A stretch of 64,000 nucleotides of DNA from an uncultured virus (IMG/VR IMGVR_UViG_3300035181_001402). Lineage: Duplodnaviria; Heunggongvirae; Uroviricota; Caudoviricetes. A program made the translations under genes and the position numbers. The number at the start of each line of letters is the position of its first letter. Position 1 is the first letter of the stretch. Positions 1 through 64,000 of this stretch are shown here, in pieces. Under the pieces are notes generated by a model. The model did not search any database, had not been told where the DNA came from, and was given only the letters and a program-made list of their open reading frames with translations. The stretch is taken from positions 62,001-126,000 of IMG/VR virus record IMGVR_UViG_3300035181_001402; one strand, 5' to 3'.

Positions 1-2
1 TG

Positions 3-857
3 GCCCACGAGCTGGGCCATAGGTACTGGTTCCATCAGCTCTCCTCAAGACAGCGAGAGTTCTTTGAGAGCCTCGTCCGGGTGCATAAGAACAAGAAGCC
101 CGAGAAGACGAGGGACCCCTACATCATCCCTCCCGAGAAGATCAAGAAGGGCAAAAACCAGATTCTCGATCTCCTCGGGGCGATTGCAGAGCCCTTGGGG
201 AACATGACGGACTCCAAATTGGGGTATCAGGAGACTCTCGCCAAGTTCGGGCCCCCTCTGGAAGAGGCTGCGAAGAAGCATCGGGATGAACTTTCCAGTG
301 TGTTCACGAACACCACCTGGAAGCGAGGGACCCCCGAGATCGAGAAGCTGTACTGGGATGCCTTCGCCAAGAGCAAGGCTCTTTACGTGTACTTCAAAGC
401 GGCACCCAAGCTGGCCCTGAAGCTCACCAAGTACCCTGACGAGGAGGCAAAGAACACTGCGTTCAAGGCTATCTTGGCGGCTTGGGCCAAAAAGGGCATT
501 GCTCTCATCGACGAATCGATGAAGACCTCCTTCGCATTCATCGACGAATCGATCAAGGACTCGAACGCGAAGGAGCTTCAAGAAACCAACATCGAGCTTC
601 GCACCAAGGCCTGGGAAGACGAGTGGGATGCTGATCCTCGTGAGGTCCTCCCTGTCTCTGATTATGGCCGGAGCAACATTGGCGAAGCATGGGCCGAGGT
701 GTTTCGGTCCTACGTCATGAACTGGGACATGTCTCGTGACCAGCTCGAAACCTTCAAGCTCATCCTGAAGCGATCCTCCCTCGTGACCGCTGAGCAAGTC
801 CTCGCTCGGTTCCAGCTTCTTGGGGGAGATTTCTCTTGTACGTCGCCCCTGATGTAG
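3..857 (+). CDS. Zincin-like metallopeptidase domain protein, 5'-truncated by window edge
   Basis: Frame is open from nt 3 and reads AHELGHRYW (HExxH). Downstream SDYGRSNIGEAWAE supplies the third-ligand motif. Paralogous to 2596..3861. Confidence 0.75.
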   Translation, partial: AHELGHRYWFHQLSSRQREFFESLVRVHKNKKPEKTRDPYIIPPEKIKKGKNQILDLLGAIAEPLGNMTDSKLGYQETLAKFGPPLEEAAKKHRDELSSVFTNTTWKRGTPEIEKLYWDAFAKSKALYVYFKAAPKLALKLTKYPDEEAKNTAFKAILAAWAKKGIALIDESMKTSFAFIDESIKDSNAKELQETNIELRTKAWEDEWDADPREVLPVSDYGRSNIGEAWAEVFRSYVMNWDMSRDQLETFKLILKRSSLVTAEQVLARFQLLGGDFSCTSPLM

Positions 858-862
858 AACCC

Positions 863-2599
863 ATGCACAGCCGGTCCCTCCGAGTAGCTGCTCAACATGT
901 CGTCTCCCGCCGGGAGGCCGCTCTACGATCCGTCGTGGCAAGGGGAAGCTCCGGGGGGATGCCTCTACCGCCGGAGATGGCGGACCACCCTGCTCTGACC
1001 GCGGGCCTGACGGAGATTTACTCCAACCCCAAAGAGGTTGGAGGCTACCTCGGGGTCATCGACGGAGGCTCTTGGATCGTCTTCGTGGGAGTGTATGGGA
1101 AGTCCGAGCTGTGGACATCCCGCGACCCCAAGGGAGGCACCATCGGGAATCCCTACGTGTTCCAGCGGGACGACATCTCTTCGGCGTCGACCGTGACCAT
1201 TCCCAACCCTGTGTTCCAGTTCTACTCCCCGATCGAACTCAAGATGATGGGTATCACCGAAAAAGTCGCGGCCCGCTACAAGAAGAAAAAGAAGGTCAAG
1301 ACTCAAGACGGCGAGGATATGACCGTCTACGAGTACTCCGACAAGCAGATCGCCAACCGGAACCGGGAGAAGGCGAAGCGAATCGAGAAGCTCCGGGGCA
1401 AGATCGACGACGTCCGCTCGAAGGCCAAGAAGGACCTGAAGTCGAGCGATCCCGAGAAGATGCTCACGGCCCTCGCCGTGATGCTGATGGATCACACGTT
1501 CGAGCGGGTCGGGAACGACGAGAGCGCGGACGACGGGCACTTCGGGGTCACGGGCTGGCAGAAGGACCACATCACCTTCAGCAAGGGCGGGGCGACCATC
1601 AAGTACGTCGGCAAGTCCGGCGTCAAGCACGTCAAGAAGGTGACCGACTCGACCATCACCAAGGCGCTCAAGGATGCCTGTGAGGCGGCCGAGAACGAGA
1701 CGTCCTGTATCTTCGAGTGGGACGGGGGCAAGGTCTCAGCCGAGAAGGTGAACGCCTACCTGAAGGAATTTGACATCTCGGCAAAGGACATCCGTGGGTT
1801 GCACGCGAACGTCGAGATGCAGGACCAGCTCAAGGCCTCCAGGAAGAAGGGCGGCAAGCTCCCCGAAGACCCCAAGAAGCGGGAGAAGCAGCTCAAGGAA
1901 GAGTTCAAGGAAGCCCTCGAAGTCACAGCGGAAGCCGTGGGCCACGAGCCTGCCACGCTGAAGAGCCAGTATCTCGTCCCCGGACTGGAGGACACATATC
2001 TGAAGGATGGGACGGTCATGGACAAGCTCCACGAGAAGGCGGCGTCCCTCAAGCAGGGGTGCGAGAGCTGTAGCTGCCACGGGAAACCCGAAGAGCATGA
2101 CCAGTCGGAACGGATCCTCGCCCGCTTCATGTCGAAGTACAAGGAAGCGAGCTACTACGACGACAACTCCGATTCCTGGGTTGACCCCGGAACGATGTCG
2201 AAGGACCTCGACAAGTGGCTCGACAACCTGCTCCAGTTGACTCAGCGGGCCAACCAGGAGCTTCGGGGGCAGGGCACACCCGGGAAGGCCTTCGTGCAGC
2301 TCACGGATGCCATCGGCGAGCGCCAACACACCAAGTGGTTCCAGTTCTTCTTCAAGGGGACGCGGTACGCCCGGGAGGTCACGGCGGAGATGGTCCCCCA
2401 GGACATGAGCGATCCCAAGATGGCCCAAGCCCTCGATCACTGGCTCGACAATCTCGAACGCCGCATCAAGGCAGCGGACGCAGAAATCCGACGAGAGGCC
2501 CCGAGCGACAAGATGTACGACCTCTTGGACGCGATGAAGGGGTATGAGAGCGAGAAGTGGTTTGCCTACTACTTCCTGCGCCCGGTGTCCTTCCGATGA
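863..2599 (+). CDS. Type IB DNA topoisomerase (bacterial/poxvirus-like core) with N- and C-terminal extensions; start uncertain
   Basis: Catalytic motifs ERVGN, KYVGKSGVKH, KDIRG, VGHEPATLKSQYL (R, K, R, H, Y). Confidence 0.85.
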   Translation: MHSRSLRVAAQHVVSRREAALRSVVARGSSGGMPLPPEMADHPALTAGLTEIYSNPKEVGGYLGVIDGGSWIVFVGVYGKSELWTSRDPKGGTIGNPYVFQRDDISSASTVTIPNPVFQFYSPIELKMMGITEKVAARYKKKKKVKTQDGEDMTVYEYSDKQIANRNREKAKRIEKLRGKIDDVRSKAKKDLKSSDPEKMLTALAVMLMDHTFERVGNDESADDGHFGVTGWQKDHITFSKGGATIKYVGKSGVKHVKKVTDSTITKALKDACEAAENETSCIFEWDGGKVSAEKVNAYLKEFDISAKDIRGLHANVEMQDQLKASRKKGGKLPEDPKKREKQLKEEFKEALEVTAEAVGHEPATLKSQYLVPGLEDTYLKDGTVMDKLHEKAASLKQGCESCSCHGKPEEHDQSERILARFMSKYKEASYYDDNSDSWVDPGTMSKDLDKWLDNLLQLTQRANQELRGQGTPGKAFVQLTDAIGERQHTKWFQFFFKGTRYAREVTAEMVPQDMSDPKMAQALDHWLDNLERRIKAADAEIRREAPSDKMYDLLDAMKGYESEKWFAYYFLRPVSFR

Positions 2600-3861
2600 T
2601 CGCTCACCGAGTTCTCGCCAGGTTCCTGATCGCCGACAAGGTCATGGTCGACCTTGCTCTCATCGAGAAGCTCCGGAAGGACTTCTTGACGCTGGTCAAG
2701 AACATACCCCTGGTCAAAGACTACAAGACAGCGCATGAGCTGCGGGTAGCGATTCGGATCTACTCCAATCGGTTCGATGACATGTTCTTCAAGCACTTCC
2801 TTGGGGACGCCGTCAAGTACGACATTTCCAAGGCAACAGGACACGATGTCTCTTGGATCGACCACAAGACTCGTGCGGTCGCTTGGACATGGATGTCGGA
2901 GCTGAAGAGCATGCCCATCGGGTTTGCCAACGAGTATTACTCCGAGGAGAGCCGGTTCTTGGAGTTCGAGCGCAATGCCCCCAAGTGGAAGGCTCGCGTT
3001 CAAGCCAAAGCCCGAGTCTTCTGGACAGCGATGCGTGAAGTCTTCGAGATGCTCAAGACAAATGGGATGGCGCCCGAAATCCCTGTTGATGTCCCGAAGG
3101 ATGAGACGATCACCTTGGAAGGATTCCAGGTGATCATGCACGGGTTCAAGTCCGATCGAACCGACTTGTCCGATACGCATTGGAATGAGAAGGTTCTCTC
3201 GAAGCTGAAGCAGGGGCTCCAGGACTACAAGACCAAAGCCGCCAAGATTCTCCCCTGGTTGATCCAGAACCAGCTCCCGGTCATCCTGGACTTCGGGATG
3301 ACCCTCGATGAGGGGGGCCGCTACAACGGAGACGGCACCATCACTCTCTCGACGGCCTCCTTGATCTCAGAACGGCCCGAGTGGGCAACCCATGTGATGG
3401 CTCACGAGATGGGCCACCACCTGTTCAAGCACCTCGGCAAGGATGGGAGCGACTTCTGGTACGCCGTGATCAGCGGGGACCTGAAGGAACTCGACATCGC
3501 CGAGCTGTTGAGCAAGTGGCCCCCCAACGTCGGACATTTCACGCATTCGCTGATGAAGCACCTGGAGACATCGGACCCCGTTCTTGCGCTCCAGCTCGAT
3601 GCGCTGTCTCACGACCGTGCCTACCTGCACGACCGCTTCAACCGAGACGACTTCGAGAAGCTCCTCTCAGAGGGCACCAAGACCGTTCGAGTCCCCTCGA
3701 CACCCATCACAGCCTACGCCAACAAGAACCCCGAGGAGGCCTTCTGCGAGGCCATTGGGCTCATGGTCGCCTACGGTCCCGGCCGAGTGCCGGAGCAAGT
3801 CCGACACTGGCTCCACATCGCCATCCCTGGGAAGGTCAAGTTCGCTAGAACTCTTCCATGA
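2596..3861 (+). CDS. Zincin-like metallopeptidase domain protein
   Basis: HEMGHH plus TAYANKNPEEAFCE; ATGA overlap with the topoisomerase stop. Confidence 0.75.
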   Translation: MIAHRVLARFLIADKVMVDLALIEKLRKDFLTLVKNIPLVKDYKTAHELRVAIRIYSNRFDDMFFKHFLGDAVKYDISKATGHDVSWIDHKTRAVAWTWMSELKSMPIGFANEYYSEESRFLEFERNAPKWKARVQAKARVFWTAMREVFEMLKTNGMAPEIPVDVPKDETITLEGFQVIMHGFKSDRTDLSDTHWNEKVLSKLKQGLQDYKTKAAKILPWLIQNQLPVILDFGMTLDEGGRYNGDGTITLSTASLISERPEWATHVMAHEMGHHLFKHLGKDGSDFWYAVISGDLKELDIAELLSKWPPNVGHFTHSLMKHLETSDPVLALQLDALSHDRAYLHDRFNRDDFEKLLSEGTKTVRVPSTPITAYANKNPEEAFCEAIGLMVAYGPGRVPEQVRHWLHIAIPGKVKFARTLP

Positions 3862-4777
3862 GGGCGTTCATGTAGGCGAAGGGGTCTTCTTGGTGCTCCG
3901 AGATGAAAGGGGTGAGTCCGTCCCGGCGACCCACCACGACCACTTCGCCCACAGCTTCGCGCTTCGCTCCGTCCGAGTTGATAGAGCGCCCCATCTTCAC
4001 CTCGTGAATTTCCCACCCCTCGTACAGCTCTCTCACAAGGGGCGTATCCGAGTTCGAGAGGACGACGGCCACCCCACGTTCTGCCAGCTCAGAGAAGCTC
4101 TTGGCGAGGGCTCTCTGTTCCGCTTCAGGGAAGCCCTCTGAAGTGTATCCCGTGAAGCTCGCGGTGTCAGAGACCGGCACGTAGGGGGGATCGAAGTAGA
4201 CGAGGTCCCCCGGCTGAGCCTGAGAGACCTCTTGCCACCACGGCTTGTGCTGAATGGTGAGTCCGTCCAGTGTCGAATCGACCCTCCGGAGGACCTCCGC
4301 ACAAGCCGAGATATTGGCCCCATCGCAAATCGAGGCGTTCTCTTCTTTCCCCCAGGGAGAGTTGAACTGCCCCTTCTTGTTGGTCCGGTACAAGCCGTTG
4401 AAGCAGGTCTTATTCAGGAAGATCATCCTGACAGCTCGGGTGACCGGCTCCAGAAGCGCCGGGTCCATCTGCCGCCAGGTCGTGAACGTTTCCTTGGGGG
4501 CGATGCGATACGCGGTTTGTACCGCAAGAAGGTCTCGAATCACCTCTTCACCGAAGCCGCCGACCATCAGGTATGCGTTGACCAGCTCGGCATTCAAGTC
4601 GGTCAGGACGGCCTTCTCGAACCTCTTCTCTTGAGCGAGCGCCCAGAAACTAGCGCCACCCCCAAGGAAGGGTTCGTAGTAGGTCCCGATCTTCTTGGGG
4701 TAGGTCTTGAGGAGGAAGGATAGAAGGGTGGTCTTGCCACCAACCCATTTGAGAAAGGGGCGCGCGGGGGAGGACAT
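3845..4777 (-). CDS. dam: DNA adenine methyltransferase (Dam/D12 class)
   Basis: FLKWVGGK, YEPFLGGG, FNGLYRTN, YFDPPY, LSNS motifs. Confidence 0.93.
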   Translation of the reverse strand: MSSPARPFLKWVGGKTTLLSFLLKTYPKKIGTYYEPFLGGGASFWALAQEKRFEKAVLTDLNAELVNAYLMVGGFGEEVIRDLLAVQTAYRIAPKETFTTWRQMDPALLEPVTRAVRMIFLNKTCFNGLYRTNKKGQFNSPWGKEENASICDGANISACAEVLRRVDSTLDGLTIQHKPWWQEVSQAQPGDLVYFDPPYVPVSDTASFTGYTSEGFPEAEQRALAKSFSELAERGVAVVLSNSDTPLVRELYEGWEIHEVKMGRSINSDGAKREAVGEVVVVGRRDGLTPFISEHQEDPFAYMNALMEEF

Positions 4778-4798
4778 GCCCTCCCCCGGCTACACCGC

Positions 4799-5099
4799 CT
4801 ATCGTTCGTAGAAGCTGCTGGCGGAGGCCACACGCTTCGTGAGCTTGAGCCAGTAGCCACCATCCCTCATCCCTCTGGTCGCCCCCGCCCTTCTCGACGT
4901 GCCACCCGCCTTCGGTCTCGTATCCTCGACTTCAGCTCGTCGAGGATACGAGACGTGAACTGCTGATCGAAGCTGACGAGGATCGTTGACCCCGGCTGCC
5001 AATCCGTTTCGATCACCCGATCGATGTGTTCCTCCCCTGCTTGATGATTTGCGCGTCCACGACGCGGACGCGCTCTTCGATTTCGCTTGCTTTGATCAT
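4799..5099 (-). pseudogene. Small hypothetical gene interrupted by about 3 frameshifts
   Basis: MIKASEIEERVRVV... continues in other frames (EEHIDRVIETDW..., YETEGGWHVEKGGGDQRD, GGYWLKLTK...); includes a 7-bp duplication GAGGGAT. Confidence 0.5.
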
Positions 5100-5101
5100 G
5101 G

Positions 5102-5443
5102 TCAGTTCCCCACGCCGTCCGAGTGCAGAGCCCGAGCTTCCTCGCGGCACTCACAGGGGTCGCTGGCGTGACTCTCGACCCCCATTTGGTTGAAGTCCTC
5201 GCAGACGAAGGTGGTGCCGAACGTCTTGTTGGCCGCGTTCACGACGTGCCCGCAGATGATCTCGAACTCCCCGATGTTCTCGATGTCGGGGGTGTTGTCG
5301 TTGAACATCGCGCACGTCAGAAGGGTGCCGTCCAGCCAGATGTCCTCGAACTCGATGGGCACTTCAGCGGGGAGGGGTCCCTCCTTCACCATCATGAAGC
5401 AGCCGAACTCGGGGAAGGCGATGAGCTTGCCGGTGTTACGCAT
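5102..5443 (-). CDS. Hypothetical protein
   Basis: ORF with class I promoter 8 nt upstream of ATG. Confidence 0.7.
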   Translation of the reverse strand: MRNTGKLIAFPEFGCFMMVKEGPLPAEVPIEFEDIWLDGTLLTCAMFNDNTPDIENIGEFEIICGHVVNAANKTFGTTFVCEDFNQMGVESHASDPCECREEARALHSDGVGN

Positions 5444-5451
5444 GGATCTCC

Positions 5452-5478
5452 TACAGGACGACCAGCTTGGGGATCAAC
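5452..5478 (-). promoter_or_regulatory. Class I promoter-like element GTTGATC-N16-TGTA (representative of 21 copies; all listed in findings)
   Basis: GTTGATC cccaagctggtcgtcc TGTA, 8 nt before ATG 5443. Confidence 0.75.
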
Positions 5479-5484
5479 CTGGAA

Positions 5485-6150
5485 TTACAGGTCGACCTCC
5501 CAAGAAAGGAGCGGCTCATCCACGGACCGCTCCCGGAGGACTCGGGCCACGGGTTCGTAGCTTCGCCTGTGGATCGAGCAAGGTCCGTGCGCCTGAAGAG
5601 CCCGCGTGTGTTGGTGGGCGTCGTCTCCGCCGTAGCCCTTGTGCTGCTCGAAGCCATACTCGGGGTAGAGCTTGCCCATCTCGATCATCATCTCGCTCTG
5701 AATGGTCTTGGCGATGATGCTGGCAGCGGAGACCGCCGGGATGAAGCTGTCCGCTTTGTGTATGCTCCGAGCCCCTTCAATCTTGAGGTTCCCATCCACG
5801 ATGGCCATGGTCGAGCCCGGGTGGCTCTCCTTCATGAGAGCCTGTGCCCATGCGACGTTGGCCGTGTGCATCTGGCAAAGACACACGTAGACCCCTTTCG
5901 CGTCGATCTCGACCGAGTCCGAGAAGCGCCAGAGCCAGTTGATGGAGGGGTCGGCCATCAGCTCGTCAAAAGCGAGCTTGCGCCTCTTCTCCGTGAGGTC
6001 TTTCGAGTCCCGAATCCGAGGCGAGCCACACCAACCCGCTGGGGCGATCACGACCGCAGCGACAAGAGGCCCAGCCCAGCTTCCGTAGCCAGCCTCATCA
6101 CAGCCGATGATGTGGAAGTCGCTCGAAGGATCGTAGGGAAGCTCGGGCAT
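5485..6150 (-). CDS. rnhB: Ribonuclease HII
   Basis: GCDEAGYGSWAGPLV, RDSK, IVDG, AASIIAK, HKGYG, HRRSY. Confidence 0.93.
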   Translation of the reverse strand: MPELPYDPSSDFHIIGCDEAGYGSWAGPLVAAVVIAPAGWCGSPRIRDSKDLTEKRRKLAFDELMADPSINWLWRFSDSVEIDAKGVYVCLCQMHTANVAWAQALMKESHPGSTMAIVDGNLKIEGARSIHKADSFIPAVSAASIIAKTIQSEMMIEMGKLYPEYGFEQHKGYGGDDAHQHTRALQAHGPCSIHRRSYEPVARVLRERSVDEPLLSWEVDL

Positions 6151-6358
6151 ACCCGAGCCTACACCAGATATTCAATGATGAAGATGTCCCCGCCTTTGAT
6201 GTGCGTGACGATCTCGACGACCCGCACCAAGGTGGGCTTGTTCCCCGACCACGTCGCCTTGTCGTACACCTTGATCACGTCACCCACAACGGGGGTCGTC
6301 TTTGACGACGTGAAGAGAGTCTGCGCCTGCTCCGCCGCCTTGAATTTGAAACGGAGTC

Positions 6359-6832
6359 TCACAGCTCGTCCGTGTTGAGCTGGTCCCAGAAGGTCTTGGG
6401 GGGCTCCGGGGTGGACGGCGTCGTGTTCTTCCCCACCCATTGTTCGAGTTCGGCCCAGTCGGGTTCGGGCCCAGCCAGCGGGAAAGCGTAGGAGTCCCGC
6501 CCACCCTCCCCATTGCGGTAAGAGACGATCAGGGTGTCTGCTTGGGGGTCGATGATATAGATCCACCTGATATCGAAGTTGTATCTCTCACTGGTCATCA
6601 AGGGTTCAGATTCGTCTACCTCCCTCTTGCCAACGAAGGCTTCCCACCTCTTCGATTTGAGCAAGAGTTTGAGATGGGAGTCAAAACCCAGACCCGTTTT
6701 GCCGGCCTGTTGCACCCAATCCCACAACTCTTTCCCAAGACCTGTGGGGTACGAATCGCAGTGGTTGTAGACGCCTTGCCACTGGGAGTAATTGCCCACT
6801 GCCACGCAACCTCGGGTGCTCATCAGACCCAC
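6359..6832 (-). CDS. Phage hypothetical protein (YxHxDxYP family) with C-terminal W-tag
   Basis: YNHCDSYPTGLGKEL; ends KTFWDQLNTDEL. Confidence 0.7.
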   Translation of the reverse strand: MGLMSTRGCVAVGNYSQWQGVYNHCDSYPTGLGKELWDWVQQAGKTGLGFDSHLKLLLKSKRWEAFVGKREVDESEPLMTSERYNFDIRWIYIIDPQADTLIVSYRNGEGGRDSYAFPLAGPEPDWAELEQWVGKNTTPSTPEPPKTFWDQLNTDEL

Positions 6833-7233
6833 CCCGGCACGTTCATCTTCTTCGCGCTACAGTCGTGGAAGTCGAAGCAGGGCTTGATGGGAGCGAGGCC
6901 GATGGCAATGTGCGCGGCCACGTTGTGGAGCACCCACCACTTATCGGGCTTCGTGGGGATCTCCTTGAGGCGCATCTCGGTGAACATCGGAACCAGGTCA
7001 CGCATCGCGCGGTTCTTGTTGAGCCAGTTCGAGGTGACCGTATGCAGCTCGACCGTCCTCATGTTCGGGAGGACCCCCAGGAGAGGGTGAGCGACGCAGT
7101 TGTGCGCCAGCCACAAGAGGTGGTGGCGAAGTCGCGGGTTCGGTGTACCGTCTTGAACGAACTTCTCGACCCTATCGTGATAGCGAGACTCGCAGGTCGG
7201 CGGCACCTCATCCTCGAAATCCTCGAAATTCAT
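6823..7233 (-). CDS. Hypothetical protein with duplicated HNxxAH motif
   Basis: WLAHNCVAHPLLG / WVLHNVAAHIAIG; GGTGTA element 10 nt upstream. Confidence 0.7.
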   Translation of the reverse strand: MNFEDFEDEVPPTCESRYHDRVEKFVQDGTPNPRLRHHLLWLAHNCVAHPLLGVLPNMRTVELHTVTSNWLNKNRAMRDLVPMFTEMRLKEIPTKPDKWWVLHNVAAHIAIGLAPIKPCFDFHDCSAKKMNVPGWV

Positions 7234-7621
7234 GGCTGATCCTTACACCGATCGTCGGTTGAAAACATCGCTACGCCGTCGAGCGCTACGCGAAAAGGCT
7301 GTCTCGTATCTTGGGGGTCGCTGCATGAACCCCAAGTGTGGGTACGATCGCTGCGTCACAGCTTTCGACTTCCACCATGTGGACCCCCGAGAGAAGGACT
7401 TCACCATCTCGGGTCGGATGACCTCTTGGAAGGTGATCCGACCCGAGCTAGACAGGTGCGTGCTTCTTTGCTGCCGCTGTCACCGGGAAGTCCACGATGG
7501 GCTTCTACCTGGTTTTCTTGCGGATGACGCGGACCGGGGCATTGATCTCGACGGGTCCGATTTTGATGGTCCATCCTTCGGGGAGGACGATGTTCCGGAT
7601 CTGCTTGAGGACGTCGCCTAA
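7232..7621 (+). CDS. HNH endonuclease
   Basis: C..CGY, FDFHHVDP.EK, ELDRCVLLCCRCHREVH. Confidence 0.8.
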   Translation: MADPYTDRRLKTSLRRRALREKAVSYLGGRCMNPKCGYDRCVTAFDFHHVDPREKDFTISGRMTSWKVIRPELDRCVLLCCRCHREVHDGLLPGFLADDADRGIDLDGSDFDGPSFGEDDVPDLLEDVA

Positions 7622-7724
7622 CTCGGCGGCGGGAGCATCCGGCGGGGCGTCGATCTGAATCGTGGCGGTGAGCTTGACCATGTAGGTAGGGTAGAAGGTT
7701 GGCCCCCCCAGGCCAACTTTGCGT

Positions 7725-8411
7725 CTACGACTTGGCGAAGGGGTCTTCGGCCTTGGGCGGGTAGAAGAAGGGCTCCGCGGGCTTCGCCGGTTCCGGAAGG
7801 GTCGCGAGATCCTCCGGAGCGGGTTCCGGAGCCGGCATGGGCTCCTCTTTCTCCAGGATCGGGCGGTCCTTCACCAGAAGACCGAGAGCTTCCTCGGTCA
7901 GGGCTTCCTGAAAACCCTTCTCGTTCGAGGTCGGGTTGAGCTTACCGGCGAGGAGGTTCCGGATGCGCTGTCCTTCCTCTTCGACCAGGGCCACGACGCG
8001 GGCCGTTGCCGCGTAGAAGTTGTCCTCGGGGATGATTCGCATGTACGACCGGCCGCCCGGGATCTCGTCCACCACATCCGGGGTGGCGGAAGTCGTGTTG
8101 AGGCACTTCTTGCCCTCGCCGTAGACGCGGTTACCTCGCGGCGGAGATTTGTACTCGTTTCCAGCACTGGCGATCCGGCCCGTGATGACGATAGCCCCCA
8201 GCTCAGCGATCCAGTAGACCTTGAGCCCCAGAGCGAGAGGGGTCGACTCCAGGGAGGTGAACCGGATCTTGGTGTAGTTGTTACAGGACTTTCGGAGCAC
8301 GGTTGCGAGATCGATCGGGAGAGCCACTTCGTGGAGGACCCTCGCGCTGAATGCGAGGGTCTCCGGAATCGTGTTGTCCTGACGGGAGATGTTGAATACT
8401 TCTCGAAGCAT
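7725..8411 (-). CDS. Hypothetical protein
   Basis: Typical codon usage from ATG 8411 (MLREVF...). Confidence 0.6.
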   Translation of the reverse strand: MLREVFNISRQDNTIPETLAFSARVLHEVALPIDLATVLRKSCNNYTKIRFTSLESTPLALGLKVYWIAELGAIVITGRIASAGNEYKSPPRGNRVYGEGKKCLNTTSATPDVVDEIPGGRSYMRIIPEDNFYAATARVVALVEEEGQRIRNLLAGKLNPTSNEKGFQEALTEEALGLLVKDRPILEKEEPMPAPEPAPEDLATLPEPAKPAEPFFYPPKAEDPFAKS

Positions 8412-8431
8412 GGGAGGGTTCTTTCCGGGGT

Positions 8432-8728
8432 TCAGGAGACGTGGGCAGACTCGAAGAGGGCCGCAGCAAGACGGTGCTTGCAGTGGGCGCCCCGAAGGGT
8501 CGAGTCCGGACAGTTGCAGGTTGACGTCCGGGCACGGCGGTTCACCCGGACGATGTAGTCCTGGGTGGGCGCGGACTCGACGAAGTAGACGTGGTCGCAG
8601 CGACCCGGCTTGACGTTGGCGACGAGCGCCTTGGCTCGCTCCATACGGGGACCGAGGTCGGGGTGCTTCGCCGACCACCTGGCAACAGTGTCGTTCACAG
8701 CGGCGGAGGTAGGGGCTTCACGTTTCAT
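8432..8728 (-). CDS. SWIM zinc finger protein
   Basis: CNCPD-x7-CKH; class I promoter at 8737..8763. Confidence 0.8.
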   Translation of the reverse strand: MKREAPTSAAVNDTVARWSAKHPDLGPRMERAKALVANVKPGRCDHVYFVESAPTQDYIVRVNRRARTSTCNCPDSTLRGAHCKHRLAAALFESAHVS

Positions 8729-8767
8729 GCTTCCTCTACAGGTTGGGGGCCGTCTCGATCAACCAGG

Positions 8768-9001
8768 TCACACGATTCGTTCGAGAACCCCAGCTTCCAA
8801 ATCCTGGAGAGCCCGAAGGGTCATGCGGCGAACGAGGTTGCGGAATCCGTCCCCTTGGGAGGCGAACCCGGCGAACCTCAAAACCGCCAACCAGGCGTAT
8901 TCCACCCTGAACGCAATCGTATCCCGGACCCAATCGGGCAATCCGGGGTGATTTTCGTCCAAGAACTTGTTGGTGGCAAGCTGCCGGTCCATCTTAGGCA
9001 T
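8768..9001 (-). CDS. Hypothetical protein
   Basis: ORF in the minus-strand run, MPKMDRQ... Confidence 0.5.
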   Translation of the reverse strand: MPKMDRQLATNKFLDENHPGLPDWVRDTIAFRVEYAWLAVLRFAGFASQGDGFRNLVRRMTLRALQDLEAGVLERIV

Positions 9002-9009
9002 GGGGTACT

Positions 9010-9282
9010 CTAGGGTCCGAGCACACCAGGGCGCCACTTCTTCAGCCAGACGTCGTAGAGCTGGTAGCCGCCTCCGGCTTTGGGGTAGGCCACCTCACAC
9101 TCCGACGCGCACTGCTCGGCGAGCTTTTCCTCTTCCTGGGTTCCGTCCCGCATGATGTACGGGCAGCTTCCACAGCGGGGGTTGGGGAAGCTGCTGTACC
9201 AGCAAGCTTCCTTGCAGTTGTCGCAGATGACGATGCGAGCGTGGCGGGGGTTGCTCGCCTTGTAGCCGGGATACTTGATCCT
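9010..9282 (-). pseudogene. Zn-finger-like paralog of 9577..9894 lacking ATG (AGG at expected start)
   Basis: Manual translation IKYPGY...IVICDNCKEACWY...TQEEEKLAEQC...VWLKKWR aligns with ITYPGF...LFICENCQHAWWY...TPEETALALEC...AWLARWR. Confidence 0.7.
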
Positions 9283-9536
9283 CCGACCACCTTGATACCG
9301 TCGATGAGCGCGTTGACCTCGGTCATCAGGCAGTGGGGGTCGGCCGTGCAGATGAGCGCGTGAGCGAGCATCCGGGCCCGATGCTGGGCCGTGTCCAGGT
9401 TGACGTTGACACAGACGTACAACTCGTACGGCTTCCCCAGGCCGAGGAGCACGTTGTACCCTCCATCTCTCGGGACGCGGGTAATCAGAACTTCGTCACG
9501 GGCTGCCTGACGGGCAGCCTCCAGTTGGGTCGTCAT
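9279..9536 (-). CDS. Hypothetical protein (natural stop probably about 9279; reads through to 9042 as given)
   Basis: Class I promoter at 9545..9571, 8 nt before ATG 9536. Confidence 0.6.
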
Positions 9537-9576
9537 GGTGGACCTACAGGGGAACGGGTGGGACGATCAACTCGTT

Positions 9577-9894
9577 TCATCGAGGCTCCCCGACGCGCAC
9601 CCCATTCAGGCATTTGTGGTTTTTCCACGGTTCCCCGCAGACTTCGCAATGCCCTCGCCAACGTGCCAACCAAGCACGACGAAGAGGTTTGTTCTCTGGT
9701 GGGAGCCGAAGAACATCTGATTCCGCGAGGCACTCCAGGGCCAAAGCAGTCTCTTCCGGCGTTGCCGCTCGGCTGGGCTCGTTGCAACAGGAAGGAGCCG
9801 TCCCTGTTTCGTACCACCAAGCATGCTGGCAGTTCTCACAGATGAAGAGCTGCTTCTCGGATTCAACGCGGCTGAATCCGGGGTAGGTAATCAT
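9577..9894 (-). CDS. Cys-rich zinc-finger-like hypothetical protein
   Basis: CENC, CC, CEVC..HKC; ATGA overlap with upstream gene. Confidence 0.65.
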   Translation of the reverse strand: MITYPGFSRVESEKQLFICENCQHAWWYETGTAPSCCNEPSRAATPEETALALECLAESDVLRLPPENKPLRRAWLARWRGHCEVCGEPWKNHKCLNGVRVGEPR

Positions 9895-10325
9895 CCCCCA
9901 TTCTCCTCTGCGATGAGACGGTGAACCCGGCGGAGCAGGATCCGCTTCCACTCGACCTGGTCAGGGGTCAGGTGCGAAGGAAGCGGACAGTCGGGCGAGG
10001 GGATGTTGGGGATCCTACCCTCGTGCTCCTTCATCGCGTCCTGGAGCCGACGAGCCGTGGATTCCCAGTACGAGATCATGGTCTTGACCTTGTTCGCCGC
10101 CTTCTTCAGATCCTCCTTCCCTTCGGGAGTGGCCTTGGGGAACTGCGCCGAGAGCTTGTTCAGCTCCGCACGAGCATCGTCGAGCTTCTGAATGGGCTCC
10201 CGGAGCTGCAACCCCAGAACGGCGATCTGCTCCACAGCATTCGCTTCGTCCGCTCCGAGCCGGCGGAGCATGAGGCACTCCATGACGTCGAGCGCGTGAT
10301 CTACGATAACCCGGCGAGGAAGCAT
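9891..10325 (-). CDS. Seryl-tRNA synthetase N-terminal coiled-coil arm-like protein
   Basis: LDDARAELNKLSAQF...coiled coil...RIPNIPSPDCP resembles the SerRS tRNA-binding arm ending in IPNxP. Confidence 0.55.
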   Translation of the reverse strand: MLPRRVIVDHALDVMECLMLRRLGADEANAVEQIAVLGLQLREPIQKLDDARAELNKLSAQFPKATPEGKEDLKKAANKVKTMISYWESTARRLQDAMKEHEGRIPNIPSPDCPLPSHLTPDQVEWKRILLRRVHRLIAEENGG

Positions 10326-10326
10326 T

Positions 10327-10554
10327 TCAGGCCTTCTTGATGAAGATGGTGGGGGGTTCGAACTTGCAGACGACTGTGAAGTTCTTCTCACAGGTGTGGC
10401 ACTCTTTGCCGAGAGTGAAGACTCCGCCCTTTGGAGTCTTCACTCCTTCGACATCGAAGCCATCGAAGTACAGCTCGTTGATCTGTTCGCAGTGCGGGCA
10501 GACCGCTTTTGTCGGCATGCCCAGCATGGAAACGAGATTGAGGTTCAGGCCCAT
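10327..10554 (-). CDS. Small zinc-ribbon protein
   Basis: CPHC...CHTC; GGTGTA 10 nt upstream. Confidence 0.65.
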   Translation of the reverse strand: MGLNLNLVSMLGMPTKAVCPHCEQINELYFDGFDVEGVKTPKGGVFTLGKECHTCEKNFTVVCKFEPPTIFIKKA

Positions 10555-10653
10555 GTCTCCCTAGTACACCGTTTTTGGGGTCGGACCCCAAAAACGTCAC
10601 ACGGCCCTGGAAATCCTGGCGATTCGGGCCGCTGTCGGTGTAGGGATCTGCCC

Positions 10654-12969
10654 ATGGGCGACTTCAAAATCTTCTCTCTGCAAGACGAAATCAACCAGGA
10701 CCCGCATCGGATCCTCCAGAAGCATGGCCTCCCGCTTCCTCCGGCCGGAATCAAGGTCCTGAAATGCAATGTCGCGATTCCGATCACGAACGGGGTCGCC
10801 CCGCCGGAAGAGGGGGATGAACTCATGGCGTACTGGATCGAGCAAGAGGAGACCACAACAAGCGCTCTCTCCTTGAACGTCTACGCGTGGGGGGACTACG
10901 TGTTCGTCGGGGACCATCACTATACCGACATCAGCACCTACCAGATCGTCGGGGGGGTTGAAGAGGTCGAGCCGTTCGTCGAGATGCAGGTCATCGGAGT
11001 CCCGGAGCATCGGCAAGTCCAGGTCACCAAGCAGTACGAAAACCAGAATGCCCCTTACTTCAGTCGTTGGTCGTCAAGGACCGTCTCGCGACTGGACACC
11101 TACAACGATCGCTACGACTACGATCTGAAGCGCCATGTGCCTGGCGCCCCGTGGAACTTCTGCAAGATGAAGGTCACGGCGGGGTCGGTCTCACAGGAGG
11201 TCAACCTCAAGATCCACCGTCCCTTGGGCGGCACCCTCACGCTGAACCAGGGGTCTTTGGACTTCAAGGCTTCCCTGAACTTCTTCGGGCTGCCGTTGAC
11301 GTGGACCGAGTCGCTGGCGCTCGACACCAATCGCTATGGTGAGGGTCGCGATCAGCAGTGGTCGAAGATGACCGAGCTTCTCCGTGGATACAAGATCGCA
11401 GAGGGTGCTGATGCGCTCTGGACTCGATTCCTCGACGACAACGCGAAGAACGGGGAAGACGTCGCGAAGGTCAAGGGCATCGAGGGTCGGAAGGCTGTCA
11501 AGGAAGTCCTCGCTCGGCTGCGTGTCGAGGAGCCGCTTCTCGCTCGCTTCTACGACTGGCTCCACGAGAGCAAGACCTCTGGCGGGACCAGCAACAACAC
11601 GTTGCTGGCGGCCTTCCTGACGAAGCATGGGACGGATTACGATGCTGTCGTCGCGGGCCTTCGTACGGCCATGGCAGCGGCCCCGGGGAAGGTGACCATC
11701 ACCAAGAGCTGGCGGAGTCGTCGGGGTGGTGCCAACTCCTACTCGTACGAGCAGCCGATGGGGCGGCGGGAAATCTGCCTCTCGCTCCCGGGTGCTTCCG
11801 AGAAGAACGAGGAGCAGCGCTCGAAGAAGGAGTGGAACATGCGCAAGGGCGCACGGAACCAGGCCATCGGCTTGGGCGTGTCCCCCGAAGGCCACCCGAC
11901 CCTCCTTGCGGCCATCGAGGCTCAGGAGATCCCGCTCAGCCTCTTCCACAAGCACGGAGACGCTCTGGCCCTCGTGAACACGGAGTTCGATCTCTGGGAG
12001 ATGGCTCTCGTTCAGCCGGGCTGGAGGCCGATCCTCTCCGAGATCGCCCACGATGCGAGCCGGCGGAGCAAGTACGAGAAGGACATCACGCCCTACCTCG
12101 CCTTCCTGTTCCGGCTGCCCAACTACCTCGATCGGAACACGGAGCCGGGCGCGGGCTGGAAGATGATGCCCAAGTTCGTGAAGTCGGAGTACGAGCTGGA
12201 GATGAAGGACGAAGAGGCGTCAGAAGCGGGGACCACCAAGCGTCGTTCCGCGATGACTCCCGACGTCAACAACGCCAAGCGGACCGTCGTGGTTCCCTAC
12301 GTCGCCATGGCGATCTCGGGCATTCAGACGACCTACTGCTACTCGCTCGACTACCAGGTCTTCGAGACGATGGACATCGACCGTCAGTCGAGCACCCCGA
12401 TCGTCCGTGAGCTGGAGAAGAAGCTCAACGGGCGCGACGACTACGGGATGATGTACTTCACGCTGACGGGGACCGCGAGGAACACGGGCTACCCCGCCTT
12501 CCTGATCATCTTCGAACGGCGCAAGACCATCTCGAAGACGCACGTCCACTTCCACCGGGTCCACCCGTGCCGCTCGAAGGACGGCCGTGAGACGCCGGCA
12601 TCCAAGCTCATCGAGGAGGGATACCGCTACATGGCGGGCAACATCCGGGCGGAGGAAATCTTCGCACAGCAGGGCGACCTCATCTTCATCAAGACGGACC
12701 AGAAGATCGAGATCACCGACGCGGTGAAGCCGGTGAAGGAGTTCGAGTCTCACTGCTTCGTCCCCAAGCAGGACAAGCCCGTGCTCCTGGCTCCAAACAC
12801 CACGAAGATCAAGAACCGGCTGGGGCACCTCATCTGCGAGGGCATCTTCATGGTGAAGCACCCCGAGCACGAGAACATCAAGGCGATGCCGGCTGGCACG
12901 TACGAGGTTCGGCGTTGCAAGTCCTACGAGAACAACCCCACCGGGGTCTGGGTTCTCAACATCGACTGA
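10654..12969 (+). CDS. Large hypothetical protein with C-terminal QGD/HxEH phage domain
   Basis: Long ORF with strong codon bias; C-terminus QQGDLIF...ESH...HPEHENI..PAGTYEVRRCKSY. Confidence 0.75.
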   Translation: MGDFKIFSLQDEINQDPHRILQKHGLPLPPAGIKVLKCNVAIPITNGVAPPEEGDELMAYWIEQEETTTSALSLNVYAWGDYVFVGDHHYTDISTYQIVGGVEEVEPFVEMQVIGVPEHRQVQVTKQYENQNAPYFSRWSSRTVSRLDTYNDRYDYDLKRHVPGAPWNFCKMKVTAGSVSQEVNLKIHRPLGGTLTLNQGSLDFKASLNFFGLPLTWTESLALDTNRYGEGRDQQWSKMTELLRGYKIAEGADALWTRFLDDNAKNGEDVAKVKGIEGRKAVKEVLARLRVEEPLLARFYDWLHESKTSGGTSNNTLLAAFLTKHGTDYDAVVAGLRTAMAAAPGKVTITKSWRSRRGGANSYSYEQPMGRREICLSLPGASEKNEEQRSKKEWNMRKGARNQAIGLGVSPEGHPTLLAAIEAQEIPLSLFHKHGDALALVNTEFDLWEMALVQPGWRPILSEIAHDASRRSKYEKDITPYLAFLFRLPNYLDRNTEPGAGWKMMPKFVKSEYELEMKDEEASEAGTTKRRSAMTPDVNNAKRTVVVPYVAMAISGIQTTYCYSLDYQVFETMDIDRQSSTPIVRELEKKLNGRDDYGMMYFTLTGTARNTGYPAFLIIFERRKTISKTHVHFHRVHPCRSKDGRETPASKLIEEGYRYMAGNIRAEEIFAQQGDLIFIKTDQKIEITDAVKPVKEFESHCFVPKQDKPVLLAPNTTKIKNRLGHLICEGIFMVKHPEHENIKAMPAGTYEVRRCKSYENNPTGVWVLNID

Positions 12970-13221
12970 TCACTTCGCGATGGCCGTCGCGAGGTGCTTC
13001 AGGTAGGGGCGGACAGGGGCGTTCACGAAGTCGATCTGGACGAGCATCGTCTTGATCCCCACCAGCTCCTTCAAGGGCGCCGTCTTCATGACGTCCAGGA
13101 GGATCCCGATCGTCATGTAGTTGGTCCCGCTGGGCCCTTCCACTTCGAGGGGCTCGTCGAGGGAGATTTCCTTCTCGCTGAGGAAGGTCTTGAGCCACGT
13201 CATGAAAGTCTTGGGCGTCAT
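12970..13221 (-). CDS. Hypothetical protein
   Basis: LVQIDFVNAPVRPYLKHLA; class I promoter at 13230..13256. Confidence 0.75.
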   Translation of the reverse strand: MTPKTFMTWLKTFLSEKEISLDEPLEVEGPSGTNYMTIGILLDVMKTAPLKELVGIKTMLVQIDFVNAPVRPYLKHLATAIAK

Positions 13222-13302
13222 GGGGGTCCTACAAGTTGGGGGTCGGACGGATCAACCGTAAAATTGGCCCTGTTCTACCCCCAAAACGGTGTAAGAGGGG
13301 TC

Positions 13303-13551
13303 ATGCCCAAGAAAGCAGAGAAGCTCTTCGTCACGATCCTCGAAGTCCGCGGGTCGGGTGAGTTCCCCTGGGATATGCTCCGGTACGACATGTGCGGACC
13401 GAAGACGGAGGAGGACTCCTACAAGCTGAGGACGTCCGAAGAAGTACGGACGGTGACTCTCCGCCGGTTCAGTCCCAGCGGGAAGCCGGCGACCGAGGAC
13501 CGCTGGAGGTCCTTCGGCTGGCAGGTCCTCAGCGAAGTCTCTCCCGGTTGA
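13303..13551 (+). CDS. Phage hypothetical protein (GxFPxDMLRYD motif)
   Basis: VRGSGEFPWDMLRYDMCGP; GGTGTA 9 nt upstream. Confidence 0.7.
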   Translation: MPKKAEKLFVTILEVRGSGEFPWDMLRYDMCGPKTEEDSYKLRTSEEVRTVTLRRFSPSGKPATEDRWRSFGWQVLSEVSPG

Positions 13552-13581
13552 TCCCACGGCCCCGCCAGATGTAGGTTCCCC

Positions 13582-14021
13582 ATGCCCCAGTACCCTTCCG
13601 AAGTCCTCGCCGTTCTGTCCCCTCACGATTCCGACGTCGCAAACGGAATGATCCAAGCCGTCGGAAAACACAACTGCGCGAACACCCTCGCGCTCCATGC
13701 CGAACGCGTCGAGCACTTCGTCAACCGAGTCCGAGACCTCGGCAAGCTCCCGTCGGAGGTCGTCATCACGGTCATCAACGTGGACGATGTCCACGGGGCC
13801 CTCTCGCGGACGTGCTGATGCCAGGTTGCGACTGGCAGGCGATGCGTGACGGGGGTGAGGTCCCCTTCGCTCGCGGGCTCGCCGGTCGGGAGGGGATTCA
13901 GGATGTCATCGACATCCTCGACAAGGAAGAGGGCGAGATCCTTCGAGCGCACAAGGGGCTCGCCGTCGTGGTCGTGGACCACGGTGTCGTCAAAATCTTC
14001 TCGGCGGGGATTGCCAAGTGA
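13582..14021 (+). pseudogene. Hypothetical gene split by a 1-nt deletion at about 13795
   Basis: Adding one G to GGGG joins 13582..13818 and 13812..14021 (NVDDVHGGPLADVLMPGCDWQ). Confidence 0.65.
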
Positions 14022-14209
14022 GTCGGGAAGCCAAGAAGGCTCGGGAGCTGCTCTCGCTCCCGCTGCATGATGAAGACATCCGTCTTCGGACGGCGCACCT
14101 CGAAGAGTACGCCGTCTTCATTCAGAGCACGTCGGTCAACCGGAAGTTGATCGCGGGCACCCGGCTTCTGTACGAGATCCCGGACTGGGATGCCGCAGTG
14201 GCATCCTGA
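14018..14209 (+). CDS. Hypothetical protein
   Basis: GTGA overlap with upstream stop. Confidence 0.5.
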   Translation: MSREAKKARELLSLPLHDEDIRLRTAHLEEYAVFIQSTSVNRKLIAGTRLLYEIPDWDAAVAS

Positions 14210-14425
14210 CGAACACCATTAGCAAGATCGTATCCGCTTCTCAGACTCCGACAGGGGGGTTCAACCTCACCCTGTCGGACGGCTCAATCGTGGACGTGCT
14301 CACGATGCCCAAAGAGGCCCGGGAATTCGCCCGCCGCCTCCGAGAAGCGGCCGATCGGCCTCAACCAAGCTGCACAGACGAGTTCGACCACTTCCACGGT
14401 CACTGCGGCTGCAAGTAGGGAACGT

Positions 14426-14605
14426 ATGAACTATCACGAGCTTCGGAAGAATGACGATGAGTTTCGCCGGGCGAACGTCGAGATCGCCCGGAAGATCCAG
14501 GACAACGAGAACCGGCAGCTCTTCCGCCTCTTCCTGGCGTTGATGGCCCTGGCGGGGCTCTTCGGCCTGGGTATCGTTGGACTTCTCACCCTCTTCACCC
14601 GGTGA
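14426..14605 (+). CDS. Small membrane protein
   Basis: MNYHELRK...LFLALMALAGLFGLGIVGLLTLF (59 aa, manual translation). Confidence 0.55.
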   Translation: MNYHELRKNDDEFRRANVEIARKIQDNENRQLFRLFLALMALAGLFGLGIVGLLTLFTR

Positions 14606-14609
14606 TCCC

Positions 14610-15089
14610 ATGCCCACCCTGAGCATCCCTGCCATCTCGAATCCTGAGCTGGCAAAACGCGCGAAGACGATCCGTCCCGTCGGCAAGAGAGACGGCAAGC
14701 TCTACTACTACGACAGCAAGAGCGATCACCGCAACACATCGTTCTCGTGGACGACGCTGACTACCGAGGAAGCGATCGTCAAACCTCATGGTCTGACCCT
14801 TCGCACCCTGCACAGCTTCTCCTACGCCGGCTTCTTCAAGCCCAGCGTCGCGGAGGTCATCGCACAGATCCCCGAGGAAGTTCGCGATGAGGTCGTGGCT
14901 TTCCTCGTCGAGGGGCCCGATACGGTGGACGACATCAACCGCGAGAGAGAAGCCCGTGATGCCGGCTTCCATGTGGCGAAGACGACCCTCTACGTCGTGG
15001 GGAAGCCGAAGCCCCAGAAGCCCCTGCCTCCCCCGAAGCCCGAGTCGACGCCTTTCGGCAAGGCTCTCCTCGACGACGGAATCGGCTGA
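14610..15089 (+). CDS. Phage hypothetical protein with C-terminal tag cassette
   Basis: YAGFFKPSVAEVIAQIP; ends STPFGKALLDDGIG. Confidence 0.75.
   Translation: MPTLSIPAISNPELAKRAKTIRPVGKRDGKLYYYDSKSDHRNTSFSWTTLTTEEAIVKPHGLTLRTLHSFSYAGFFKPSVAEVIAQIPEEVRDEVVAFLVEGPDTVDDINREREARDAGFHVAKTTLYVVGKPKPQKPLPPPKPESTPFGKALLDDGIG
15040..15089 (+). repeat. 50-bp dispersed repeat copy 1 (tag cassette)
   Basis: 46/50 identical to 23321..23370. Confidence 0.9.
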
Positions 15090-15091
15090 TC

Positions 15092-15427
15092 ATGCCTCAA
15101 GGGCGCCCTGAATACACGCCTCTGAGCAACAGTGCTTGGAACTACCCCAACTGGGTTTCCGAGTACATGGCTCTGTGTGAGTACATCGGGCATGGGGACC
15201 TCGTTGCCCGTCATAAAGAGCTGCTCGGGAAACAGGCCTACACCTTTCAAGGCTTCAAGCGTTACTGGGTGTGGGAGAACCTGGAAGAACGCTGGCGAGT
15301 CTACGTCTCCAACACGAAAGGGATCGGAGTCGAGGTCATCTGTGCCAAGGACCACCGAACCCCTTCCGAGCAAGATGCTCTCGCTGCCTGGACGGCTTAT
15401 CGCAAAGCCGTCGGATGTCCGGTGTGA
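15092..15427 (+). CDS. Hypothetical protein, tandem paralog A
   Basis: WVWEN..WRVY..AAWTAYRKAVGCPV. Confidence 0.75.
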   Translation: MPQGRPEYTPLSNSAWNYPNWVSEYMALCEYIGHGDLVARHKELLGKQAYTFQGFKRYWVWENLEERWRVYVSNTKGIGVEVICAKDHRTPSEQDALAAWTAYRKAVGCPV

Positions 15428-15429
15428 AC

Positions 15430-15777
15430 ATGCCCAAAAAACGCGCCTGGTCCAACCCCATGATCAACATCGTGCATGTTGATCGGGATCGGTACATCAA
15501 TGAAGAGATGGAACTCCGGGCCTGGCTCGACACGCAGAAGGGCCCTGGGGTGTCTCTTCTCGACCTCTTCAAGCTGAAGCTCGGAAGACAGACCACCACC
15601 TTCGTCAAGGGGCCGGAATGCCGGCTCTGGATCTGGGAGAATACACCTGGTTATTGGCGTCTCTACACCAATAACCAGGTGGGAGTCGACTTCGAGGTCA
15701 TTGGTCCCGGGGCCAAAGAAGAGGATGCTTGGGCTGCCTGGAACGCTTTTCGTAAGGCTCTCGGCTATCCGGTGTAG
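15430..15777 (+). CDS. Hypothetical protein, tandem paralog B
   Basis: WIWEN..WRLY..AAWNAFRKALGYPV. Confidence 0.75.
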   Translation: MPKKRAWSNPMINIVHVDRDRYINEEMELRAWLDTQKGPGVSLLDLFKLKLGRQTTTFVKGPECRLWIWENTPGYWRLYTNNQVGVDFEVIGPGAKEEDAWAAWNAFRKALGYPV

Positions 15778-15842
15778 TATGTCCGCGTAGTACGGCAGGA
15801 CTCACTTGTCGTCAATGTCGGCAATATATCGGAGAAGATAGT

Positions 15843-16013
15843 ATGAAAACGTTCTTTGCGTCCATCCTCGTCGCGGGTTGCCTGTTCATCGGGTGTACTG
15901 ACGAGCAGGCTGCTTGCGTGGCGAAGTGTGAAGATGCACACAAGGGTGACAGCGATGCGCTGTACGCCTGCCAGGAGAAGTGCAAGCCGGACACCGAGCT
16001 TCCCGCCAAGTGA
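15843..16013 (+). CDS. Small Cys-rich lipoprotein
   Basis: MKTFFASILVAGCLFIGC lipobox-like; CVAKC, CQEKC. Confidence 0.6.
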   Translation: MKTFFASILVAGCLFIGCTDEQAACVAKCEDAHKGDSDALYACQEKCKPDTELPAK

Positions 16014-16042
16014 AGCTGCCTCAGTCGGTGTAGTCCGCCCCC

Positions 16043-16540
16043 ATGGGCGTTGACTATTCAGCAAATCTGATCTTGGGTGTGGCCGTTTCTCGCGAGGAGC
16101 TATTCCCGAGAGACCCCGAACCTTCCGTGCTCTGTAAAAAGGGGCACGTCAGGGAGAACTCCTTCGAGTTCTGCCCCCAAGACGGCACCCCGTTCAAGGA
16201 AAAGTACATCCGCCGGCCCACGGCCGCACTCCGCGCGTATGCAGAGACGCTGAGGATTCCTCCTGAAGACCTCTTCAGCATCGGGGACTGGGAAAAGAAC
16301 GTCGGAATCTACGACGGCCAACCCTTTCCCAGCAGCATGAGCGACAAGGAAATCACCCCGGTGCTCGGTATTGAACTCCTGACAACGGGGAGTCATCGTG
16401 GGGGATCTACCCAAGATGCCATTTCGAGGTCACTCCTGGGAACGACGGAAATGGCGATGCTCATTCGAAGCATTGCCACCAAGATCAGGATCCCCGAAGA
16501 TCGCCCCATCGAGCTGTACCTCACGTTGAGCGCGGGCTGA
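16043..16540 (+). CDS. Hypothetical protein
   Basis: MGVDYSANLILGV; GGTGTA 10 nt upstream. Confidence 0.7.
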   Translation: MGVDYSANLILGVAVSREELFPRDPEPSVLCKKGHVRENSFEFCPQDGTPFKEKYIRRPTAALRAYAETLRIPPEDLFSIGDWEKNVGIYDGQPFPSSMSDKEITPVLGIELLTTGSHRGGSTQDAISRSLLGTTEMAMLIRSIATKIRIPEDRPIELYLTLSAG

Positions 16541-16561
16541 CTTGGTGTACTAACCGAGGGC

Positions 16562-18244
16562 ATGAAACGACGTATTGCCCTCGGCCTTCTCGTCCTGATC
16601 GCTCTGACCCTCTACTACTACGCCCCGGCGTTCGTTCGCTGGCGGGTAAGCGAGAAGCTCGCAGAGCGCTACCCGGATGTGAAGGTGGACTTCATCGAAC
16701 CCCAATGGGGGAAGACGGTCCTCCACACAGTCACGTTCGACCGCGGGTGGGTATGCGGGAAGCTCGATACGGTCATGATCACCTGGAAGGATGCCATCAC
16801 AATACAGGGCGGAATCGTTCGCGTGTACCCCGAGAAGCGACCCTCCTCGACTGGGGAGGGCCCGAGCAAAGACATCACCATCACTGACCTCGAAGGTACG
16901 GTGATATCTCCCGAAGGTGTCTTTGCTTTCGGAGGTCTCTCCCTGCACGGCCCCATGGTGACCATCGACAATGTCGGGGCTCATAGGTATGGCCGGAATG
17001 CCTATCTCAACGGGGTCAAGTTCAACAAGAACCACCTGGACTTCGCCCACATCGATTCAGCGTCGATGGTCATCCCGGAAGACGGCCCCGACCAGCTCGG
17101 AACGTTGACCGCCACGGCTATCGAGGTCTCCCGCAACCCCGAAAAGGAATGGCGGGCGTCGATCGAACACGCTGAAGTAGCCGAGCTGAACGCGAGCGCT
17201 TCAGCGGTCCGGCTCGAAGAGTACATAGGCGAAGACAAGATCCACCGGGTGGCCCTCCTCCTGGGTTCAGCCACCATCGAGCACCCGAAGCTCTTCAGCA
17301 AGCCTCTGACTGTGCATCAGATGCGGATCCCGGTGGATGCCTACACGTTCGAGAGCGGGGAATTCACGGTCTGGCACGACTCGGGCTTCACCCCTGTGAT
17401 CACGGGCAACTTCAGGAAGAAGACGCTGACGGGCAAGGGCACCTGTTCGGAATGGCTCGAAGAGATGCCGGACCAGCTCAAGAACGAGTACGTCAAGCAA
17501 CTGGACATGACGGGAAACATGTCCTTCGATGTCTCGAAGGACCCTCCGCATGCCTTCTTTCTCTACACATGCAAGGCGACATGTGACGTCCCGCTGTTCA
17601 AGAACCTCAAGAAGACCTTCGCCTACGACATCTTGGAGGCGGACGGGACGCCGGGGATGCGAGCGATCGGACCTGGAGGAAAGGACTGGACGCCTCTGGC
17701 TCAAGTGAGCCCCGATGTGATCACGGCTTTGACCACCATGGAAGACCCGGGCTTCTTCCAGCATCGGGGCCTCAGCGGGATGGCCATCGAGAAATCTTTC
17801 CAGATGAACCTCAAGGCGAACAAGTTCGTGCGCGGGGGATCGACCCTCACGATGCAGCTCGCGAAGAACCTCTGGCTCACCCAAGAGAAGACCATTGGCC
17901 GCAAGGTTCAGGAGGCCTTCTTGACGATGGGGCTGGAGAGCTGCCTCTCGAAGGAAGAGATCCTCGCGCTCTACGTGAACGTGGTCGAGTTCGGCAAGGG
18001 GCTCTACGGGATCGGCCCGGCGTCCAGGAAGTACTTCAAGACCTCAGCCATGGGATTGGCCCCCGAAGAGGCCTTCTACCTCGTGTCGATCCTCCCCCGG
18101 CCTCGGACCGCCAACCCTCCGGATGCTGCGACGTTGGCCCGCGTGAAGAAGCTGATGGCCCGGTTCACCAAGGAAGGCCGGATCCCCGACATGGGGATCG
18201 ATGACGGCCCGCTCGACGCCGCGGGCTGGGATCCCTCCCCTTGA
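16562..18244 (+). CDS. Membrane-anchored peptidoglycan transglycosylase (GT51 domain, no transpeptidase)
   Basis: N-terminal TM; EDPGFFQHRG, RGGSTLTMQLAKNL, RKVQE, KEEILALYVN. Confidence 0.9.
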   Translation: MKRRIALGLLVLIALTLYYYAPAFVRWRVSEKLAERYPDVKVDFIEPQWGKTVLHTVTFDRGWVCGKLDTVMITWKDAITIQGGIVRVYPEKRPSSTGEGPSKDITITDLEGTVISPEGVFAFGGLSLHGPMVTIDNVGAHRYGRNAYLNGVKFNKNHLDFAHIDSASMVIPEDGPDQLGTLTATAIEVSRNPEKEWRASIEHAEVAELNASASAVRLEEYIGEDKIHRVALLLGSATIEHPKLFSKPLTVHQMRIPVDAYTFESGEFTVWHDSGFTPVITGNFRKKTLTGKGTCSEWLEEMPDQLKNEYVKQLDMTGNMSFDVSKDPPHAFFLYTCKATCDVPLFKNLKKTFAYDILEADGTPGMRAIGPGGKDWTPLAQVSPDVITALTTMEDPGFFQHRGLSGMAIEKSFQMNLKANKFVRGGSTLTMQLAKNLWLTQEKTIGRKVQEAFLTMGLESCLSKEEILALYVNVVEFGKGLYGIGPASRKYFKTSAMGLAPEEAFYLVSILPRPRTANPPDAATLARVKKLMARFTKEGRIPDMGIDDGPLDAAGWDPSP

Positions 18245-18281
18245 GGTTGATCCGACGCAGTGACTTCCTGTAGATTGCCCC

Positions 18282-19034
18282 ATGAAGACCATCGTTCGCG
18301 CTTTGCGCTGGCTCGTCGGAGAAGCCTGGGAGAAGATCAACGTCTTCGAGACGTGGAAGACGCTGCTCCAGATCGGGAAGAAGCACGGCCGCCGCTTCTT
18401 CGTCTTTGCGGTCATCTGGGAGCTGATCGAGGACGTACTGTTCCCCTTCATCTCCTGGAAATGTGGGATGCCCGCGCTCATCCCGTTCTTCCTCGTCATG
18501 CACTTCGAGCCGCTGGTCTACCCCGCCGCTTTCTGGGCCTTCCGGATGTACGACCGAGTCCAGGGGCGTGAACCGTGGGAGCCGGATCGCGGGGCGCAGT
18601 CTTCCAACTGGCGGAGCGCCGGGAAGGTCGCGGTTGTGGGGGTCGCGGGTACAGGCTGGTACGTGGCGATTCTCTTGAGCCTCGGGTACTCCCCGAAGAT
18701 CCTGATGGTGTTCGTCGGGCTGATGGCCGCCTTCGGGTTCATTCACGAGAGGATCTGGCACGACTCGAATTTCGGGATCGGAGACAACGGAGCTGGAGAC
18801 CCCGATCACGTATTCTTCCGCCGCGTCTGCGCAAAGACGGCAACCTACGCTCTCGTCTCGACCACGATCCTCACGTCCCTCTTCAAGGTGGCCTTCAGCG
18901 CCATCCCCTGGCACGTAATCCTGGCTTGCCAGGGAACTGGGCTGTGCATGTACTTCGTCTTCGAGGCGGTGTGGGCCCGTAGCAAGTGGGGCGTCGCGAC
19001 CGTCTCGCGGCTGTCCCCCATCCCCAAAGGTTGA
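18282..19034 (+). CDS. Multi-pass membrane protein (DUF2061-like repeats)
   Basis: Hydrophobic segments; FIHERIW and VFEAVW motifs; class I promoter. Confidence 0.65.
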   Translation: MKTIVRALRWLVGEAWEKINVFETWKTLLQIGKKHGRRFFVFAVIWELIEDVLFPFISWKCGMPALIPFFLVMHFEPLVYPAAFWAFRMYDRVQGREPWEPDRGAQSSNWRSAGKVAVVGVAGTGWYVAILLSLGYSPKILMVFVGLMAAFGFIHERIWHDSNFGIGDNGAGDPDHVFFRRVCAKTATYALVSTTILTSLFKVAFSAIPWHVILACQGTGLCMYFVFEAVWARSKWGVATVSRLSPIPKG

Positions 19035-19067
19035 TCCCCACGGGCTTCAGCCTGTATGAGCCTCATC

Positions 19068-19526
19068 ATGCGAAGCATTCTCAAGTCGATGATCTGTACG
19101 ACGTTCGAGGCTGTCTGCGGCAAGTGGCAGAGCAAGAAGCCCGTGCCGCAGGCCTTCAAGTTCACGTTCCGCCTTCAGACCAATCACGAGGTGGAAGAGG
19201 GCTACCGCTACCTCGACGTCCTGATCTACGGCGCGTCGAACTACGTCCAGGTCTACTGCCGGGAGCAATCCAACGTCATCTCGCTCGACGACATGGAGGA
19301 ATCGGACCCCGAGGATCAGACGGGCGAGATGGTTCCCAAAGAGGGGAAGGGCTACGTCAAGACCACGAAGCCCTGGGAGAAGGTCGCCGACCACGATTCG
19401 TGCTGGCGCGAAGGGATCGAGAAGATCCTCAAGACCTACGAGCCCCGAATCACAGCGCTCGACTCGCCTCTGTCCACCATGCCCTGGTGGGATCTGGTTC
19501 TCCCTCAAGATGAGGGGATCAGTTGA
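19068..19526 (+). CDS. Hypothetical protein (start 19056 or 19068)
   Basis: Class I promoter at 19030..19056; ends PWWDLVLPQDEGIS. Confidence 0.65.
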   Translation: MRSILKSMICTTFEAVCGKWQSKKPVPQAFKFTFRLQTNHEVEEGYRYLDVLIYGASNYVQVYCREQSNVISLDDMEESDPEDQTGEMVPKEGKGYVKTTKPWEKVADHDSCWREGIEKILKTYEPRITALDSPLSTMPWWDLVLPQDEGIS

Positions 19527-19556
19527 TCCGAAGGGCCTCCAGCTTGTAGCAGAAGC

Positions 19557-19793
19557 ATGGCCCGCAAATCCTCCTCCAAATCCCGTGTCGCCTCCAAGGC
19601 CGACTACGCCCACATCTGCCCGATTTGCAGGATCTACGATCCTTCGCATTTCGTGCATCATCCTGGCTGCCCCTGCGCGGTCATCTTCCCCATCGCGATG
19701 CACATGATCGGCATCAACGCGGCTCGAATGCGGCGAGATGGGGTCAACATCCGGGGCTACGTCAGGACCCCCAAAATCTCGGTCCCCGGTTGA
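19557..19793 (+). CDS. Small Cys/His-rich hypothetical protein
   Basis: CPIC..HHPGCPC; class I promoter. Confidence 0.6.
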   Translation: MARKSSSKSRVASKADYAHICPICRIYDPSHFVHHPGCPCAVIFPIAMHMIGINAARMRRDGVNIRGYVRTPKISVPG

Positions 19794-20098
19794 TCCCTAT
19801 GCTCCTACCTCTGTATGGTGGCCATGAAAGCAGCCAAGCTTGCACGGTCCTTCAAGAAGAACTCCCTCCCGGTTCTCTCGCATAGCGAGGGCATCGAAGA
19901 GCTGGACGGCGAGGTCGTCCTGACCGACACCGTCATTTGCGTCCCTTGAACGGGGACGCAAATGACGGTGTCTCAGAAGGTGGGGGAGAACTTCATCCTC
20001 TACCCCACGACCCGCAAAGTTTCGGCCGTTCTCGATCAACTACGGGCTATTTTTCAGCCCGTTTCGGTGTAGTAACCCCCGAAGGAAAACCAACGAAA

Positions 20099-22669
20099 AT
20101 GCCCTCACGATCTTTCCGAATCACCACCAGTCTCTTCCTCGTTCTCGCCGCCGTCAGCACGGCCACGCCGGCTGTTGCGGCCCCCGTGCCGGTCAACAAC
20201 TACGTCTGCATCGACGGGTCTGGCAGCATGTACGGGACCATCGACGACCTGCGAAACCAGGTCAAGATGAAGCTCCCGTCGATCATGGGTCCCAACGACA
20301 CCCTCTCGATGGTCGTCTTCTCCAGCCGTGGCGAGGTCCACAAGGTCTGCGAGGGCGTCAAGATGGCGGATTTCAAGTCCGTCTACCCGCTCATCGATCG
20401 CCTGGTCCGGGCCACGAACTACACGGGTTTCATCGACCCCCTGAAGGAGATCGCGGCCATGCGTGATCGGGTCGGGGCGAAGCACCCGGGAGCCAACTCG
20501 TTCTGGTTCCTCAGCGACGGTGACGAGAACCAGGGCAGCCGGGCTCAGGTCATCGATGCCATGAAGCTCGCGTCCGCCAAGATGGACAGCGTCACGGTCG
20601 TCGAGTTCGGTCGATACGCCAACCGCGCGCTCCTCACCGACATGGCCACCGTGGGCAACGGTCGTCGTCTCTTCGCGGCCAACTTCGCAGCCTACGAGCC
20701 GGAGTTCGAGGCCACCATGGGTCGCAAGCTCACGGGCGGCAAGCGTGTCGACGTCAAGCTCGACGGAGAGCCCGTCGCGGGCCTCGTGTACGGCTTCCAG
20801 GGCAACGACCTGCTCACGTTCTCGGTCGCCAACGGCTTCGTCTCGGTCCCCGAGGATGTGACGGCGATCTCGTACATCTCGGCCACGGCGGTGGGCGATG
20901 CAACCCGTCACCTCTCGCTCACGCAGCTCGCCAAGGACAACAACGACAAGGTCAAGGGCGACTACACGGGGCTCGACAACGCCTACGCGGCCTTGAGCCT
21001 CTTCGCGGTGCGCCTCAAGGGCGAGGTCGTGATCCCGCTCCTCAAGGCCCTCGGCGACGTCAAGCTCATCGAGGCCTTCTCGACCTGCTTCGGCAAGGAG
21101 AAGTACTCCGACTTCGAGAAGCTCGCTCGCGAGGCGGCCTTCGGTCGCGGGCGGTTCGAGAAGGGCTACAACCCCGACGCCGTCCCCGCGGACGACGCCT
21201 TCACGGTCTTCCGCCTCCTGGAGATCCTCACCAAGAACCCGGGAAACAAGCTCCGGATCGAGGAGTTCGAGAAGAGCTACGCGAAGATCGGCCGCGCGAA
21301 GATCGCTTCCGCCGAGAACCTCACGGTGGATGAGGCCGCGAAGGTCGGGGAGTACAACGCCGAGATCGACGTGCTCCGTGCGGACATGAAGGGCAAGCGC
21401 TCCTCGATGGTCATCGAGCAGATCAAGGAGAAGATCGCCGTCGTCGAGGCGAAGATCCAGGCCATCCTGGACTCGAAGTCTCCGGCCCTCAAGTTCGAGG
21501 CGACCCCGGTCCCGGAAGGGATCCCGATGACGAGCCTCGTCTTCAACGAGGAGACCCCCAACGTCTCCGTGCTGACGACGCGTCAGGGCAAGGTGGCTCT
21601 CAAGGACCGGATCCAGGCGGAGATGGCTCGCCTCGTCGCGGACAGCAAGGCGACCCCCGCAAACGACAGCGAGAACGCGGACAAGCTCCTCCAGATCGCC
21701 AAGATCCCCGAGGTGATGGACACCTTCCGCTACCGCAACTACGCCCCCATCAAGGACGGCTGGTGCAACGCCGACGAGCTTCCGGTTCGTCTGACGAAGG
21801 CCACCCTGGACGAGCTGGTCGCGGCGGGCTTCACGATGGCCATGCTCAAGGACCCGCCCACGAGCTTCCCGACGGCGGGTGATGTCGACGTCACGATCAT
21901 CCTGAAGGGGATGCCGACGATGAACCGCCAGATGGTGAAGGAGACTTCGGCGCTCAAGCTCTTCGAGCTGGAGTACCGCCTCACCAAGCTCCGGGCGGCG
22001 CAGAAGGTCTACAAGGCCTTCAAGACCGAGACGGTGGGAGCGAAGAAGTCGGAAGGCTTCGTGGCCATCTACGGCGAGCACGCGGAGAAGTTCCTCAAGG
22101 AGCTGGGACTCACGGAGTCCGGCGGCTTCGCTCCGAAGGTGACGACGGCCGACCCGATCGACTTCTACATGAGCCGGATCCTCACGGTCATGCTCTACGA
22201 GGAGGGCGCCAAGGACAAGATCGCGGCCGGCAAGGCAGCCACGGGCAAGCTCGACACGCTCCCGAGCATGGCGGAGCTGAACAAGAAGATCGCCGCGAAC
22301 GGCAAGATGGCCGGCGGGGCGGCTCTCATGGCGGAGGTCGTCAAGGAGGTGGAAGCCTTCAAGAAGTCCGACGTCTACACGAAGGCGAAGGACCCGGAGA
22401 CGCTCTTCGCGGCCTGGATCGAGGGGCAGGCCGACCAGACGGTCAAGGAGACGCGGGCAGCGCTCCGTGAGAAGGCTCAGATGGTCTTCTCGATCATCGT
22501 CGGGCAGGTCTGGTTCTCCGAGCCGGAGTACGCGACCCCGGTCGCCTTCACGATCCCGACGAAGAAGGACCCCCGGAACCTCCTCGGCACCCTGGCGACG
22601 ATGACGACGGTCGACGGCTCCAAGGTCGACTTCATCGTCGGGCAGGAAGAGGAAAAGGTCCTCGTCTAG
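20099..22669 (+). CDS. Large von Willebrand factor A domain protein
   Basis: MIDAS IDGSGSM, T, FLSDG; very strong codon bias. Confidence 0.85.
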   Translation: MPSRSFRITTSLFLVLAAVSTATPAVAAPVPVNNYVCIDGSGSMYGTIDDLRNQVKMKLPSIMGPNDTLSMVVFSSRGEVHKVCEGVKMADFKSVYPLIDRLVRATNYTGFIDPLKEIAAMRDRVGAKHPGANSFWFLSDGDENQGSRAQVIDAMKLASAKMDSVTVVEFGRYANRALLTDMATVGNGRRLFAANFAAYEPEFEATMGRKLTGGKRVDVKLDGEPVAGLVYGFQGNDLLTFSVANGFVSVPEDVTAISYISATAVGDATRHLSLTQLAKDNNDKVKGDYTGLDNAYAALSLFAVRLKGEVVIPLLKALGDVKLIEAFSTCFGKEKYSDFEKLAREAAFGRGRFEKGYNPDAVPADDAFTVFRLLEILTKNPGNKLRIEEFEKSYAKIGRAKIASAENLTVDEAAKVGEYNAEIDVLRADMKGKRSSMVIEQIKEKIAVVEAKIQAILDSKSPALKFEATPVPEGIPMTSLVFNEETPNVSVLTTRQGKVALKDRIQAEMARLVADSKATPANDSENADKLLQIAKIPEVMDTFRYRNYAPIKDGWCNADELPVRLTKATLDELVAAGFTMAMLKDPPTSFPTAGDVDVTIILKGMPTMNRQMVKETSALKLFELEYRLTKLRAAQKVYKAFKTETVGAKKSEGFVAIYGEHAEKFLKELGLTESGGFAPKVTTADPIDFYMSRILTVMLYEEGAKDKIAAGKAATGKLDTLPSMAELNKKIAANGKMAGGAALMAEVVKEVEAFKKSDVYTKAKDPETLFAAWIEGQADQTVKETRAALREKAQMVFSIIVGQVWFSEPEYATPVAFTIPTKKDPRNLLGTLATMTTVDGSKVDFIVGQEEEKVLV

Positions 22670-22896
22670 GGGTTGATCCGAGACATGGTCCCTCTGTAGA
22701 AGGGGGACCATGTCTGACCCCATTTCCTCCCGCGTCGTGATGACCCCCATTATCAAGTGGGTCGTCCGTATCCTACTCGTCGTGGCGGCGAAGAACGCAG
22801 TCCCCGCGGACTCAGTCGACTTCACCCCCGCCGAGTCCCACGACTCCCCCTCCAGCGAAATCTACGTCGGCTGAGCTTTTTGGTGTACCTGTTGGT

Positions 22897-23370
22897 ATGG
22901 CCAAGAAGCTCTTTCATGATGACGACTGCGGGGAATTCCTGGATCAGACCGGAATGTGCCCGAAGTGCAGGTTCCACCCGGACATGCAAAGCACCTCCTT
23001 CAAAGAGGTGCCTGACGCCGACCACACGGCAGGAAGACACACCATGATCAGTATCAAAGGTTTGAACAAGGCTTCTGTTTTGGTGGCGCTGTGCAACGCC
23101 ACCCAACCCCTCGGTTTGGGGCGGCTTCAAGCTGGGATCTCTCCGAGTGAGGCCAATGCCTCCGAGAAGCTCGCCCAGTCGTCCAACATCGATTACTTCC
23201 TGGGGCGGCCCATCAAGGCCGATCTCAGCGGCGACGAGTTCGACGAGAGGCTCTTCGATCGTGATGCGGGCCCGGGGGCGGCCAAGAATGCCACCACCAA
23301 GCTGCGCGCTTCTCTCAAATCCGAGTCGACGCCTTTCAGCAAGGCTCTTCTCGACGACGATATCGGCTGA
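22897..23370 (+). CDS. Hypothetical protein with C-terminal tag cassette
   Basis: DYFLGRPIKADLSGDEFDERLFDRDAGPG; ends STPFSKALLDDDIG. Confidence 0.75.
   Translation: MAKKLFHDDDCGEFLDQTGMCPKCRFHPDMQSTSFKEVPDADHTAGRHTMISIKGLNKASVLVALCNATQPLGLGRLQAGISPSEANASEKLAQSSNIDYFLGRPIKADLSGDEFDERLFDRDAGPGAAKNATTKLRASLKSESTPFSKALLDDDIG
23321..23370 (+). repeat. 50-bp dispersed repeat copy 2 (tag cassette)
   Basis: 46/50 identical to 15040..15089. Confidence 0.9.
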
Positions 23371-23376
23371 AGTCTC

Positions 23377-23382
23377 GGTGTA
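23377..23382 (+). promoter_or_regulatory. Class II element GGTGTA (representative of at least 22 copies 9-13 nt before start codons)
   Basis: cGGTGTAgccggggggcATG. Confidence 0.65.
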
Positions 23383-23392
23383 GCCGGGGGGC

Positions 23393-24112
23393 ATGAAGCT
23401 ACTCGGAATCTCTGGTCTTGCGGGCTCTGGCAAAGACACCGTTGCCAATTTCCTCCGCAACCTCAACTTCGTTCCCATCGCCCTAGCGGATCCTCTCAAG
23501 AGGATCTGCCGAGAGGTCTTCGACTTCACGGAGGACCAGCTCTGGGGTCCCTCGGCAAGCCGCAACAAGCCGGACACGCGATACCTCCGCAAGCACGGCC
23601 CCTGGACGACGGACAGCAAGTGCGCTTGCTGCGGCATGCCTGGGAAACTCGACGGATTCGAGGAAGGCGGTCCTTGCCACCTCACGCCTCGATTCGCTCT
23701 CCAGATGCTCGGCACCGAATGGGGTCGAGCATGTTTCGACAACACCTGGGTGAACCTCGCGATCCAGAACGCCAGGAAGCTACTCGGGCCGAATCTGGTG
23801 GGGTACAACCAGATGACAGGCTTCTACAGCCTCGTGACGGCTCTGGAGATCCCGACCTTTGGCCAAGGGGTGGCCATTTCCGACGTTCGATTCAAGAACG
23901 AGATGACCGCCATCAAGGAAGCCGGCGGGAAGCTCATTCGGGTCGTGCGGCCCGGGGCTGGGCTGAAGGGGGCGACGGGGCTTCACGCGAGCGAGGTCGA
24001 GCAGATGTCGATCCCCAACGAAAACTTTGACGTCGTCATCGTCAACGATGGGACGCTCGATGACCTGGCGAGATGCGCCAGGGAGGCAGCCGAATCTCTG
24101 GCCTTTGGCTGA
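23393..24112 (+). CDS. Deoxynucleoside monophosphate kinase
   Basis: GLAGSGKDT, ADPLK, TPRFALQMLGTEWGR, SDVRFKNE, HASE. Confidence 0.9.
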   Translation: MKLLGISGLAGSGKDTVANFLRNLNFVPIALADPLKRICREVFDFTEDQLWGPSASRNKPDTRYLRKHGPWTTDSKCACCGMPGKLDGFEEGGPCHLTPRFALQMLGTEWGRACFDNTWVNLAIQNARKLLGPNLVGYNQMTGFYSLVTALEIPTFGQGVAISDVRFKNEMTAIKEAGGKLIRVVRPGAGLKGATGLHASEVEQMSIPNENFDVVIVNDGTLDDLARCAREAAESLAFG

Positions 24113-24402
24113 GGTCATTTCGGTGTATGATCCACCGTGACAAAGAAGCTCACAGAAGATCAAAAACGCCTCCGAGGCGCCGCGCTAGCCATCCGAATTG
24201 GTGAAGCCGTGGCCGTCGAGCTGTTCACGGCCTTCCAAAAGCTTGAGAACAGGGGCCCGCCTTCGTCTGGCCCGACACCCTCCACAAAATACTCCCTGGG
24301 ATGGTGAAGACACAGTGCTGTATGGCCTGCGTCAAAAAGCACTATGGGGTGGGGCAGGAAGCTGCCAAGAAGAAGCTTCAAGAACTTCTGGAGAGCTAGA
24401 TC

Positions 24403-24708
24403 ATGGGCTGGGCAGCACACCACATCGCGAAGCTTCAAAAGGGTGAGGTCGTTCAATTTCGACCTCACGGCCACTCGATGACAGGGAAGATCGAGAGCGG
24501 CCAGCTCGTGACGATCGAGCCCCTGCTGATGGCGACCCCCCTGGAGATGGGGGACATCGTCCTTTGCAAGGTGAAGGGCAACGAGTACGTCCACCTCATC
24601 TCCGCGGTGCGCGACCGCCAGTACCAGATATCCAACAACAAAGGGCACGTCAACGGCTGGGTGACCCGAGGAGCCATCTTCGGGAAGTGCGTCCGAGTCG
24701 CTCCGTGA
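24403..24708 (+). CDS. S24/S26 peptidase-like small protein
   Basis: GHSM..IESGQLV..GDIVLCKV...VHLI. Confidence 0.6.
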   Translation: MGWAAHHIAKLQKGEVVQFRPHGHSMTGKIESGQLVTIEPLLMATPLEMGDIVLCKVKGNEYVHLISAVRDRQYQISNNKGHVNGWVTRGAIFGKCVRVAP

Positions 24709-24920
24709 GCTACCGCGCGACCCGAAACTTCACGGTAAAGCATGGTCCTGGAAGAGACCAAGTATTCAGAGCAGGGGATATCATTTCTGATGACCTGTTC
24801 AGAGAACATCCTGCACTTCAAGGAGCTGTTCACCAGGGATGGTTGGTGGGAATCCCTGAAGTCCCTCGTGGAGTATATCCTACCTGGCAAGCCCATTTGC
24901 TCGCGGACGAGATCATCTGA
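24705..24920 (+). CDS. Small paralog 1 of YRA family with W-tag
   Basis: SYRATRNF..GWLV..PTWQAHLLADEII. Confidence 0.7.
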   Translation: MSYRATRNFTVKHGPGRDQVFRAGDIISDDLFREHPALQGAVHQGWLVGIPEVPRGVYPTWQAHLLADEII

Positions 24921-24922
24921 GC

Positions 24923-25111
24923 ATGCCGTATAGGGCGACCCAAGAATTCTACTACTCGCTGATGCTCGGCGACATCACGGTCTACAAGGACGACATCGTG
25001 TCGGACTGGGAAGTGAAAGAGTACAATCTGGAGGACGCTATCAAGCAGGGTTGGCTTGTCTCATCCGAGCCCCCTACTTGGCAAGAGCGCTTGCTCGCGG
25101 ACGACCTATGA
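24923..25111 (+). CDS. Small paralog 2 of YRA family with W-tag
   Basis: PYRATQEF..GWLV..PTWQERLLADDL. Confidence 0.75.
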   Translation: MPYRATQEFYYSLMLGDITVYKDDIVSDWEVKEYNLEDAIKQGWLVSSEPPTWQERLLADDL

Positions 25112-25305
25112 AATACCGTGCAATGAAGGACTTCTTTGGGGTAGGCAACTCCATCCTCTTCGCCAAGGGGGCGACCATCACCGAAGAGGACTTGGTGCGG
25201 CAGCCCTGGTTGCAGCGCTCTATCTTCTCGGGGACGATTGTCGAGGTGCCGGAGGAGGCATCGAAGCAAGCAACCTGGCACGATCACCTCATGGAAGACG
25301 ACTGA
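25108..25305 (+). CDS. Small paralog 3 of YRA family with W-tag
   Basis: KYRAMKDF..ATWHDHLMEDD. Confidence 0.7.
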   Translation: MKYRAMKDFFGVGNSILFAKGATITEEDLVRQPWLQRSIFSGTIVEVPEEASKQATWHDHLMEDD

Positions 25306-25311
25306 GAAGTC

Positions 25312-25566
25312 ATGGCCGAGATCGACGAAATGTGGGACCTCTTGCACCCACCGTCCCCAACTCCTCCTCGGACCTCGGGCAAGATCGAACCCATCTCGTG
25401 CTTTCGAGGGCTTCGTTTGGAGCCTAAACCCCATCTCGTGCTCGGCACAACGATAGAGGGTCTCCGGTTTGCCATCGAACAGCTCTGGTGGGAGATTTCT
25501 GCTTTTTCTCATGAGAAAGAGATTTCAGGCCTCCTTCCCTGTCTGATCTATCCTCCGAAGCACTGA
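25312..25566 (+). CDS. Hypothetical protein
   Basis: MAEIDEMWDLLHPP; in operon. Confidence 0.55.
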   Translation: MAEIDEMWDLLHPPSPTPPRTSGKIEPISCFRGLRLEPKPHLVLGTTIEGLRFAIEQLWWEISAFSHEKEISGLLPCLIYPPKH

Positions 25567-25856
25567 CAAGAGATACGACACGACCTTGCCAGGCTCCAAG
25601 AGCTGGGTACGCAATCCTTCATCGGGACGATGGATTGCTTCGTCATTGACTGCTTCTGGTTTGTCTCGGGGGAAGACGTCCAAAGCCGGGTCCTGTTCTG
25701 CGACCCCTCTGGGACCCTCTCCAGGATGTCTGAAGAGGACGCTGATGCGTTCTACCGTGCCTACGATGTGGGCATCGAACACACCTCCGAAATTCTCCGC
25801 TCGAAAGGTCTCTGGTAGTTGATCCGCGGAAGGGTCGAGCTGTATTGCTCCCCGCC

Positions 25857-26021
25857 ATGACGATCGACTACAACGACCTCTTCAACGCGGACCCCGCGAA
25901 CGTCGTCAGGCTTGCCCGAGCCCTCAAGATTCCGCTCGGGACGAAGTCTCACGACGGCCTGTGCAAGGCCGTCGCGCAGTGGATCCGCAAGAACCCCACC
26001 CCGAAGCTGAAAAACCGCTAG
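25857..26021 (+). CDS. Small hypothetical protein
   Basis: MTIDYNDLFNADPANVVRLARALKI; class I promoter at 25818..25844. Confidence 0.6.
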   Translation: MTIDYNDLFNADPANVVRLARALKIPLGTKSHDGLCKAVAQWIRKNPTPKLKNR

Positions 26022-26105
26022 GGATTCCGAGGGGTTAGCAACAATCGTCCGCCAGCCTGTTGATTTGTGTGAAAAGCACACCATGGTTGGTGTAGAAGAA
26101 ACACC

Positions 26106-26822
26106 ATGAGTCACACGTACGAATATCCCCGACCGTCCGTCACGGTCGACTGCGTTGTCTTCGGCGTCGCAGACCATCTCAAGGAGATGCACGTTCTCCT
26201 GATCCGCCGTGGCTCCGATCCCTTTCAGGGGTTGTGGGCTCTTCCGGGCGGGTTCGTCGAGACCTCGGATACCGGGAATCAGGGCGAGTCCCTGGACGAA
26301 GCGGCGCAACGTGAGCTGAGCGAGGAGACGGGGGCTCAAGTGGGCTTTCTGGAGCAGCTCGGCACCTACGGAACCCCCGGGAGAGACCCGCGAGGCCGGG
26401 TGATCTCGGTCGCCTACTACGCTCTGGTCCGCCTGGAAGACCATCCGGTCAAGGGTGGTGATGATGCGGCAGAGGCCAAGTGGTGGCCGATCGAGAAAGC
26501 CCTCCAGATGTACAAGGCTTTCGATCACGACAAGATTCTCAAGGATGCTTGGGCAAGGCTCCAGGCGAAGGTTCGATATGCCCCCATCGGGTTCAACCTT
26601 CTTCCGCCGAAGTTCTCTCTGACGGAGCTGCAATCGCTCTACGAGCTGATCCTCAATCGGACGCTCGACAAGCGGAACTTCCGCAAGCGCATCCTGGCAA
26701 TGGGCATCCTCAAAGAGGCGGGTGTCCAGGTTGGTGTTCCGCACCGACGAGCAACCCTCTACAGATTCGACAGCGTTGCTTACGAGCGAGCTGTTCGTGA
26801 AGGTTTCAACTTCGAGATTTGA
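26106..26822 (+). CDS. nrtR: NrtR-family Nudix hydrolase / wHTH regulator
   Basis: [68 protein letters not shown]. Confidence 0.9.
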
Positions 26823-28219
26823 TGGAGACCCCCATGACCACGTACGAAACGAACCCGATCCTCGACACCGACAGCTACAAGCTCTCGCACCCCGAGCTGC
26901 AATATCCGCCGGGCATGACGCGCATGTTCAACTACTTCGAGTCGCGCGGTGGCCGCTACGGCTCGACCCTGTTCTTCGGCCTCAGCTACCTGTGCCAGGA
27001 GTACCTCAGCAAGGGCTTCACGCAGGCCCACGTCAACGAAGCGGCCGACTTCGCCGCTCTCCATGGTGAGCCCTTCCCCAAGGCCGCCTGGGACCGTCTG
27101 GTGGCCAAGGGCGGCTTCTACCCGGTGAAGATCAACGCGGTTCCGGAAGGCACGCTCGTCCCGACGCACAACGTGCTCATGACCGTCGAGTCGACGGATT
27201 CCGAGGCTCCGTGGGTCGGCTCGTGGATCGAGAACCAGCTCGTGCGCCTCTGGTATCCGATCACCGTCGCCACCCAGTCGTTCTTCATCAAGAAGATCAT
27301 CTTCGAGGCCCTCGTGAAGTCCTCGGATGACCCGGTCGGCGAGATCGGATTCAAGCTCCACGACTTCGGCAGCCGGGGCGTCAGCTCGCGGGAATCGGCC
27401 GGCATCGGCGGCATGAGCCACCTGGTCAACTTCCTCGGCTCGGACACCATCGAGGGCATCCGCTTCGCCAACTTCTACTACAAGGACAAGATGGCGGGCT
27501 TCTCGATCCCCGCGTCGGAGCACTCGACGATCACGAGCTGGGGCAAGTCGAACGAGATCGACGCCTACCGCAACATGGTTCACCAGTTCGCGAAGCCGGG
27601 CAAGATGTTCGCCTGCGTCAGCGACTCCTACGACCTCTACAACACGGTCGAGAACATCTGGGGTGACACCCTCCGCGAGGAGATCAAGGAGTCGGGCGCG
27701 ACCCTCGTGATCCGGCCGGACTCGGGCAATCCTTCGGAGGTCATCCTCAAGTGTCTCCATATCTTGGAGCGCAAGGTCGGGATGACGACCAACACCAAGG
27801 GCTTCAAGGTCCTTCCGAAGTACATCCGCCTGATCCAGGGCGACGGCGTGAACGAGGAGTCGATTCGCGAGATCCTCAACGTGATGATGGCCAACGGCTA
27901 CAGCGCCTCGAACATCGGATTCGGCATGGGTGGCGCTCTGCTTCAGGGTGTCAATCGCGACACCCAGCGCTTCGCCTACAAGTGCTCGAACATCGTGGTC
28001 GACGGCGAGCCCCGGGATGTCTTCAAGGACCCCGTCACCGACAAGGGCAAGCGCTCGAAGGCAGGGCTCCTCGACCTCATACACGAGAACGGCGAGTACA
28101 AGACCGTCCAGGGCTTGCGCCGGAACAGCGCCCTCATCCCGGTCTTCGAGAACGGGAAGATCCTGGTTCAGCCGACCCTCGCCGAGATCCGGAAAATCTC
28201 GGAACGTCACATCTTCTGA
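26822..28219 (+). CDS. nadV: Nicotinamide phosphoribosyltransferase (NAMPT family)
   Basis: DTDSYK, LHDFGSRG, SIPASEHS, VSDSYD, RPDSG, IQGDG, GMGGALLQ, RDTQRFAYKC. Confidence 0.93.
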   Translation: METPMTTYETNPILDTDSYKLSHPELQYPPGMTRMFNYFESRGGRYGSTLFFGLSYLCQEYLSKGFTQAHVNEAADFAALHGEPFPKAAWDRLVAKGGFYPVKINAVPEGTLVPTHNVLMTVESTDSEAPWVGSWIENQLVRLWYPITVATQSFFIKKIIFEALVKSSDDPVGEIGFKLHDFGSRGVSSRESAGIGGMSHLVNFLGSDTIEGIRFANFYYKDKMAGFSIPASEHSTITSWGKSNEIDAYRNMVHQFAKPGKMFACVSDSYDLYNTVENIWGDTLREEIKESGATLVIRPDSGNPSEVILKCLHILERKVGMTTNTKGFKVLPKYIRLIQGDGVNEESIREILNVMMANGYSASNIGFGMGGALLQGVNRDTQRFAYKCSNIVVDGEPRDVFKDPVTDKGKRSKAGLLDLIHENGEYKTVQGLRRNSALIPVFENGKILVQPTLAEIRKISERHIF

Positions 28220-28307
28220 CCCCAAGAAGAAAACTTCGGTAGATGAAGGGTATCTGGTGTATCTCTCATCTACCGAAGTCGACCCCCAAGAAGAAAAGAG
28301 GCCCCCC

Positions 28308-28487
28308 ATGGGCAGCAGCGTCTACAGCGAAGAGTTCAGCGACAGTGCCAAGAAGGCTGTGAGCGAGACCGTCCCGGCGACCCCGGCGGTGGTCGCTCCG
28401 ACGGTCCCGGAAACCAAGGAAGAGCCCCCGGTCACGACCCCGGCTCCCACCACGACCCCGACCGGCGAGACCCCGGCGACCCCCTGA
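28308..28487 (+). CDS. Small Pro/Thr-rich protein
   Basis: MGSSVYSEEF...TTPAPTTTPTGETPATP. Confidence 0.55.
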   Translation: MGSSVYSEEFSDSAKKAVSETVPATPAVVAPTVPETKEEPPVTTPAPTTTPTGETPATP

Positions 28488-28562
28488 AGCGATGTTGGGG
28501 TTGCCGCATAGTGCGAGTGACCCCAACACCTTCTCACCTGAGACGAAGAAAGAGAGTCCCCC

Positions 28563-29522
28563 ATGGGCGGTTCCAGCTACAGCGAAGACTTCTACAATGC
28601 GCGCAAGGCGGATCGTGTCCGCACGGCAACCACGACGTTCGCCTATTCGGCGGCCGTCGTGTCAAAGCCGCGTTCCGAGCAGCGGACGCACGCTCTGCTC
28701 GACCCCAAGAACAAGCTCATCCGCGAGTCCCGCGACTCGGCGGCTCATCCCGAGTCGCTCGCCGTGGCCGTGATGTTCGACGTGACGGGCTCGATGTCGA
28801 CGACCCCGAAGAGCTTTCAGGAGAAGCTCCCGCGGCTGATGAACCTCCTCACGGAGAACGGCGTCCAGCATCCTCAGCTCCTCTTCGGATGCGTCGGTGA
28901 TGCCCGCAGCGACAAGGGCTCGATCCAGATCGGCGAGTTCGAGTCGGGCAACGAGATGGACGAGACCTTCAGCAACGTCTGGCTCGAAGCGGGCGGCGGG
29001 GGCACGAAGCAGGAGAGCTACCAGAACGCGCTCTACTTCTTCGCCCGGCACACGCAGATCGACTGCGTCGAGAAGCGCAACAAGAAGGGCTACCTCTTCC
29101 TCCTCGGCGATGAGGAGGCCTACCTGAGGGTGAGCAAGCGTGAAGTCGAGGCGCTCTTCGGCGAGACGCTCCAGGAGGACATCCCCCTGGAGCAGATCAT
29201 CGCGGAAGCCCAGGAGAAGTACAACGTCTTCTTCATCATCCCGGCCGAGACGTCCGGCGGGCGTGACTCCAGGATCCGCAACTACTGGGTCAAGCTCTTC
29301 GACGAGACCCACGTCCTCGCTCTGGCCTCCGCCGAGGGCGTGGCCGAGACGATCGCCCTCACCGTGGGGCTCTGCGAAGGGACGACCGATCTCGACCGGG
29401 CTCGCCAGGGCCTCGCGACGGCGGGTGTCTCGGGCAAGCTGATCAACGACACCGTCGCCAGCCTGACGCCCCTCGCCGAAAGCCTCGGCAAGGCCAGCAC
29501 CAGCTCGACCATCCGGCTCTAG
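28563..29522 (+). CDS. vWA-like domain protein
   Basis: AVMFDVTGSM, GGGG..ESY, KGYLFLLGDE. Confidence 0.8.
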   Translation: MGGSSYSEDFYNARKADRVRTATTTFAYSAAVVSKPRSEQRTHALLDPKNKLIRESRDSAAHPESLAVAVMFDVTGSMSTTPKSFQEKLPRLMNLLTENGVQHPQLLFGCVGDARSDKGSIQIGEFESGNEMDETFSNVWLEAGGGGTKQESYQNALYFFARHTQIDCVEKRNKKGYLFLLGDEEAYLRVSKREVEALFGETLQEDIPLEQIIAEAQEKYNVFFIIPAETSGGRDSRIRNYWVKLFDETHVLALASAEGVAETIALTVGLCEGTTDLDRARQGLATAGVSGKLINDTVASLTPLAESLGKASTSSTIRL

Positions 29523-29525
29523 CAA

Positions 29526-29566
29526 CAAGAGACGCCCCTGGGGTTGATCCTCGGGGGCGTCTCTTG
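29526..29566. terminator. Hairpin after vWA gene enclosing a class I upstream box
   Basis: caagagacgccc...gggcgtctcttg inverted repeat around GGTTGATCC. Confidence 0.55.
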
Positions 29567-29576
29567 TACTTCCGCC

Positions 29577-30094
29577 ATGCCTACCCCCATCTTTTCTGTC
29601 ACTTCTGCGGGCAGCACTACTCCTCCGAGGCACTGAAGTTGTGGCCCTGGAAGTGTGCAACCTGCGAATGCAGCACCTACCGCAATCCAGCCCCGGTCGT
29701 GGTGGCCATCGTCCCCGTCAGTAAGCACAAAACCCTGATGGGAGCCCTCGTCATCCGGCGCAACATCGAACCGGCCAAGGGGACCCTCGCTCTCCCCGGC
29801 GGCTACGTCGACTTCGGAGAATCCTTCGAGCAAGCGGCAGCTCGGGAGATCGAGGAAGAAGTGGGGATCGTGACCCCCGCCTCGGAGTACCGTCTCCTCG
29901 AAGTCAAGACGACTCCCTCGGGGTCGAGCCTGATCATCTTCTGCGGAGGACCTATCGTTCTCTGGGAAGACGTCCAGAAGGCGTTCAAGCCGAACCGCGA
30001 GGTATCCGAGGTGGCCATCGCCCTCTGGGATGCGGAGCTGGGCTTCCCGCTCCACACGGATGCGCTCCGCCGGTACGCTCACGACCCGCGGTGA
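29577..30094 (+). CDS. Zinc-ribbon Nudix hydrolase (ATG out of frame by 1 nt at a C5 run)
   Basis: CHFCG..CATC..YRNP, ALPGGYVDFGESFEQAAAREIEEEVG. Confidence 0.85.
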
Positions 30095-30145
30095 ACCCCC
30101 AGGGCATGGGTTGATCCAAAGGCTCCCCGCCTTGTATAGATCCCC

Positions 30146-30351
30146 ATGCCCATCGAACTCTCCCCCAGCTCATGAACACCCTCGCCGGCTTGATCGGCGG
30201 GGGTGCTTCCATTGACGACCTGTTCGCCCGTCTGCGGGACGAAGGGCACATCCCGGAGCACGAGTTTCCGGGCATCCTTTGCAAGGTGATGGTGAACACC
30301 TTGGCGGACAACACCAACAACTTCCGCAACCAGCTCGTGAGGCACCTGTGA
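30146..30351 (+). CDS. Small hypothetical protein (probable 1-nt deletion at C5, 30162-30166)
   Basis: Class I promoter points to ATG 30146; the coding frame continues from 30172. Confidence 0.5.
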
Positions 30352-30657
30352 ACCTCGAAATCCACGACGACACGACAGACGAAGGCGGCACCCTGATTGG
30401 GGTCGCTCGCAACCTGGAATACATGTAACAGGCGGAGCAGTGGGTACATGACTCCAAGGAGGAGAGGCGGGTGGCTCGCTTCGTCCTGTTCTCTGACCCC
30501 ACGACGCCGATTCGCGAATGGCGAATGGTCAACGGAGAACCGAGTGATGCACCCATCACCCCGGGGACGGTTGCTGATGCTCGGACGTTCGCCCCGCGAG
30601 GCAACGGACCGAGCATGTAGAGGTTGATCGGCGGCTCCCTCGGACTGTAGGCTGATC

Positions 30658-30891
30658 ATGACTCCTGAAGAAATGGTTGACGCCCTATTCGCCAACAAGC
30701 CGGTGAAAGTCCGAGTGCCCGAAACGGGCAAAGGCTTCACGATCGACCCGAAGAAGGGTTTCGCAGGAATCATGTTCTTCGGGATCATCCCCGAAGGAAA
30801 GAAGCGCGCCCTGAAGACTCACGGATACATGCTCATGGGGCGGAATGAGCTGTGGTCCTGGGTAAACGGCCTTGATTCCGTGGAGAACTGA
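30658..30891 (+). CDS. Hypothetical protein
   Basis: Class I promoter at 30623..30649. Confidence 0.7.
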   Translation: MTPEEMVDALFANKPVKVRVPETGKGFTIDPKKGFAGIMFFGIIPEGKKRALKTHGYMLMGRNELWSWVNGLDSVEN

Positions 30892-30892
30892 A

Positions 30893-31252
30893 ATGCTGAA
30901 TACCATCGATCGTGCTCTTGCTCTCAGAACCTCCTACCGTGAAATCCTGGTCGCTCGCAACGGGCACTGGGGTACTTGCGTGTACTGCCCCCGAGATGCT
31001 GATGGGGTACCGCATCCCGAACGCTGCGACGACTACTCACGTTCGGATCACCACCTCCCGGCCAGCTCGACGCACCGTGGCGAGGGTGTGGCCACGACCG
31101 AAGACATCGCGGCGATGGCCCGAGTGCTCTTCGAACGAGCCCTGAAGCCCACGAAGACGGGCCAGCCCGCGGTGGACGCCAAAGCGGAATGGGATCTCGC
31201 CTGGGATTGCGTTCGTACCGCCGAAGAGAAGTTTTACCCCCGCCGAGGTTGA
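30893..31252 (+). CDS. Hypothetical protein
   Basis: MLNTIDRA..CVYC; in operon. Confidence 0.6.
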   Translation: MLNTIDRALALRTSYREILVARNGHWGTCVYCPRDADGVPHPERCDDYSRSDHHLPASSTHRGEGVATTEDIAAMARVLFERALKPTKTGQPAVDAKAEWDLAWDCVRTAEEKFYPRRG

Positions 31253-31282
31253 TCCGAAACCCGCCCCGGCTGTAGGACTACC

Positions 31283-31651
31283 ATGCCCACCAAGACCACG
31301 TACGACTTCACCAAGCTCACTGCGGACCTCAAGGATGGCCTCATCGTGGCCAAGCAGGTTGCGGCGGCCACCCACGATGGCGGCACCTGTAACTTCGACG
31401 CCCCCAAGTTCCACTTCAGCCGTTCTCCGTCCCCCAAGGTGCGGGCGGAGTTCGAGAAGGCCGCCACGGAAGCAGGGGTTCCCGGCTACTGGACGGGAGA
31501 CTCGTTCGGTAATCACAAGAACCGTCGCTTCGTCTTCGGTCCCGGCTGTGGCGGGCAGGCCTACTCGCGAACGAAGGCCGCGGAAGCTCTCTGTGACCAC
31601 CTCGTCAACGCGGGCTGGGACAACATCAGCATGTACTACCAGGCGGACTGA
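31283..31651 (+). CDS. Phage hypothetical protein (DGGTCNFD motif)
   Basis: DGGTCNFD..GQAYSRT..YYQAD; class I promoter. Confidence 0.75.
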   Translation: MPTKTTYDFTKLTADLKDGLIVAKQVAAATHDGGTCNFDAPKFHFSRSPSPKVRAEFEKAATEAGVPGYWTGDSFGNHKNRRFVFGPGCGGQAYSRTKAAEALCDHLVNAGWDNISMYYQAD

Positions 31652-31706
31652 CCGTCGGGTGCGGTAGTACGAAAGGGTTATCGATCCTCTCTTACACCGC
31701 ACCCTC

Positions 31707-32276
31707 ATGGAAGACTTGCTCGGACAAACATTCGGACTGATTACTGTGTGCGAATCGCTGGGAGGGGCACACAAGCTCGGGTACAAGCACAGGGGCCAAA
31801 TCGTCCGAGGGAAGTGCGCGTGCGGGAACGATTGGACGGGGTTTGCAGAATCCTTGAAGAAAGGGAACACCAAAAGTTGTGGGTGTTTGCCTCATGGGTC
31901 CAAGCCTCGTCAGGATAGAGAAGCTTCAGCACTTGCAGCTCTGTCGAAGAATTACCAGAGACACGCCACTCGAAGGGGCCATTCCTGGGACTTGTCGGCT
32001 GCCGCCTTCCAGACGCTCATCAAGTGTGCGTGCTACTACTGCGGCGCTCCCCCCAAAAGTGTTTGCCGGCGCATCCCCAAAGGGGTCCGAAAGACTGGTA
32101 GTTCCATCACATACAACGGTATCGATCGGAAGAACAACTCCCTTGGGTACACGACTGATAACGTCGTCACATGTTGCGCAATTTGCAACTACGCCAAGAG
32201 GTCTCTTTCACTCGAAGCGTTCCTAGAGCACGTGAAGAGTATATATCTCAAGCATTTCGAGGTTAGTCATGTCTGA
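31707..32276 (+). mobile_element. Free-standing HNH-type homing endonuclease
   Basis: CACG, KSCGC, CYYCG.PP, NGIDRKNNSLGYTTDNVVTCCAICNYAK; lower GC than flanks. Confidence 0.85.
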
Positions 32277-33612
32277 AGCGTTGATTGTTCTTGGGTTGAA
32301 TTATGGTGACGAAGGTAAAGGAACCATCGTTGATTATTTGGCCCGAAAACACAACGCAAAGGTAGTGTGCCGATTTAACGGAGGAGCACAGGCTGGTCAC
32401 AACGTGGTCCTGGAGGATGGTCGGCATCACACCTTCGCTCAGTTCGGGAGCGCCACCTTCGTGCCCGGAGTGAAGACGCACCTCAGCCGGCACATGCTCG
32501 TGAACCCGATCTTCATGCTCTCCGAGGAGAAGCACCTCCGTTCTGTGGGTGTCCTCGACGCCTTCGAGCGGCTGACCATCGAGAGAGAAGCTCTGGTCAC
32601 AACGCCCTACCATGTGACGGCGAACCGCATCCGGGAGATGGCCCGCTCGAACCGCCACGGCTCCTGTGGAATGGGGATCGGCGAGACGGTGAGCAGTCAC
32701 TTGAGCTTCCCGGATCACGACCTTCAAGTCGGAGACCTGGAAGACCGGGCTAAGGTTGGGATCCAGTTGACGAAGGTCCGGGATCGCTACCTCACAGAGC
32801 TGTCTCATCTCCACAGCCCCGAGTGCAAGTCCAGGGACCTCGACTGCATCTGCTCTTTCAAGGCAGAGTGGAACATGCTGTTGAGCAACAGCCTTCACCC
32901 TGTGATCAGGGATTTGCTGAATGGTTTCCGCCAGCTCCCGCTCCAGGTTGTCGGTTCAGCCTATCTCCAGCGCATCATGAAAGAAGGGACCACGATCTTC
33001 GAGGGCGCTCAGGGTGTCCTGCTCGACCAAGACTACGGGTTCCACCCCTACACGACCTGGTCCGACACGACATTCGGCAACGCCCTCAACCTGATCGAAG
33101 GCTTCTCGGGGGACATCAGGAAGATCGGTATCCTCCGGTCCTACATGACCCGGCACGGGGCGGGTCCGTTCGTCACGGAAGGCAAGGGCGTCTTTCTCCC
33201 GACCCCGAAGGTCGAGCACAACGCGCTCAACTCCTGGCAACAGGATTTCAGGTTGGGGGCCTTCGACGCGTTTGCCACCCAATACGCTCTGAGGGTTATT
33301 GGGGGTGTCGACGAGATCGCCATGACGCACTGCGATGTGGCGTGTCTGCGGACGAATGAACCGCACAGGATATGTGTGGACTACCTGGGGGGCCTGGGTG
33401 TTGCATCGGAGTTGAGGGATGTGTCTTGGGTGTCCGATATCCGGGGGCGTTTTGACGACCGAGAGAAAATCTCTTTGAATCTCTCTCAGGCGTGTCCGGT
33501 GTACTTGGAAGAGAAGGTCAACTGGGGAATGTTCATCCCCACGATCGAAGACCTCCTGAAGACGCCGATCACCATCAAGTCGTTCGGCCCCACGGCCAAG
33601 GACAAGCGATAA
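32269..33612 (+). CDS. purA: Adenylosuccinate synthetase-like protein (divergent)
   Basis: GLNYGDEGKG, RFNGGAQAGH, HGSCGMGIGE, FEGAQGVLLD, YMTRHGAGP. Confidence 0.85.
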   Translation: MSEALIVLGLNYGDEGKGTIVDYLARKHNAKVVCRFNGGAQAGHNVVLEDGRHHTFAQFGSATFVPGVKTHLSRHMLVNPIFMLSEEKHLRSVGVLDAFERLTIEREALVTTPYHVTANRIREMARSNRHGSCGMGIGETVSSHLSFPDHDLQVGDLEDRAKVGIQLTKVRDRYLTELSHLHSPECKSRDLDCICSFKAEWNMLLSNSLHPVIRDLLNGFRQLPLQVVGSAYLQRIMKEGTTIFEGAQGVLLDQDYGFHPYTTWSDTTFGNALNLIEGFSGDIRKIGILRSYMTRHGAGPFVTEGKGVFLPTPKVEHNALNSWQQDFRLGAFDAFATQYALRVIGGVDEIAMTHCDVACLRTNEPHRICVDYLGGLGVASELRDVSWVSDIRGRFDDREKISLNLSQACPVYLEEKVNWGMFIPTIEDLLKTPITIKSFGPTAKDKR

Positions 33613-34526
33613 TGGACCTCATCACGATTATTCTGCCCCCCACGCGACCACGTCACGCCACCAATGCGTGGGAAGCGCTCATGGCGGATGACGATGGTAA
33701 CCTCGAGGGGGACACCGCAATCTTCACCTTCGACATGAAGGTTGCGGAAGGGGACCTCTGCGACATCTACCGAGGCACCTACAACGGCCGCCCTGCGGCC
33801 CTGAAGGTCTCTCATGGGGTCGACGTCAACGACCTCGTCGAGCACGAGGCGGACGTCATCCGGCACCTCTTCCCCGCAGAAGAGGCGAACGCTGGGTTCC
33901 TCCGCTACCTTTCCAAGCTCAGCTACTCCTTCCACAACGAACGGGAGGGGAAACGGATCAACGTCTTTCCCTGGCTTGGGGAGCACGTCTCCGTCGCGGA
34001 CATCCTGAAGGCCTACCCCGCGGGCATCGAGTACCAGAACATGGTCTGGATGTTCAAGCGCGGGCTGGAAGGCCTCGGGTACGTCCATGAGAAGAACGTC
34101 CTTCACGGAGCGGTCCTCCCTCCGCACTTGCTGATCCATCCGGCCGACCACGGGGCCAAGCTGATCGACTGGTCTTACGCCGTCACCAACGCGAACACAC
34201 GGCGGAACAAGGTTCGGGCCATGTCCGCCCCTTGGCGTAGCTTCTACGCTCCCGAGATTCTCGCCAAGGAGATCCCGACGGCGGCGACGGACATCTACAT
34301 GCTGGCCAAGTGCATGGTCGCCCTGCAAGGCGGGGACGTCACCACGAACGCGATGCCGGATACCACACCGGAGCCCATTCAGAGGTTCTTGAGGGAGTGC
34401 CTGTCTCCCATGCAACACCTCCGGCCGAACAACGCATGGGACCTCGTCGAGAAATTCAACGAGGTACTTCGACGAGTGATCGGCCCGCCGAAGTACTTCA
34501 AGTTCGAGATGCCCCCCAAGGTGTGA
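33612..34526 (+). CDS. Ser/Thr protein kinase-like protein (atypical catalytic loop)
   Basis: ALK, HGAVLPPHLLI, KLIDW, YAPE, DIY. Confidence 0.8.
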   Translation: MDLITIILPPTRPRHATNAWEALMADDDGNLEGDTAIFTFDMKVAEGDLCDIYRGTYNGRPAALKVSHGVDVNDLVEHEADVIRHLFPAEEANAGFLRYLSKLSYSFHNEREGKRINVFPWLGEHVSVADILKAYPAGIEYQNMVWMFKRGLEGLGYVHEKNVLHGAVLPPHLLIHPADHGAKLIDWSYAVTNANTRRNKVRAMSAPWRSFYAPEILAKEIPTAATDIYMLAKCMVALQGGDVTTNAMPDTTPEPIQRFLRECLSPMQHLRPNNAWDLVEKFNEVLRRVIGPPKYFKFEMPPKV

Positions 34527-34528
34527 CC

Positions 34529-34705
34529 ATGAATCTGCAAAGAAACACTCCCGTCCTGTTCGTGATGACCCTCGTGGCCCTTCTCCTGTGGGGAAGCGGA
34601 GTGGATCATCACCTCATCGCCTGCTTCCTCTTCGGGGCGGCCACCTTCTCGACCCTCGACCACCTCTTCACCTGGGTGCGGGGGAAGGCTGTGGAAGGGA
34701 AGTAG
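34529..34705 (+). CDS. Small 2-TM membrane protein
   Basis: VLFVMTLVALLLWG / LIACFLFGAATF. Confidence 0.55.
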   Translation: MNLQRNTPVLFVMTLVALLLWGSGVDHHLIACFLFGAATFSTLDHLFTWVRGKAVEGK

Positions 34706-34713
34706 GGAGTCCC

Positions 34714-34998
34714 ATGTTCAAGTTCAACGGAGGCAGGGGCGCAACGATCTGTGACTTTTGCCGGACCATGTTGACCAGCGGGACTCGACAGATCCGACCC
34801 TTCCTCACGGTCAAAATGGCGGAGGGGTCCGAGGAGCATCTTGCTCTGATCCACCTGTGTGACGCACAGTGCTTGTCCAAGAAGATCGCCGTCGTGGAAA
34901 AGCAGACCGCAGAGGGTTGGGGAGATGACCGCGATTTCGGAGCTGAGAACCTGCAACTCCTGATCGCCGCTCAGGGACCGAAGCCCGAATCTCCTTGA
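34714..34998 (+). CDS. Phage hypothetical protein (FKFNGGRGA.CxxC)
   Basis: MFKFNGGRGATICDFC...LCDAQC. Confidence 0.65.
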   Translation: MFKFNGGRGATICDFCRTMLTSGTRQIRPFLTVKMAEGSEEHLALIHLCDAQCLSKKIAVVEKQTAEGWGDDRDFGAENLQLLIAAQGPKPESP

Positions 34999-35034
34999 TT
35001 CTTCTTGTTGAGCCTCTCGATGTGGAGGCTCAAC

Positions 35035-36159
35035 ATGGCGAAGATCGAAGACATCGGGTGGGGATCCTACAAGGGCTACGAGGGACCCTTCTTTCGAGGG
35101 TCCGTTCCCTATACCCTTCCGGCCGACCCGTCGAGCATGGACAAGGTCATGGCGGTGATCACAGCGACCGAAGGCGGACGCTACGATGCCATGAACCTCT
35201 ACGACCGGATGATCTGCACAGCAGGGATCATTCAGTGGGGCGAGGCGGGCCAGTACAGCGTCTCCGATATGCTCGGGGCCATCGTTGACCAGGCAGGGGG
35301 CTTCCCGAAGCCTTTCCAGACTCAGCTCTCCAACGCCGGCATCAACTTCGAGAAGAATGCCAAGGGCCGCTGGAGGTTCTTCTTCCGTGACTTCCGAGGT
35401 GAGGTCGACCGGCTCGATGAGCAGAAGCAGCTCTTCTTGCTCCGCTCGAACGGCTTGAAGGGAACTTGGGACGAGGGCTCAAAGGAGTATGCCAAGAGCT
35501 GGGCGGCAGCCATTGCAAACACCCTGGCACTCCCCGAGGCGCAGAAGGTCCAAGTAGCCTTCACGGTCCCGAAGCTCATGGGCTTCGTCACGCCGGAAGC
35601 CCACGCCATTCTATGGGGGGGTTCTCTCTCGACGGAGGCTTCTTCCATGTCTTCAGGCTGGATCGGGGCTCTCCGTTCGGCCTACCTTTCCTTTGCCGCC
35701 AATCTCCCCACCGTCGCAAGCAACCAGCTCAAGATCGCCGTCGCGAAGTCGAAGGCTCCGAAGTGGTCCTCGGACTGGTGCATCGACATCTTGAAGCAGC
35801 TCACGTTTGGGCCGCAGATCACAATCTACCCGGTTCGCTACAACGGGATCCGGCCGCTCATCGAGCGGATCTACGGTGTGGACCTGCCCGACTTCGCAGC
35901 GGATCTCCGGGCTTGGAGCGCGAAGCTGGGGATCGACCCTACAGACTCGATGCCTCCTTTCCTGACCCCGAAAGAGGTTCAGACGGAGCTGATCGCAGAG
36001 GGCTATGACCTCGGACCGGCGGGAGCTGATGGGCGGATCGGGATCAAGACCACGGATGCCCTGTTCGCTTTCCAGGGGGTCCACGGGCTCAAGGTCGACG
36101 GGATCATCGGACCCATGACCCGGAAGGCGCTTCTGGCCGAGTGGCAGATGAGGAACTAG
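35035..36159 (+). CDS. Putative endolysin / lysozyme-like protein with C-terminal peptidoglycan-binding domain
   Basis: TEGGRYDA..GIIQW; VQTEL..GYD.G.ADG.IG..T..AL..FQ..HGLKVDGIIGPMTRKAL. Confidence 0.75.
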   Translation: MAKIEDIGWGSYKGYEGPFFRGSVPYTLPADPSSMDKVMAVITATEGGRYDAMNLYDRMICTAGIIQWGEAGQYSVSDMLGAIVDQAGGFPKPFQTQLSNAGINFEKNAKGRWRFFFRDFRGEVDRLDEQKQLFLLRSNGLKGTWDEGSKEYAKSWAAAIANTLALPEAQKVQVAFTVPKLMGFVTPEAHAILWGGSLSTEASSMSSGWIGALRSAYLSFAANLPTVASNQLKIAVAKSKAPKWSSDWCIDILKQLTFGPQITIYPVRYNGIRPLIERIYGVDLPDFAADLRAWSAKLGIDPTDSMPPFLTPKEVQTELIAEGYDLGPAGADGRIGIKTTDALFAFQGVHGLKVDGIIGPMTRKALLAEWQMRN

Positions 36160-36370
36160 ACGGGCCGCCAAAACCTGCGTCGAGGGATGCAGGAAGGGGC
36201 TTGTTTCTGCCAGGGCCCGCGATTGATCCTGTAGAGGAAACCCCCAGAAGCAGGGTCAAGTTTGCGCTCGACCTGGCAGCTTCGCATACACGTTGCTGCC
36301 CCAGCGGAACCTGTAGCCCCAAGTCTGTAGATGTGGGAGATGGGGTGCATCTCCCACATCTACACCGACA

Positions 36371-37069
36371 TCAGAGCATCGAGATCGTCGGGATGGTCAT
36401 CGACTCGACCGGCTCTGCGGGAGCCTCCGGCTTCAGGATGTCCGCGGTCGTGAAGCTCGGGATGTGCGTCCCGAACCAGCGGACAGCAACCCCCATGCGG
36501 AGCTGGCTCTCCTTGGAGCCTCCATCGCACGAGCCGCTCGCATAGGCCCGGAGACCCTCCAGTGTGCCGAGACGCGAGCACGAAGCCACGGACGACTTCA
36601 TCAAGTGGTGCGCAGCTCGGAAGCACTTCTTCCGATCCGCAAGCAGCTCGTCAGCCGTCCAGCCAACCTGGACATCAGCGGCATCATCGTAGGGAGAAGC
36701 CCATCGACTCAGGGTCTTGTTCCAGTCCCTCGTTCGCCCCTTGCCCACGTTGATCTGCATCAAGCAGACGCTCTTCCCACCATCGCCTCGAAGGATGCCA
36801 TTGTCCACCTTCACAGCGAAACGACCCGACTCGAAGTAGGCCCCTCCGAGCATTGCCGCCGCCGTGCGGACCAAGCCGTGATCAGAGCCCTTCGTCGATG
36901 CGCTGTAGAACGAGGGCTCGCTCATGACCACTTCAGCAAGGTCTTGGGCGGTCTGCTCATACCGTGCCTGGGTTTGCTCGGGAGTTTCGAGACCTCCCCC
37001 ATATTGGGTGTGACCCGGCGGAGCCTTGGCCACCAAGAACGCCAGGATCCAAGAAACAAGAAACTTCAC
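36371..37069 (-). CDS. Secreted lytic transglycosylase (SLT)-like protein
   Basis: Signal-like N-terminus; YFES, GDGGKSVCLMQIN, LRAYASG. Confidence 0.6.
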   Translation of the reverse strand: MKFLVSWILAFLVAKAPPGHTQYGGGLETPEQTQARYEQTAQDLAEVVMSEPSFYSASTKGSDHGLVRTAAAMLGGAYFESGRFAVKVDNGILRGDGGKSVCLMQINVGKGRTRDWNKTLSRWASPYDDAADVQVGWTADELLADRKKCFRAAHHLMKSSVASCSRLGTLEGLRAYASGSCDGGSKESQLRMGVAVRWFGTHIPSFTTADILKPEAPAEPVESMTIPTISML

Positions 37070-37153
37070 AATCAACCTCCTGAAAGCCTGCCCCAAAAAG
37101 AGCAGGGCTGGCCTTTCTACACCAGATAAAGTCGAAATCAAGAGAAATCGACC

Positions 37154-37201
37154 AAATTATGAGCCTTTTGGGGGTGTTGATCCCCAAAAGGCTCATAATT
37201 T
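37154..37201. repeat. Perfect 20-bp AT-rich inverted repeat with 8-nt loop
   Basis: aaattatgagccttttgggg-gtgttgat-ccccaaaaggctcataattt. Confidence 0.9.
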
Positions 37202-37235
37202 CTAGAACGCCTTCACTTCTGGTGTAGACGCCTTC

Positions 37236-37751
37236 GTGCCCATCGACTCAAAGAAGCTCAAGGCGATTCACGAGATGTTCCTGAGCAAGTCTCCGGACTC
37301 GACTCAAGAACATCTCTATGCAGCATACCCCAAAGCACGAGGGTTCTCCCACAACGAACGTGATCTGTCGATTCTGGACGCCACCATCATTTTGGGGCTA
37401 GCCCAAACGTGGCCCGAAAACGAAGAGGAACCGAACCAGGTGTTCTTCTTGGTTCGGTCCGCAGACGAGCTGGTCTGGTGTCTGAAAAGGCTCAAGGAGA
37501 TTGCCAAAGGCTTCTTCGAGCGCCTCAAGAAGATGCCCAGTCAGAAGGAGGCCAAGGTGAAAGCTGCAAAGCTCATCGCCTCTTTCTTCAACAACCTTCG
37601 TATCGGGATCTCCACGCAGTTTGACGAGCCCCCGGCCCACTGGGTGTCCTACAGCTACCTCGCATCCGATCCTGTCCCGACCTGGATGCGTGACAAGCTT
37701 ATCTCCGTGCCTGTTGCAGTGGACATGTTCGCCGGAGTCGAGGAACAGTGA
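37236..37751 (+). CDS. Hypothetical protein
   Basis: GTG start 9 nt after GGTGTA. Confidence 0.65.
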   Translation: MPIDSKKLKAIHEMFLSKSPDSTQEHLYAAYPKARGFSHNERDLSILDATIILGLAQTWPENEEEPNQVFFLVRSADELVWCLKRLKEIAKGFFERLKKMPSQKEAKVKAAKLIASFFNNLRIGISTQFDEPPAHWVSYSYLASDPVPTWMRDKLISVPVAVDMFAGVEEQ

Positions 37752-37842
37752 GTCTATCTGGAGAGGAGACTTTCAAGTTTCCGTCTAGTACGTGATCTAA
37801 CATACTAGAAGCTACCTGTCGAAGTCGGTGTAACCTCTCCCC

Positions 37843-38676
37843 ATGTACGACGATGCCTCGCTGGACGATTACTGGGCCGTGCTGCGGCCCGAGCCGCAGA
37901 GGCGAACCCCTGAGCCCATGCCGTCCCCTGTGATCTCCCTTGAGACCGCGACCGAATGGGCCAAGACCCTCGGCTCGCCGGGTCACACCCCTCTCATGGT
38001 TGTCCCGGGCACACCGATGGAGCGATGCCTGACTTTTCGAGCAGTGGCCCGAATCGGGGGGATCACCCATTTTGAGTGCGACCCGGAAAACGACGCCTGG
38101 TTGGAGGTGGGCCTCGACACGACCATAGCAGCGCTCGTCTCCTGTCAGGACCTCGATCTGGAGGGCACCATCCGAACGATGGCCGACACGACCCACTACC
38201 TGGAGCACGATGTGTTCCGGCTCCTCTGGGAAATCAGGTTCTTGCGTCGAGAGAACTCGGTTCAAGCTGAGGAGCTGTTCGATATCTTTCGACGGTGGAT
38301 CCGTGATGCACACCTCCGAGAGCATGAGGTACAGAGGCTCCGGGCCCTCGGAGTCTCGAAGTTTCGCACATCCTTCCGAGAGAAAGTGGAAGTGCTGTGC
38401 TTCCTCCGCACCCTCGCCTCTCAGAATGAGATCCAGAGCAGCTTGGTTCTGGCCTTCAATGGGTTGGACCAGGCCATTCAAGCGGAGAACAAGGATGCTC
38501 TTCGCCAGCTCGTGTCTCTCGCCTCTGAAGTCCGACGATGGGCGCTGATCACCCATTGCCCGATCGGCATACTCCTTGGATTCTCGACGACTCGAAGCGA
38601 TACCGCAAAACTCCGCAAGCTCAATCAAAACCTCACCGCCGAATTGGAGGCCGGGCTCGCCTGGTCCAAGTCATGA
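37843..38676 (+). CDS. Hypothetical protein (possibly degenerate P-loop ATPase fragment)
   Basis: GGTGTA upstream; LVLAFNGLD Walker-B-like; N-terminus DDASLDDYW. Confidence 0.6.
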   Translation: MYDDASLDDYWAVLRPEPQRRTPEPMPSPVISLETATEWAKTLGSPGHTPLMVVPGTPMERCLTFRAVARIGGITHFECDPENDAWLEVGLDTTIAALVSCQDLDLEGTIRTMADTTHYLEHDVFRLLWEIRFLRRENSVQAEELFDIFRRWIRDAHLREHEVQRLRALGVSKFRTSFREKVEVLCFLRTLASQNEIQSSLVLAFNGLDQAIQAENKDALRQLVSLASEVRRWALITHCPIGILLGFSTTRSDTAKLRKLNQNLTAELEAGLAWSKS

Positions 38677-39185
38677 TCCGGATCAACTTCACATGTGATG
38701 TCGTCGAACTCGAACCTCTCGACGTTGATGAAGGGGACGAAGACCTCCTCATGCTCGTCGCCACGGCCACAACCCCCATCGGGGGGAATGACCATGTGCA
38801 GCATCAGTTCGCAGCAACGGGGGAATGGGACGACATTCCGATTGCAGCGGGAGCCCGCTCGACGGGGGGACTGGTCTATCGAGAGAGACAAGCCACTCAG
38901 CCGGGGAAGTATCAAATCCGCTCGGCGGTCCGCAATGGGAAAGAATCGCATCGGAATTTCGACCTATCCATCGAACACACGGGGGGCCGAAATCTCAAGC
39001 TCACGATCGAGCCTGGGAGCACCCCTGCGTTCTGGATCATGGGCAACTTCGATCCTGTCAAGACCGGCGCAGATCGTACGACCATCCACATCGAAAACGG
39101 CCAAGTCACGTCGATCGACACGGGGAAGCCGAACGATCAGCGTCGTCCGACGGCCTGGGAGAAGATGGACGACGACGACATCTAG
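38673..39185 (+). CDS. Hypothetical protein with W-tag
   Basis: ATGA overlap; ends PTAWEKMDDDDI. Confidence 0.65.
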   Translation: MIRINFTCDVVELEPLDVDEGDEDLLMLVATATTPIGGNDHVQHQFAATGEWDDIPIAAGARSTGGLVYRERQATQPGKYQIRSAVRNGKESHRNFDLSIEHTGGRNLKLTIEPGSTPAFWIMGNFDPVKTGADRTTIHIENGQVTSIDTGKPNDQRRPTAWEKMDDDDI

Positions 39186-39206
39186 CTCTTGGTGTCCATA
39201 TAAGGG

Positions 39207-39812
39207 ATGCCCCATCAGCTAGACCCCCAAAGCGGCATGGGGATGAGCCCTCCGCGCTGCCTCATCTGCCGGGCCATCTTCAACCCCAACGAGCCGTACA
39301 CCTCGTGTGACCACATCTCGGTTGAGGACCTGTTCAAGAACCCCAAGGTTCAGACCATCTACGACATCGACATGGACGAGAAACCCGTGGGCATGGGTCT
39401 CTCGGGTGAGCGCTTCGACTTGAAGTGCCCCGACTGCGCGAAGACATTCATGCAGCTCCGAAAGTCCATGCACGGGCTCTTCTACGGGTGCCCTTCCTAC
39501 CCCGCGTGCAAGGGCACTCACGGGGCCAATGCAGACGGCGCTCCGAAAGGTATCCCTGGGGATCTCGCGACCCGTCAAGCCCGCACTGCGGTCCACCTGG
39601 TCTTCGACCGTATCTGGAACCAGCCCGGCTCCAATCTGAGCCGAATCCAGGCCTACACCTGGATGGCTGAGACCATGGGCATCCTCCCCACAGAGGCCCA
39701 CATCGCCCGATTCTCCATCGAGATGTGCGGAAAGCTTGCCATCTTGGTGCGAGAACACTTCGGGGTCACGAACGCGTGGGAAGCAATCCTCGACGACTCC
39801 ATTGGGGAGTGA
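39207..39812 (+). CDS. Topoisomerase-type C4 zinc ribbon + DUF3268-like protein with W-tag
   Basis: CPDC..MQLRKS..GLFYGCPSYPAC; AVHLVFDRIW..AYTWMA..AHIA.F; ends NAWEAILDDSIGE. Confidence 0.75.
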   Translation: MPHQLDPQSGMGMSPPRCLICRAIFNPNEPYTSCDHISVEDLFKNPKVQTIYDIDMDEKPVGMGLSGERFDLKCPDCAKTFMQLRKSMHGLFYGCPSYPACKGTHGANADGAPKGIPGDLATRQARTAVHLVFDRIWNQPGSNLSRIQAYTWMAETMGILPTEAHIARFSIEMCGKLAILVREHFGVTNAWEAILDDSIGE

Positions 39813-39816
39813 CGCG

Positions 39817-40104
39817 ATGAAACGCTACCCTGAAGGATGGGTCCCCAAACAGCGTTTGCCGGGGGTTCAGTTGAGGATGAACCAGATAGCTATCACCCAC
39901 AGGATGAAGCTGTCTTGCCCTGTCTGCGAGCGTGGGCCCATGAGGCTTATCGACGGTCCCTACGGCCGCTTCTACGGCTGCAAGCACTGGCCGGACTGCG
40001 TGTCTCGGATTGCGGCCGAGTATGACGGAACGCCGAAGTACCAGAAAAAGAAGCTGCCCCCGAAGTCCTTTGAGGAACAGCTTCTCACGGACGACTTTGA
40101 CTAG
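39817..40104 (+). CDS. Topoisomerase-type C4 zinc ribbon protein
   Basis: CPVC..MRLIDGPYGRFYGCKHWPDC; ends SFEEQLLTDDFD. Confidence 0.75.
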   Translation: MKRYPEGWVPKQRLPGVQLRMNQIAITHRMKLSCPVCERGPMRLIDGPYGRFYGCKHWPDCVSRIAAEYDGTPKYQKKKLPPKSFEEQLLTDDFD

Positions 40105-40570
40105 TCGTTGGTGATCGTCTCGACCGTCCAGTAGGGCGGGAGGGGCTCGGCGACCCGAGCGGGAGGGGCTCGGCGACCCGAGCGGCCATGGCCTGGACGA
40201 CGTCCAGGGGAGTCCCGTGCAGGTTCCGAGCTGCCGCCTTCTCGACGGAGCACTCGATGCGCAGGATGGCCGCTTCGTACCCGAAGGCCGAAGCCGCGAG
40301 CATGTAGGGCGAAATCTCGGAGGCGCACGTATTCGTGTTGTCCACGATGATGAGCGCCTTGTCCGCTTCCAGAGCGCGGAGGAACGAGCGGAAGCACGCC
40401 CCGTGAGCCTCTCCGAGCTTGGACAGATCGTGTTCGTACACGCCTGCCTCGTTGATGAACGAATCGTCCGTGGAGACGATGACGGACTGGGGGACGCCAT
40501 CGATCAACTTCTTGGCGATCGTGGACTTCCCCACCCCAGACGGACCTTGCAGAACGATAACCTTCGGCAT
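40101..40570 (-). CDS. AAA_33 / polynucleotide-kinase-like P-loop protein (C-terminus frameshifted by duplication)
   Basis: GPSGVGKST, STDD, IIVDNTN, RNLHGTP. Confidence 0.85.
40136..40181. repeat. 23-bp perfect tandem duplication
   Basis: (gcgggaggggctcggcgacccga)x2. Confidence 0.95.
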
Positions 40571-40579
40571 GTGTACCTC

Positions 40580-40646
40580 TACACAGGAAGCCCGAGGAGG
40601 ATCAACCAGATTTTCCCTGGTTGATCCTCTGCCTGGTGTTTTTGTA
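40580..40646. promoter_or_regulatory. Back-to-back divergent class I promoters
   Basis: Minus copy at 40580..40606 and plus copy at 40620..40646. Confidence 0.75.
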
Positions 40647-40654
40647 GGAAGGTC

Positions 40655-40927
40655 ATGGCCCTCGCCACCCTCCCTGAAATCTCGAAACAACTTCGAGAGA
40701 TCGCAGCCCTGGTTTCGCAGAGTACCCGCGCGTACTGGGCGATCATGCACCTGGCTGAGGACCTGGCTGAGGACCTGGAGGACTTCAAGAACCCGCGTCT
40801 GGTTGGGGCTGCGAGCTTCAACTTTCGGGATCTGGCCTGGCGACCGAATACAGACGGGGATGAGGAAGCTGCCCTTCTTCTCGCCGCTGAGTACCTCCAA
40901 CTGAACGACGAAGACTGGGAAGTATGA
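40655..40927 (+). CDS. Hypothetical protein
   Basis: Class I promoter 8 nt upstream. Confidence 0.7.
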   Translation: MALATLPEISKQLREIAALVSQSTRAYWAIMHLAEDLAEDLEDFKNPRLVGAASFNFRDLAWRPNTDGDEEAALLLAAEYLQLNDEDWEV

Positions 40928-42249
40928 CGACCGGCCAAATGCACTTTCGGATCGACGGAGACGACTTCACCCGCATCGCCAGGGACTTCTTTCTGGAGGA
41001 GCGCCCTGATGCTGCGTGGCGCTTCATCACGGAAGGCCTGATGGGCGGGGAGCCGGGACAAGCCGAGTACTACGCCAAGCTCATCCTCAACGGGAAGACC
41101 AAGCTCGTCGGCAACGAGACGGTGGGCCTGGAGCCGGTCGACGATGACGCGGCGGACTTCCAAAAGCAGGCCCGGTACATCTACGCCGGCCGCATCCGTA
41201 AAGAGGGACGATGGTGGCGGCCGAGAGCCAAGGTCACGAACTTCGGCCCCGAGGATTGGCCGAAGGGTGCCGTGGCAGGCGACCGGGCTACCACGGCAGG
41301 CAAGGCACAGCTCCACGAGATCGGACGTCAGCGCGTCGCTCACTACGGGCTCAAGGATGAGCGCGTCTTCGATGTCGAGGGGGACTCCCTCATCTTCGAA
41401 CCGACCGGAGAGCCGCCGCATTGGTGGCCAGTCAACCGGACGACGGATGCCGCTCTCAAGGACTTCCTGGCCGCCGGGCGCAAGCTGGAGCTGTATGGCT
41501 GGTCGCGTCGCTACCAGGCCCACACCAAGAAGATCACCCCGCCGCCCCTCACGGACGACGATAAGCAGGCCATTGCTGCCAAGCGGGCCAAGGAGGACGA
41601 AGAGGATCGGAAGGAGATCGCTGCCTTCTCGATGAAGTGCATCACCATCGGGGCTCAGGTGGTGCTTCAAGCTGGCGACGATACGTTCGAGCTGCCCTTG
41701 GAGGACGGGTCGACGATCAAGGTCCCGCGGGCACCCTTCGAGAACTGGGCCCTCCGGAACACGTCGCTGAGCCACCTTGCCCCGCCGTGGAAGTGTATCT
41801 CCAGTCCGGGTATGAAGATGCCGGGGGACGATGTCAACCACACGGACTGGGTTCTCGGAGCCTGGCAGACCCTCAAGTCGGCTTACGAGGGCCTGGTCAA
41901 GGATGCCTCCTGGACTGCACGCTTCGACCTTCAACGGAAGCTCGGCAACTGGGAGTGTGGTGTCGTCGTCTCGGGGGAGGATGTGACGGGGGAGGTCGGC
42001 AAGGACATCCTCGTTCTGTCCGACCTCGACCCCAAGAACCTCGAAGCCGTGATGAAGTCGAAGGCCGTCATCACGCAAGCGGGAGGAAGGCTCGCGCACC
42101 TGGCTCTGGTGGCGATGGAGCACTGCGTCCCGATCCTGCTTGTCCCCGACGCTCTGACTCGCTACCCCAAGGGGGCGAGGTTGACCCTCTCGCCGAAAAA
42201 CGGGAGGATACACACGCGGGAAACCGGGGCCATCTACGACTGCGGTTGA
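40924..42249 (+). CDS. Protein with C-terminal PEP-utilising phosphohistidine swivel domain
   Basis: ILVL..LDP, AVITQAGGRLAHLALVAMEHCVP. Confidence 0.75.
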   Translation: MTTGQMHFRIDGDDFTRIARDFFLEERPDAAWRFITEGLMGGEPGQAEYYAKLILNGKTKLVGNETVGLEPVDDDAADFQKQARYIYAGRIRKEGRWWRPRAKVTNFGPEDWPKGAVAGDRATTAGKAQLHEIGRQRVAHYGLKDERVFDVEGDSLIFEPTGEPPHWWPVNRTTDAALKDFLAAGRKLELYGWSRRYQAHTKKITPPPLTDDDKQAIAAKRAKEDEEDRKEIAAFSMKCITIGAQVVLQAGDDTFELPLEDGSTIKVPRAPFENWALRNTSLSHLAPPWKCISSPGMKMPGDDVNHTDWVLGAWQTLKSAYEGLVKDASWTARFDLQRKLGNWECGVVVSGEDVTGEVGKDILVLSDLDPKNLEAVMKSKAVITQAGGRLAHLALVAMEHCVPILLVPDALTRYPKGARLTLSPKNGRIHTRETGAIYDCG

Positions 42250-42279
42250 TCCCGGCCACCCTCTTGCTGTAGGTGAAAC

Positions 42280-42519
42280 ATGGACCGTCGAACCAACTAC
42301 GAAGATCGCACCATCCGTCGTCTGACCCGCGTCATGTACCCCAAATATGTGGAGGTCGTGAAGAAAGGGGTGACGCAGGGCGACATCTGGACCCTGAATG
42401 TCTCCGGGAAGAAGTTCCTCGCCCTCGTCGGCGACGGCAACATCACCGTGATGGCAGAAGGTGGGGGCTTCCGTCAGGTGGGCACCCCCAAGCGCCCCAA
42501 GTCCACCCCCATCTTCTGA
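42280..42519 (+). CDS. Hypothetical protein
   Basis: Class I promoter at 42245..42271. Confidence 0.7.
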   Translation: MDRRTNYEDRTIRRLTRVMYPKYVEVVKKGVTQGDIWTLNVSGKKFLALVGDGNITVMAEGGGFRQVGTPKRPKSTPIF

Positions 42520-42737
42520 CCATGTCGACCCCTCAGAACCTCTCCCTGGAAGAGCGCCGTCGTCTCTCTTGGGCATCGTTGCACTCCCATGGGGATGCTA
42601 CGCAACGATGCCCGGTGGTTCACTGCGAGCACAACCGTCCGCTGGGACCTATGCCGGGCTCCTCGTGTTGCTGCTCGTGGTGTCGAGGCGGACCGTGGCT
42701 GATAAAAGAGCCCGCGCCCAGTTCGAAGGTGTAATCT

Positions 42738-43211
42738 ATGGCGATGAACCCCGACGCCGTTGCAGTGTGGCAAGACTTGAAGACGTGGGCGCTCCCTATC
42801 TTCGAGTGGTGCAAGGTGCATCCCTGGGGGGTTCTTGCGCTCAACGCGTTCTTCTTCCTCGGGTGTTTCGACTCCTACCTGAGAGGGGCTCGCAAGCACC
42901 GTCGCATTGCAGACGCCTTGCAACGCCTGGACAGAGCGAAGATCCAAGGACTGGAAGAGGAGGTGCAGAGGCGCACCCACCTCCAAGGTCGAGCCCAACA
43001 AGCGATTGCGGATCTTCGAGAACAGATCGCGGCCCTTCGCCCCGCGGGCGACACCTCACCTGAACTCTTCCCCGAGATCCCTTCGCCTCCCAAGAAGGCC
43101 CCGCGAAAGTCTCGGGCAAAGAAGATCCCGCCGGAGCCGACCACTTGGCACTCAAAGCTCCTCGAAGAGGGCGATGAGATCGGGACGGTCGAGAACACCG
43201 AGAAGAAGTAG
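42738..43211 (+). CDS. Membrane/coiled-coil protein with near-terminal W-tag
   Basis: TM segment; PTTWHSKLLEEGDEIG. Confidence 0.7.
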   Translation: MAMNPDAVAVWQDLKTWALPIFEWCKVHPWGVLALNAFFFLGCFDSYLRGARKHRRIADALQRLDRAKIQGLEEEVQRRTHLQGRAQQAIADLREQIAALRPAGDTSPELFPEIPSPPKKAPRKSRAKKIPPEPTTWHSKLLEEGDEIGTVENTEKK

Positions 43212-43214
43212 ACG

Positions 43215-43946
43215 ATGCCTACCCCTGACGACGACAACCTCAAAGAATACTGGGAAGACCTACAGGTTGGGCCGGTCCCTGAACCCGCGCTCCCGAACTT
43301 CTACGGGAAGCATCCTGGAGACCTCGTCATCGGGACATACAAAGATCGGGTCCTCGTTCGGATTCACCCTGACGGCACTCTGACCTACGGCCCGGACTAC
43401 ACGCCGGATGAAGCTGCGGTCGAGTTCTGGACGCAGATGTGCGTCCGTCGTTTGGAGTCCGAAGAGCGGGTGATGCACCTCGGAGTCGTCGAGTCGATGC
43501 TCATTCGCATGGGGAACGCCGACCTCAACTATGAGAACCGACGGAGGCAAGCGCAAGCTGAGGGCGCCACGGACCACGATCGCTTCCAAGCAGAGATGGC
43601 CCTTCGCAACCTCGAAGCGATCGTCCACCAGACGATCGAATTTGGACGGGGCTTGGTTGCTCGCCCGGATCCTCCGGCTCCCATCGTGCCCGACCCTGAC
43701 CCCATCATAGACGGGCCCCCTGTCGACTACAACTCGTCTCCCATCGTGGATCCCCCTCCGACCCCGCGACCCTCCATTCGACAAGATGCGTGGGACATTA
43801 TGACGAACAGACTCGAAGAGGCTGCTATTCGTCGCTCCACGGAGCACAGGCTCGCGCCTGGGTTCGGCAATGGCGTTGGGCCTTGCGTGTGCGGAGCTGC
43901 TTGGGATTTCAGGCAGCGTCGATGCTCTACCAGGAATTCTGGTTGA
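43215..43946 (+). CDS. Hypothetical protein
   Basis: N-terminus DDDNLKEYW; YTPDEAAVEFW. Confidence 0.7.
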   Translation: MPTPDDDNLKEYWEDLQVGPVPEPALPNFYGKHPGDLVIGTYKDRVLVRIHPDGTLTYGPDYTPDEAAVEFWTQMCVRRLESEERVMHLGVVESMLIRMGNADLNYENRRRQAQAEGATDHDRFQAEMALRNLEAIVHQTIEFGRGLVARPDPPAPIVPDPDPIIDGPPVDYNSSPIVDPPPTPRPSIRQDAWDIMTNRLEEAAIRRSTEHRLAPGFGNGVGPCVCGAAWDFRQRRCSTRNSG

Positions 43947-43976
43947 CCCTCGCATCCTTCAATTCGTAGAACAGTA

Positions 43977-44702
43977 ATGAAAGACTTCTCCTTCGAGACG
44001 GTTGATCAGCTCCTCGAAAAGGCGTTCGATCTCGACTACTTCCACACCTTCGAGGAAGACGGGTTCACCGAGCCAGCCATCCCGCACCTCTGGGTTCCGG
44101 GCAACTGCCCGCTCGTGGTCATCGTGGGCGAGAACGCCAGCGGGAAGAGCTTCATGCGTCGGATCGTCCAGGGCATGTGCCAGCGGTCGGAGATGGAGTG
44201 CATGACCATCTCGATGGAGGGCCGTCGAGGAGGCTTCGCGCCCCCGATTGTGACCGCATTGATTTACGGCGACGAGATGTACAACTCGACGGGGCAACTT
44301 TCAGGCAACACCGTGACCGCCGGGATCAACACATGTAAGAGCCGTGACAAAGACCACGTCATCTTCTGGGATGAGCCGGACTTCGGGCTCTCCGGCGGAT
44401 GGTCGGCGGGCGTCGGGATTGCGATTCGAGATTTCGTCACAGAGATCCCGAAACACACCAAGGCCGCCTTCGTGGTTTCTCACAGCAAGGACCTGGTCAA
44501 GGAGCTGCTCCCCCTTCGTCCGCACTATGTCCACCTCGGGTCCACCGAGCACCCGGACACGCTTCAGGCCTGGCTCGACGCGCCCTCGATCCCCAGGGCC
44601 ATCGGCGATCTGGACGCGGTCTCTCACGCTCGGTTCAAGCGGATCCAAACTGTATTGGACGCACTGAAGAAGCCGCTTGCAAAAGCGACGACGGCGAAGT
44701 AG
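43977..44702 (+). CDS. ABC/AAA-type ATPase
   Basis: GENASGKS, STGQ, VIFWDEPD.GLS, VVSH. Confidence 0.8.
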   Translation: MKDFSFETVDQLLEKAFDLDYFHTFEEDGFTEPAIPHLWVPGNCPLVVIVGENASGKSFMRRIVQGMCQRSEMECMTISMEGRRGGFAPPIVTALIYGDEMYNSTGQLSGNTVTAGINTCKSRDKDHVIFWDEPDFGLSGGWSAGVGIAIRDFVTEIPKHTKAAFVVSHSKDLVKELLPLRPHYVHLGSTEHPDTLQAWLDAPSIPRAIGDLDAVSHARFKRIQTVLDALKKPLAKATTAK

Positions 44703-44741
44703 GCTGGTTTCTCTGGGTCGGTCGTGGTGAGTGGGCATGGG

Positions 44742-44774
44742 AGCCCGGGAAGTCTTGGCTTCCCGGGCTTTTTT
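44742..44774 (+). terminator. Intrinsic terminator
   Basis: agcccgggaag-loop-cttcccgggct followed by T run. Confidence 0.85.
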
Positions 44775-45517
44775 CATTGGCCCACGCCAGGAAGACGCAC
44801 GAGCTTCAGCGCTCCGTTGTGGCTCACGAGGGGCGCCAGCTCCGGGCTCCGGAACACGTCGAACAGGTGCATGTCCTGACCGTCGACCGTGCAGCCCAAC
44901 GAGACGAGGGTGACCGTCTGGCTGTAGTCCGTGTGCGCCATGTTGTGTTGCCACCCACAACCCTGAATGACGCGGACGAAGCGCCCCTTGGAGTCCTTCG
45001 TGAGAGAGACATTGGCTTCCCCTCGGATGCCCTTGAACCCCACGCCCTCGAAGTGCCAGCCGTAGTTCTCGACGAAGCCCGGGTGGGAGAGAATCGCGTT
45101 GTCGATGACCCAGTGCTTGCCGACGTTGCACACGATGCCCTGGGGGTTGCCTTGAGCGGCAAGAGCTGCATCGATCCGTGAGCTGTGTGCGAGCATCGCC
45201 GCCGTGGAAGAATCGAACGGCTGAATCGACGGCTCCAAAGAGACGGACTTCTGCGCCCAGATGAGATCCGCCAGCTTCGGGGTGAGCAGAGAGCAGCCGA
45301 GAAGATCCGCGAGGTGTTGCTCTGTCTCGGCGGAAGCGTTGATCCGGATGCCCTCGATTTTGAGGGCATCCGAGAAGACCTGGAACTCGGCGTGGTGCTC
45401 GCCATGGTCGGAGGTGACCGTGGACCACAGAATAGGGTCGAAGGTCCCGTCTGCGACGAGTGCTCGGATCGCCTGCTCACGAGCAAGCCCAGCGGACGGA
45501 GGAAGGTTCAGGATCAC
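44774..45517 (-). CDS. Conserved hypothetical protein (NYGWH...H..DYSQ family)
   Basis: LLTPKLADLIW, KHWV, NYGWH, HNMAHTDYSQ. Confidence 0.75.
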   Translation of the reverse strand: MILNLPPSAGLAREQAIRALVADGTFDPILWSTVTSDHGEHHAEFQVFSDALKIEGIRINASAETEQHLADLLGCSLLTPKLADLIWAQKSVSLEPSIQPFDSSTAAMLAHSSRIDAALAAQGNPQGIVCNVGKHWVIDNAILSHPGFVENYGWHFEGVGFKGIRGEANVSLTKDSKGRFVRVIQGCGWQHNMAHTDYSQTVTLVSLGCTVDGQDMHLFDVFRSPELAPLVSHNGALKLVRLPGVGQ

Positions 45518-45550
45518 ACTGAGGATCTTCCTAAAAAAACCCTATACACG

Positions 45551-46594
45551 ATGGCCATGATCAGACTTCGTGTACCGCCCGAGACTGCTCAACTCTTGAA
45601 GCAGATCGACCTCAAGGGATTTGGGAATCCGGAACCCATGGATCAGGCGCACATCACGCTGCTCCATCTGGGGGACGATGTGCCCATTGAGACTCTGACC
45701 GAGGCCATTCGTGTGCTGTACGATGTAGCCTCGAAGACCAGGCCATTCTCAGTGCAGACGAGTCGAGCGGCAACTTTCCCTTCTCAGGAGGGGAAGAAGA
45801 CCCCCATGATCGCTCTGGTGGACTCCAACGCCCTTCACGACTTCCACCGAGTTCTCCAGGACGCCTTCGACTCAGCCGGGGTCGATTTCTCGAAGAAATG
45901 GCCCGAGTTCAAGCCTCATGTGACTTTGGGGTATTCTGAAGACCCGTTGGTCGACGCAGATCACGTATTCGACGAAACTTTCCCTACGGTCGAGTGGGGC
46001 GCCCATGAAGCTGTGCTTTTTGGGGGTGATAAAGGAAAGCAGACCATCATGGTGACAACCCCCTTCTCTCTGAGCCCATTTCGACAGGCCGTTCGACAGG
46101 CCATGTCACGAGCTGCAAACCGGCCCTACGAGCACGACCAAGAAGCTCGCACCGAGAAGCGAGTCTTCATCGACCGAGCAAGGCTTCTTGCCCGTGCTGC
46201 GGAAGTCTCCGACGACGCATGGATGCACAACTTCGCTCGGGATATCGCAACAAGGCTCGAACGAGCGGGCACCACCTGGAACCTATCCCCGGCTCAAAGT
46301 GCCACCCTCGAAAAGGGGTTCGCTCGCTACCGTCTCTTGATGTCGCAGCCGGCGGAGATCTCCAGGCTGTTGGCCGAGAAGCAACAGGGGGCCCGATCCA
46401 AGTTCGAGGAGGAAGAGCGCATCACCAAATTGCGGATTCGCTGCATCAAGCTCATCGACACAGCAACGGAGCAGGATGACATGTGGGTCGCGAACTTCGC
46501 GAAGAACGTCAACACCCTGATGAGGGACAAGAAGCCCCTCTCTTCACGTCAGAGCGAGATGCTGGAGAAGAGCCTCAAACGCTACAATCTGTGA
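45551..46594 (+). CDS. 2H phosphoesterase (2'-5' RNA ligase/Acb1-like) with duplicated C-terminal domain
   Basis: HITL and HVTL motifs; two DDxWxxNFA..LSxxQS..LEK repeats. Confidence 0.85.
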   Translation: MAMIRLRVPPETAQLLKQIDLKGFGNPEPMDQAHITLLHLGDDVPIETLTEAIRVLYDVASKTRPFSVQTSRAATFPSQEGKKTPMIALVDSNALHDFHRVLQDAFDSAGVDFSKKWPEFKPHVTLGYSEDPLVDADHVFDETFPTVEWGAHEAVLFGGDKGKQTIMVTTPFSLSPFRQAVRQAMSRAANRPYEHDQEARTEKRVFIDRARLLARAAEVSDDAWMHNFARDIATRLERAGTTWNLSPAQSATLEKGFARYRLLMSQPAEISRLLAEKQQGARSKFEEEERITKLRIRCIKLIDTATEQDDMWVANFAKNVNTLMRDKKPLSSRQSEMLEKSLKRYNL

Positions 46595-46964
46595 TGTTTG
46601 AAGCCCAGTAGATGACGTCCTTCTGAGAGTACGACCTCGCGTGCCCCATCTCTTCGAGCCATGCGAGACCATGCCGTAGAAGGGCAGAGGAGACCCCCGA
46701 CGTCTTCCGCCACGCTTCGAGCTGGGGCCACGTCCGAGGTTCCGACAAGTACTTGGAGATGGGGGCGGTCCACCCCACCCAACAAGGGTCCGTGAGAGCG
46801 GGAGCCCGCACATCCGAGAGCCGGTGATCGAACTTGTTCTTGGGGTTTCCAGGAACAGGGACGGGTTTTTTGGTGCGGGAAGGTCTCTTCACAGACGGGA
46901 CTTTTGCTGCGGGGGCCACGTAGGAAACAGGGAACCCCAAGTCGTCTTCCGTCTCTTGCCACAT
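46575..46964 (-). CDS. Hypothetical protein
   Basis: GGTGTA 10 nt upstream. Confidence 0.65.
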   Translation of the reverse strand: MWQETEDDLGFPVSYVAPAAKVPSVKRPSRTKKPVPVPGNPKNKFDHRLSDVRAPALTDPCWVGWTAPISKYLSEPRTWPQLEAWRKTSGVSSALLRHGLAWLEEMGHARSYSQKDVIYWASNITDCSV

Positions 46965-47028
46965 CCCCCGTCCCTACACCGACACTTTTATCGTTGCAGG
47001 ACTCCCCAAAGAATCGTAGGAAATAGGT

Positions 47029-47856
47029 ATGGCCACCGTCATTGCTCAATGCAAGAGCTGTCATCAGATGATCTATTGGGAGGACCACATCGCGGGAGCT
47101 TGCTCCTGTCTTGAAGGCTCCTTGCGTCAGCTTCTCGCTCAGAAGCAACACGAACCGCGAGTCAAGCTACAACGACCAGCAACAATGGCCCGAACCGCGA
47201 GTCAAGCTGCGATCCGTCAACAGCTCCCCGACCTCACCCCCGAGATGCTCCTATCGAGCAGCGCCCTCCGAGAGATGAGGGCCGCCGAAGGCTACACGCA
47301 GCGCATGCCCGTTCCTCGGGCTCCCCGAGAGGACAGGAACGTCTTTCGGCGTGAGTATGCAGCCTCCTTCGACTCCGAAGATGAGCCCGCTGAGGACCCG
47401 GCGGCGTCCCTGGGGAGCCTGGAGGACATCTGGGGTGGGGCTGTGGCGAGGGATACCGGGCGGCGAGGAAGCCTCGACATCGATTTCTCGACCGGGGAGC
47501 TGGATTACGATCCCCCTGTGCAGCAAGCGAGGCCTTCGGGAATGGGGGCAGCCAGCCAGCCGCGCTTCAATGTCACGCGCCCCCCGACGGATCAGACCGC
47601 GTTCCGTCGAGAGCTGGTTGGGGCCAACATGCGAGAGATCGGACGAACCCGAAACGGGCAGGTCATCTTCTCGGATCGGAGCACCCGCTCGGTTGACGAA
47701 CCCGCGCCCCGTCCGAGCTTCATCGAGCACACCTCCAGGGCTGTGCCTGCCCCTCAAGCAAACGCCCGTACTGCGGCGATTCGAGCTGCGGAGCATGCGA
47801 AGCTCCCGACGGCGTTCGAGGTTCTACAGAGGCCCTTCCTCGAAGACGACGACTGA
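47029..47856 (+). CDS. Hypothetical protein, N-terminal Cys motif, low complexity
   Basis: CKSC..CSC; ends PTAFEVLQRPFLEDDD. Confidence 0.7.
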   Translation: MATVIAQCKSCHQMIYWEDHIAGACSCLEGSLRQLLAQKQHEPRVKLQRPATMARTASQAAIRQQLPDLTPEMLLSSSALREMRAAEGYTQRMPVPRAPREDRNVFRREYAASFDSEDEPAEDPAASLGSLEDIWGGAVARDTGRRGSLDIDFSTGELDYDPPVQQARPSGMGAASQPRFNVTRPPTDQTAFRRELVGANMREIGRTRNGQVIFSDRSTRSVDEPAPRPSFIEHTSRAVPAPQANARTAAIRAAEHAKLPTAFEVLQRPFLEDDD

Positions 47857-47896
47857 TTTGGGGTCGTCTTGGGGGTCCGTGGTGTAACCTAGAGCC

Positions 47897-48703
47897 ATGG
47901 ACAAGGACGCATTCGTTCGACTGCTTCGCGGCATGCTCCCGCACATCTACGTCAATGCGGAGGAAGGGGCTTTGCTCCGCATCTTGAATGGGATGAAGGC
48001 GGCGGATACGACAGACCCCGAGAACCACACGAGGATCGAGGTGTTCAACTCCGAACGCGGTCTTGTTCCTCTGCGCGAGTATCTTGCGCAAGGGGTGCGA
48101 CCCCCGGTCCGCTTGGTGCCGGTCCGCTTTCGAAAGTTCTTTCTTTCGCTCCCCCAGTCCGACGACTTCCGTCGGATCTACATCATCCTCGACGGAGATC
48201 GCTGGCTTCAGGACCCGGAAGCTCATCGCCACATTCGGGACAAGGCGAGCCGGCGCACCTTGGATCCGTGCGACACGCACACTTTGGTCTTCGTGGGCAG
48301 CTCCAAGGGAATCCCCGAGGACCTCGCGGACATCGTGCATGTCGTTCCGGAGCGGTTCGTCGAGGACCTGGAGAGCATTCAGACGCACCTGGACACCTTG
48401 GACAAGATGTTTCAAGAGATGGCGCCCCAGTCGAATAGCAGCACCGCGCAAGTTCAGGGCATGAAGTACAACGCTCCTGGCATCGCCAACGAGTTGGTTG
48501 GTCTGAGCCTGACGCAAATCGATGGTGTGATTGCTCAATGCATCCTCGACTGCGCAAAGTCGACGGCCCTTGTGCAGATCCTTCCGGTCGAGCTGGTCCG
48601 GTTTCATCGCTACCGGCTCTTCAGGGCTCAAGCCCCTCGACCGACACCCCCACCATGCACTGAGCTGGACAGCATGGGGCGGTGTAGTCCCGCCCCATGC
48701 TAG
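47897..48703 (+). CDS. Hypothetical protein resembling the inactive N-terminal domain of Ycf46-type AAA ATPases
   Basis: IYV..EE, IYIILD, IPEDL, LVGLSLTQI; no Walker A. Confidence 0.5.
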   Translation: MDKDAFVRLLRGMLPHIYVNAEEGALLRILNGMKAADTTDPENHTRIEVFNSERGLVPLREYLAQGVRPPVRLVPVRFRKFFLSLPQSDDFRRIYIILDGDRWLQDPEAHRHIRDKASRRTLDPCDTHTLVFVGSSKGIPEDLADIVHVVPERFVEDLESIQTHLDTLDKMFQEMAPQSNSSTAQVQGMKYNAPGIANELVGLSLTQIDGVIAQCILDCAKSTALVQILPVELVRFHRYRLFRAQAPRPTPPPCTELDSMGRCSPAPC

Positions 48704-49134
48704 ACATGTCCTCTCCCGAGTCCTTCATCAAGGGCCTCAGCATCCTCAACAACCTCAAGGACCTTGTCGTCGAGAACTCGACGAAGAAGGGCTTCCGTGA
48801 GAAGCTCATGGAGGGCTTGACGGCAACTCAGATCGCGGGCCCGATCGGCATCCTCATCCGAGCTGCCGTGATGACGATGAACGAGGTCGGCGAGCTGGCC
48901 GAGTTTTGGGAATCGTTTCGGGATGGGACTCTCTTCTCGGAGTGCGATAAGGCCGAGAAGATGCGCTCGATGGGGCTACCCGTTCTCACGAGCGCCGAAG
49001 AAGAAGTCGCGGACTCCTTCATTCGGACTCTCGATCGGGCCGAAGCCTTCAACGTCGATGTGGCGAAGGCTGTCGCCGTGAAGATGCTGATGAACGCAGG
49101 GCGCGCGCATCTTCACGGCGGGAAGCGGGCCTAG
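48697..49134 (+). CDS. MazG-like nucleotide pyrophosphohydrolase
   Basis: EVGELAE, EEEVADSFIRTLD, K...N.GR.HLHGGK. Confidence 0.75.
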   Translation: MLDMSSPESFIKGLSILNNLKDLVVENSTKKGFREKLMEGLTATQIAGPIGILIRAAVMTMNEVGELAEFWESFRDGTLFSECDKAEKMRSMGLPVLTSAEEEVADSFIRTLDRAEAFNVDVAKAVAVKMLMNAGRAHLHGGKRA

Positions 49135-49817
49135 AAGCAGGTCCCCTCGATGAACCATCCGCCGACCTTGCTCTCTGCCGTGCAGATGCTTCCGTGCTTG
49201 CAGAAGCCGAGGTCGGCCGGGTCACCCGAGCAGAGGAGCTTCCTCATCGGGTCGTTCCACTTCCCCTGGTAGAGCTTGTACCCGTTTGGGGAAGTATCCC
49301 CCGACCCGTAGCACCCGAGCACCGTGTAGTACCCGCCGCCAGGCTGCGGAACAGCACAGACGACGGGCACATGGGGCAGGCAGACTTCGTCGAGGCAGAC
49401 TCCGTCGGGACAGAGATCCCCATCCGTCGCGCAGAATCCGCCACCCGAAGACGAAGACGCCGAAACGGAGGTCGACGAGCTGGTATCGCTCGTCCCTCCG
49501 TCCATCCCACCCGTCGTCCCCATCTCACCCCCAGCTCCGCCGAGTCCAGACGTCCCTCCCGTGCCGCCCGTACCGGACGAGGTCTCGCTGGAGCCGCCCG
49601 TACCCGAGGAGCTGGAGCTGGACGACACGGAGACCGTGGTTCCACCTTCGCCGCCCGTGCCGGAGCTGGAGGAAGCCGAGGAGCTGGATGAAGTCGTCGA
49701 AGACGAGCTGGAGGCCGTCGAAGACGAGCTGGAGGTGGTGTCGGGCCACGGGACCGTGTAGTCCGTGCCGCAACCGAGGACAAAACCAGAGAGTATGACC
49801 AGAACGGTGTGCTTCAT
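49131..49817 (-). CDS. Lipoprotein with Ser/Gly/Thr linker and Cys-rich C-terminal domain
   Basis: MKHTVLVILSGFVLGC lipobox; SSSSGTGG repeats; class I promoter. Confidence 0.8.
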   Translation of the reverse strand: MKHTVLVILSGFVLGCGTDYTVPWPDTTSSSSSTASSSSSTTSSSSSASSSSGTGGEGGTTVSVSSSSSSSGTGGSSETSSGTGGTGGTSGLGGAGGEMGTTGGMDGGTSDTSSSTSVSASSSSGGGFCATDGDLCPDGVCLDEVCLPHVPVVCAVPQPGGGYYTVLGCYGSGDTSPNGYKLYQGKWNDPMRKLLCSGDPADLGFCKHGSICTAESKVGGWFIEGTCF

Positions 49818-49872
49818 GTAGCCTCTACAGTCCGACCTGGATTCGGATCAACTGGTGTAAGTAAAAAAAGCC

Positions 49873-50355
49873 ATGCCCAAGCTCGACAAGAAACTCCGCC
49901 TGGAAGTCGCACAGACTGTGCTCGATGGAGGATCCGTCCTCTTTCTCACTCCGAACTCAGAAATGACTGACCGGGTTGCAGACCTCTTCAGGAAGGCGTT
50001 CGTGGAGAACGCCATGGAGGTGAAGGGCTGCGCGGAACTCACCGCCCGCAAGCTCATGAAGCCGGAAGGCGCAAATCCGAGCTATGTCCAGCTCGCGAAG
50101 GGCCCCGGCCACGCCTTCTTCCACCCGAACCAGGACATGACCGCCGACGAAGAAATCGGGAATCCGACCTTCGTTTACTGGCCGACCGAGGGCGGGGACT
50201 ACCAGAAGGTGCCCTACAACACATGGAAGAGGGAGCGGCGGGCTCACCTCTGGCGGCCGGTTCACCTGAAGGGGCAGCTCCTCTGGGAGGACACGCCGGC
50301 TGTTGTCGCGGGCCCGTTGAATGCTTGGGCCAAGATCCTGGAGGATGACCTGTGA
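49873..50355 (+). CDS. Hypothetical protein with W-tag
   Basis: Ends LNAWAKILEDDL. Confidence 0.7.
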   Translation: MPKLDKKLRLEVAQTVLDGGSVLFLTPNSEMTDRVADLFRKAFVENAMEVKGCAELTARKLMKPEGANPSYVQLAKGPGHAFFHPNQDMTADEEIGNPTFVYWPTEGGDYQKVPYNTWKRERRAHLWRPVHLKGQLLWEDTPAVVAGPLNAWAKILEDDL

Positions 50356-50594
50356 CCCCAAGCGAGATGCGGCTGGCGGGCATCCTCCTGGAGATGGCGG
50401 CCGACGAGTTCGGCAATCACGGCTGCAACGACTTCAAGTTGCCACCGATGCCGGAGACAGCCGTGCGCGACCTCCTCACGGAGTACTACGCCCCGGATCC
50501 GATCCCTGACCTTCAAAAAAAGAGCCCCATCCTCAACGACGCGATCCTCATGTCGTTGATGGCCAAGAAGCTTCTGGTGTATGCCGGGCCATGA
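50352..50594 (+). CDS. Phage hypothetical protein (LxxAADEFxNHGCND motif)
   Basis: LLEMAADEFGNHGCNDF. Confidence 0.7.
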   Translation: MTPSEMRLAGILLEMAADEFGNHGCNDFKLPPMPETAVRDLLTEYYAPDPIPDLQKKSPILNDAILMSLMAKKLLVYAGP

Positions 50595-51016
50595 GCACGA
50601 CGGCTTGGGACCTGATCCTCAACGACTTCGATGAGATCGAAGAACGGATCACGGCGGCCTGCCTCGCCTGCAAAGCCCGCGGCATCATCGTCCAGTCCGG
50701 CGACTGGGGCGTCACCTATGACGAAGACTCCCACGTGTGGGTACAAGGCACACCATGGAGATCGAACCCAGGACTTCCTGTGAATCTCCTCGGCGCCTTG
50801 ATTCTCAACGAGAATCAAGGCGCCGAGACCTACATCTACGAAATGCGGGTTAGGTATGCTCCCACCGCCACGGTAAGCAGGCTCCTCGGCGTCGGGGTCG
50901 CCGGGACTATCTCATTCTTCGCGGGGTGCGATGCAGCTAGATTCCCTTCCGAGGGAACCCGGACTGCCTATGACCTCGGACAGCGGTTGGCAACAGAGAT
51001 TTCGCATCCTCTGTGA
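50591..51016 (+). CDS. Hypothetical protein with N-terminal W-tag
   Basis: MSTTAWDLILNDFDEI. Confidence 0.7.
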   Translation: MSTTAWDLILNDFDEIEERITAACLACKARGIIVQSGDWGVTYDEDSHVWVQGTPWRSNPGLPVNLLGALILNENQGAETYIYEMRVRYAPTATVSRLLGVGVAGTISFFAGCDAARFPSEGTRTAYDLGQRLATEISHPL

Positions 51017-51059
51017 AATCTCTGAATGTCCGGGATAATTTCTGGTGTACTACGGAAGT

Positions 51060-51353
51060 ATGACCGACCTCACTTCGATTCCGACCGCGACCGCAACTGC
51101 AACCCCGAAGCGCACCAAGCGCTCGGCCAAGAAGACCGTGGCCAAGAAGACCGTGGACACCACCATCAACGCCGTGGCTGCGTGGGCGACCACCAAGGCC
51201 AAGGCCAAGAAGGGTGACCGCGCCATGTTCGAAGCCGCCGCCGGCTTACTCAACCAGCTCGCCAGCGCTCAGGCTGCGCTCCTCGCGAACCTCAGCCCCA
51301 GCGTGCTGAAGGCCGTCAAGGACCGCCTCGCTTCGCTCCCCTACGGGAAGTGA
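51060..51353 (+). CDS. Small basic Lys/Ala-rich (histone-like) protein
   Basis: KRTKRSAKKTVAKKTV; GGTGTA 10 nt upstream. Confidence 0.7.
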   Translation: MTDLTSIPTATATATPKRTKRSAKKTVAKKTVDTTINAVAAWATTKAKAKKGDRAMFEAAAGLLNQLASAQAALLANLSPSVLKAVKDRLASLPYGK

Positions 51354-51357
51354 ACGC

Positions 51358-51396
51358 AAAAAAGCCCCCGGAGCATCTCGCTCCGGGGGCTTTTTT
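51358..51396. terminator. Bidirectional intrinsic terminator
   Basis: aaaaaa-gcccccggagc-atctc-gctccgggggc-tttttt between convergent genes. Confidence 0.9.
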
Positions 51397-51400
51397 CGTT

Positions 51401-52249
51401 TCAGCCGGCCTTCTTCCAGCCATCCTCAGTCAGCGTGACCCGGAAGGTCCCCCGCGGGTTGTCCTTCGAGGTCCCGTTGTCCCTCTCGTTCAGCCAGAAC
51501 CGGATGCCCAGCCCCGGCTTCTGGTGAAGAAGCCAGACGAAGCAGACCCCGCCACCATTCTCCAGCTCGCGAGAGACGACCATCGGACGACCGTCGCGGT
51601 GGACCAGGATGCGCTCATCCGCGTCCTTGATGCGACGGAGGTTGTTGACCGTGCAGTTCGAGTTCCTCGTGCAACCCGCCCGCTTCGCCGAGTGAATGAC
51701 CGCCGTACCGACGACCGTGTAGTACTTCCCGTCGTGACGGAGAGTATCGATGAAGGGGTGCTTCAACCCCTTCGCGAAACGGTCTGCCGTTTCCTCCAGA
51801 GCCACCTGAAGGCCATCCTTCAGGGCAGCCGGAGCGGCATCGTTCACGTCCTCCAAAAGGAGGTCCATGTCCGCCGGATCGAGCGCGAGATTCACGCCCG
51901 GGTTCGAGGGCGGAGTCTTCTCCTCCTTCCCCTGAAGGAAGTTCCGAAGAGCCTCTTCCGTCTTGGAACGGACAGCCTCCGGAAGCTTGAGCGCCTCGAT
52001 CGGAACCTCCTTGTGAAGATCCAGAACCGGCGCCTGTTCCGTGACGGGGAAGAGCCTGGATAGTATCGTCCAGGCGTGGCGGTTCGTCTCCGCCGGGTAC
52101 TGCTTGCCCATCGGCTCCGACATCAGCCGCTCCAGGAACTTGGTCCGCACCGCGTCCACCTTGTCGGGCCGGAGAGCGCCCTCCGAAGCGAGAACCGCCG
52201 TGAGGGTCTGGAGTAGAAACGAGTTCGAGCCTTCCTTGATCTTCGCCAT
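51401..52249 (-). CDS. Hypothetical protein
   Basis: MAKIKEGSN...; strong codon bias. Confidence 0.7.
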   Translation of the reverse strand: MAKIKEGSNSFLLQTLTAVLASEGALRPDKVDAVRTKFLERLMSEPMGKQYPAETNRHAWTILSRLFPVTEQAPVLDLHKEVPIEALKLPEAVRSKTEEALRNFLQGKEEKTPPSNPGVNLALDPADMDLLLEDVNDAAPAALKDGLQVALEETADRFAKGLKHPFIDTLRHDGKYYTVVGTAVIHSAKRAGCTRNSNCTVNNLRRIKDADERILVHRDGRPMVVSRELENGGGVCFVWLLHQKPGLGIRFWLNERDNGTSKDNPRGTFRVTLTEDGWKKAG

Positions 52250-52375
52250 GACACACCTCTGTGTGAGTGTTTCGACCCTCGGTCCTCCACTGAGGACTCC
52301 GAGGGAGACAGAGACTCCTCTGAGCCCCGGTCGTATACCCACTCTACACCAGAGATATCGTGTCTCGGACAGAAA

Positions 52376-52738
52376 TCAGAAGTCTTCGTCTTCTTTCATC
52401 AGACGCTCATGCCACGTCCGAACACTCGGCACCGAAGACGGCCCATAGTGCTTATAGTCGATGTGGCTCACGAATTTGCGAATGAGCTGGGGTTGCCCCA
52501 TCGCCCATCGAGCGGGATACAGAACATTGAGCCCTTGGACTTCATGGGTGTGAGGCCGGCTATACCCGTCTCGGAAGCAGACAGTCATTTCAGACTGAGC
52601 ACTGTTTGGGGGTGAATAGACATGCACCTCTTGAACATGCTCGTCGCTTCTCAAGACTGATTGAAAGTGACGGAAACGAGTGAACTCCTCGGAGTTCGAG
52701 GTGGGGAATCTCAGATCCCAAATAACCAGGTCAGGCAT
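52376..52738 (-). CDS. Hypothetical protein with W-tag
   Basis: Ends RTWHERLMKEDEDF. Confidence 0.65.
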   Translation of the reverse strand: MPDLVIWDLRFPTSNSEEFTRFRHFQSVLRSDEHVQEVHVYSPPNSAQSEMTVCFRDGYSRPHTHEVQGLNVLYPARWAMGQPQLIRKFVSHIDYKHYGPSSVPSVRTWHERLMKEDEDF

Positions 52739-52739
52739 A

Positions 52740-53129
52740 TCAATCCTCCAGGATGGCATCCCAGGCCGTGGGATGCTTCAAAGGCGACCATTCCAAACAG
52801 AAGTCATCCCAAGACGAAATCCTGAATTGTTTCGAGTCGTCCCGGCGGTAAGACAGCCAGCCCTTTTTGATGGTCACGACGGAGACCATATTTCGGAAGT
52901 GTGTGGGATCCTTGTCCACGAACACCGCGTCATGGTGTACCCAATGAGGGACCAGCGTGCCCCCTTCTCTCGGTTTGAACGGGGCCCAGCCAAGCTCGAT
53001 CTTCTCGAATGAGGTGTCTACGGATTCGCCCACCGCCAGAAGCCAGATACCATCCGCAGAAAGAGCGACCACTTCAGCCCAGTAGGCGGGTCCTTCAAGC
53101 TCCAGCCAATCCCCAATTTCGTAGGCCAT
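52740..53129 (-). CDS. Hypothetical protein with W-tag
   Basis: MAYEIGDW...; ends PTAWDAILED. Confidence 0.7.
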   Translation of the reverse strand: MAYEIGDWLELEGPAYWAEVVALSADGIWLLAVGESVDTSFEKIELGWAPFKPREGGTLVPHWVHHDAVFVDKDPTHFRNMVSVVTIKKGWLSYRRDDSKQFRISSWDDFCLEWSPLKHPTAWDAILED

Positions 53130-53146
53130 CCCCAAGAGATTACACC

Positions 53147-53473
53147 ATGAAGTGGAACGTCGACAAAGCCCTGACGGAATTGGCGAAGTGGGCAAGCGAT
53201 CGGGACACCTTGGCGGGCATCTCGCAGGTCTACGTGGACGCTTCGAGGGCGACAGAGGTTGGGGTGCATCCGACCCCGCCCGAGACGCAGCGGGGTGTCT
53301 GCTTCGTCTGGAAGGTATATCTCCTCGCCGGGATGAACATCCACAGCTTCTACGGCCGGACGATCCAGGAGGCCTACCACAAGGCTCGCCGGATGCTGAG
53401 GCCGCCGGTCGGCAAGTCGACCAAGAAGAAGGTTGATCGGTTCAAACGCCGTCGTGTAGGACACGAGCAATGA
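53147..53473 (+). CDS. Hypothetical protein
   Basis: MKWNVDKAL... Confidence 0.65.
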   Translation: MKWNVDKALTELAKWASDRDTLAGISQVYVDASRATEVGVHPTPPETQRGVCFVWKVYLLAGMNIHSFYGRTIQEAYHKARRMLRPPVGKSTKKKVDRFKRRRVGHEQ

Positions 53474-53707
53474 GCGAACCCGAAACGAAAGCCGAAAAAG
53501 AACCCGCTTGCATGGCCATTTCGTGGGCCATCAACCCCTACATCGTCACCCTTGCGGTCCGGGGGGATGGTGGTGTACGTCACAAAAAGCGTGGGGACCC
53601 ACGCTCACCACAAGTACATCGGGACCTTCGGAGCCCCCGACGAAACAGCGGAGATGGAACATCTCCGCGGCTTCCGGGATCTGATCCAGAGGAAGTTCGC
53701 GAAATGA
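53470..53707 (+). pseudogene. Hypothetical gene frameshifted at G6 run 53561-53566
   Basis: Removing one G gives ..VRGMVVYVTKSVG..RKFAK* with an ATGA overlap into 53704. Confidence 0.5.
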
Positions 53708-53907
53708 AAGAGAAAAAGCCCCCCATCTCTCTGAAGGCTGTCCGCAAGGCGTGCAGCTTGCCGGAGAACGTCGCAAGCGTCGCCTGGTGGAGCAACATGT
53801 TCCACGTCTGGTGGTACAAGCCTATCGACGTCAGGAAGGCACAGGAGCGTCTGAACAAGCTCCTGGACGACAAGGGAGTGCATGATGGGCGTTGCCCTAC
53901 GCTCTGA
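53704..53907 (+). CDS. Hypothetical protein
   Basis: MKEKKPPISLKAVRKA... Confidence 0.55.
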   Translation: MKEKKPPISLKAVRKACSLPENVASVAWWSNMFHVWWYKPIDVRKAQERLNKLLDDKGVHDGRCPTL

Positions 53908-54153
53908 GTACCCTTGTTGGGGATCGTCCCGCCTTCACGGTCGACGACGTCTACACGCCTCCCATGCACATCCTGGAGTAAGAATCTTGGGTACGCGAGC
54001 CTGAATCCCTATATGGTCAAGACTCGCGTACGTCGTCCGGTGGACCTTCCCAGTAATGGGTGAGCTACGATGCTCTTGAGCCATTCGACCGCGGAATCAA
54101 CAGCGGGCAAACCCGGCGGGCGTGGTGGAAAGCCACGCCACTTTTACTTTTAG

Positions 54154-54474
54154 ATGAGCGCATGTATGTCTTCTCCGACCTCCGAACGCGTCCTCGCCCG
54201 ATTTCTCCAGGCCTCTGAAGCCATCCCCAAGGGGACGCAGTTCGAGGTTGTGATGAAGCACGGGGATTGGTGGTCCGAGATGCGCAAAGGCAGCATCTTG
54301 GTTGCTCAGGACGCTGGGACCTTCGGAGCCCCCTTGACCTTCAAGGAGCGAGGGGACAGCCACGGGAGCGGGTTCCCCATGACCCCGACGAAGGTCAAAG
54401 ACAAGATCCGCTTGGTGGGCAAGCCCTACGGCGGGAAGCCCCGCGACCTCACCGTCACCATGAAGACCCCCTAG
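54154..54474 (+). CDS. Hypothetical protein with N-terminal ERVLARF motif
   Basis: MSSPTSERVLARFLQAS. Confidence 0.7.
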   Translation: MSACMSSPTSERVLARFLQASEAIPKGTQFEVVMKHGDWWSEMRKGSILVAQDAGTFGAPLTFKERGDSHGSGFPMTPTKVKDKIRLVGKPYGGKPRDLTVTMKTP

Positions 54475-54731
54475 AAGTCTTCGTCGAGCCTCTCCCACCA
54501 CGTTGGGTACGTGGGCTCAGGCCCAAGCGAGGGATCCCGAGCAGGATACCTACAGGTTGGGAGCTGCATTGAACCTATCTCAAATGGGAAGTAGGTTCTT
54601 TGCCATTTCGAACAGCGCTTGCAGATATAAACACCCGACAAGTGTCCAATTAGATTTGGGCGCGAATCTATGTGCTTCGTTCTGGTAGGATCCGACTCAA
54701 ATAGGTGACCGGCGTTATACGTCGTCGCCAT
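54471..54731 (-). CDS. Hypothetical protein with W-tag (start uncertain)
   Basis: CKRC; ends PTWWERLDEDF. Confidence 0.55.
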   Translation of the reverse strand: MATTYNAGHLFESDPTRTKHIDSRPNLIGHLSGVYICKRCSKWQRTYFPFEIGSMQLPTCRYPARDPSLGPEPTYPTWWERLDEDF

Positions 54732-55107
54732 CGAGATGCTCCCAGACCGTAGGGTTTGAAGCGTTCTCGGCCAATCGTTTTGCCTGCTCGCGGTCTCGCT
54801 CTGACAGCACTTCGCCAAGCAGGCTGTTCAGAGTGTGGGTGTCCCGCAGTTCTCGTGCTTGGGCGCGATGATCGACCACCTCTGCGCGGGCTACATCCCT
54901 CTGTCGAATGACCTTCCGAAGAATCTCGACTGACGTTTCATCGGAGTCATCGGCATATCCCGAGAGAATGCTCCGAAGCTGTGCGAGAACACGCTGGTCC
55001 TCCGTCTCTTGTCGCCGCTCGCGAACGAGGGTAATGAGCTTCGGGGCCCCGAATGCTATCGAGATGAAAAGCACTGCAAGGCTAAGGAAGGCAATGAAAG
55101 AGATCAT
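54715..55107 (-). CDS. Membrane-anchored coiled-coil protein with W-tag
   Basis: N-terminal TM; ends PTVWEHLDGDDV. Confidence 0.7.
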   Translation of the reverse strand: MISFIAFLSLAVLFISIAFGAPKLITLVRERRQETEDQRVLAQLRSILSGYADDSDETSVEILRKVIRQRDVARAEVVDHRAQARELRDTHTLNSLLGEVLSERDREQAKRLAENASNPTVWEHLDGDDV

Positions 55108-55502
55108 CCGATTTCCTCTTCATCCGAGAGCAGGGCCGCAGCTCCCGCCGGCTGTGCAGCTTTCGGCAGGGGTGCGAAGATAAGACCGTTACCCCACGAA
55201 AGCATCCCTTCGAAAGGGGCACAAGCCGAGGTAGAGAACCAGGAGGCCTTCAACGCCTTCAACACATCCTCGGTATCTCGCAGAACATGCGAAGCAACGT
55301 TGCCTTCAACATCAGGGCGCATCGGCAGTTCTTTGCTTCTCTGAACCTTCAACGCGAGGTGGGAAGAGAACTCATTCCTGTTGAGTGGGGAACTATTGGG
55401 TTTCGCGGACCCGACAGTGTACCCAAGCTCGACGAGCTTGGAGATGATGGCTTGAGCGTGATCACCACAGAGCAGGGTCACCCAAATGAACACGGTGTAC
55501 AT
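55104..55502 (-). CDS. Hypothetical protein
   Basis: MYTVFIWVTLL...; ends ALLSDEEEIG. Confidence 0.6.
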   Translation of the reverse strand: MYTVFIWVTLLCGDHAQAIISKLVELGYTVGSAKPNSSPLNRNEFSSHLALKVQRSKELPMRPDVEGNVASHVLRDTEDVLKALKASWFSTSACAPFEGMLSWGNGLIFAPLPKAAQPAGAAALLSDEEEIG

Positions 55503-55633
55503 GTCAACCGATCTCCTCTTCATCCGAGAGCAGTGAGTAGGGGCACCCAGAGCTGCGCGTAGCCTCCAAAAGATGAAGGGCTGTCCCACAAGCGGGACAG
55601 CCCTTCATTACACCTCAACCCGCGCGAACCTGC

Positions 55634-56860
55634 CTACCAGTCGGAGCCGCCACCGCTGGAGTCCGAGCTGGAGGACGAATCCGAGCTGGAGGTGTCCGAG
55701 CTACCCGAGTCGTAGCTCGGGGGGTCGTAAGTGGGCGCCTCGAACGAGCTGCCCCGCCCTCCGACCGCGGAGGGCGGGGCAGCTGGCTCCGGAGTCGAGG
55801 ACCAGTTCGAGGAGCCCCCACCCGCATCGTAGCTCGAAGAACCCCCCGTGCTGGGCTCGTAGCTCGGCGTGGGCTCGTAGCTGTGACGGTGGGTCGGAAC
55901 CTCCCGCTCGATGTACACGTCACGCTCGATGACGCGGTCGTGGTTCCGGTTCAGGGACTCGCCGATGAGCATACCCGTGAGCAGGTCGTTGCCGTTCGAG
56001 CCGTAGTTGCCCCCGTACCCACCGCCACCGTTGTTGATGATCGTCGTGGAACTCGATGCAGCGGGAGCCGGAGCCGGCTGGACGTAGGTGGAAGCGGGGA
56101 CCCGGCGAGGGATGTGAGTGCTCACCACGTTGTAGTCACCCCGACCGATGCCGCCCGTCGTCGCCCTGGCGGACCCTGCTGAGGCACTGGCCGTCGCCGT
56201 GGACTTCCGAACACCCTCGGCCCATGCCTCGTTGTTGATGTTCTGCGAGCGCATCTCCTGAGCTTCCTCACGGGTCTCGTTCAGCACGGCCTGGTAGCGG
56301 GCCTGATCCGCCTGCGACTTGCGGTACAGGTAGATGGCGAACCAGACGAGCGAGCCGACACCGAGGAAGATGAGAGCCCAGCCGCCGAAGCCGAGGCCTT
56401 CATGCACGACGATCGGGGGCGGGGGAGCAAGAGTCCCGCTGGTCGTCCGAGTCGAGACATCCGCACGGGCTCCGATGGCTGTGAGGCCTCCGACCCAGTT
56501 CTTCTCGCGGAAGGCAGGATTGCCCGCGGCGAAGATCGAGTCCTGATCGAGGGCTTTCACCGGGACGCCGACACCGAACCGGACGATCGTCGAGTGGTGA
56601 TCCGGATCGAGCGCGATGACGATGACGTTGGGCGAGTCCACCCAGGCTTTGGCCGCGCTGACGAGCGCTTCCTTGGCGGGCGAGACCCGGATGAGTACGT
56701 GGGTCTCGAAGGACCAGCTCGACCCTCTGGCCTGGAGGGTCGCGACGTCGGCCGACGAGAGCAGATGCGCGTCATCTCTGACGACGACTCGTCCAGCCAT
56801 GGCGGACAGGGCCCAGAAGAAGACGGCGAATGCGAGAGGGAATGCTGAGAGTTTTTTCAT
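55634..56860 (-). CDS. TPM-domain-like membrane protein with Gly/Ser-rich tail
   Basis: Signal peptide, VRDDAHLLS, FREKNWVGGL, TM, ..GGGSDW end; class I promoter. Confidence 0.75.
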   Translation of the reverse strand: MKKLSAFPLAFAVFFWALSAMAGRVVVRDDAHLLSSADVATLQARGSSWSFETHVLIRVSPAKEALVSAAKAWVDSPNVIVIALDPDHHSTIVRFGVGVPVKALDQDSIFAAGNPAFREKNWVGGLTAIGARADVSTRTTSGTLAPPPPIVVHEGLGFGGWALIFLGVGSLVWFAIYLYRKSQADQARYQAVLNETREEAQEMRSQNINNEAWAEGVRKSTATASASAGSARATTGGIGRGDYNVVSTHIPRRVPASTYVQPAPAPAASSSTTIINNGGGGYGGNYGSNGNDLLTGMLIGESLNRNHDRVIERDVYIEREVPTHRHSYEPTPSYEPSTGGSSSYDAGGGSSNWSSTPEPAAPPSAVGGRGSSFEAPTYDPPSYDSGSSDTSSSDSSSSSDSSGGGSDW

Positions 56861-56874
56861 GTCTCCTCTACAGG

Positions 56875-58044
56875 TTACACCGCGTTGAGATCAACCGAAG
56901 CTCGTTCGAGGAAGTCGAACGATGCACGCAGATCCCCAACACCGCCACGGAAGGCGAGAGCGTAGGGGGTCGGGCAGTCCCCAGCGGCATCCGTCAGTTT
57001 CTTGCTGACAGCGTGCCCGATCAGACCCTCCAGAATGATCATGGCGCCCACACCCCCATTTCGGATCTTCTGTGCGAGGTTGGATGACACCTTGTGCCCG
57101 CCGTTATCGGTGGGATACCATTCGGCCTCGATGTTGAAGCGTTCCCGAATCGTGCGGAGCTTCTCCTCTTTGACGATGCCCCCGATGATGACGAGCGGCT
57201 TGTTGTGAAGCCGGGCCCGAAGCGCGGGCCATTCTCCAGGGGTGACCGTCTTCGCGAGGATCACATCCTCTTCACCCTCGAAGGCAGCGAGCTTCTCCCT
57301 GTATTCGCGGGCAACCCTCTCCCAGTCATCGTGGTGGTCCTTCGAGAGCCCCCGGACGTAGTTGTGAGGGCAGTTGTCCCCACGGACCTTGGAGAGCAGG
57401 GGAATCGATCGCTCGACCTGCCAGAACAGATGATGGGTGGAAGGCAGCCGCACCATCATCTGTCGCACCTCCGCCGTGAGAGCCTGCACATAGGCTTGGA
57501 TCTGGACAGGGGGTTTCTTCCGGAGGTCCGACGTGGCGAAGTCCTCGATCTCGTCGAGAAGCCTCTGTGCGTTGTGCGCAAGAGGGTCCTCCTCGACGGC
57601 CGGATCTTCCTGCGGTGTGGCCTGGGGAGGCGCTGCAAGAACCTTGAGGATCAGCTCCCCAATCGTCGCAGGGGGAACCTCTACCACTTTGGTCTTGGCT
57701 TTGGCCGGGACAGCGGGAGGGAGGGTCGGAAGCTCTTGCGGAGGGGCTTTCAGCTCTTGCGGAGGAGCTTGATACGGGACAGCCCCGATCAACTCCAGAA
57801 GGCCTGTCAAGGCGTCGCGCAATTTGAGACGCTCCGCGTCGATCACAGAGGGCGCGGAAGTGGGGGCCTCCTGTTTGATGGCCGCGAGCATTGCAGCAAT
57901 GGTGCGTTGCTCCGCATCCTCTTTGTGAGCTACCTCGAAGGTAGTGAGTCGTTCTCGGAGACGCGCGACCATGTCGGAGATGGGACGCACCTCGGCTTGA
58001 ACGCTGAGAGCACAGGCATTGGACAGTATATTGGGAAGTCCCAT
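56875..58044 (-). CDS. Protein with C-terminal DUF2325-like domain (start uncertain)
   Basis: LVIIGG..IGHAVSKKLTDAA..PYALA..GG. Confidence 0.65.
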   Translation of the reverse strand: MGLPNILSNACALSVQAEVRPISDMVARLRERLTTFEVAHKEDAEQRTIAAMLAAIKQEAPTSAPSVIDAERLKLRDALTGLLELIGAVPYQAPPQELKAPPQELPTLPPAVPAKAKTKVVEVPPATIGELILKVLAAPPQATPQEDPAVEEDPLAHNAQRLLDEIEDFATSDLRKKPPVQIQAYVQALTAEVRQMMVRLPSTHHLFWQVERSIPLLSKVRGDNCPHNYVRGLSKDHHDDWERVAREYREKLAAFEGEEDVILAKTVTPGEWPALRARLHNKPLVIIGGIVKEEKLRTIRERFNIEAEWYPTDNGGHKVSSNLAQKIRNGGVGAMIILEGLIGHAVSKKLTDAAGDCPTPYALAFRGGVGDLRASFDFLERASVDLNAV

Positions 58045-58190
58045 GGTTTTCCGGGATACCCACAAGTGGGGTGTTCGACGTAGAGTGTGCGCAAAATCGA
58101 CCTCCGCTGAGGTCCTTCCCTCTCTACACCAAGGACGCAGGGTGTAAAGATTGGACGGAATCTCGGAGACAACGGAAAAGAAGGAACTAG

Positions 58191-58913
58191 ATGCGCCACA
58201 TTATTGCTACGCTTGCCCTGATCGCTGCGGGAGCCCTTGGAAGCGCGAGCTGCACGGTCATCGACGCGAACGACAAGCAAGACGTCTCGAACAAGATCAG
58301 CGCGATGCCCGCTGACGTTCAGCTTTCCTTGCGGATCATGGCCACCAAGATCAACGCCCAGAAGTGGCTCAGCCACAAGCCGACGAATGACCGTGTCGGA
58401 GAGCTGAAGTGCTTCTACGACATCGGCGATGGTGAAGGGTGGCAGCCCATCCTCACCAATGACACCGACCTCCTGGTCGACTTCATGCTTCAGTGTCTCA
58501 ACGGGGGCTTGAACAGGACGTACGTGTCCTGTGGTTTGACGTGGGGGAAGAGCCAGATCCCCCTCGCAAAGCAGGCGCTCAAGGAGCTGTTCACGACCAA
58601 CCCGATGCTCAAGGTCCTGGTGCCGGACGTGTCGACGGTCAAGTTCGACTGCCGGTACGAATGGGACTGGCGGTACGACCCGATCGGCGGAGAGGTGCCG
58701 CAAGAGTGCGTCGACCCGAAGGCCGTGAACAACGACGACATCATCAACGCGCTCGTCGTTAGCCCGCACCCGCCCCCGGGCTTCCCGACGGAAGAGCTGA
58801 TCCCTCTTCTCCCTTACCTGTGCCCGCTGGATGTCGGCCCGGGTTGGGGCTGCCCCAGCTCGCCCACGAACCCGGGTGGTGGGGTGGGTGCCTCGACGGG
58901 AGGTGGCGGGTGA
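58191..58913 (+). CDS. Lipoprotein
   Basis: MRHIIATLALIAAGALGSASC lipobox-like. Confidence 0.7.
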   Translation: MRHIIATLALIAAGALGSASCTVIDANDKQDVSNKISAMPADVQLSLRIMATKINAQKWLSHKPTNDRVGELKCFYDIGDGEGWQPILTNDTDLLVDFMLQCLNGGLNRTYVSCGLTWGKSQIPLAKQALKELFTTNPMLKVLVPDVSTVKFDCRYEWDWRYDPIGGEVPQECVDPKAVNNDDIINALVVSPHPPPGFPTEELIPLLPYLCPLDVGPGWGCPSSPTNPGGGVGASTGGGG

Positions 58914-59455
58914 AGTCCCTTCTCTGCGCTCTGGTGATGGCACTCGGGCTGGTTGTCTCGACCTCTGCGCAAGCGTCGGAAGAGTACAACACGCCGTGGG
59001 AAATCGGGGTTCACCTGGAATACGAGGTGATCGGGGCTCACCGGGCGACCGGCGGAGCCATGCCTCAAGTGTTCGTGCAACACTGGTGGTCCCTCATCGA
59101 CAAGACTCTGTTCGTGGCTGCCGGAGCAGACCTCGGCGTCTTCGGATTCGGTGCGGATTCTCACTGGATCGGAGTCTTGGGGGGTCCTACTGTTGCAGTG
59201 GCGCTTGCGCCCTGGGATAAGCCGGTGGCGATCGGCCTGAAGTTTGCGATGGACTTCGGAAGGATCCCGGTCTGCAATGCCTGGGATCTGTGCCTTCGCT
59301 ACGTGGGTGCTTTTCCGACCGGCGAATTTCGCTTGGTGTGGTTCCCCTCCGAAAACACGGGTTTCGGCGTGAATATCGCCGGAGAGTACGTGAACACCGT
59401 CGCCTGGGAAGGCGTGGGGATCCGGACTGGTGCCACGGGCGTCATCGCTTTCTGA
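58910..59455 (+). CDS. Putative small outer-membrane beta-barrel protein
   Basis: Signal peptide AQA-S; alternating beta strands; C-terminal Phe (GATGVIAF). Confidence 0.6.
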   Translation: MKSLLCALVMALGLVVSTSAQASEEYNTPWEIGVHLEYEVIGAHRATGGAMPQVFVQHWWSLIDKTLFVAAGADLGVFGFGADSHWIGVLGGPTVAVALAPWDKPVAIGLKFAMDFGRIPVCNAWDLCLRYVGAFPTGEFRLVWFPSENTGFGVNIAGEYVNTVAWEGVGIRTGATGVIAF

Positions 59456-59481
59456 ACCCACACGTCGGTGTATAGGACAGC

Positions 59482-59871
59482 ATGTCCGCCGACGACTTGG
59501 AAGAATACTGGGAGGTCCGTGTCCTCCCTCCCCGCCCTCCCGATATTCTCCAGCCCATCGAAACCTCCACAACTTCCGAGCCCCGCCCCAACATCTTCCG
59601 GGGGTCCGCCGCGGTCTACATGGAGTGCATCGACTCCAACCGCGAGAACATCGGACCCCGCCGACCCGTCAGCTTGACCCCTGTGCCAAACAGCGATGGT
59701 ACGCGCTGGCGATTCGACCCCGAGTATCACACCACCCAATCCGTCACCATTGCTCGAATCGAGATTTGGGACAGCCCTCTTGGGGGTCACATGCTCTACT
59801 TCTCCGACTTGGAGCCCATCGTTCTACACCCCGACGCAATCGTCTCCCTTCTACTGGACATCAAGCTCTGA
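59482..59871 (+). CDS. Hypothetical protein
   Basis: N-terminus DDLEEYW; IWDSPLGGHMLY. Confidence 0.7.
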   Translation: MSADDLEEYWEVRVLPPRPPDILQPIETSTTSEPRPNIFRGSAAVYMECIDSNRENIGPRRPVSLTPVPNSDGTRWRFDPEYHTTQSVTIARIEIWDSPLGGHMLYFSDLEPIVLHPDAIVSLLLDIKL

Positions 59872-59872
59872 C

Positions 59873-60151
59873 ATGCCTACCGACCGCCAAACCCTCGTCG
59901 CTGTTCTATCCCTACCCCCGGGCAAGCTCTCTCAGCGAGAGAAGACCATCTTCACGCAGTGGCTCGATACGCTCGACGCGGGAGTCATCGCCCTGACCAA
60001 GGGGCAGCGAAAGTGGGTCGACGACGTCTTCGTGAAGAACGAGCTGGACAAGGGAGAGAGGCCACCCCCGAAGCCGCTGAAGGGGCGCATCAAGAATGAG
60101 CAGCCCCTCGACAAGATGCCCAAGCCTCTCAAGCCTCCCGGACGAAAATGA
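59873..60151 (+). CDS. Hypothetical protein
   Basis: MPTDRQTL..LTKGQRKW. Confidence 0.65.
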   Translation: MPTDRQTLVAVLSLPPGKLSQREKTIFTQWLDTLDAGVIALTKGQRKWVDDVFVKNELDKGERPPPKPLKGRIKNEQPLDKMPKPLKPPGRK

Positions 60152-60360
60152 GCGCGGAGCACGACTTCGAGTCCAAGATCGTGGGGTATCGTAGAGCCCC
60201 TGAGCCCCAATGGGTTCAGGACATCGTACGCTGCTACGAACACTCCATCTGGGAGTACACCTGCAAAAACTGTGGGAAATCTTTCAGGATGGAGAGCGGT
60301 CAAATGAGCCTGCTCCTACTCATGCTGGACACTGAACTGGAGTGTCCTGGGGTGAAGTGA
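60148..60360 (+). CDS. Small zinc-finger-like protein
   Basis: H.F..CKNCG..C. Confidence 0.55.
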   Translation: MSAEHDFESKIVGYRRAPEPQWVQDIVRCYEHSIWEYTCKNCGKSFRMESGQMSLLLLMLDTELECPGVK

Positions 60361-60902
60361 TGGCGCGATGGGATCACGCTGACGAGGAGTTCTATGGTGA
60401 AGGGTCTGACGTCGAAGGGGACATCCGCCTCAACCTCGCCATGGTCGAGATGATTCGGACCGATCTCGGAGACAAGAAAGCAGCTTGGGCTCAAACCAGG
60501 CTGAATATCCCCGAGCTGGACTACTCCATGTGCTTCCGGACTGGGATGTGGCTGCGCTACGCCCAAGACCCCGTCACTCAAGTACGCCTGGAAATTCTCG
60601 ACGTCCGCTCAACAACCTGTCTCGTTTACTGCGTCGGATGGGATGAACCGTCGGAAAAAACGAAGGACACTCTCTGCCGATACAGAGTGTCTGAGCCCCC
60701 CACAGAACCACTGCCCTCCTGGGTGAAGCCCGGGGCTTGCTTTATCGATGATAATGCGAGATGGTGCATAAGAACACTTCGAGGAGGGATGTTTACTGCG
60801 ATGTCCGGTGAGTACTTCAATTACTGGACTGCTGAAGAACTTGCCCGTGGGGATGTGCGGCCCATCTTCACGGCGTGGGAACAGCTCGACGACTTGAAAT
60901 AA
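60360..60902 (+). CDS. Hypothetical protein with W-tag
   Basis: Ends FTAWEQLDDLK. Confidence 0.65.
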   Translation: MARWDHADEEFYGEGSDVEGDIRLNLAMVEMIRTDLGDKKAAWAQTRLNIPELDYSMCFRTGMWLRYAQDPVTQVRLEILDVRSTTCLVYCVGWDEPSEKTKDTLCRYRVSEPPTEPLPSWVKPGACFIDDNARWCIRTLRGGMFTAMSGEYFNYWTAEELARGDVRPIFTAWEQLDDLK

Positions 60903-60904
60903 CA

Positions 60905-61213
60905 ATGGCTACTCGTTTCTGCATACACTTCGCCGATGTCGACTGCTGTGATGTGCCGTGTTCACGGCAAGGCTGCGGACACGATTGCTCTTGGCATGAG
61001 TACGGGCTCTGCATCGGGACTGGTTGTATCTGCACAGAGTTCGACGGCACCCCCGTTATCAGAGACCTCCACGCCGAGGACCTGAGCTTCATCCTGGAGT
61101 TGAAGTCTGCAACCCCCGAGAAGCTCCGCGAGCTTCAGATCAACCTGCACTTTGGGGGTCCCGAGTGGCAACGCATCGCAGTTGAGCGAGAAGTCTCGAA
61201 AAGATTGGTGTAG
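60905..61213 (+). CDS. Cys-rich hypothetical protein
   Basis: CGH...H...C...C.C..F. Confidence 0.6.
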   Translation: MATRFCIHFADVDCCDVPCSRQGCGHDCSWHEYGLCIGTGCICTEFDGTPVIRDLHAEDLSFILELKSATPEKLRELQINLHFGGPEWQRIAVEREVSKRLV

Positions 61214-61222
61214 TCGCTCGGG

Positions 61223-61795
61223 ATGCTGACGAAGAAGATCCTGACGGCGACGAAGCACTACCTGAGCAAGACCCCTGAAGAGAACCGCGCCTATGGCTTG
61301 GTGACGGACGGGAAGATCAACCCTGGCACCTTCCGCTTCATGCCGGTGCTGGCGTGGATTCGCAAGAAGCCCGAGAGGACAATCCTGCTCCTCTCGGGCT
61401 TCTTGCTGCGCATGACGGAGGGTGCGTTCGTGGGCGGCCTCGACTGGTCCATCCCGTTGAACCAGGAGACCGAGGACGAAGCCGCGAACCTTCTCTCGGC
61501 CTTCGGCTGGGACAATCGAGTGTGGCCTTCAGACCCGGGCTGGCCCGACCTTCTGCCGGATGAGGAACACACGCTTCACGGGATGCTCAAGAAGAAGGGC
61601 ATCCTGGAGACGCTCACGTTCCCGCCGAAGGAATCGGGCAACAAGGTGATGACGGTTCATGTGCTGAAGGTGTCGAACCCCTTCCCGCTGCCGATCCTGG
61701 TTGCCGACGAAGACCGCCAAGAGGTGACCCCCGAGATGCGGGCGAAGCTCCGCGAGCTGGTCGCCGACCCGAGCTGCTTCGCGCTGTCCTCCTAG
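61223..61795 (+). CDS. Hypothetical protein
   Basis: GGTGTA 10 nt upstream; strong codon bias. Confidence 0.7.
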   Translation: MLTKKILTATKHYLSKTPEENRAYGLVTDGKINPGTFRFMPVLAWIRKKPERTILLLSGFLLRMTEGAFVGGLDWSIPLNQETEDEAANLLSAFGWDNRVWPSDPGWPDLLPDEEHTLHGMLKKKGILETLTFPPKESGNKVMTVHVLKVSNPFPLPILVADEDRQEVTPEMRAKLRELVADPSCFALSS

Positions 61796-62088
61796 TCGTC
61801 GGCGAGAATATGCCCCCAAGCGTTGTCGGGTTTACCTTTGGGCCCTCTCGTCCGAAGCAACCTGACAATGGGGAGGTCGGCCGCCGCAACCAGGGAATCA
61901 TACAGCCCCCTGGTTGCGATGGAGCATTGGTCGATGTGGTGTACAGGGTCGGAGATATCCCGCACCGTGATGAGCCACACGCCCTTCTTCTTCTGAATGT
62001 AGACCCCTGCCCGCCAGGTGCTCATAGCCTTCGTGATGGGGTCCTGGACTCCCGTGGCGACCTCGAAGGGCTCCGGCACCCGAGCCAT
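61792..62088 (-). CDS. Hypothetical protein with W-tag
   Basis: MARVPEPF...; ends DNAWGHILADD. Confidence 0.65.
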   Translation of the reverse strand: MARVPEPFEVATGVQDPITKAMSTWRAGVYIQKKKGVWLITVRDISDPVHHIDQCSIATRGLYDSLVAAADLPIVRLLRTRGPKGKPDNAWGHILADD

Positions 62089-62414
62089 AGGGTTCTCAGT
62101 CTCACGGTAGAGATGTCTCCCGAAGGGCCGGCGCGTATACTCCGTGCTGATCTGGTTCAAAGGGATTTGAGTCTCATAGCAGACGGTCTCCCCCGCGAAA
62201 GAACGCCTCCAGGCACGAGGGACACGATCTCTCTCCGGGTGATCATGTCTCCGGGGAACCTCCCGGGTCGCCATGTCACAAGGCCCGCGACCTGGGAGGT
62301 ATTCAGCGATCGGATGACCACATGGCCGGGGCACATGTCCCCCAAAATCAGGACCGGCTTCTGCATCATGTCGAGGATCATCTTGGGGATCTACACCGCG
62401 GTGTACTCTAGGGC

Positions 62415-63134
62415 ATGGGATCGACCCCCAAAAAGACCCCCGTGAAGTACCCCTCATGGTGGACCGAGAAAGCCGCACCACATCGAAACATGTTGATGGT
62501 GCGGTACGATTACGGACACTCCAAGGAGGACAGGTCTCTGTACGGATGTCTGGTCGTGGGGGACAACCAGAAGCTCCTCTGGCTCAGCAACGAGCAGATC
62601 CGAGAGGAATGGAAGCCCTTCCGCGCGCCCTACTCCGCAGTCATCCCTCTGGGGGTATGGCCGTCGTGGGTGACTCGACGAGATGTCCAATGGCACACTG
62701 CGCCGGACCATCCTCGGCGAATGACCATCGTCTCGTACAAGAACAAGAGCTTCTGGCTCGCAACCACCACAGTGGTCGAGCCCTTCGAGGGACCGCGATT
62801 CCAAGTCTACCGGGCAACGCAGAGCTTCAAGGTCGACCTTGAGGTCATTCAATCCGGAGACCAGCTCACCCTCGATAGGGATTACAACGTGTGGTACGTG
62901 CGTAAGAAGAGCATCGCACGTTATTGCAACAGGGAGATCACAGCCTTCCTTGGCATGCAGTACCTCACCCCCGTGATTCAACCGAACGGACACCCCTTCG
63001 ATTGGAGCATTCAGAGGTACACTACACGCTTCTGGAGTCTCCATACTTTCGCTCTCAATCACCGGCCTCTGATGCCCTCAAAACCGACATCTTGGGACGT
63101 TGTGATGGCCGACGAATTCGAGGAAATGGTGTAG
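62415..63134 (+). CDS. Hypothetical protein with W-tag
   Basis: Ends PTSWDVVMADEFEEMV. Confidence 0.7.
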   Translation: MGSTPKKTPVKYPSWWTEKAAPHRNMLMVRYDYGHSKEDRSLYGCLVVGDNQKLLWLSNEQIREEWKPFRAPYSAVIPLGVWPSWVTRRDVQWHTAPDHPRRMTIVSYKNKSFWLATTTVVEPFEGPRFQVYRATQSFKVDLEVIQSGDQLTLDRDYNVWYVRKKSIARYCNREITAFLGMQYLTPVIQPNGHPFDWSIQRYTTRFWSLHTFALNHRPLMPSKPTSWDVVMADEFEEMV

Positions 63135-63143
63135 GAACATCCC

Positions 63144-63689
63144 ATGGGAATCCTCGATCGTTTCGTGAGTCGCGTCTGTGAAAAAGTCTCCAAGTGGGCC
63201 CCTTCGTGGCGCATGATCACCCGCGGGGACAACGAGCCCTACCTGGAAAGGTACTACTTCTTCCGGCGTGCATGGGTTCGAGAATGGTTCAAGACTCACG
63301 GCTGGGCAACCCCGAGATTCGTCGCCAAGATCCCCTCGCTCTACCTTCACCACTTCGTGGCGGGGGATGATGAGGTCGAGTTGCACAACCATCCCTTCAA
63401 GAGGAGCCTTGCGTTCGTCTTGACCGGGGGTTATCACGAGGAACGCAAGGTGGGGAATGAGGTCCACAGCCGGATCATCCTGCCCTGGTCCTTCAACCTC
63501 ATCGACGCCAACACCTTCCACAAGGTGGAACTGCTCAACAAGGAACTGGGTGCTTGGACCATCTTCCTCTCGGGAGAGCGAACCCAGCGCTGGGGCTTCT
63601 GGCATCCGGAGACGTTCGAGTACGTCGATTGGGAGCAGCATGTGGACGCCCGCCCCAACCCCGACGCCCGGCTTCACCATGCCCCCTAG
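63144..63689 (+). CDS. Cupin-fold phage protein
   Basis: YLERYY, LYLHHF..DD..LHNHPF, GGYHEE, FHKVEL, WTIF..G..WGF. Confidence 0.75.
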   Translation: MGILDRFVSRVCEKVSKWAPSWRMITRGDNEPYLERYYFFRRAWVREWFKTHGWATPRFVAKIPSLYLHHFVAGDDEVELHNHPFKRSLAFVLTGGYHEERKVGNEVHSRIILPWSFNLIDANTFHKVELLNKELGAWTIFLSGERTQRWGFWHPETFEYVDWEQHVDARPNPDARLHHAP

Positions 63690-64000
63690 CATGTGGGCTG
63701 GAGGCCCGCCCTATCCTCATTGGGTGGTCATCAACCAACTCGTCGAAACCACGGGAAGACACGGCCAAAGGTACGAACGGTCAGTCATTACCAGGATCAC
63801 TGACGGGATGGTTTACGTTTGGTCTAATACCGAACGTGGTGAGACTTGGTATCGAGCAGAGCATTTCGTTCACGAATGGAGGGTTGTGCCCCCGGAGCAA
63901 CCCACGCGGGGAATTGGCTCTGTTTGGGCACACCACAGAACTGGGGAACGCGTCACAATCACGGAAATCTCACTGAACTATGTGAGTCACCGCAACGAGG

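What the first reader, a model, noticed from the sequence alone, without database searches (positions are those of the whole stretch)
6359..63134. A shared terminal peptide tag (W-x-x-L-L-x-D-D-hydrophobic) on about 20 unrelated proteins: candidate undescribed targeting/docking system
Seen: otherwise unrelated ORFs end in the same short motif, usually after a Pro/Thr linker. Instances: KTFWDQLNTDEL (6359-), STPFGKALLDDGIG (15089), PWWDLVLPQDEGIS (19526), STPFSKALLDDDIG (23370), PTWQAHLLADEII (24920), PTWQERLLADDL (25111), ATWHDHLMEDD (25305), PTAWEKMDDDDI (39185), TNAWEAILDDSIGE (39812), KSFEEQLLTDDFD (40104), PTTWHSKLLEEGDEIG (43211), PTAFEVLQRPFLEDDD (47856), LNAWAKILEDDL (50355), RTWHERLMKEDEDF (52376-), PTAWDAILED (52740-), PTWWERLDEDF (54471-), PTVWEHLDGDDV (54715-), FTAWEQLDDLK (60902), DNAWGHILADD (61792-), PTSWDVVMADEFEEMV (63134). 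It also occurs near N-termini: TNAWEALMADDDG in the kinase (33612) and MSTTAWDLILNDFDEI (50591). Carriers include soluble, zinc-ribbon and membrane-anchored proteins, while core enzymes such as NadV, PurA and dNMP kinase lack it. Inference: this is a short amphipathic helix plus acidic tail read by one hub protein. Possible roles are recruitment to a phage compartment or nucleus, virion loading, a protease adaptor/degron, or an SSB-tail-like docking site. I know of no description of this tag.
Basis: partly seen in the sequence, partly recalled or inferred. Interest (0 to 1): 0.92.

Follow-up and report, generated by a model that had tools for sequence, protein, structure and literature searches.

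The report
Shared terminal peptide tag in megaphages
Dozens of mostly unrelated small proteins of an uncultured giant bacteriophage end in the same short tryptophan-leucine-acidic peptide, which looks like a docking tag for a still unidentified partner protein.

Summary
The window is part of a megaphage: a 128 kb contig identical to a 350 kb IMG/VR contig that CheckV rates 73% complete. The major capsid protein resembles that of Bacillus phage G.

About 43 proteins end in [K/R/P]-P-T-x-W-[E/D]-x-[L/I]-L-x-D-D-x-hydrophobic, or in two cases begin with it.

- A motif profile gives 35 hits of 9 bits or more: 33 C-terminal, 2 N-terminal, 0 internal.
- Shuffles give about 1.5-1.9 carriers against 20 observed.
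- A jumbo phage of matched G+C content (Tunturi_5) gives 0 hits.
- Synonymous codons vary freely, so this is not a DNA repeat.
- Carrier bodies are almost all unrelated.
- Between 94%-related phages the tag is more conserved than the body (79% vs 69% identity).

The tag recurs on different, non-orthologous proteins in two complete megaphages (437 and 529 kb) and two partial ones. Variant tails sit on core proteins: a 172-aa Tudor-like protein, DNA methyltransferases and RNase HII.

The best reading is a portable docking motif read by a conserved phage-encoded hub. The hub was not identified. Candidates are a newly recognised divergent phage beta-clamp, phage ClpX, the capsid, a SLOG protein or a host protein. 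Seven library searches found no description.

The parts
6362..6400 (-). C-terminal tag ...PKTFWDQLNTDEL of a 148-aa ORFan (6359-6805)
   Evidence: 12.6 bits, ends 1 aa from the C-terminus
15045..15086 (+). F-variant tag STPFGKALLDDGIG of a 159-aa ORFan (14610-15089)
   Evidence: seen; profile score -1.6 bits, so a weak variant
19479..19523 (+). Tag MPWWDLVLPQDEGIS of a 156-aa protein (19056-19526)
   Evidence: 11.8 bits; the G004 ortholog lacks the tag
23326..23367 (+). F-variant tag STPFSKALLDDDIG of a 157-aa protein (22897-23370)
   Evidence: 3.7 bits; near-identical tail to 15045-15086, bodies not alignable
24879..24917 (+). Tag PTWQAHLLADEII; ORF ends at 24920 and its true start is probably near 24.7 kb
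   Evidence: 16.0 bits; conserved in G002; weak paralog of the next two genes
25070..25108 (+). Tag PPTWQERLLADDL of a 62-aa protein (24923-25111)
   Evidence: 18.5 bits
25270..25302 (+). Tag ATWHDHLMEDD of a 65-aa protein (25108-25305)
   Evidence: 16.1 bits
33663..33704 (+). N-terminal tag TNAWEALMADDDG (residues 18-31) of the Ser/Thr kinase (33612-34526)
   Evidence: 13.6 bits; Pkinase; the G004 ortholog has RPTVWDRLLDEGEE at residues 41-51
39144..39182 (+). Tag RPTAWEKMDDDDI of a 170-aa ORFan (38673-39185)
   Evidence: 19.0 bits; identical in G002
39768..39809 (+). Tag TNAWEAILDDSIGE of a DUF3268/Zn-ribbon protein (39237-39812)
   Evidence: 11.5 bits; Pfam
40063..40101 (+). F-variant tag KSFEEQLLTDDFD of a Zn-ribbon protein (39817-40104)
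   Evidence: 5.1 bits
43137..43208 (+). Tag TTWHSKLLEEGDEIG followed by 8 more residues; 157-aa protein (42738-43211)
   Evidence: 4.8 bits; kept in G002
47806..47853 (+). F-variant tag PTAFEVLQRPFLEDDD of a 223-aa protein (47185-47856)
   Evidence: the G003 ortholog ends ...MSAYERIINGQGPLDD
50317..50352 (+). Tag LNAWAKILEDDL of a 160-aa protein (49873-50355)
   Evidence: 11.4 bits
50597..50638 (+). N-terminal tag (M)STTAWDLILNDFDEI of a 141-aa protein (50591-51016)
   Evidence: 10.2 bits, residues 3-14
52379..52420 (-). Tag RTWHERLMKEDEDF (ORF ending at 52376)
   Evidence: 16.4 bits
52743..52775 (-). Tag HPTAWDAILED of a 129-aa protein (52740-53129)
   Evidence: 13.0 bits
54474..54509 (-). 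Tag YPTWWERLDEDF of ORF 54471-54818 (missed by my gene caller)
   Evidence: 19.0 bits
54718..54753 (-). Tag NPTVWEHLDGDDV of a 130-aa protein with an N-terminal hydrophobic segment (54715-55107)
   Evidence: 17.6 bits; TM-like segment at residues 1-19
60867..60899 (+). Tag FTAWEQLDDLK of a 181-aa protein (60357-60902)
   Evidence: 11.6 bits
61795..61830 (-). Tag PDNAWGHILADD of a 122-aa protein (61792-62160)
   Evidence: 12.9 bits
63084..63131 (+). Tag KPTSWDVVMADEFEEMV of a 239-aa protein (62415-63134)
   Evidence: 11.9 bits
3848..3880 (-). Variant tail FAYMNALMEEF of the D12 adenine methylase (3845-4777)
   Evidence: not detected by the profile
5488..5517 (-). Variant tail EPLLSWEVDL of RNase HII (5485-6150)
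   Evidence: orthologs in G003 and G004 also end in aromatic plus acidic tails

Best explanation
The tag is a portable short linear docking motif. It has a short amphipathic stretch (T-x-W-[E/D]-x-[L/I]-L) followed by an acidic run, usually closed by a hydrophobic residue, and it sits on a flexible Pro/Thr/Lys-rich linker at the very end of the protein, rarely at the very start.

It is characteristic of one clade of phage-G-like megaphages. It is old on a few core proteins: a 172-aa Tudor/KOW-like protein, an N6/N4 DNA methyltransferase, RNase HII and a Ser/Thr kinase. In some lineages it has been placed on dozens of fast-evolving, mutually unrelated accessory proteins.

Inferred, not shown: all carriers dock through it to one conserved phage-encoded hub.

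My odds for the hub:
- about 0.3: the phage's own very divergent beta sliding clamp. The tag would then be a private clamp-binding motif that concentrates carriers on phage DNA and the replisome, as the C-terminal tails of T4 gp43, gp33 and gp55 do on gp45.
- about 0.2: phage ClpX, with the tag acting as an adaptor, degron or activator tail.
- about 0.25: another phage protein, such as the capsid or scaffold, the YAcAr/SLOG protein, or the E1-JAB module.
- about 0.15: a host protein.
- about 0.1: no hub at all.
For: Shown:
- Strict terminal position: 33 C-terminal, 2 N-terminal and 0 internal among 35 profile hits.
- Strong enrichment over shuffles and over a GC-matched phage.
- Free synonymous variation at every tag codon.
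- 43 carriers with only 1 BLASTP-related pair.
- The tag is more conserved than the body or the linker between G001 and G002. Identity is 278/350 in the tag, 2090/3046 in the body and 345/541 in the linker, with Fisher p of 2e-5 and 5e-7.
- The same motif recurs at ORF ends in distant megaphages: G003 12 C-terminal hits of 13, G004 20 of 26, G014 12 hits and G018 11 hits. Carriers are mostly not orthologous: 4 of 43 have a homolog in G003 and 3 of 43 in G004.
- Where orthologs exist, the tail is usually kept at 26-40% body identity.
- The last ~25 residues of the core 172-aa carrier are predicted disordered, with pLDDT of 42-59.

For a core hub:
- The tag-poor complete genome G013 still has tag-like tails on the 172-aa protein (NRFTRLFNDDDD) and on the methyltransferase (FDFMMGLESE).

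For the clamp:
- The phages encode clamp-loader tau/gamma, delta and delta'.
- They also encode a 426-aa protein that hits phrog_947 'processivity factor' at E 2e-5. It folds at pLDDT 95.5, and its top Foldseek hits are all bacterial DnaN at E about 1e-16 and TM 0.66-0.79.
- Carriers include DNA enzymes that bind clamps in other systems, such as RNase HII and DNA methyltransferases (the link to clamps is recalled knowledge).
- PolA N-termini carry an acidic run plus D-[FL]-[LMF] in 6 of 6 genomes.

For ClpX:
- It is present in 16 of 18 related records.
- The 172-aa carrier lies 5-9 kb from clpX in 4 of 5 genomes.
- Mycobacterial ClpX is activated by the acidic C-terminal tail of SSB, and this needs the terminal Phe (PMC7847540, abstract and passages).
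Against: - No partner was identified by any test here.
- Most carriers are ORFans with no DNA-related domain, which is odd for clamp clients.
- The tag does not match the bacterial clamp-binding consensus QL[SD]LF (consensus recalled). PolA's N-terminal motif lacks the W-helix.
- The clamp and ClpX are also present in the tag-poor clade, so neither explains why the tag expanded only in some lineages.
- ClpP is absent from G001, G004 and G013, and known ClpX degrons are not acidic (recalled).
- The genes that track tag-rich genomes are the YAcAr/SLOG protein and an E1-JAB-VWA block, not the clamp or ClpX. However, the clamp tree shows that this pattern reflects about one evolutionary event.
- G012 has the E1 block but 0 tag hits in its 255 kb.
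Confidence: 0.6

Rival explanations
1. Capsid cargo-loading peptide. The tag would bind the inside of the procapsid (major capsid protein or scaffold), so that carriers are packaged and co-injected, as encapsulin cargo-loading peptides and the T4 capsid-targeting sequence do.
For: - The anatomy matches encapsulin cargo tags: unrelated cargoes, a flexible linker, and a short tag that is C-terminal and rarely N-terminal (comparison recalled).
- The HK97-type major capsid protein (293 aa, homolog of phage G gp27, PDB 6wkk, E 1.5e-62) is 91-95% identical among G001, G003 and G004, while the next most conserved proteins are at or below 70%. That is the kind of constraint expected of a multi-partner surface.
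- Carriers include plausible 'first-minute' effectors: a kinase, an ArdC-like anti-restriction protein and methylases.
Against: - Carriers lie in the accessory and nucleotide-metabolism arms (G001 1-95 kb and 248-347 kb). None lies in the 95-248 kb structural and replication block.
- The capsid protein is equally present in the tag-poor clade and in Tunturi_5.
- No virion proteome exists for these uncultured phages.
Confidence: 0.12
2. Reader is a lineage-specific accessory system. The candidates are the YAcAr/SLOG protein (131 aa) or the E1(ThiF)-JAB-88aa-VWA block. In the second case the W-x-x-L plus acidic core would act like an Atg8-interacting (LIR/AIM) motif on a ubiquitin-like hub.
For: - Of 134 genes shared by G001, G003 and G004, only 12 lack a homolog in the tag-poor complete genome G013. 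These include the contiguous E1-HNH-88aa-JAB-323aa-VWA block and YAcAr.
- YAcAr is found in 7 of 7 records with 4 or more tag hits and in 1 of 12 with 3 or fewer (Fisher p 1.6e-4).
- The E1 block is present in both tag-rich complete genomes and absent from the three tag-poor complete genomes.
- The E1 resembles CBASS Cap2-type E1 at E 4.5e-20.
- The JAB motif HxH..S..D is visible in the sequence, and Prok-JAB scores E 0.009.
- The tag core fits [WFY]-x-x-[LIV] flanked by acidic residues (LIR consensus recalled).
Against: - Nearly all tag-poor genomes form one clade with 98/95 support. The co-occurrence therefore amounts to about one event and could be shared history.
- G012 has the E1 block and 0 tag hits. 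G014 and G018 are tag-rich, but the block was not found in their partial contigs.
- Tag-like tails persist in G013, which lacks both systems.
- The 88-aa protein matches no family and its fold was not predicted.
- [WFY]xx[LIV] is a very loose pattern.
Confidence: 0.12
3. No hub. The tail would act in cis, either as an acidic autoinhibitory or DNA-mimic tail folding back on its own protein, or as a nascent-peptide or termination signal that tunes translation of the carrier or the downstream gene.
For: - Acidic C-terminal tails that fold back on DNA-binding surfaces are known, for example T7 gp2.5 and HMGB1 (recalled).
- Some carriers are zinc-ribbon DNA binders.
- 32% of carriers overlap the next gene's start, against 19% of other genes (9 of 28 vs 76 of 390).
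Against: - The conserved P-T-x-W-E-x-L-L part is identical in style on unrelated bodies, which cannot all offer the same cis surface.
- Two tags are N-terminal. Several are followed by 4-13 extra residues, which does not fit a stop-codon-linked mechanism.
- Stop-codon usage of carriers (TGA 23 of 34) equals that of other genes (321 of 474).
Confidence: 0.08
4. Artefact. The pattern would come from a DNA-level repeat at gene ends, from amino-acid composition, or from one hidden paralogous family.
For: - A few carriers are related. There is a tandem trio at 24.6-25.3 kb, a zinc-ribbon pair, and near-identical tails at 15089 and 23370.
Against: - Every synonymous position varies among the 20 tags tabulated.
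- Shuffles that keep the tail composition give 1.9 carriers against 20 observed.
- A 58%-GC jumbo phage gives 0 hits.
- 42 of 43 carrier bodies have no BLASTP relative among the carriers beyond the single pair.
- Carriers differ between genomes.
Confidence: 0.02

Closest known systems
Clamp-interacting terminal tails (T4 gp43/gp33/gp55 on gp45; bacterial QL[SD]LF on DnaN; PIP boxes on PCNA)
   Same: A short hydrophobic motif at the extreme C- or N-terminus, after a flexible linker, on unrelated proteins. A phage-encoded clamp and clamp loader are present. Some carriers are DNA enzymes.
   Different: The sequence differs (W-x-x-[LI]-L plus an acidic run; no Gln). There are around 40 carriers, most of them ORFans without DNA-related domains. 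Binding is not shown.
Encapsulin cargo-loading peptides / T4 capsid-targeting sequence
   Same: A portable terminal tag on unrelated cargo behind a flexible linker. An HK97-fold shell protein is present and extraordinarily conserved.
   Different: The consensus is different. Carriers are encoded outside the structural module. There is no evidence of packaging.
ClpX recognition tags and adaptor tails (ssrA, SspB XB peptide; SSB C-tail activation of mycobacterial ClpX, PMC7847540)
   Same: Terminal position (C or N) and a phage-encoded ClpX conserved across the clade. The core 172-aa carrier has the layout 'beta-rich body + disordered linker + terminal peptide'. There is precedent for an acidic tail with a terminal hydrophobic residue acting on ClpX.
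   Different: The tags are acidic, unlike known ClpX degrons (recalled). No ClpP is found in most of these phages. The 172-aa body did not match SspB in the fold searches; its best matches are CarD/UvrD Tudor-like domains at Z 6.6-7.0, which is generic.
SSB C-terminal tail (acidic run + I-P-F-COOH)
   Same: An acidic run closed by a hydrophobic residue at the C-terminus, such as ...DDDIG, ...DDDDI, ...EDEDF.
   Different: Here the tail sits on the clients, not on one hub. There is no P-F-COOH. No SSB-family protein was found in G001, G003 or G004. An extra W-helix is present.
LIR/AIM (Atg8-interacting) motifs
   Same: A core of aromatic-x-x-aliphatic flanked by acidic residues, sometimes at the extreme C-terminus. 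An E1-like/JAB module is encoded by the tag-rich phages.
   Different: No Atg8-like protein was identified. The pattern is loose. The phyletic link rests on about one event.

Membership tests
Bacterial beta-clamp-binding motif (CBM) | Penta/hexapeptide consensus Q-L-[S/D]-L-F or Q-L-x-L-x-L (recalled) | tested here: not met
   The alignments of 29 and 39 tags give T-x-W-x-x-L-L-x-D-D, with no conserved Gln.
Bacterial beta-clamp-binding motif (CBM) | A DnaN-type clamp is available as receptor | tested here: met
   The 426-aa protein (G001 219634-220914) hits phrog_947 at E 2e-5. AF2 gives pLDDT 95.5. Foldseek top hits are all DnaN at E about 1e-16. Pfam DnaN models themselves did not hit.
Bacterial beta-clamp-binding motif (CBM) | The motif binds the hydrophobic cleft between clamp domains II and III | not testable with these tools
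   The one complex job gave no verdict (see Tried and rejected). Peptide binding or a co-structure is needed.
SSB C-terminal tail | Acidic run ending in (I/L)-P-F-COOH on an OB-fold SSB | tested here: not met
   None of the 43 tags ends in P-F. Carriers are unrelated proteins. PF00436 gave 0 hits in 3 genomes.
Encapsulin-type cargo-loading peptide | Short terminal tag after a flexible linker on unrelated cargo proteins | tested here: met
Encapsulin-type cargo-loading peptide | Cargo genes adjacent to the shell gene, and the tag binds the shell interior | tested here: not met
   Adjacency is not met: no carrier lies in the 95-248 kb block that holds the capsid gene at 190 kb. Binding was not tested.
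ClpX degron / adaptor tail | Terminal peptide plus a cognate ClpX | tested here: met
   Terminal position. ClpX with a zf-C4_ClpX domain is present and occurs in 16 of 18 related records.
ClpX degron / adaptor tail | Partner ClpP peptidase, and a sequence class of known ClpX tags (non-polar C-terminus such as LAA; recalled) | tested here: not met
   PF00574 was found only in G003 among 5 records. The tags have a net charge of -3 (median).
LIR/AIM motif | [W/F/Y]-x-x-[L/I/V] core with acidic flanks (recalled) | tested here: met
   Tag alignments. This is a loose pattern, so the match is weak evidence.
LIR/AIM motif | Atg8-family ubiquitin-like receptor | tested here: inconclusive
   E1-like and JAB-like genes are present. 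The 88-aa neighbour matches no family and was not folded.

The most novel reading that the evidence does not exclude
A clade of megaphages runs a private 'address label' system. One conserved phage hub would read a 12-15-residue terminal tag, so that any newly acquired accessory gene can be plugged into the phage's replication and DNA factory, or its turnover machinery, simply by gaining the tail. The hub is most attractively the phage's own highly divergent beta-clamp, which its own clamp loader would load on phage DNA. This would be a bacterial-virus counterpart of the PCNA/PIP-box network, with about 8% of the proteome as clients, and a compartment-free way of telling phage DNA from host DNA.
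Probability: 0.25. Interest if true: 0.9.

Novelty: new variant of a known kind. Interest (0 to 1): 0.8.

Why it matters
Terminal peptide tags that plug unrelated proteins into one hub are central organising devices in cells. Examples are PIP boxes, SSB tails, degrons and cargo-loading peptides.

I found no report of a phage in which about 8% of the proteins (43 of 533) share such a tag. These proteins are mostly ORFans, which otherwise give no handle for study.

- The tag groups dozens of 'dark matter' proteins of uncultured megaphages into one functional class.
- It gives a direct bait for finding their common partner.
- It shows how giant phages may integrate newly gained genes.
- The 12-15-residue tag could also serve as a recruiting handle in synthetic biology.

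Tried and rejected
- **Complex prediction**. I folded the phage clamp (2 copies, alignment of 50) with the 34-aa tail of the 38673-39185 protein (alignment of 39 tails). The verdict was 'no answer', with scores of 0.00 and 0.00, and the controls were not run. This is evidence neither for nor against binding.
- **Pfam DnaN models** (PF00712, PF02767, PF02768) gave no hit in G000-G004. The clamp was found only through PHROGs and its fold.
- **SSB** (PF00436) gave no hit.
- **Phyletic profiling against Tunturi_5** was too coarse. Only 32 of the 134 core genes are shared.
- **Profiling against G013** left 12 candidates. The clamp tree then showed that the tag-poor genomes form one clade, so the YAcAr and E1 correlations carry little independent weight. 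The 101-aa HNH gene in that list is scattered like a homing endonuclease.
- **Fold of the 172-aa core carrier.** Foldseek gave no match at E of 0.001 or better. VIA-wide gave only generic Tudor/KOW/SH3 matches at Z of 7.0 or less. SspB was not among the listed matches, which does not exclude it.
- **The search for homologous proteins** for the 172-aa carrier returned only 2 proteins.
- **PADLOC** recognised only the E1.
- **Earlier findings of this scan**: none for this genome.
- **DNA pattern scan** of IMG/VR returned 45 stretches. Only 8 were ORF-terminal tags, all on contigs of 234 kb or more. The other 37 were internal chance matches or an unrelated low-GC family.
- **Not done:** tRNA scans found none, so the host was not inferred. 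Chimallin and phage-nucleus genes were not searched for.

Full report
**What the window is.** The window is bases 62,001-126,000 of a single 128,096-bp contig at about 60% G+C. Its DNA polymerase gene is 100% identical to one on a 350,469-bp IMG/VR contig (G001, CheckV completeness 73%) and 94% identical to one on a 275,300-bp contig (G002). The 128 kb contig overlaps G001 positions 1-115,820 in reverse and runs about 12 kb past its end.

Annotation:
- Tail and baseplate genes, a portal and a prohead protease.
- A 293-aa HK97-type major capsid protein that matches phage G gp27 (PDB 6wkk) at E 1.5e-62.
- A family-A DNA polymerase, DnaB, primase, clamp-loader tau/gamma, delta and delta', RecA, RecD2, NAD-ligase and ribonucleotide reductase.
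- GroEL, ClpX, further AAA+ proteins, a sigma-region-4 protein and a volactin-like actin.

The nearest records in the isolate collection are an uncultured 485-kb phage (LR745208, capsid 82% identical), Tunturiibacter phage Tunturi_5 (48%) and Bacillus phage G (39%). The window therefore belongs to an uncultured megaphage of the phage-G lineage. No tRNA was found, and the host was not determined.

- A simple pattern, W-x(2,3)-[ILVM]-x(0,3)-[DE][DE], matches 33 times in 37,879 residues. Of these, 17 end within 5 residues of a C-terminus.
- In the 350-kb contig, 20 proteins carry it at the C-terminus. Whole-protein shuffles give a mean of 1.47 (max 5). Shuffling only the last 20 residues gives a mean of 1.88 (max 7). 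Each used 500 shuffles.
- A profile built from 29 W-tails finds 35 stretches of 9 bits or more in the merged proteome of 533 proteins. 33 lie within 11 residues of the C-terminus, 2 lie at the N-terminus (the kinase at 33612, and the protein at 50591), and none is internal. Six of these are not seeds.
- In a six-frame ORF scan at 8 bits or more, this phage gives 30 hits (27 C-terminal). Tunturi_5, at 308 kb and 58% G+C, gives 0 of 2,526 ORFs. Composition is therefore not the cause.

With the weaker F/Y variants added by hand I count 43 carriers in G001 plus the extra 12 kb. Their median length is 132 aa. Only 2 have an N-terminal hydrophobic segment. The tag has a median net charge of -3, with on average 1.9 prolines just before it.

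The consensus is [K/R/P]-P-T-x-W-[E/D]-x-[L/I]-L-x-[D/E]-D-x-hydrophobic.

**Protein level, not DNA level.** In the 20 tags tabulated codon by codon, Pro, Thr, Ala, Leu, Asp and Glu use all their synonymous codons, and the flanks are unrelated. Stop-codon use after tags (TGA 23 of 34) equals that of other genes (321 of 474). Overlap with the next gene is somewhat more common, 9 of 28 against 76 of 390.

**Not one family.** With tails removed, BLASTP at E of 1e-3 or better links only one pair among the 43, the two zinc-ribbon proteins at 39237 and 39817. A more sensitive look shows that the three tandem small genes ending at 24920, 25111 and 25305 are weak paralogs. Most carriers have no Pfam family. 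Exceptions are:
- the DUF3268/zinc-ribbon proteins;
- an ArdC-N/M78 protein (G001 288100-288993);
- an RlaP protein with a truncated tag;
- the Ser/Thr kinase, whose tag is N-terminal.

**Selection and phylogenetic spread.**
- 28 of the 43 carriers have a G002 ortholog. Identity between G001 and G002 is 79.4% in the tag (278/350), 63.8% in the 20 residues before it (345/541) and 68.6% in the rest (2090/3046). Fisher p is 5e-7 and 2e-5.
- A degenerate DNA pattern for P-T-A-W-[DE]-x-hydrophobic-x-[DE]-[DE] hit 45 places in IMG/VR. Only 8 were at ORF ends, all on contigs of 234 kb or more.
- Two of those contigs are complete, distant megaphages: G003 (528,957 bp, 64% G+C) and G004 (437,331 bp, terminal repeats, 55% G+C).
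- The profile finds 13 hits of 7 bits or more in G003 (12 C-terminal, 1 N-terminal) and 26 in G004 (20 C-terminal, 1 N-terminal, 5 internal).
- The carriers themselves are not shared. Only 4 and 3 of my 43 have any homolog in G003 and G004, although 134 of 533 proteins are shared by all three.
- Where a carrier does have an ortholog, the tail is usually kept even at 26-40% body identity. One counter-example is the 19056-19526 protein, whose G004 ortholog has no tag.

The tag is therefore portable and repeatedly placed on new proteins.

**Core carriers.** A 172-aa protein (contig 53,064-53,582, just upstream of the window) has orthologs in G002, G003, G004, G013 and G014 and in one metagenome protein. 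All 7 end in K-P-x(2-4)-N-A-[F/Y]-x-[R/H]-L-[L/M/F]-x-D-D.
- Its model (pLDDT 84) is beta-rich, with a disordered last ~25 residues.
- Its N-terminal domain resembles Tudor/KOW/SH3 domains: CarD at Z 7.0 and the UvrD C-terminal domain at Z 6.6. These are generic scores.

N6/N4 DNA methyltransferase orthologs end in F-x-[FL]-[LM]-M-x-L-acidic in G001, G004, G013, G014 and G018. RNase HII ends in aromatic plus acidic tails in G001, G003 and G004. The kinase keeps an N-terminal tag in G001, G002 and G004. PolA N-termini have an acidic run followed by D-[FL]-[LMF] in 6 of 6 genomes.

*A hidden clamp.* The phages have clamp-loader genes but gave no Pfam DnaN hit. A conserved 426-aa protein (G001 219634-220914) hits PHROG 947 'DNA polymerase processivity factor' at E 2e-5. 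It has 144 metagenomic homologs, many on contigs of several hundred kb. It folds with pLDDT 95.5. Its best Foldseek matches are all bacterial DnaN, at E about 1e-16, TM 0.66-0.79 and about 14% identity. This is a very divergent phage beta-clamp, and a natural hub for terminal motifs. The single complex-prediction job I could run on it returned no verdict (see Tried and rejected).

*Phyletic profiles.* Using the clamp alignment I found 25 further viral contigs and searched 18 records with a 20-position tag profile.
- Tag-rich records: G001 with 30 hits, G004 with 32, G003 with 17, G014 with 12 and G018 with 11.
- Intermediate: G011 with 4.
- Records with 3 or fewer hits: twelve, including the complete genomes G009 (2), G013 (0) and G015 (3 weak), plus Tunturi_5 (0).
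- ClpX is in 16 of 18 records. The clamp is in all of the IMG/VR records, because that is how they were selected. Neither gene distinguishes tag-rich from tag-poor genomes.
- Of the 134 genes shared by G001, G003 and G004, 122 have a homolog in G013. The 12 that do not include a contiguous E1(ThiF)-HNH-88aa-JAB-323aa-VWA block (G001 258-263 kb) and a 131-aa YAcAr/SLOG protein.
- The E1 block is in G001/G005, G003, G004, G011 and G012.
- YAcAr is in G001, G002, G003, G004, G011, G014, G016 and G018. That is 7 of 7 records with 4 or more tags and 1 of 12 with 3 or fewer (p 1.6e-4).
- A maximum-likelihood tree of the clamp puts G006, G008, G009, G013, G015 and G017 in one clade (support 98/95), apart from the tag-rich grade. 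The correlation therefore reflects roughly one evolutionary event.
- G013 still has tag-like tails on its core carriers.

**Reading.** Three things are shown:
- a terminal, protein-level, selected, portable motif;
- restriction to one megaphage clade;
- presence on core DNA enzymes and on many ORFans.

It is inferred that the tag docks its carriers to one conserved partner. I rank the divergent phage clamp first, at about 0.3. The reasons are that terminal position on either end is typical of clamp clients, that RNase HII and methyltransferases are among the ancestral carriers, that the clamp and loader are private to the phage, and that the polymerase has a related acidic-aromatic N-terminus.

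ClpX comes second, at about 0.2. It is a core gene, and the 172-aa carrier lies 5-9 kb from clpX in 4 of 5 genomes. An acidic SSB tail with a terminal Phe activates mycobacterial ClpX (PMC7847540, abstract and passages read). Phage G particles contain ClpX and ClpP (PMC12484599, passages read). ClpP, however, is missing from G001, G004 and G013.

Capsid loading, the SLOG or E1-JAB systems, a host target and purely cis functions remain possible. They are given as rivals with their evidence.

**Novelty.** Searches of the paper library gave no description of such a shared tag. I searched for phage C-terminal motifs, jumbo-phage short linear motifs, clamp-binding motifs with tryptophan, shared C-terminal peptide tags, and huge phages with ClpX or clamps. 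I also read passages of the jumbo-phage comparative survey PMC7824862. Of these papers I saw only listings, abstracts and the passages named. No supplementary file was opened.

The kind of device, a terminal docking peptide, is known. The sequence, the scale (about 8% of proteins) and the setting (megaphage accessory proteins) appear new.

Noticed in passing
G001 219634-220914 (outside the window; locus L153:1638-2915, minus strand): A very divergent phage beta sliding clamp (426 aa, about 14% identical to bacterial DnaN). Pfam DnaN models miss it. It was recognised through PHROG 947, an AF2 model (pLDDT 95.5) and Foldseek. It has 144 homologs on large metagenomic contigs, all labelled hypothetical.
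   Followed up: yes
G001 190469-191350 (L019:10472-11350, minus strand): The 293-aa major capsid protein is 95% and 91% identical to those of G003 and G004, while the next most conserved shared proteins are at or below 70%. This is unusually strong constraint on a small HK97-type subunit that must build a giant head.
   Followed up: partly
G001 258227-263321 (L022/L023): A conserved block of ThiF-type E1 (similar to the CBASS Cap2 E1 domain at E 4.5e-20), an HNH gene, an 88-aa protein, a JAB-like protein with an HxH..S..D motif, a 323-aa coiled-coil protein ending in a poly-Asp run, and a 641-aa VWA protein. It is present in G001/G005, G003, G004, G011 and G012 and absent from G009, G013 and G015. 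It may be a phage ubiquitin-like conjugation system or an anti-CBASS module.
   Followed up: partly
G008, G013, G015 (clpX loci): In three related megaphages the ClpX match is split into residues 6-120 and 117-414 within open frames of 777-795 aa. This suggests an insertion of about 360 aa, possibly an intein, in ClpX.
   Followed up: no
window 20099-22669 (+): An 856-aa protein with no Pfam hit is about 30% identical over 91% of its length to 'vWFA domain' proteins of Ackermannviridae-like phages of enterobacteria and Aeromonas (473 records).
   Followed up: no
window 26106-28219 and 32269-33612 (+): An NAD salvage and purine set sits inside the tag-rich arm: an NrtR-like NUDIX regulator, a NAMPT-type phosphoribosyltransferase, a second NUDIX protein and adenylosuccinate synthetase. 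None of them carries the tag.
   Followed up: no
window 959-2599 (+): A type IB ('eukaryotic') topoisomerase catalytic core (PF01028, E 1e-25) in a 546-aa phage protein.
   Followed up: no
G001 169117-170136 (L018:9120-10136, minus strand): A volactin-family actin-like protein (PF25216, E 1.6e-75), 63-69% identical across G001, G003 and G004. It lies in the structural region next to a ferritin-like protein.
   Followed up: no
window 24564-24933: My codon-usage gene caller preferred ORF 24742-24933. However, the tag-bearing frame ending at 24920 is conserved in G002 and is paralogous to the next two genes. The real gene probably starts near 24.7 kb at an M-x-Y-R-A start like its paralogs.
   Followed up: partly
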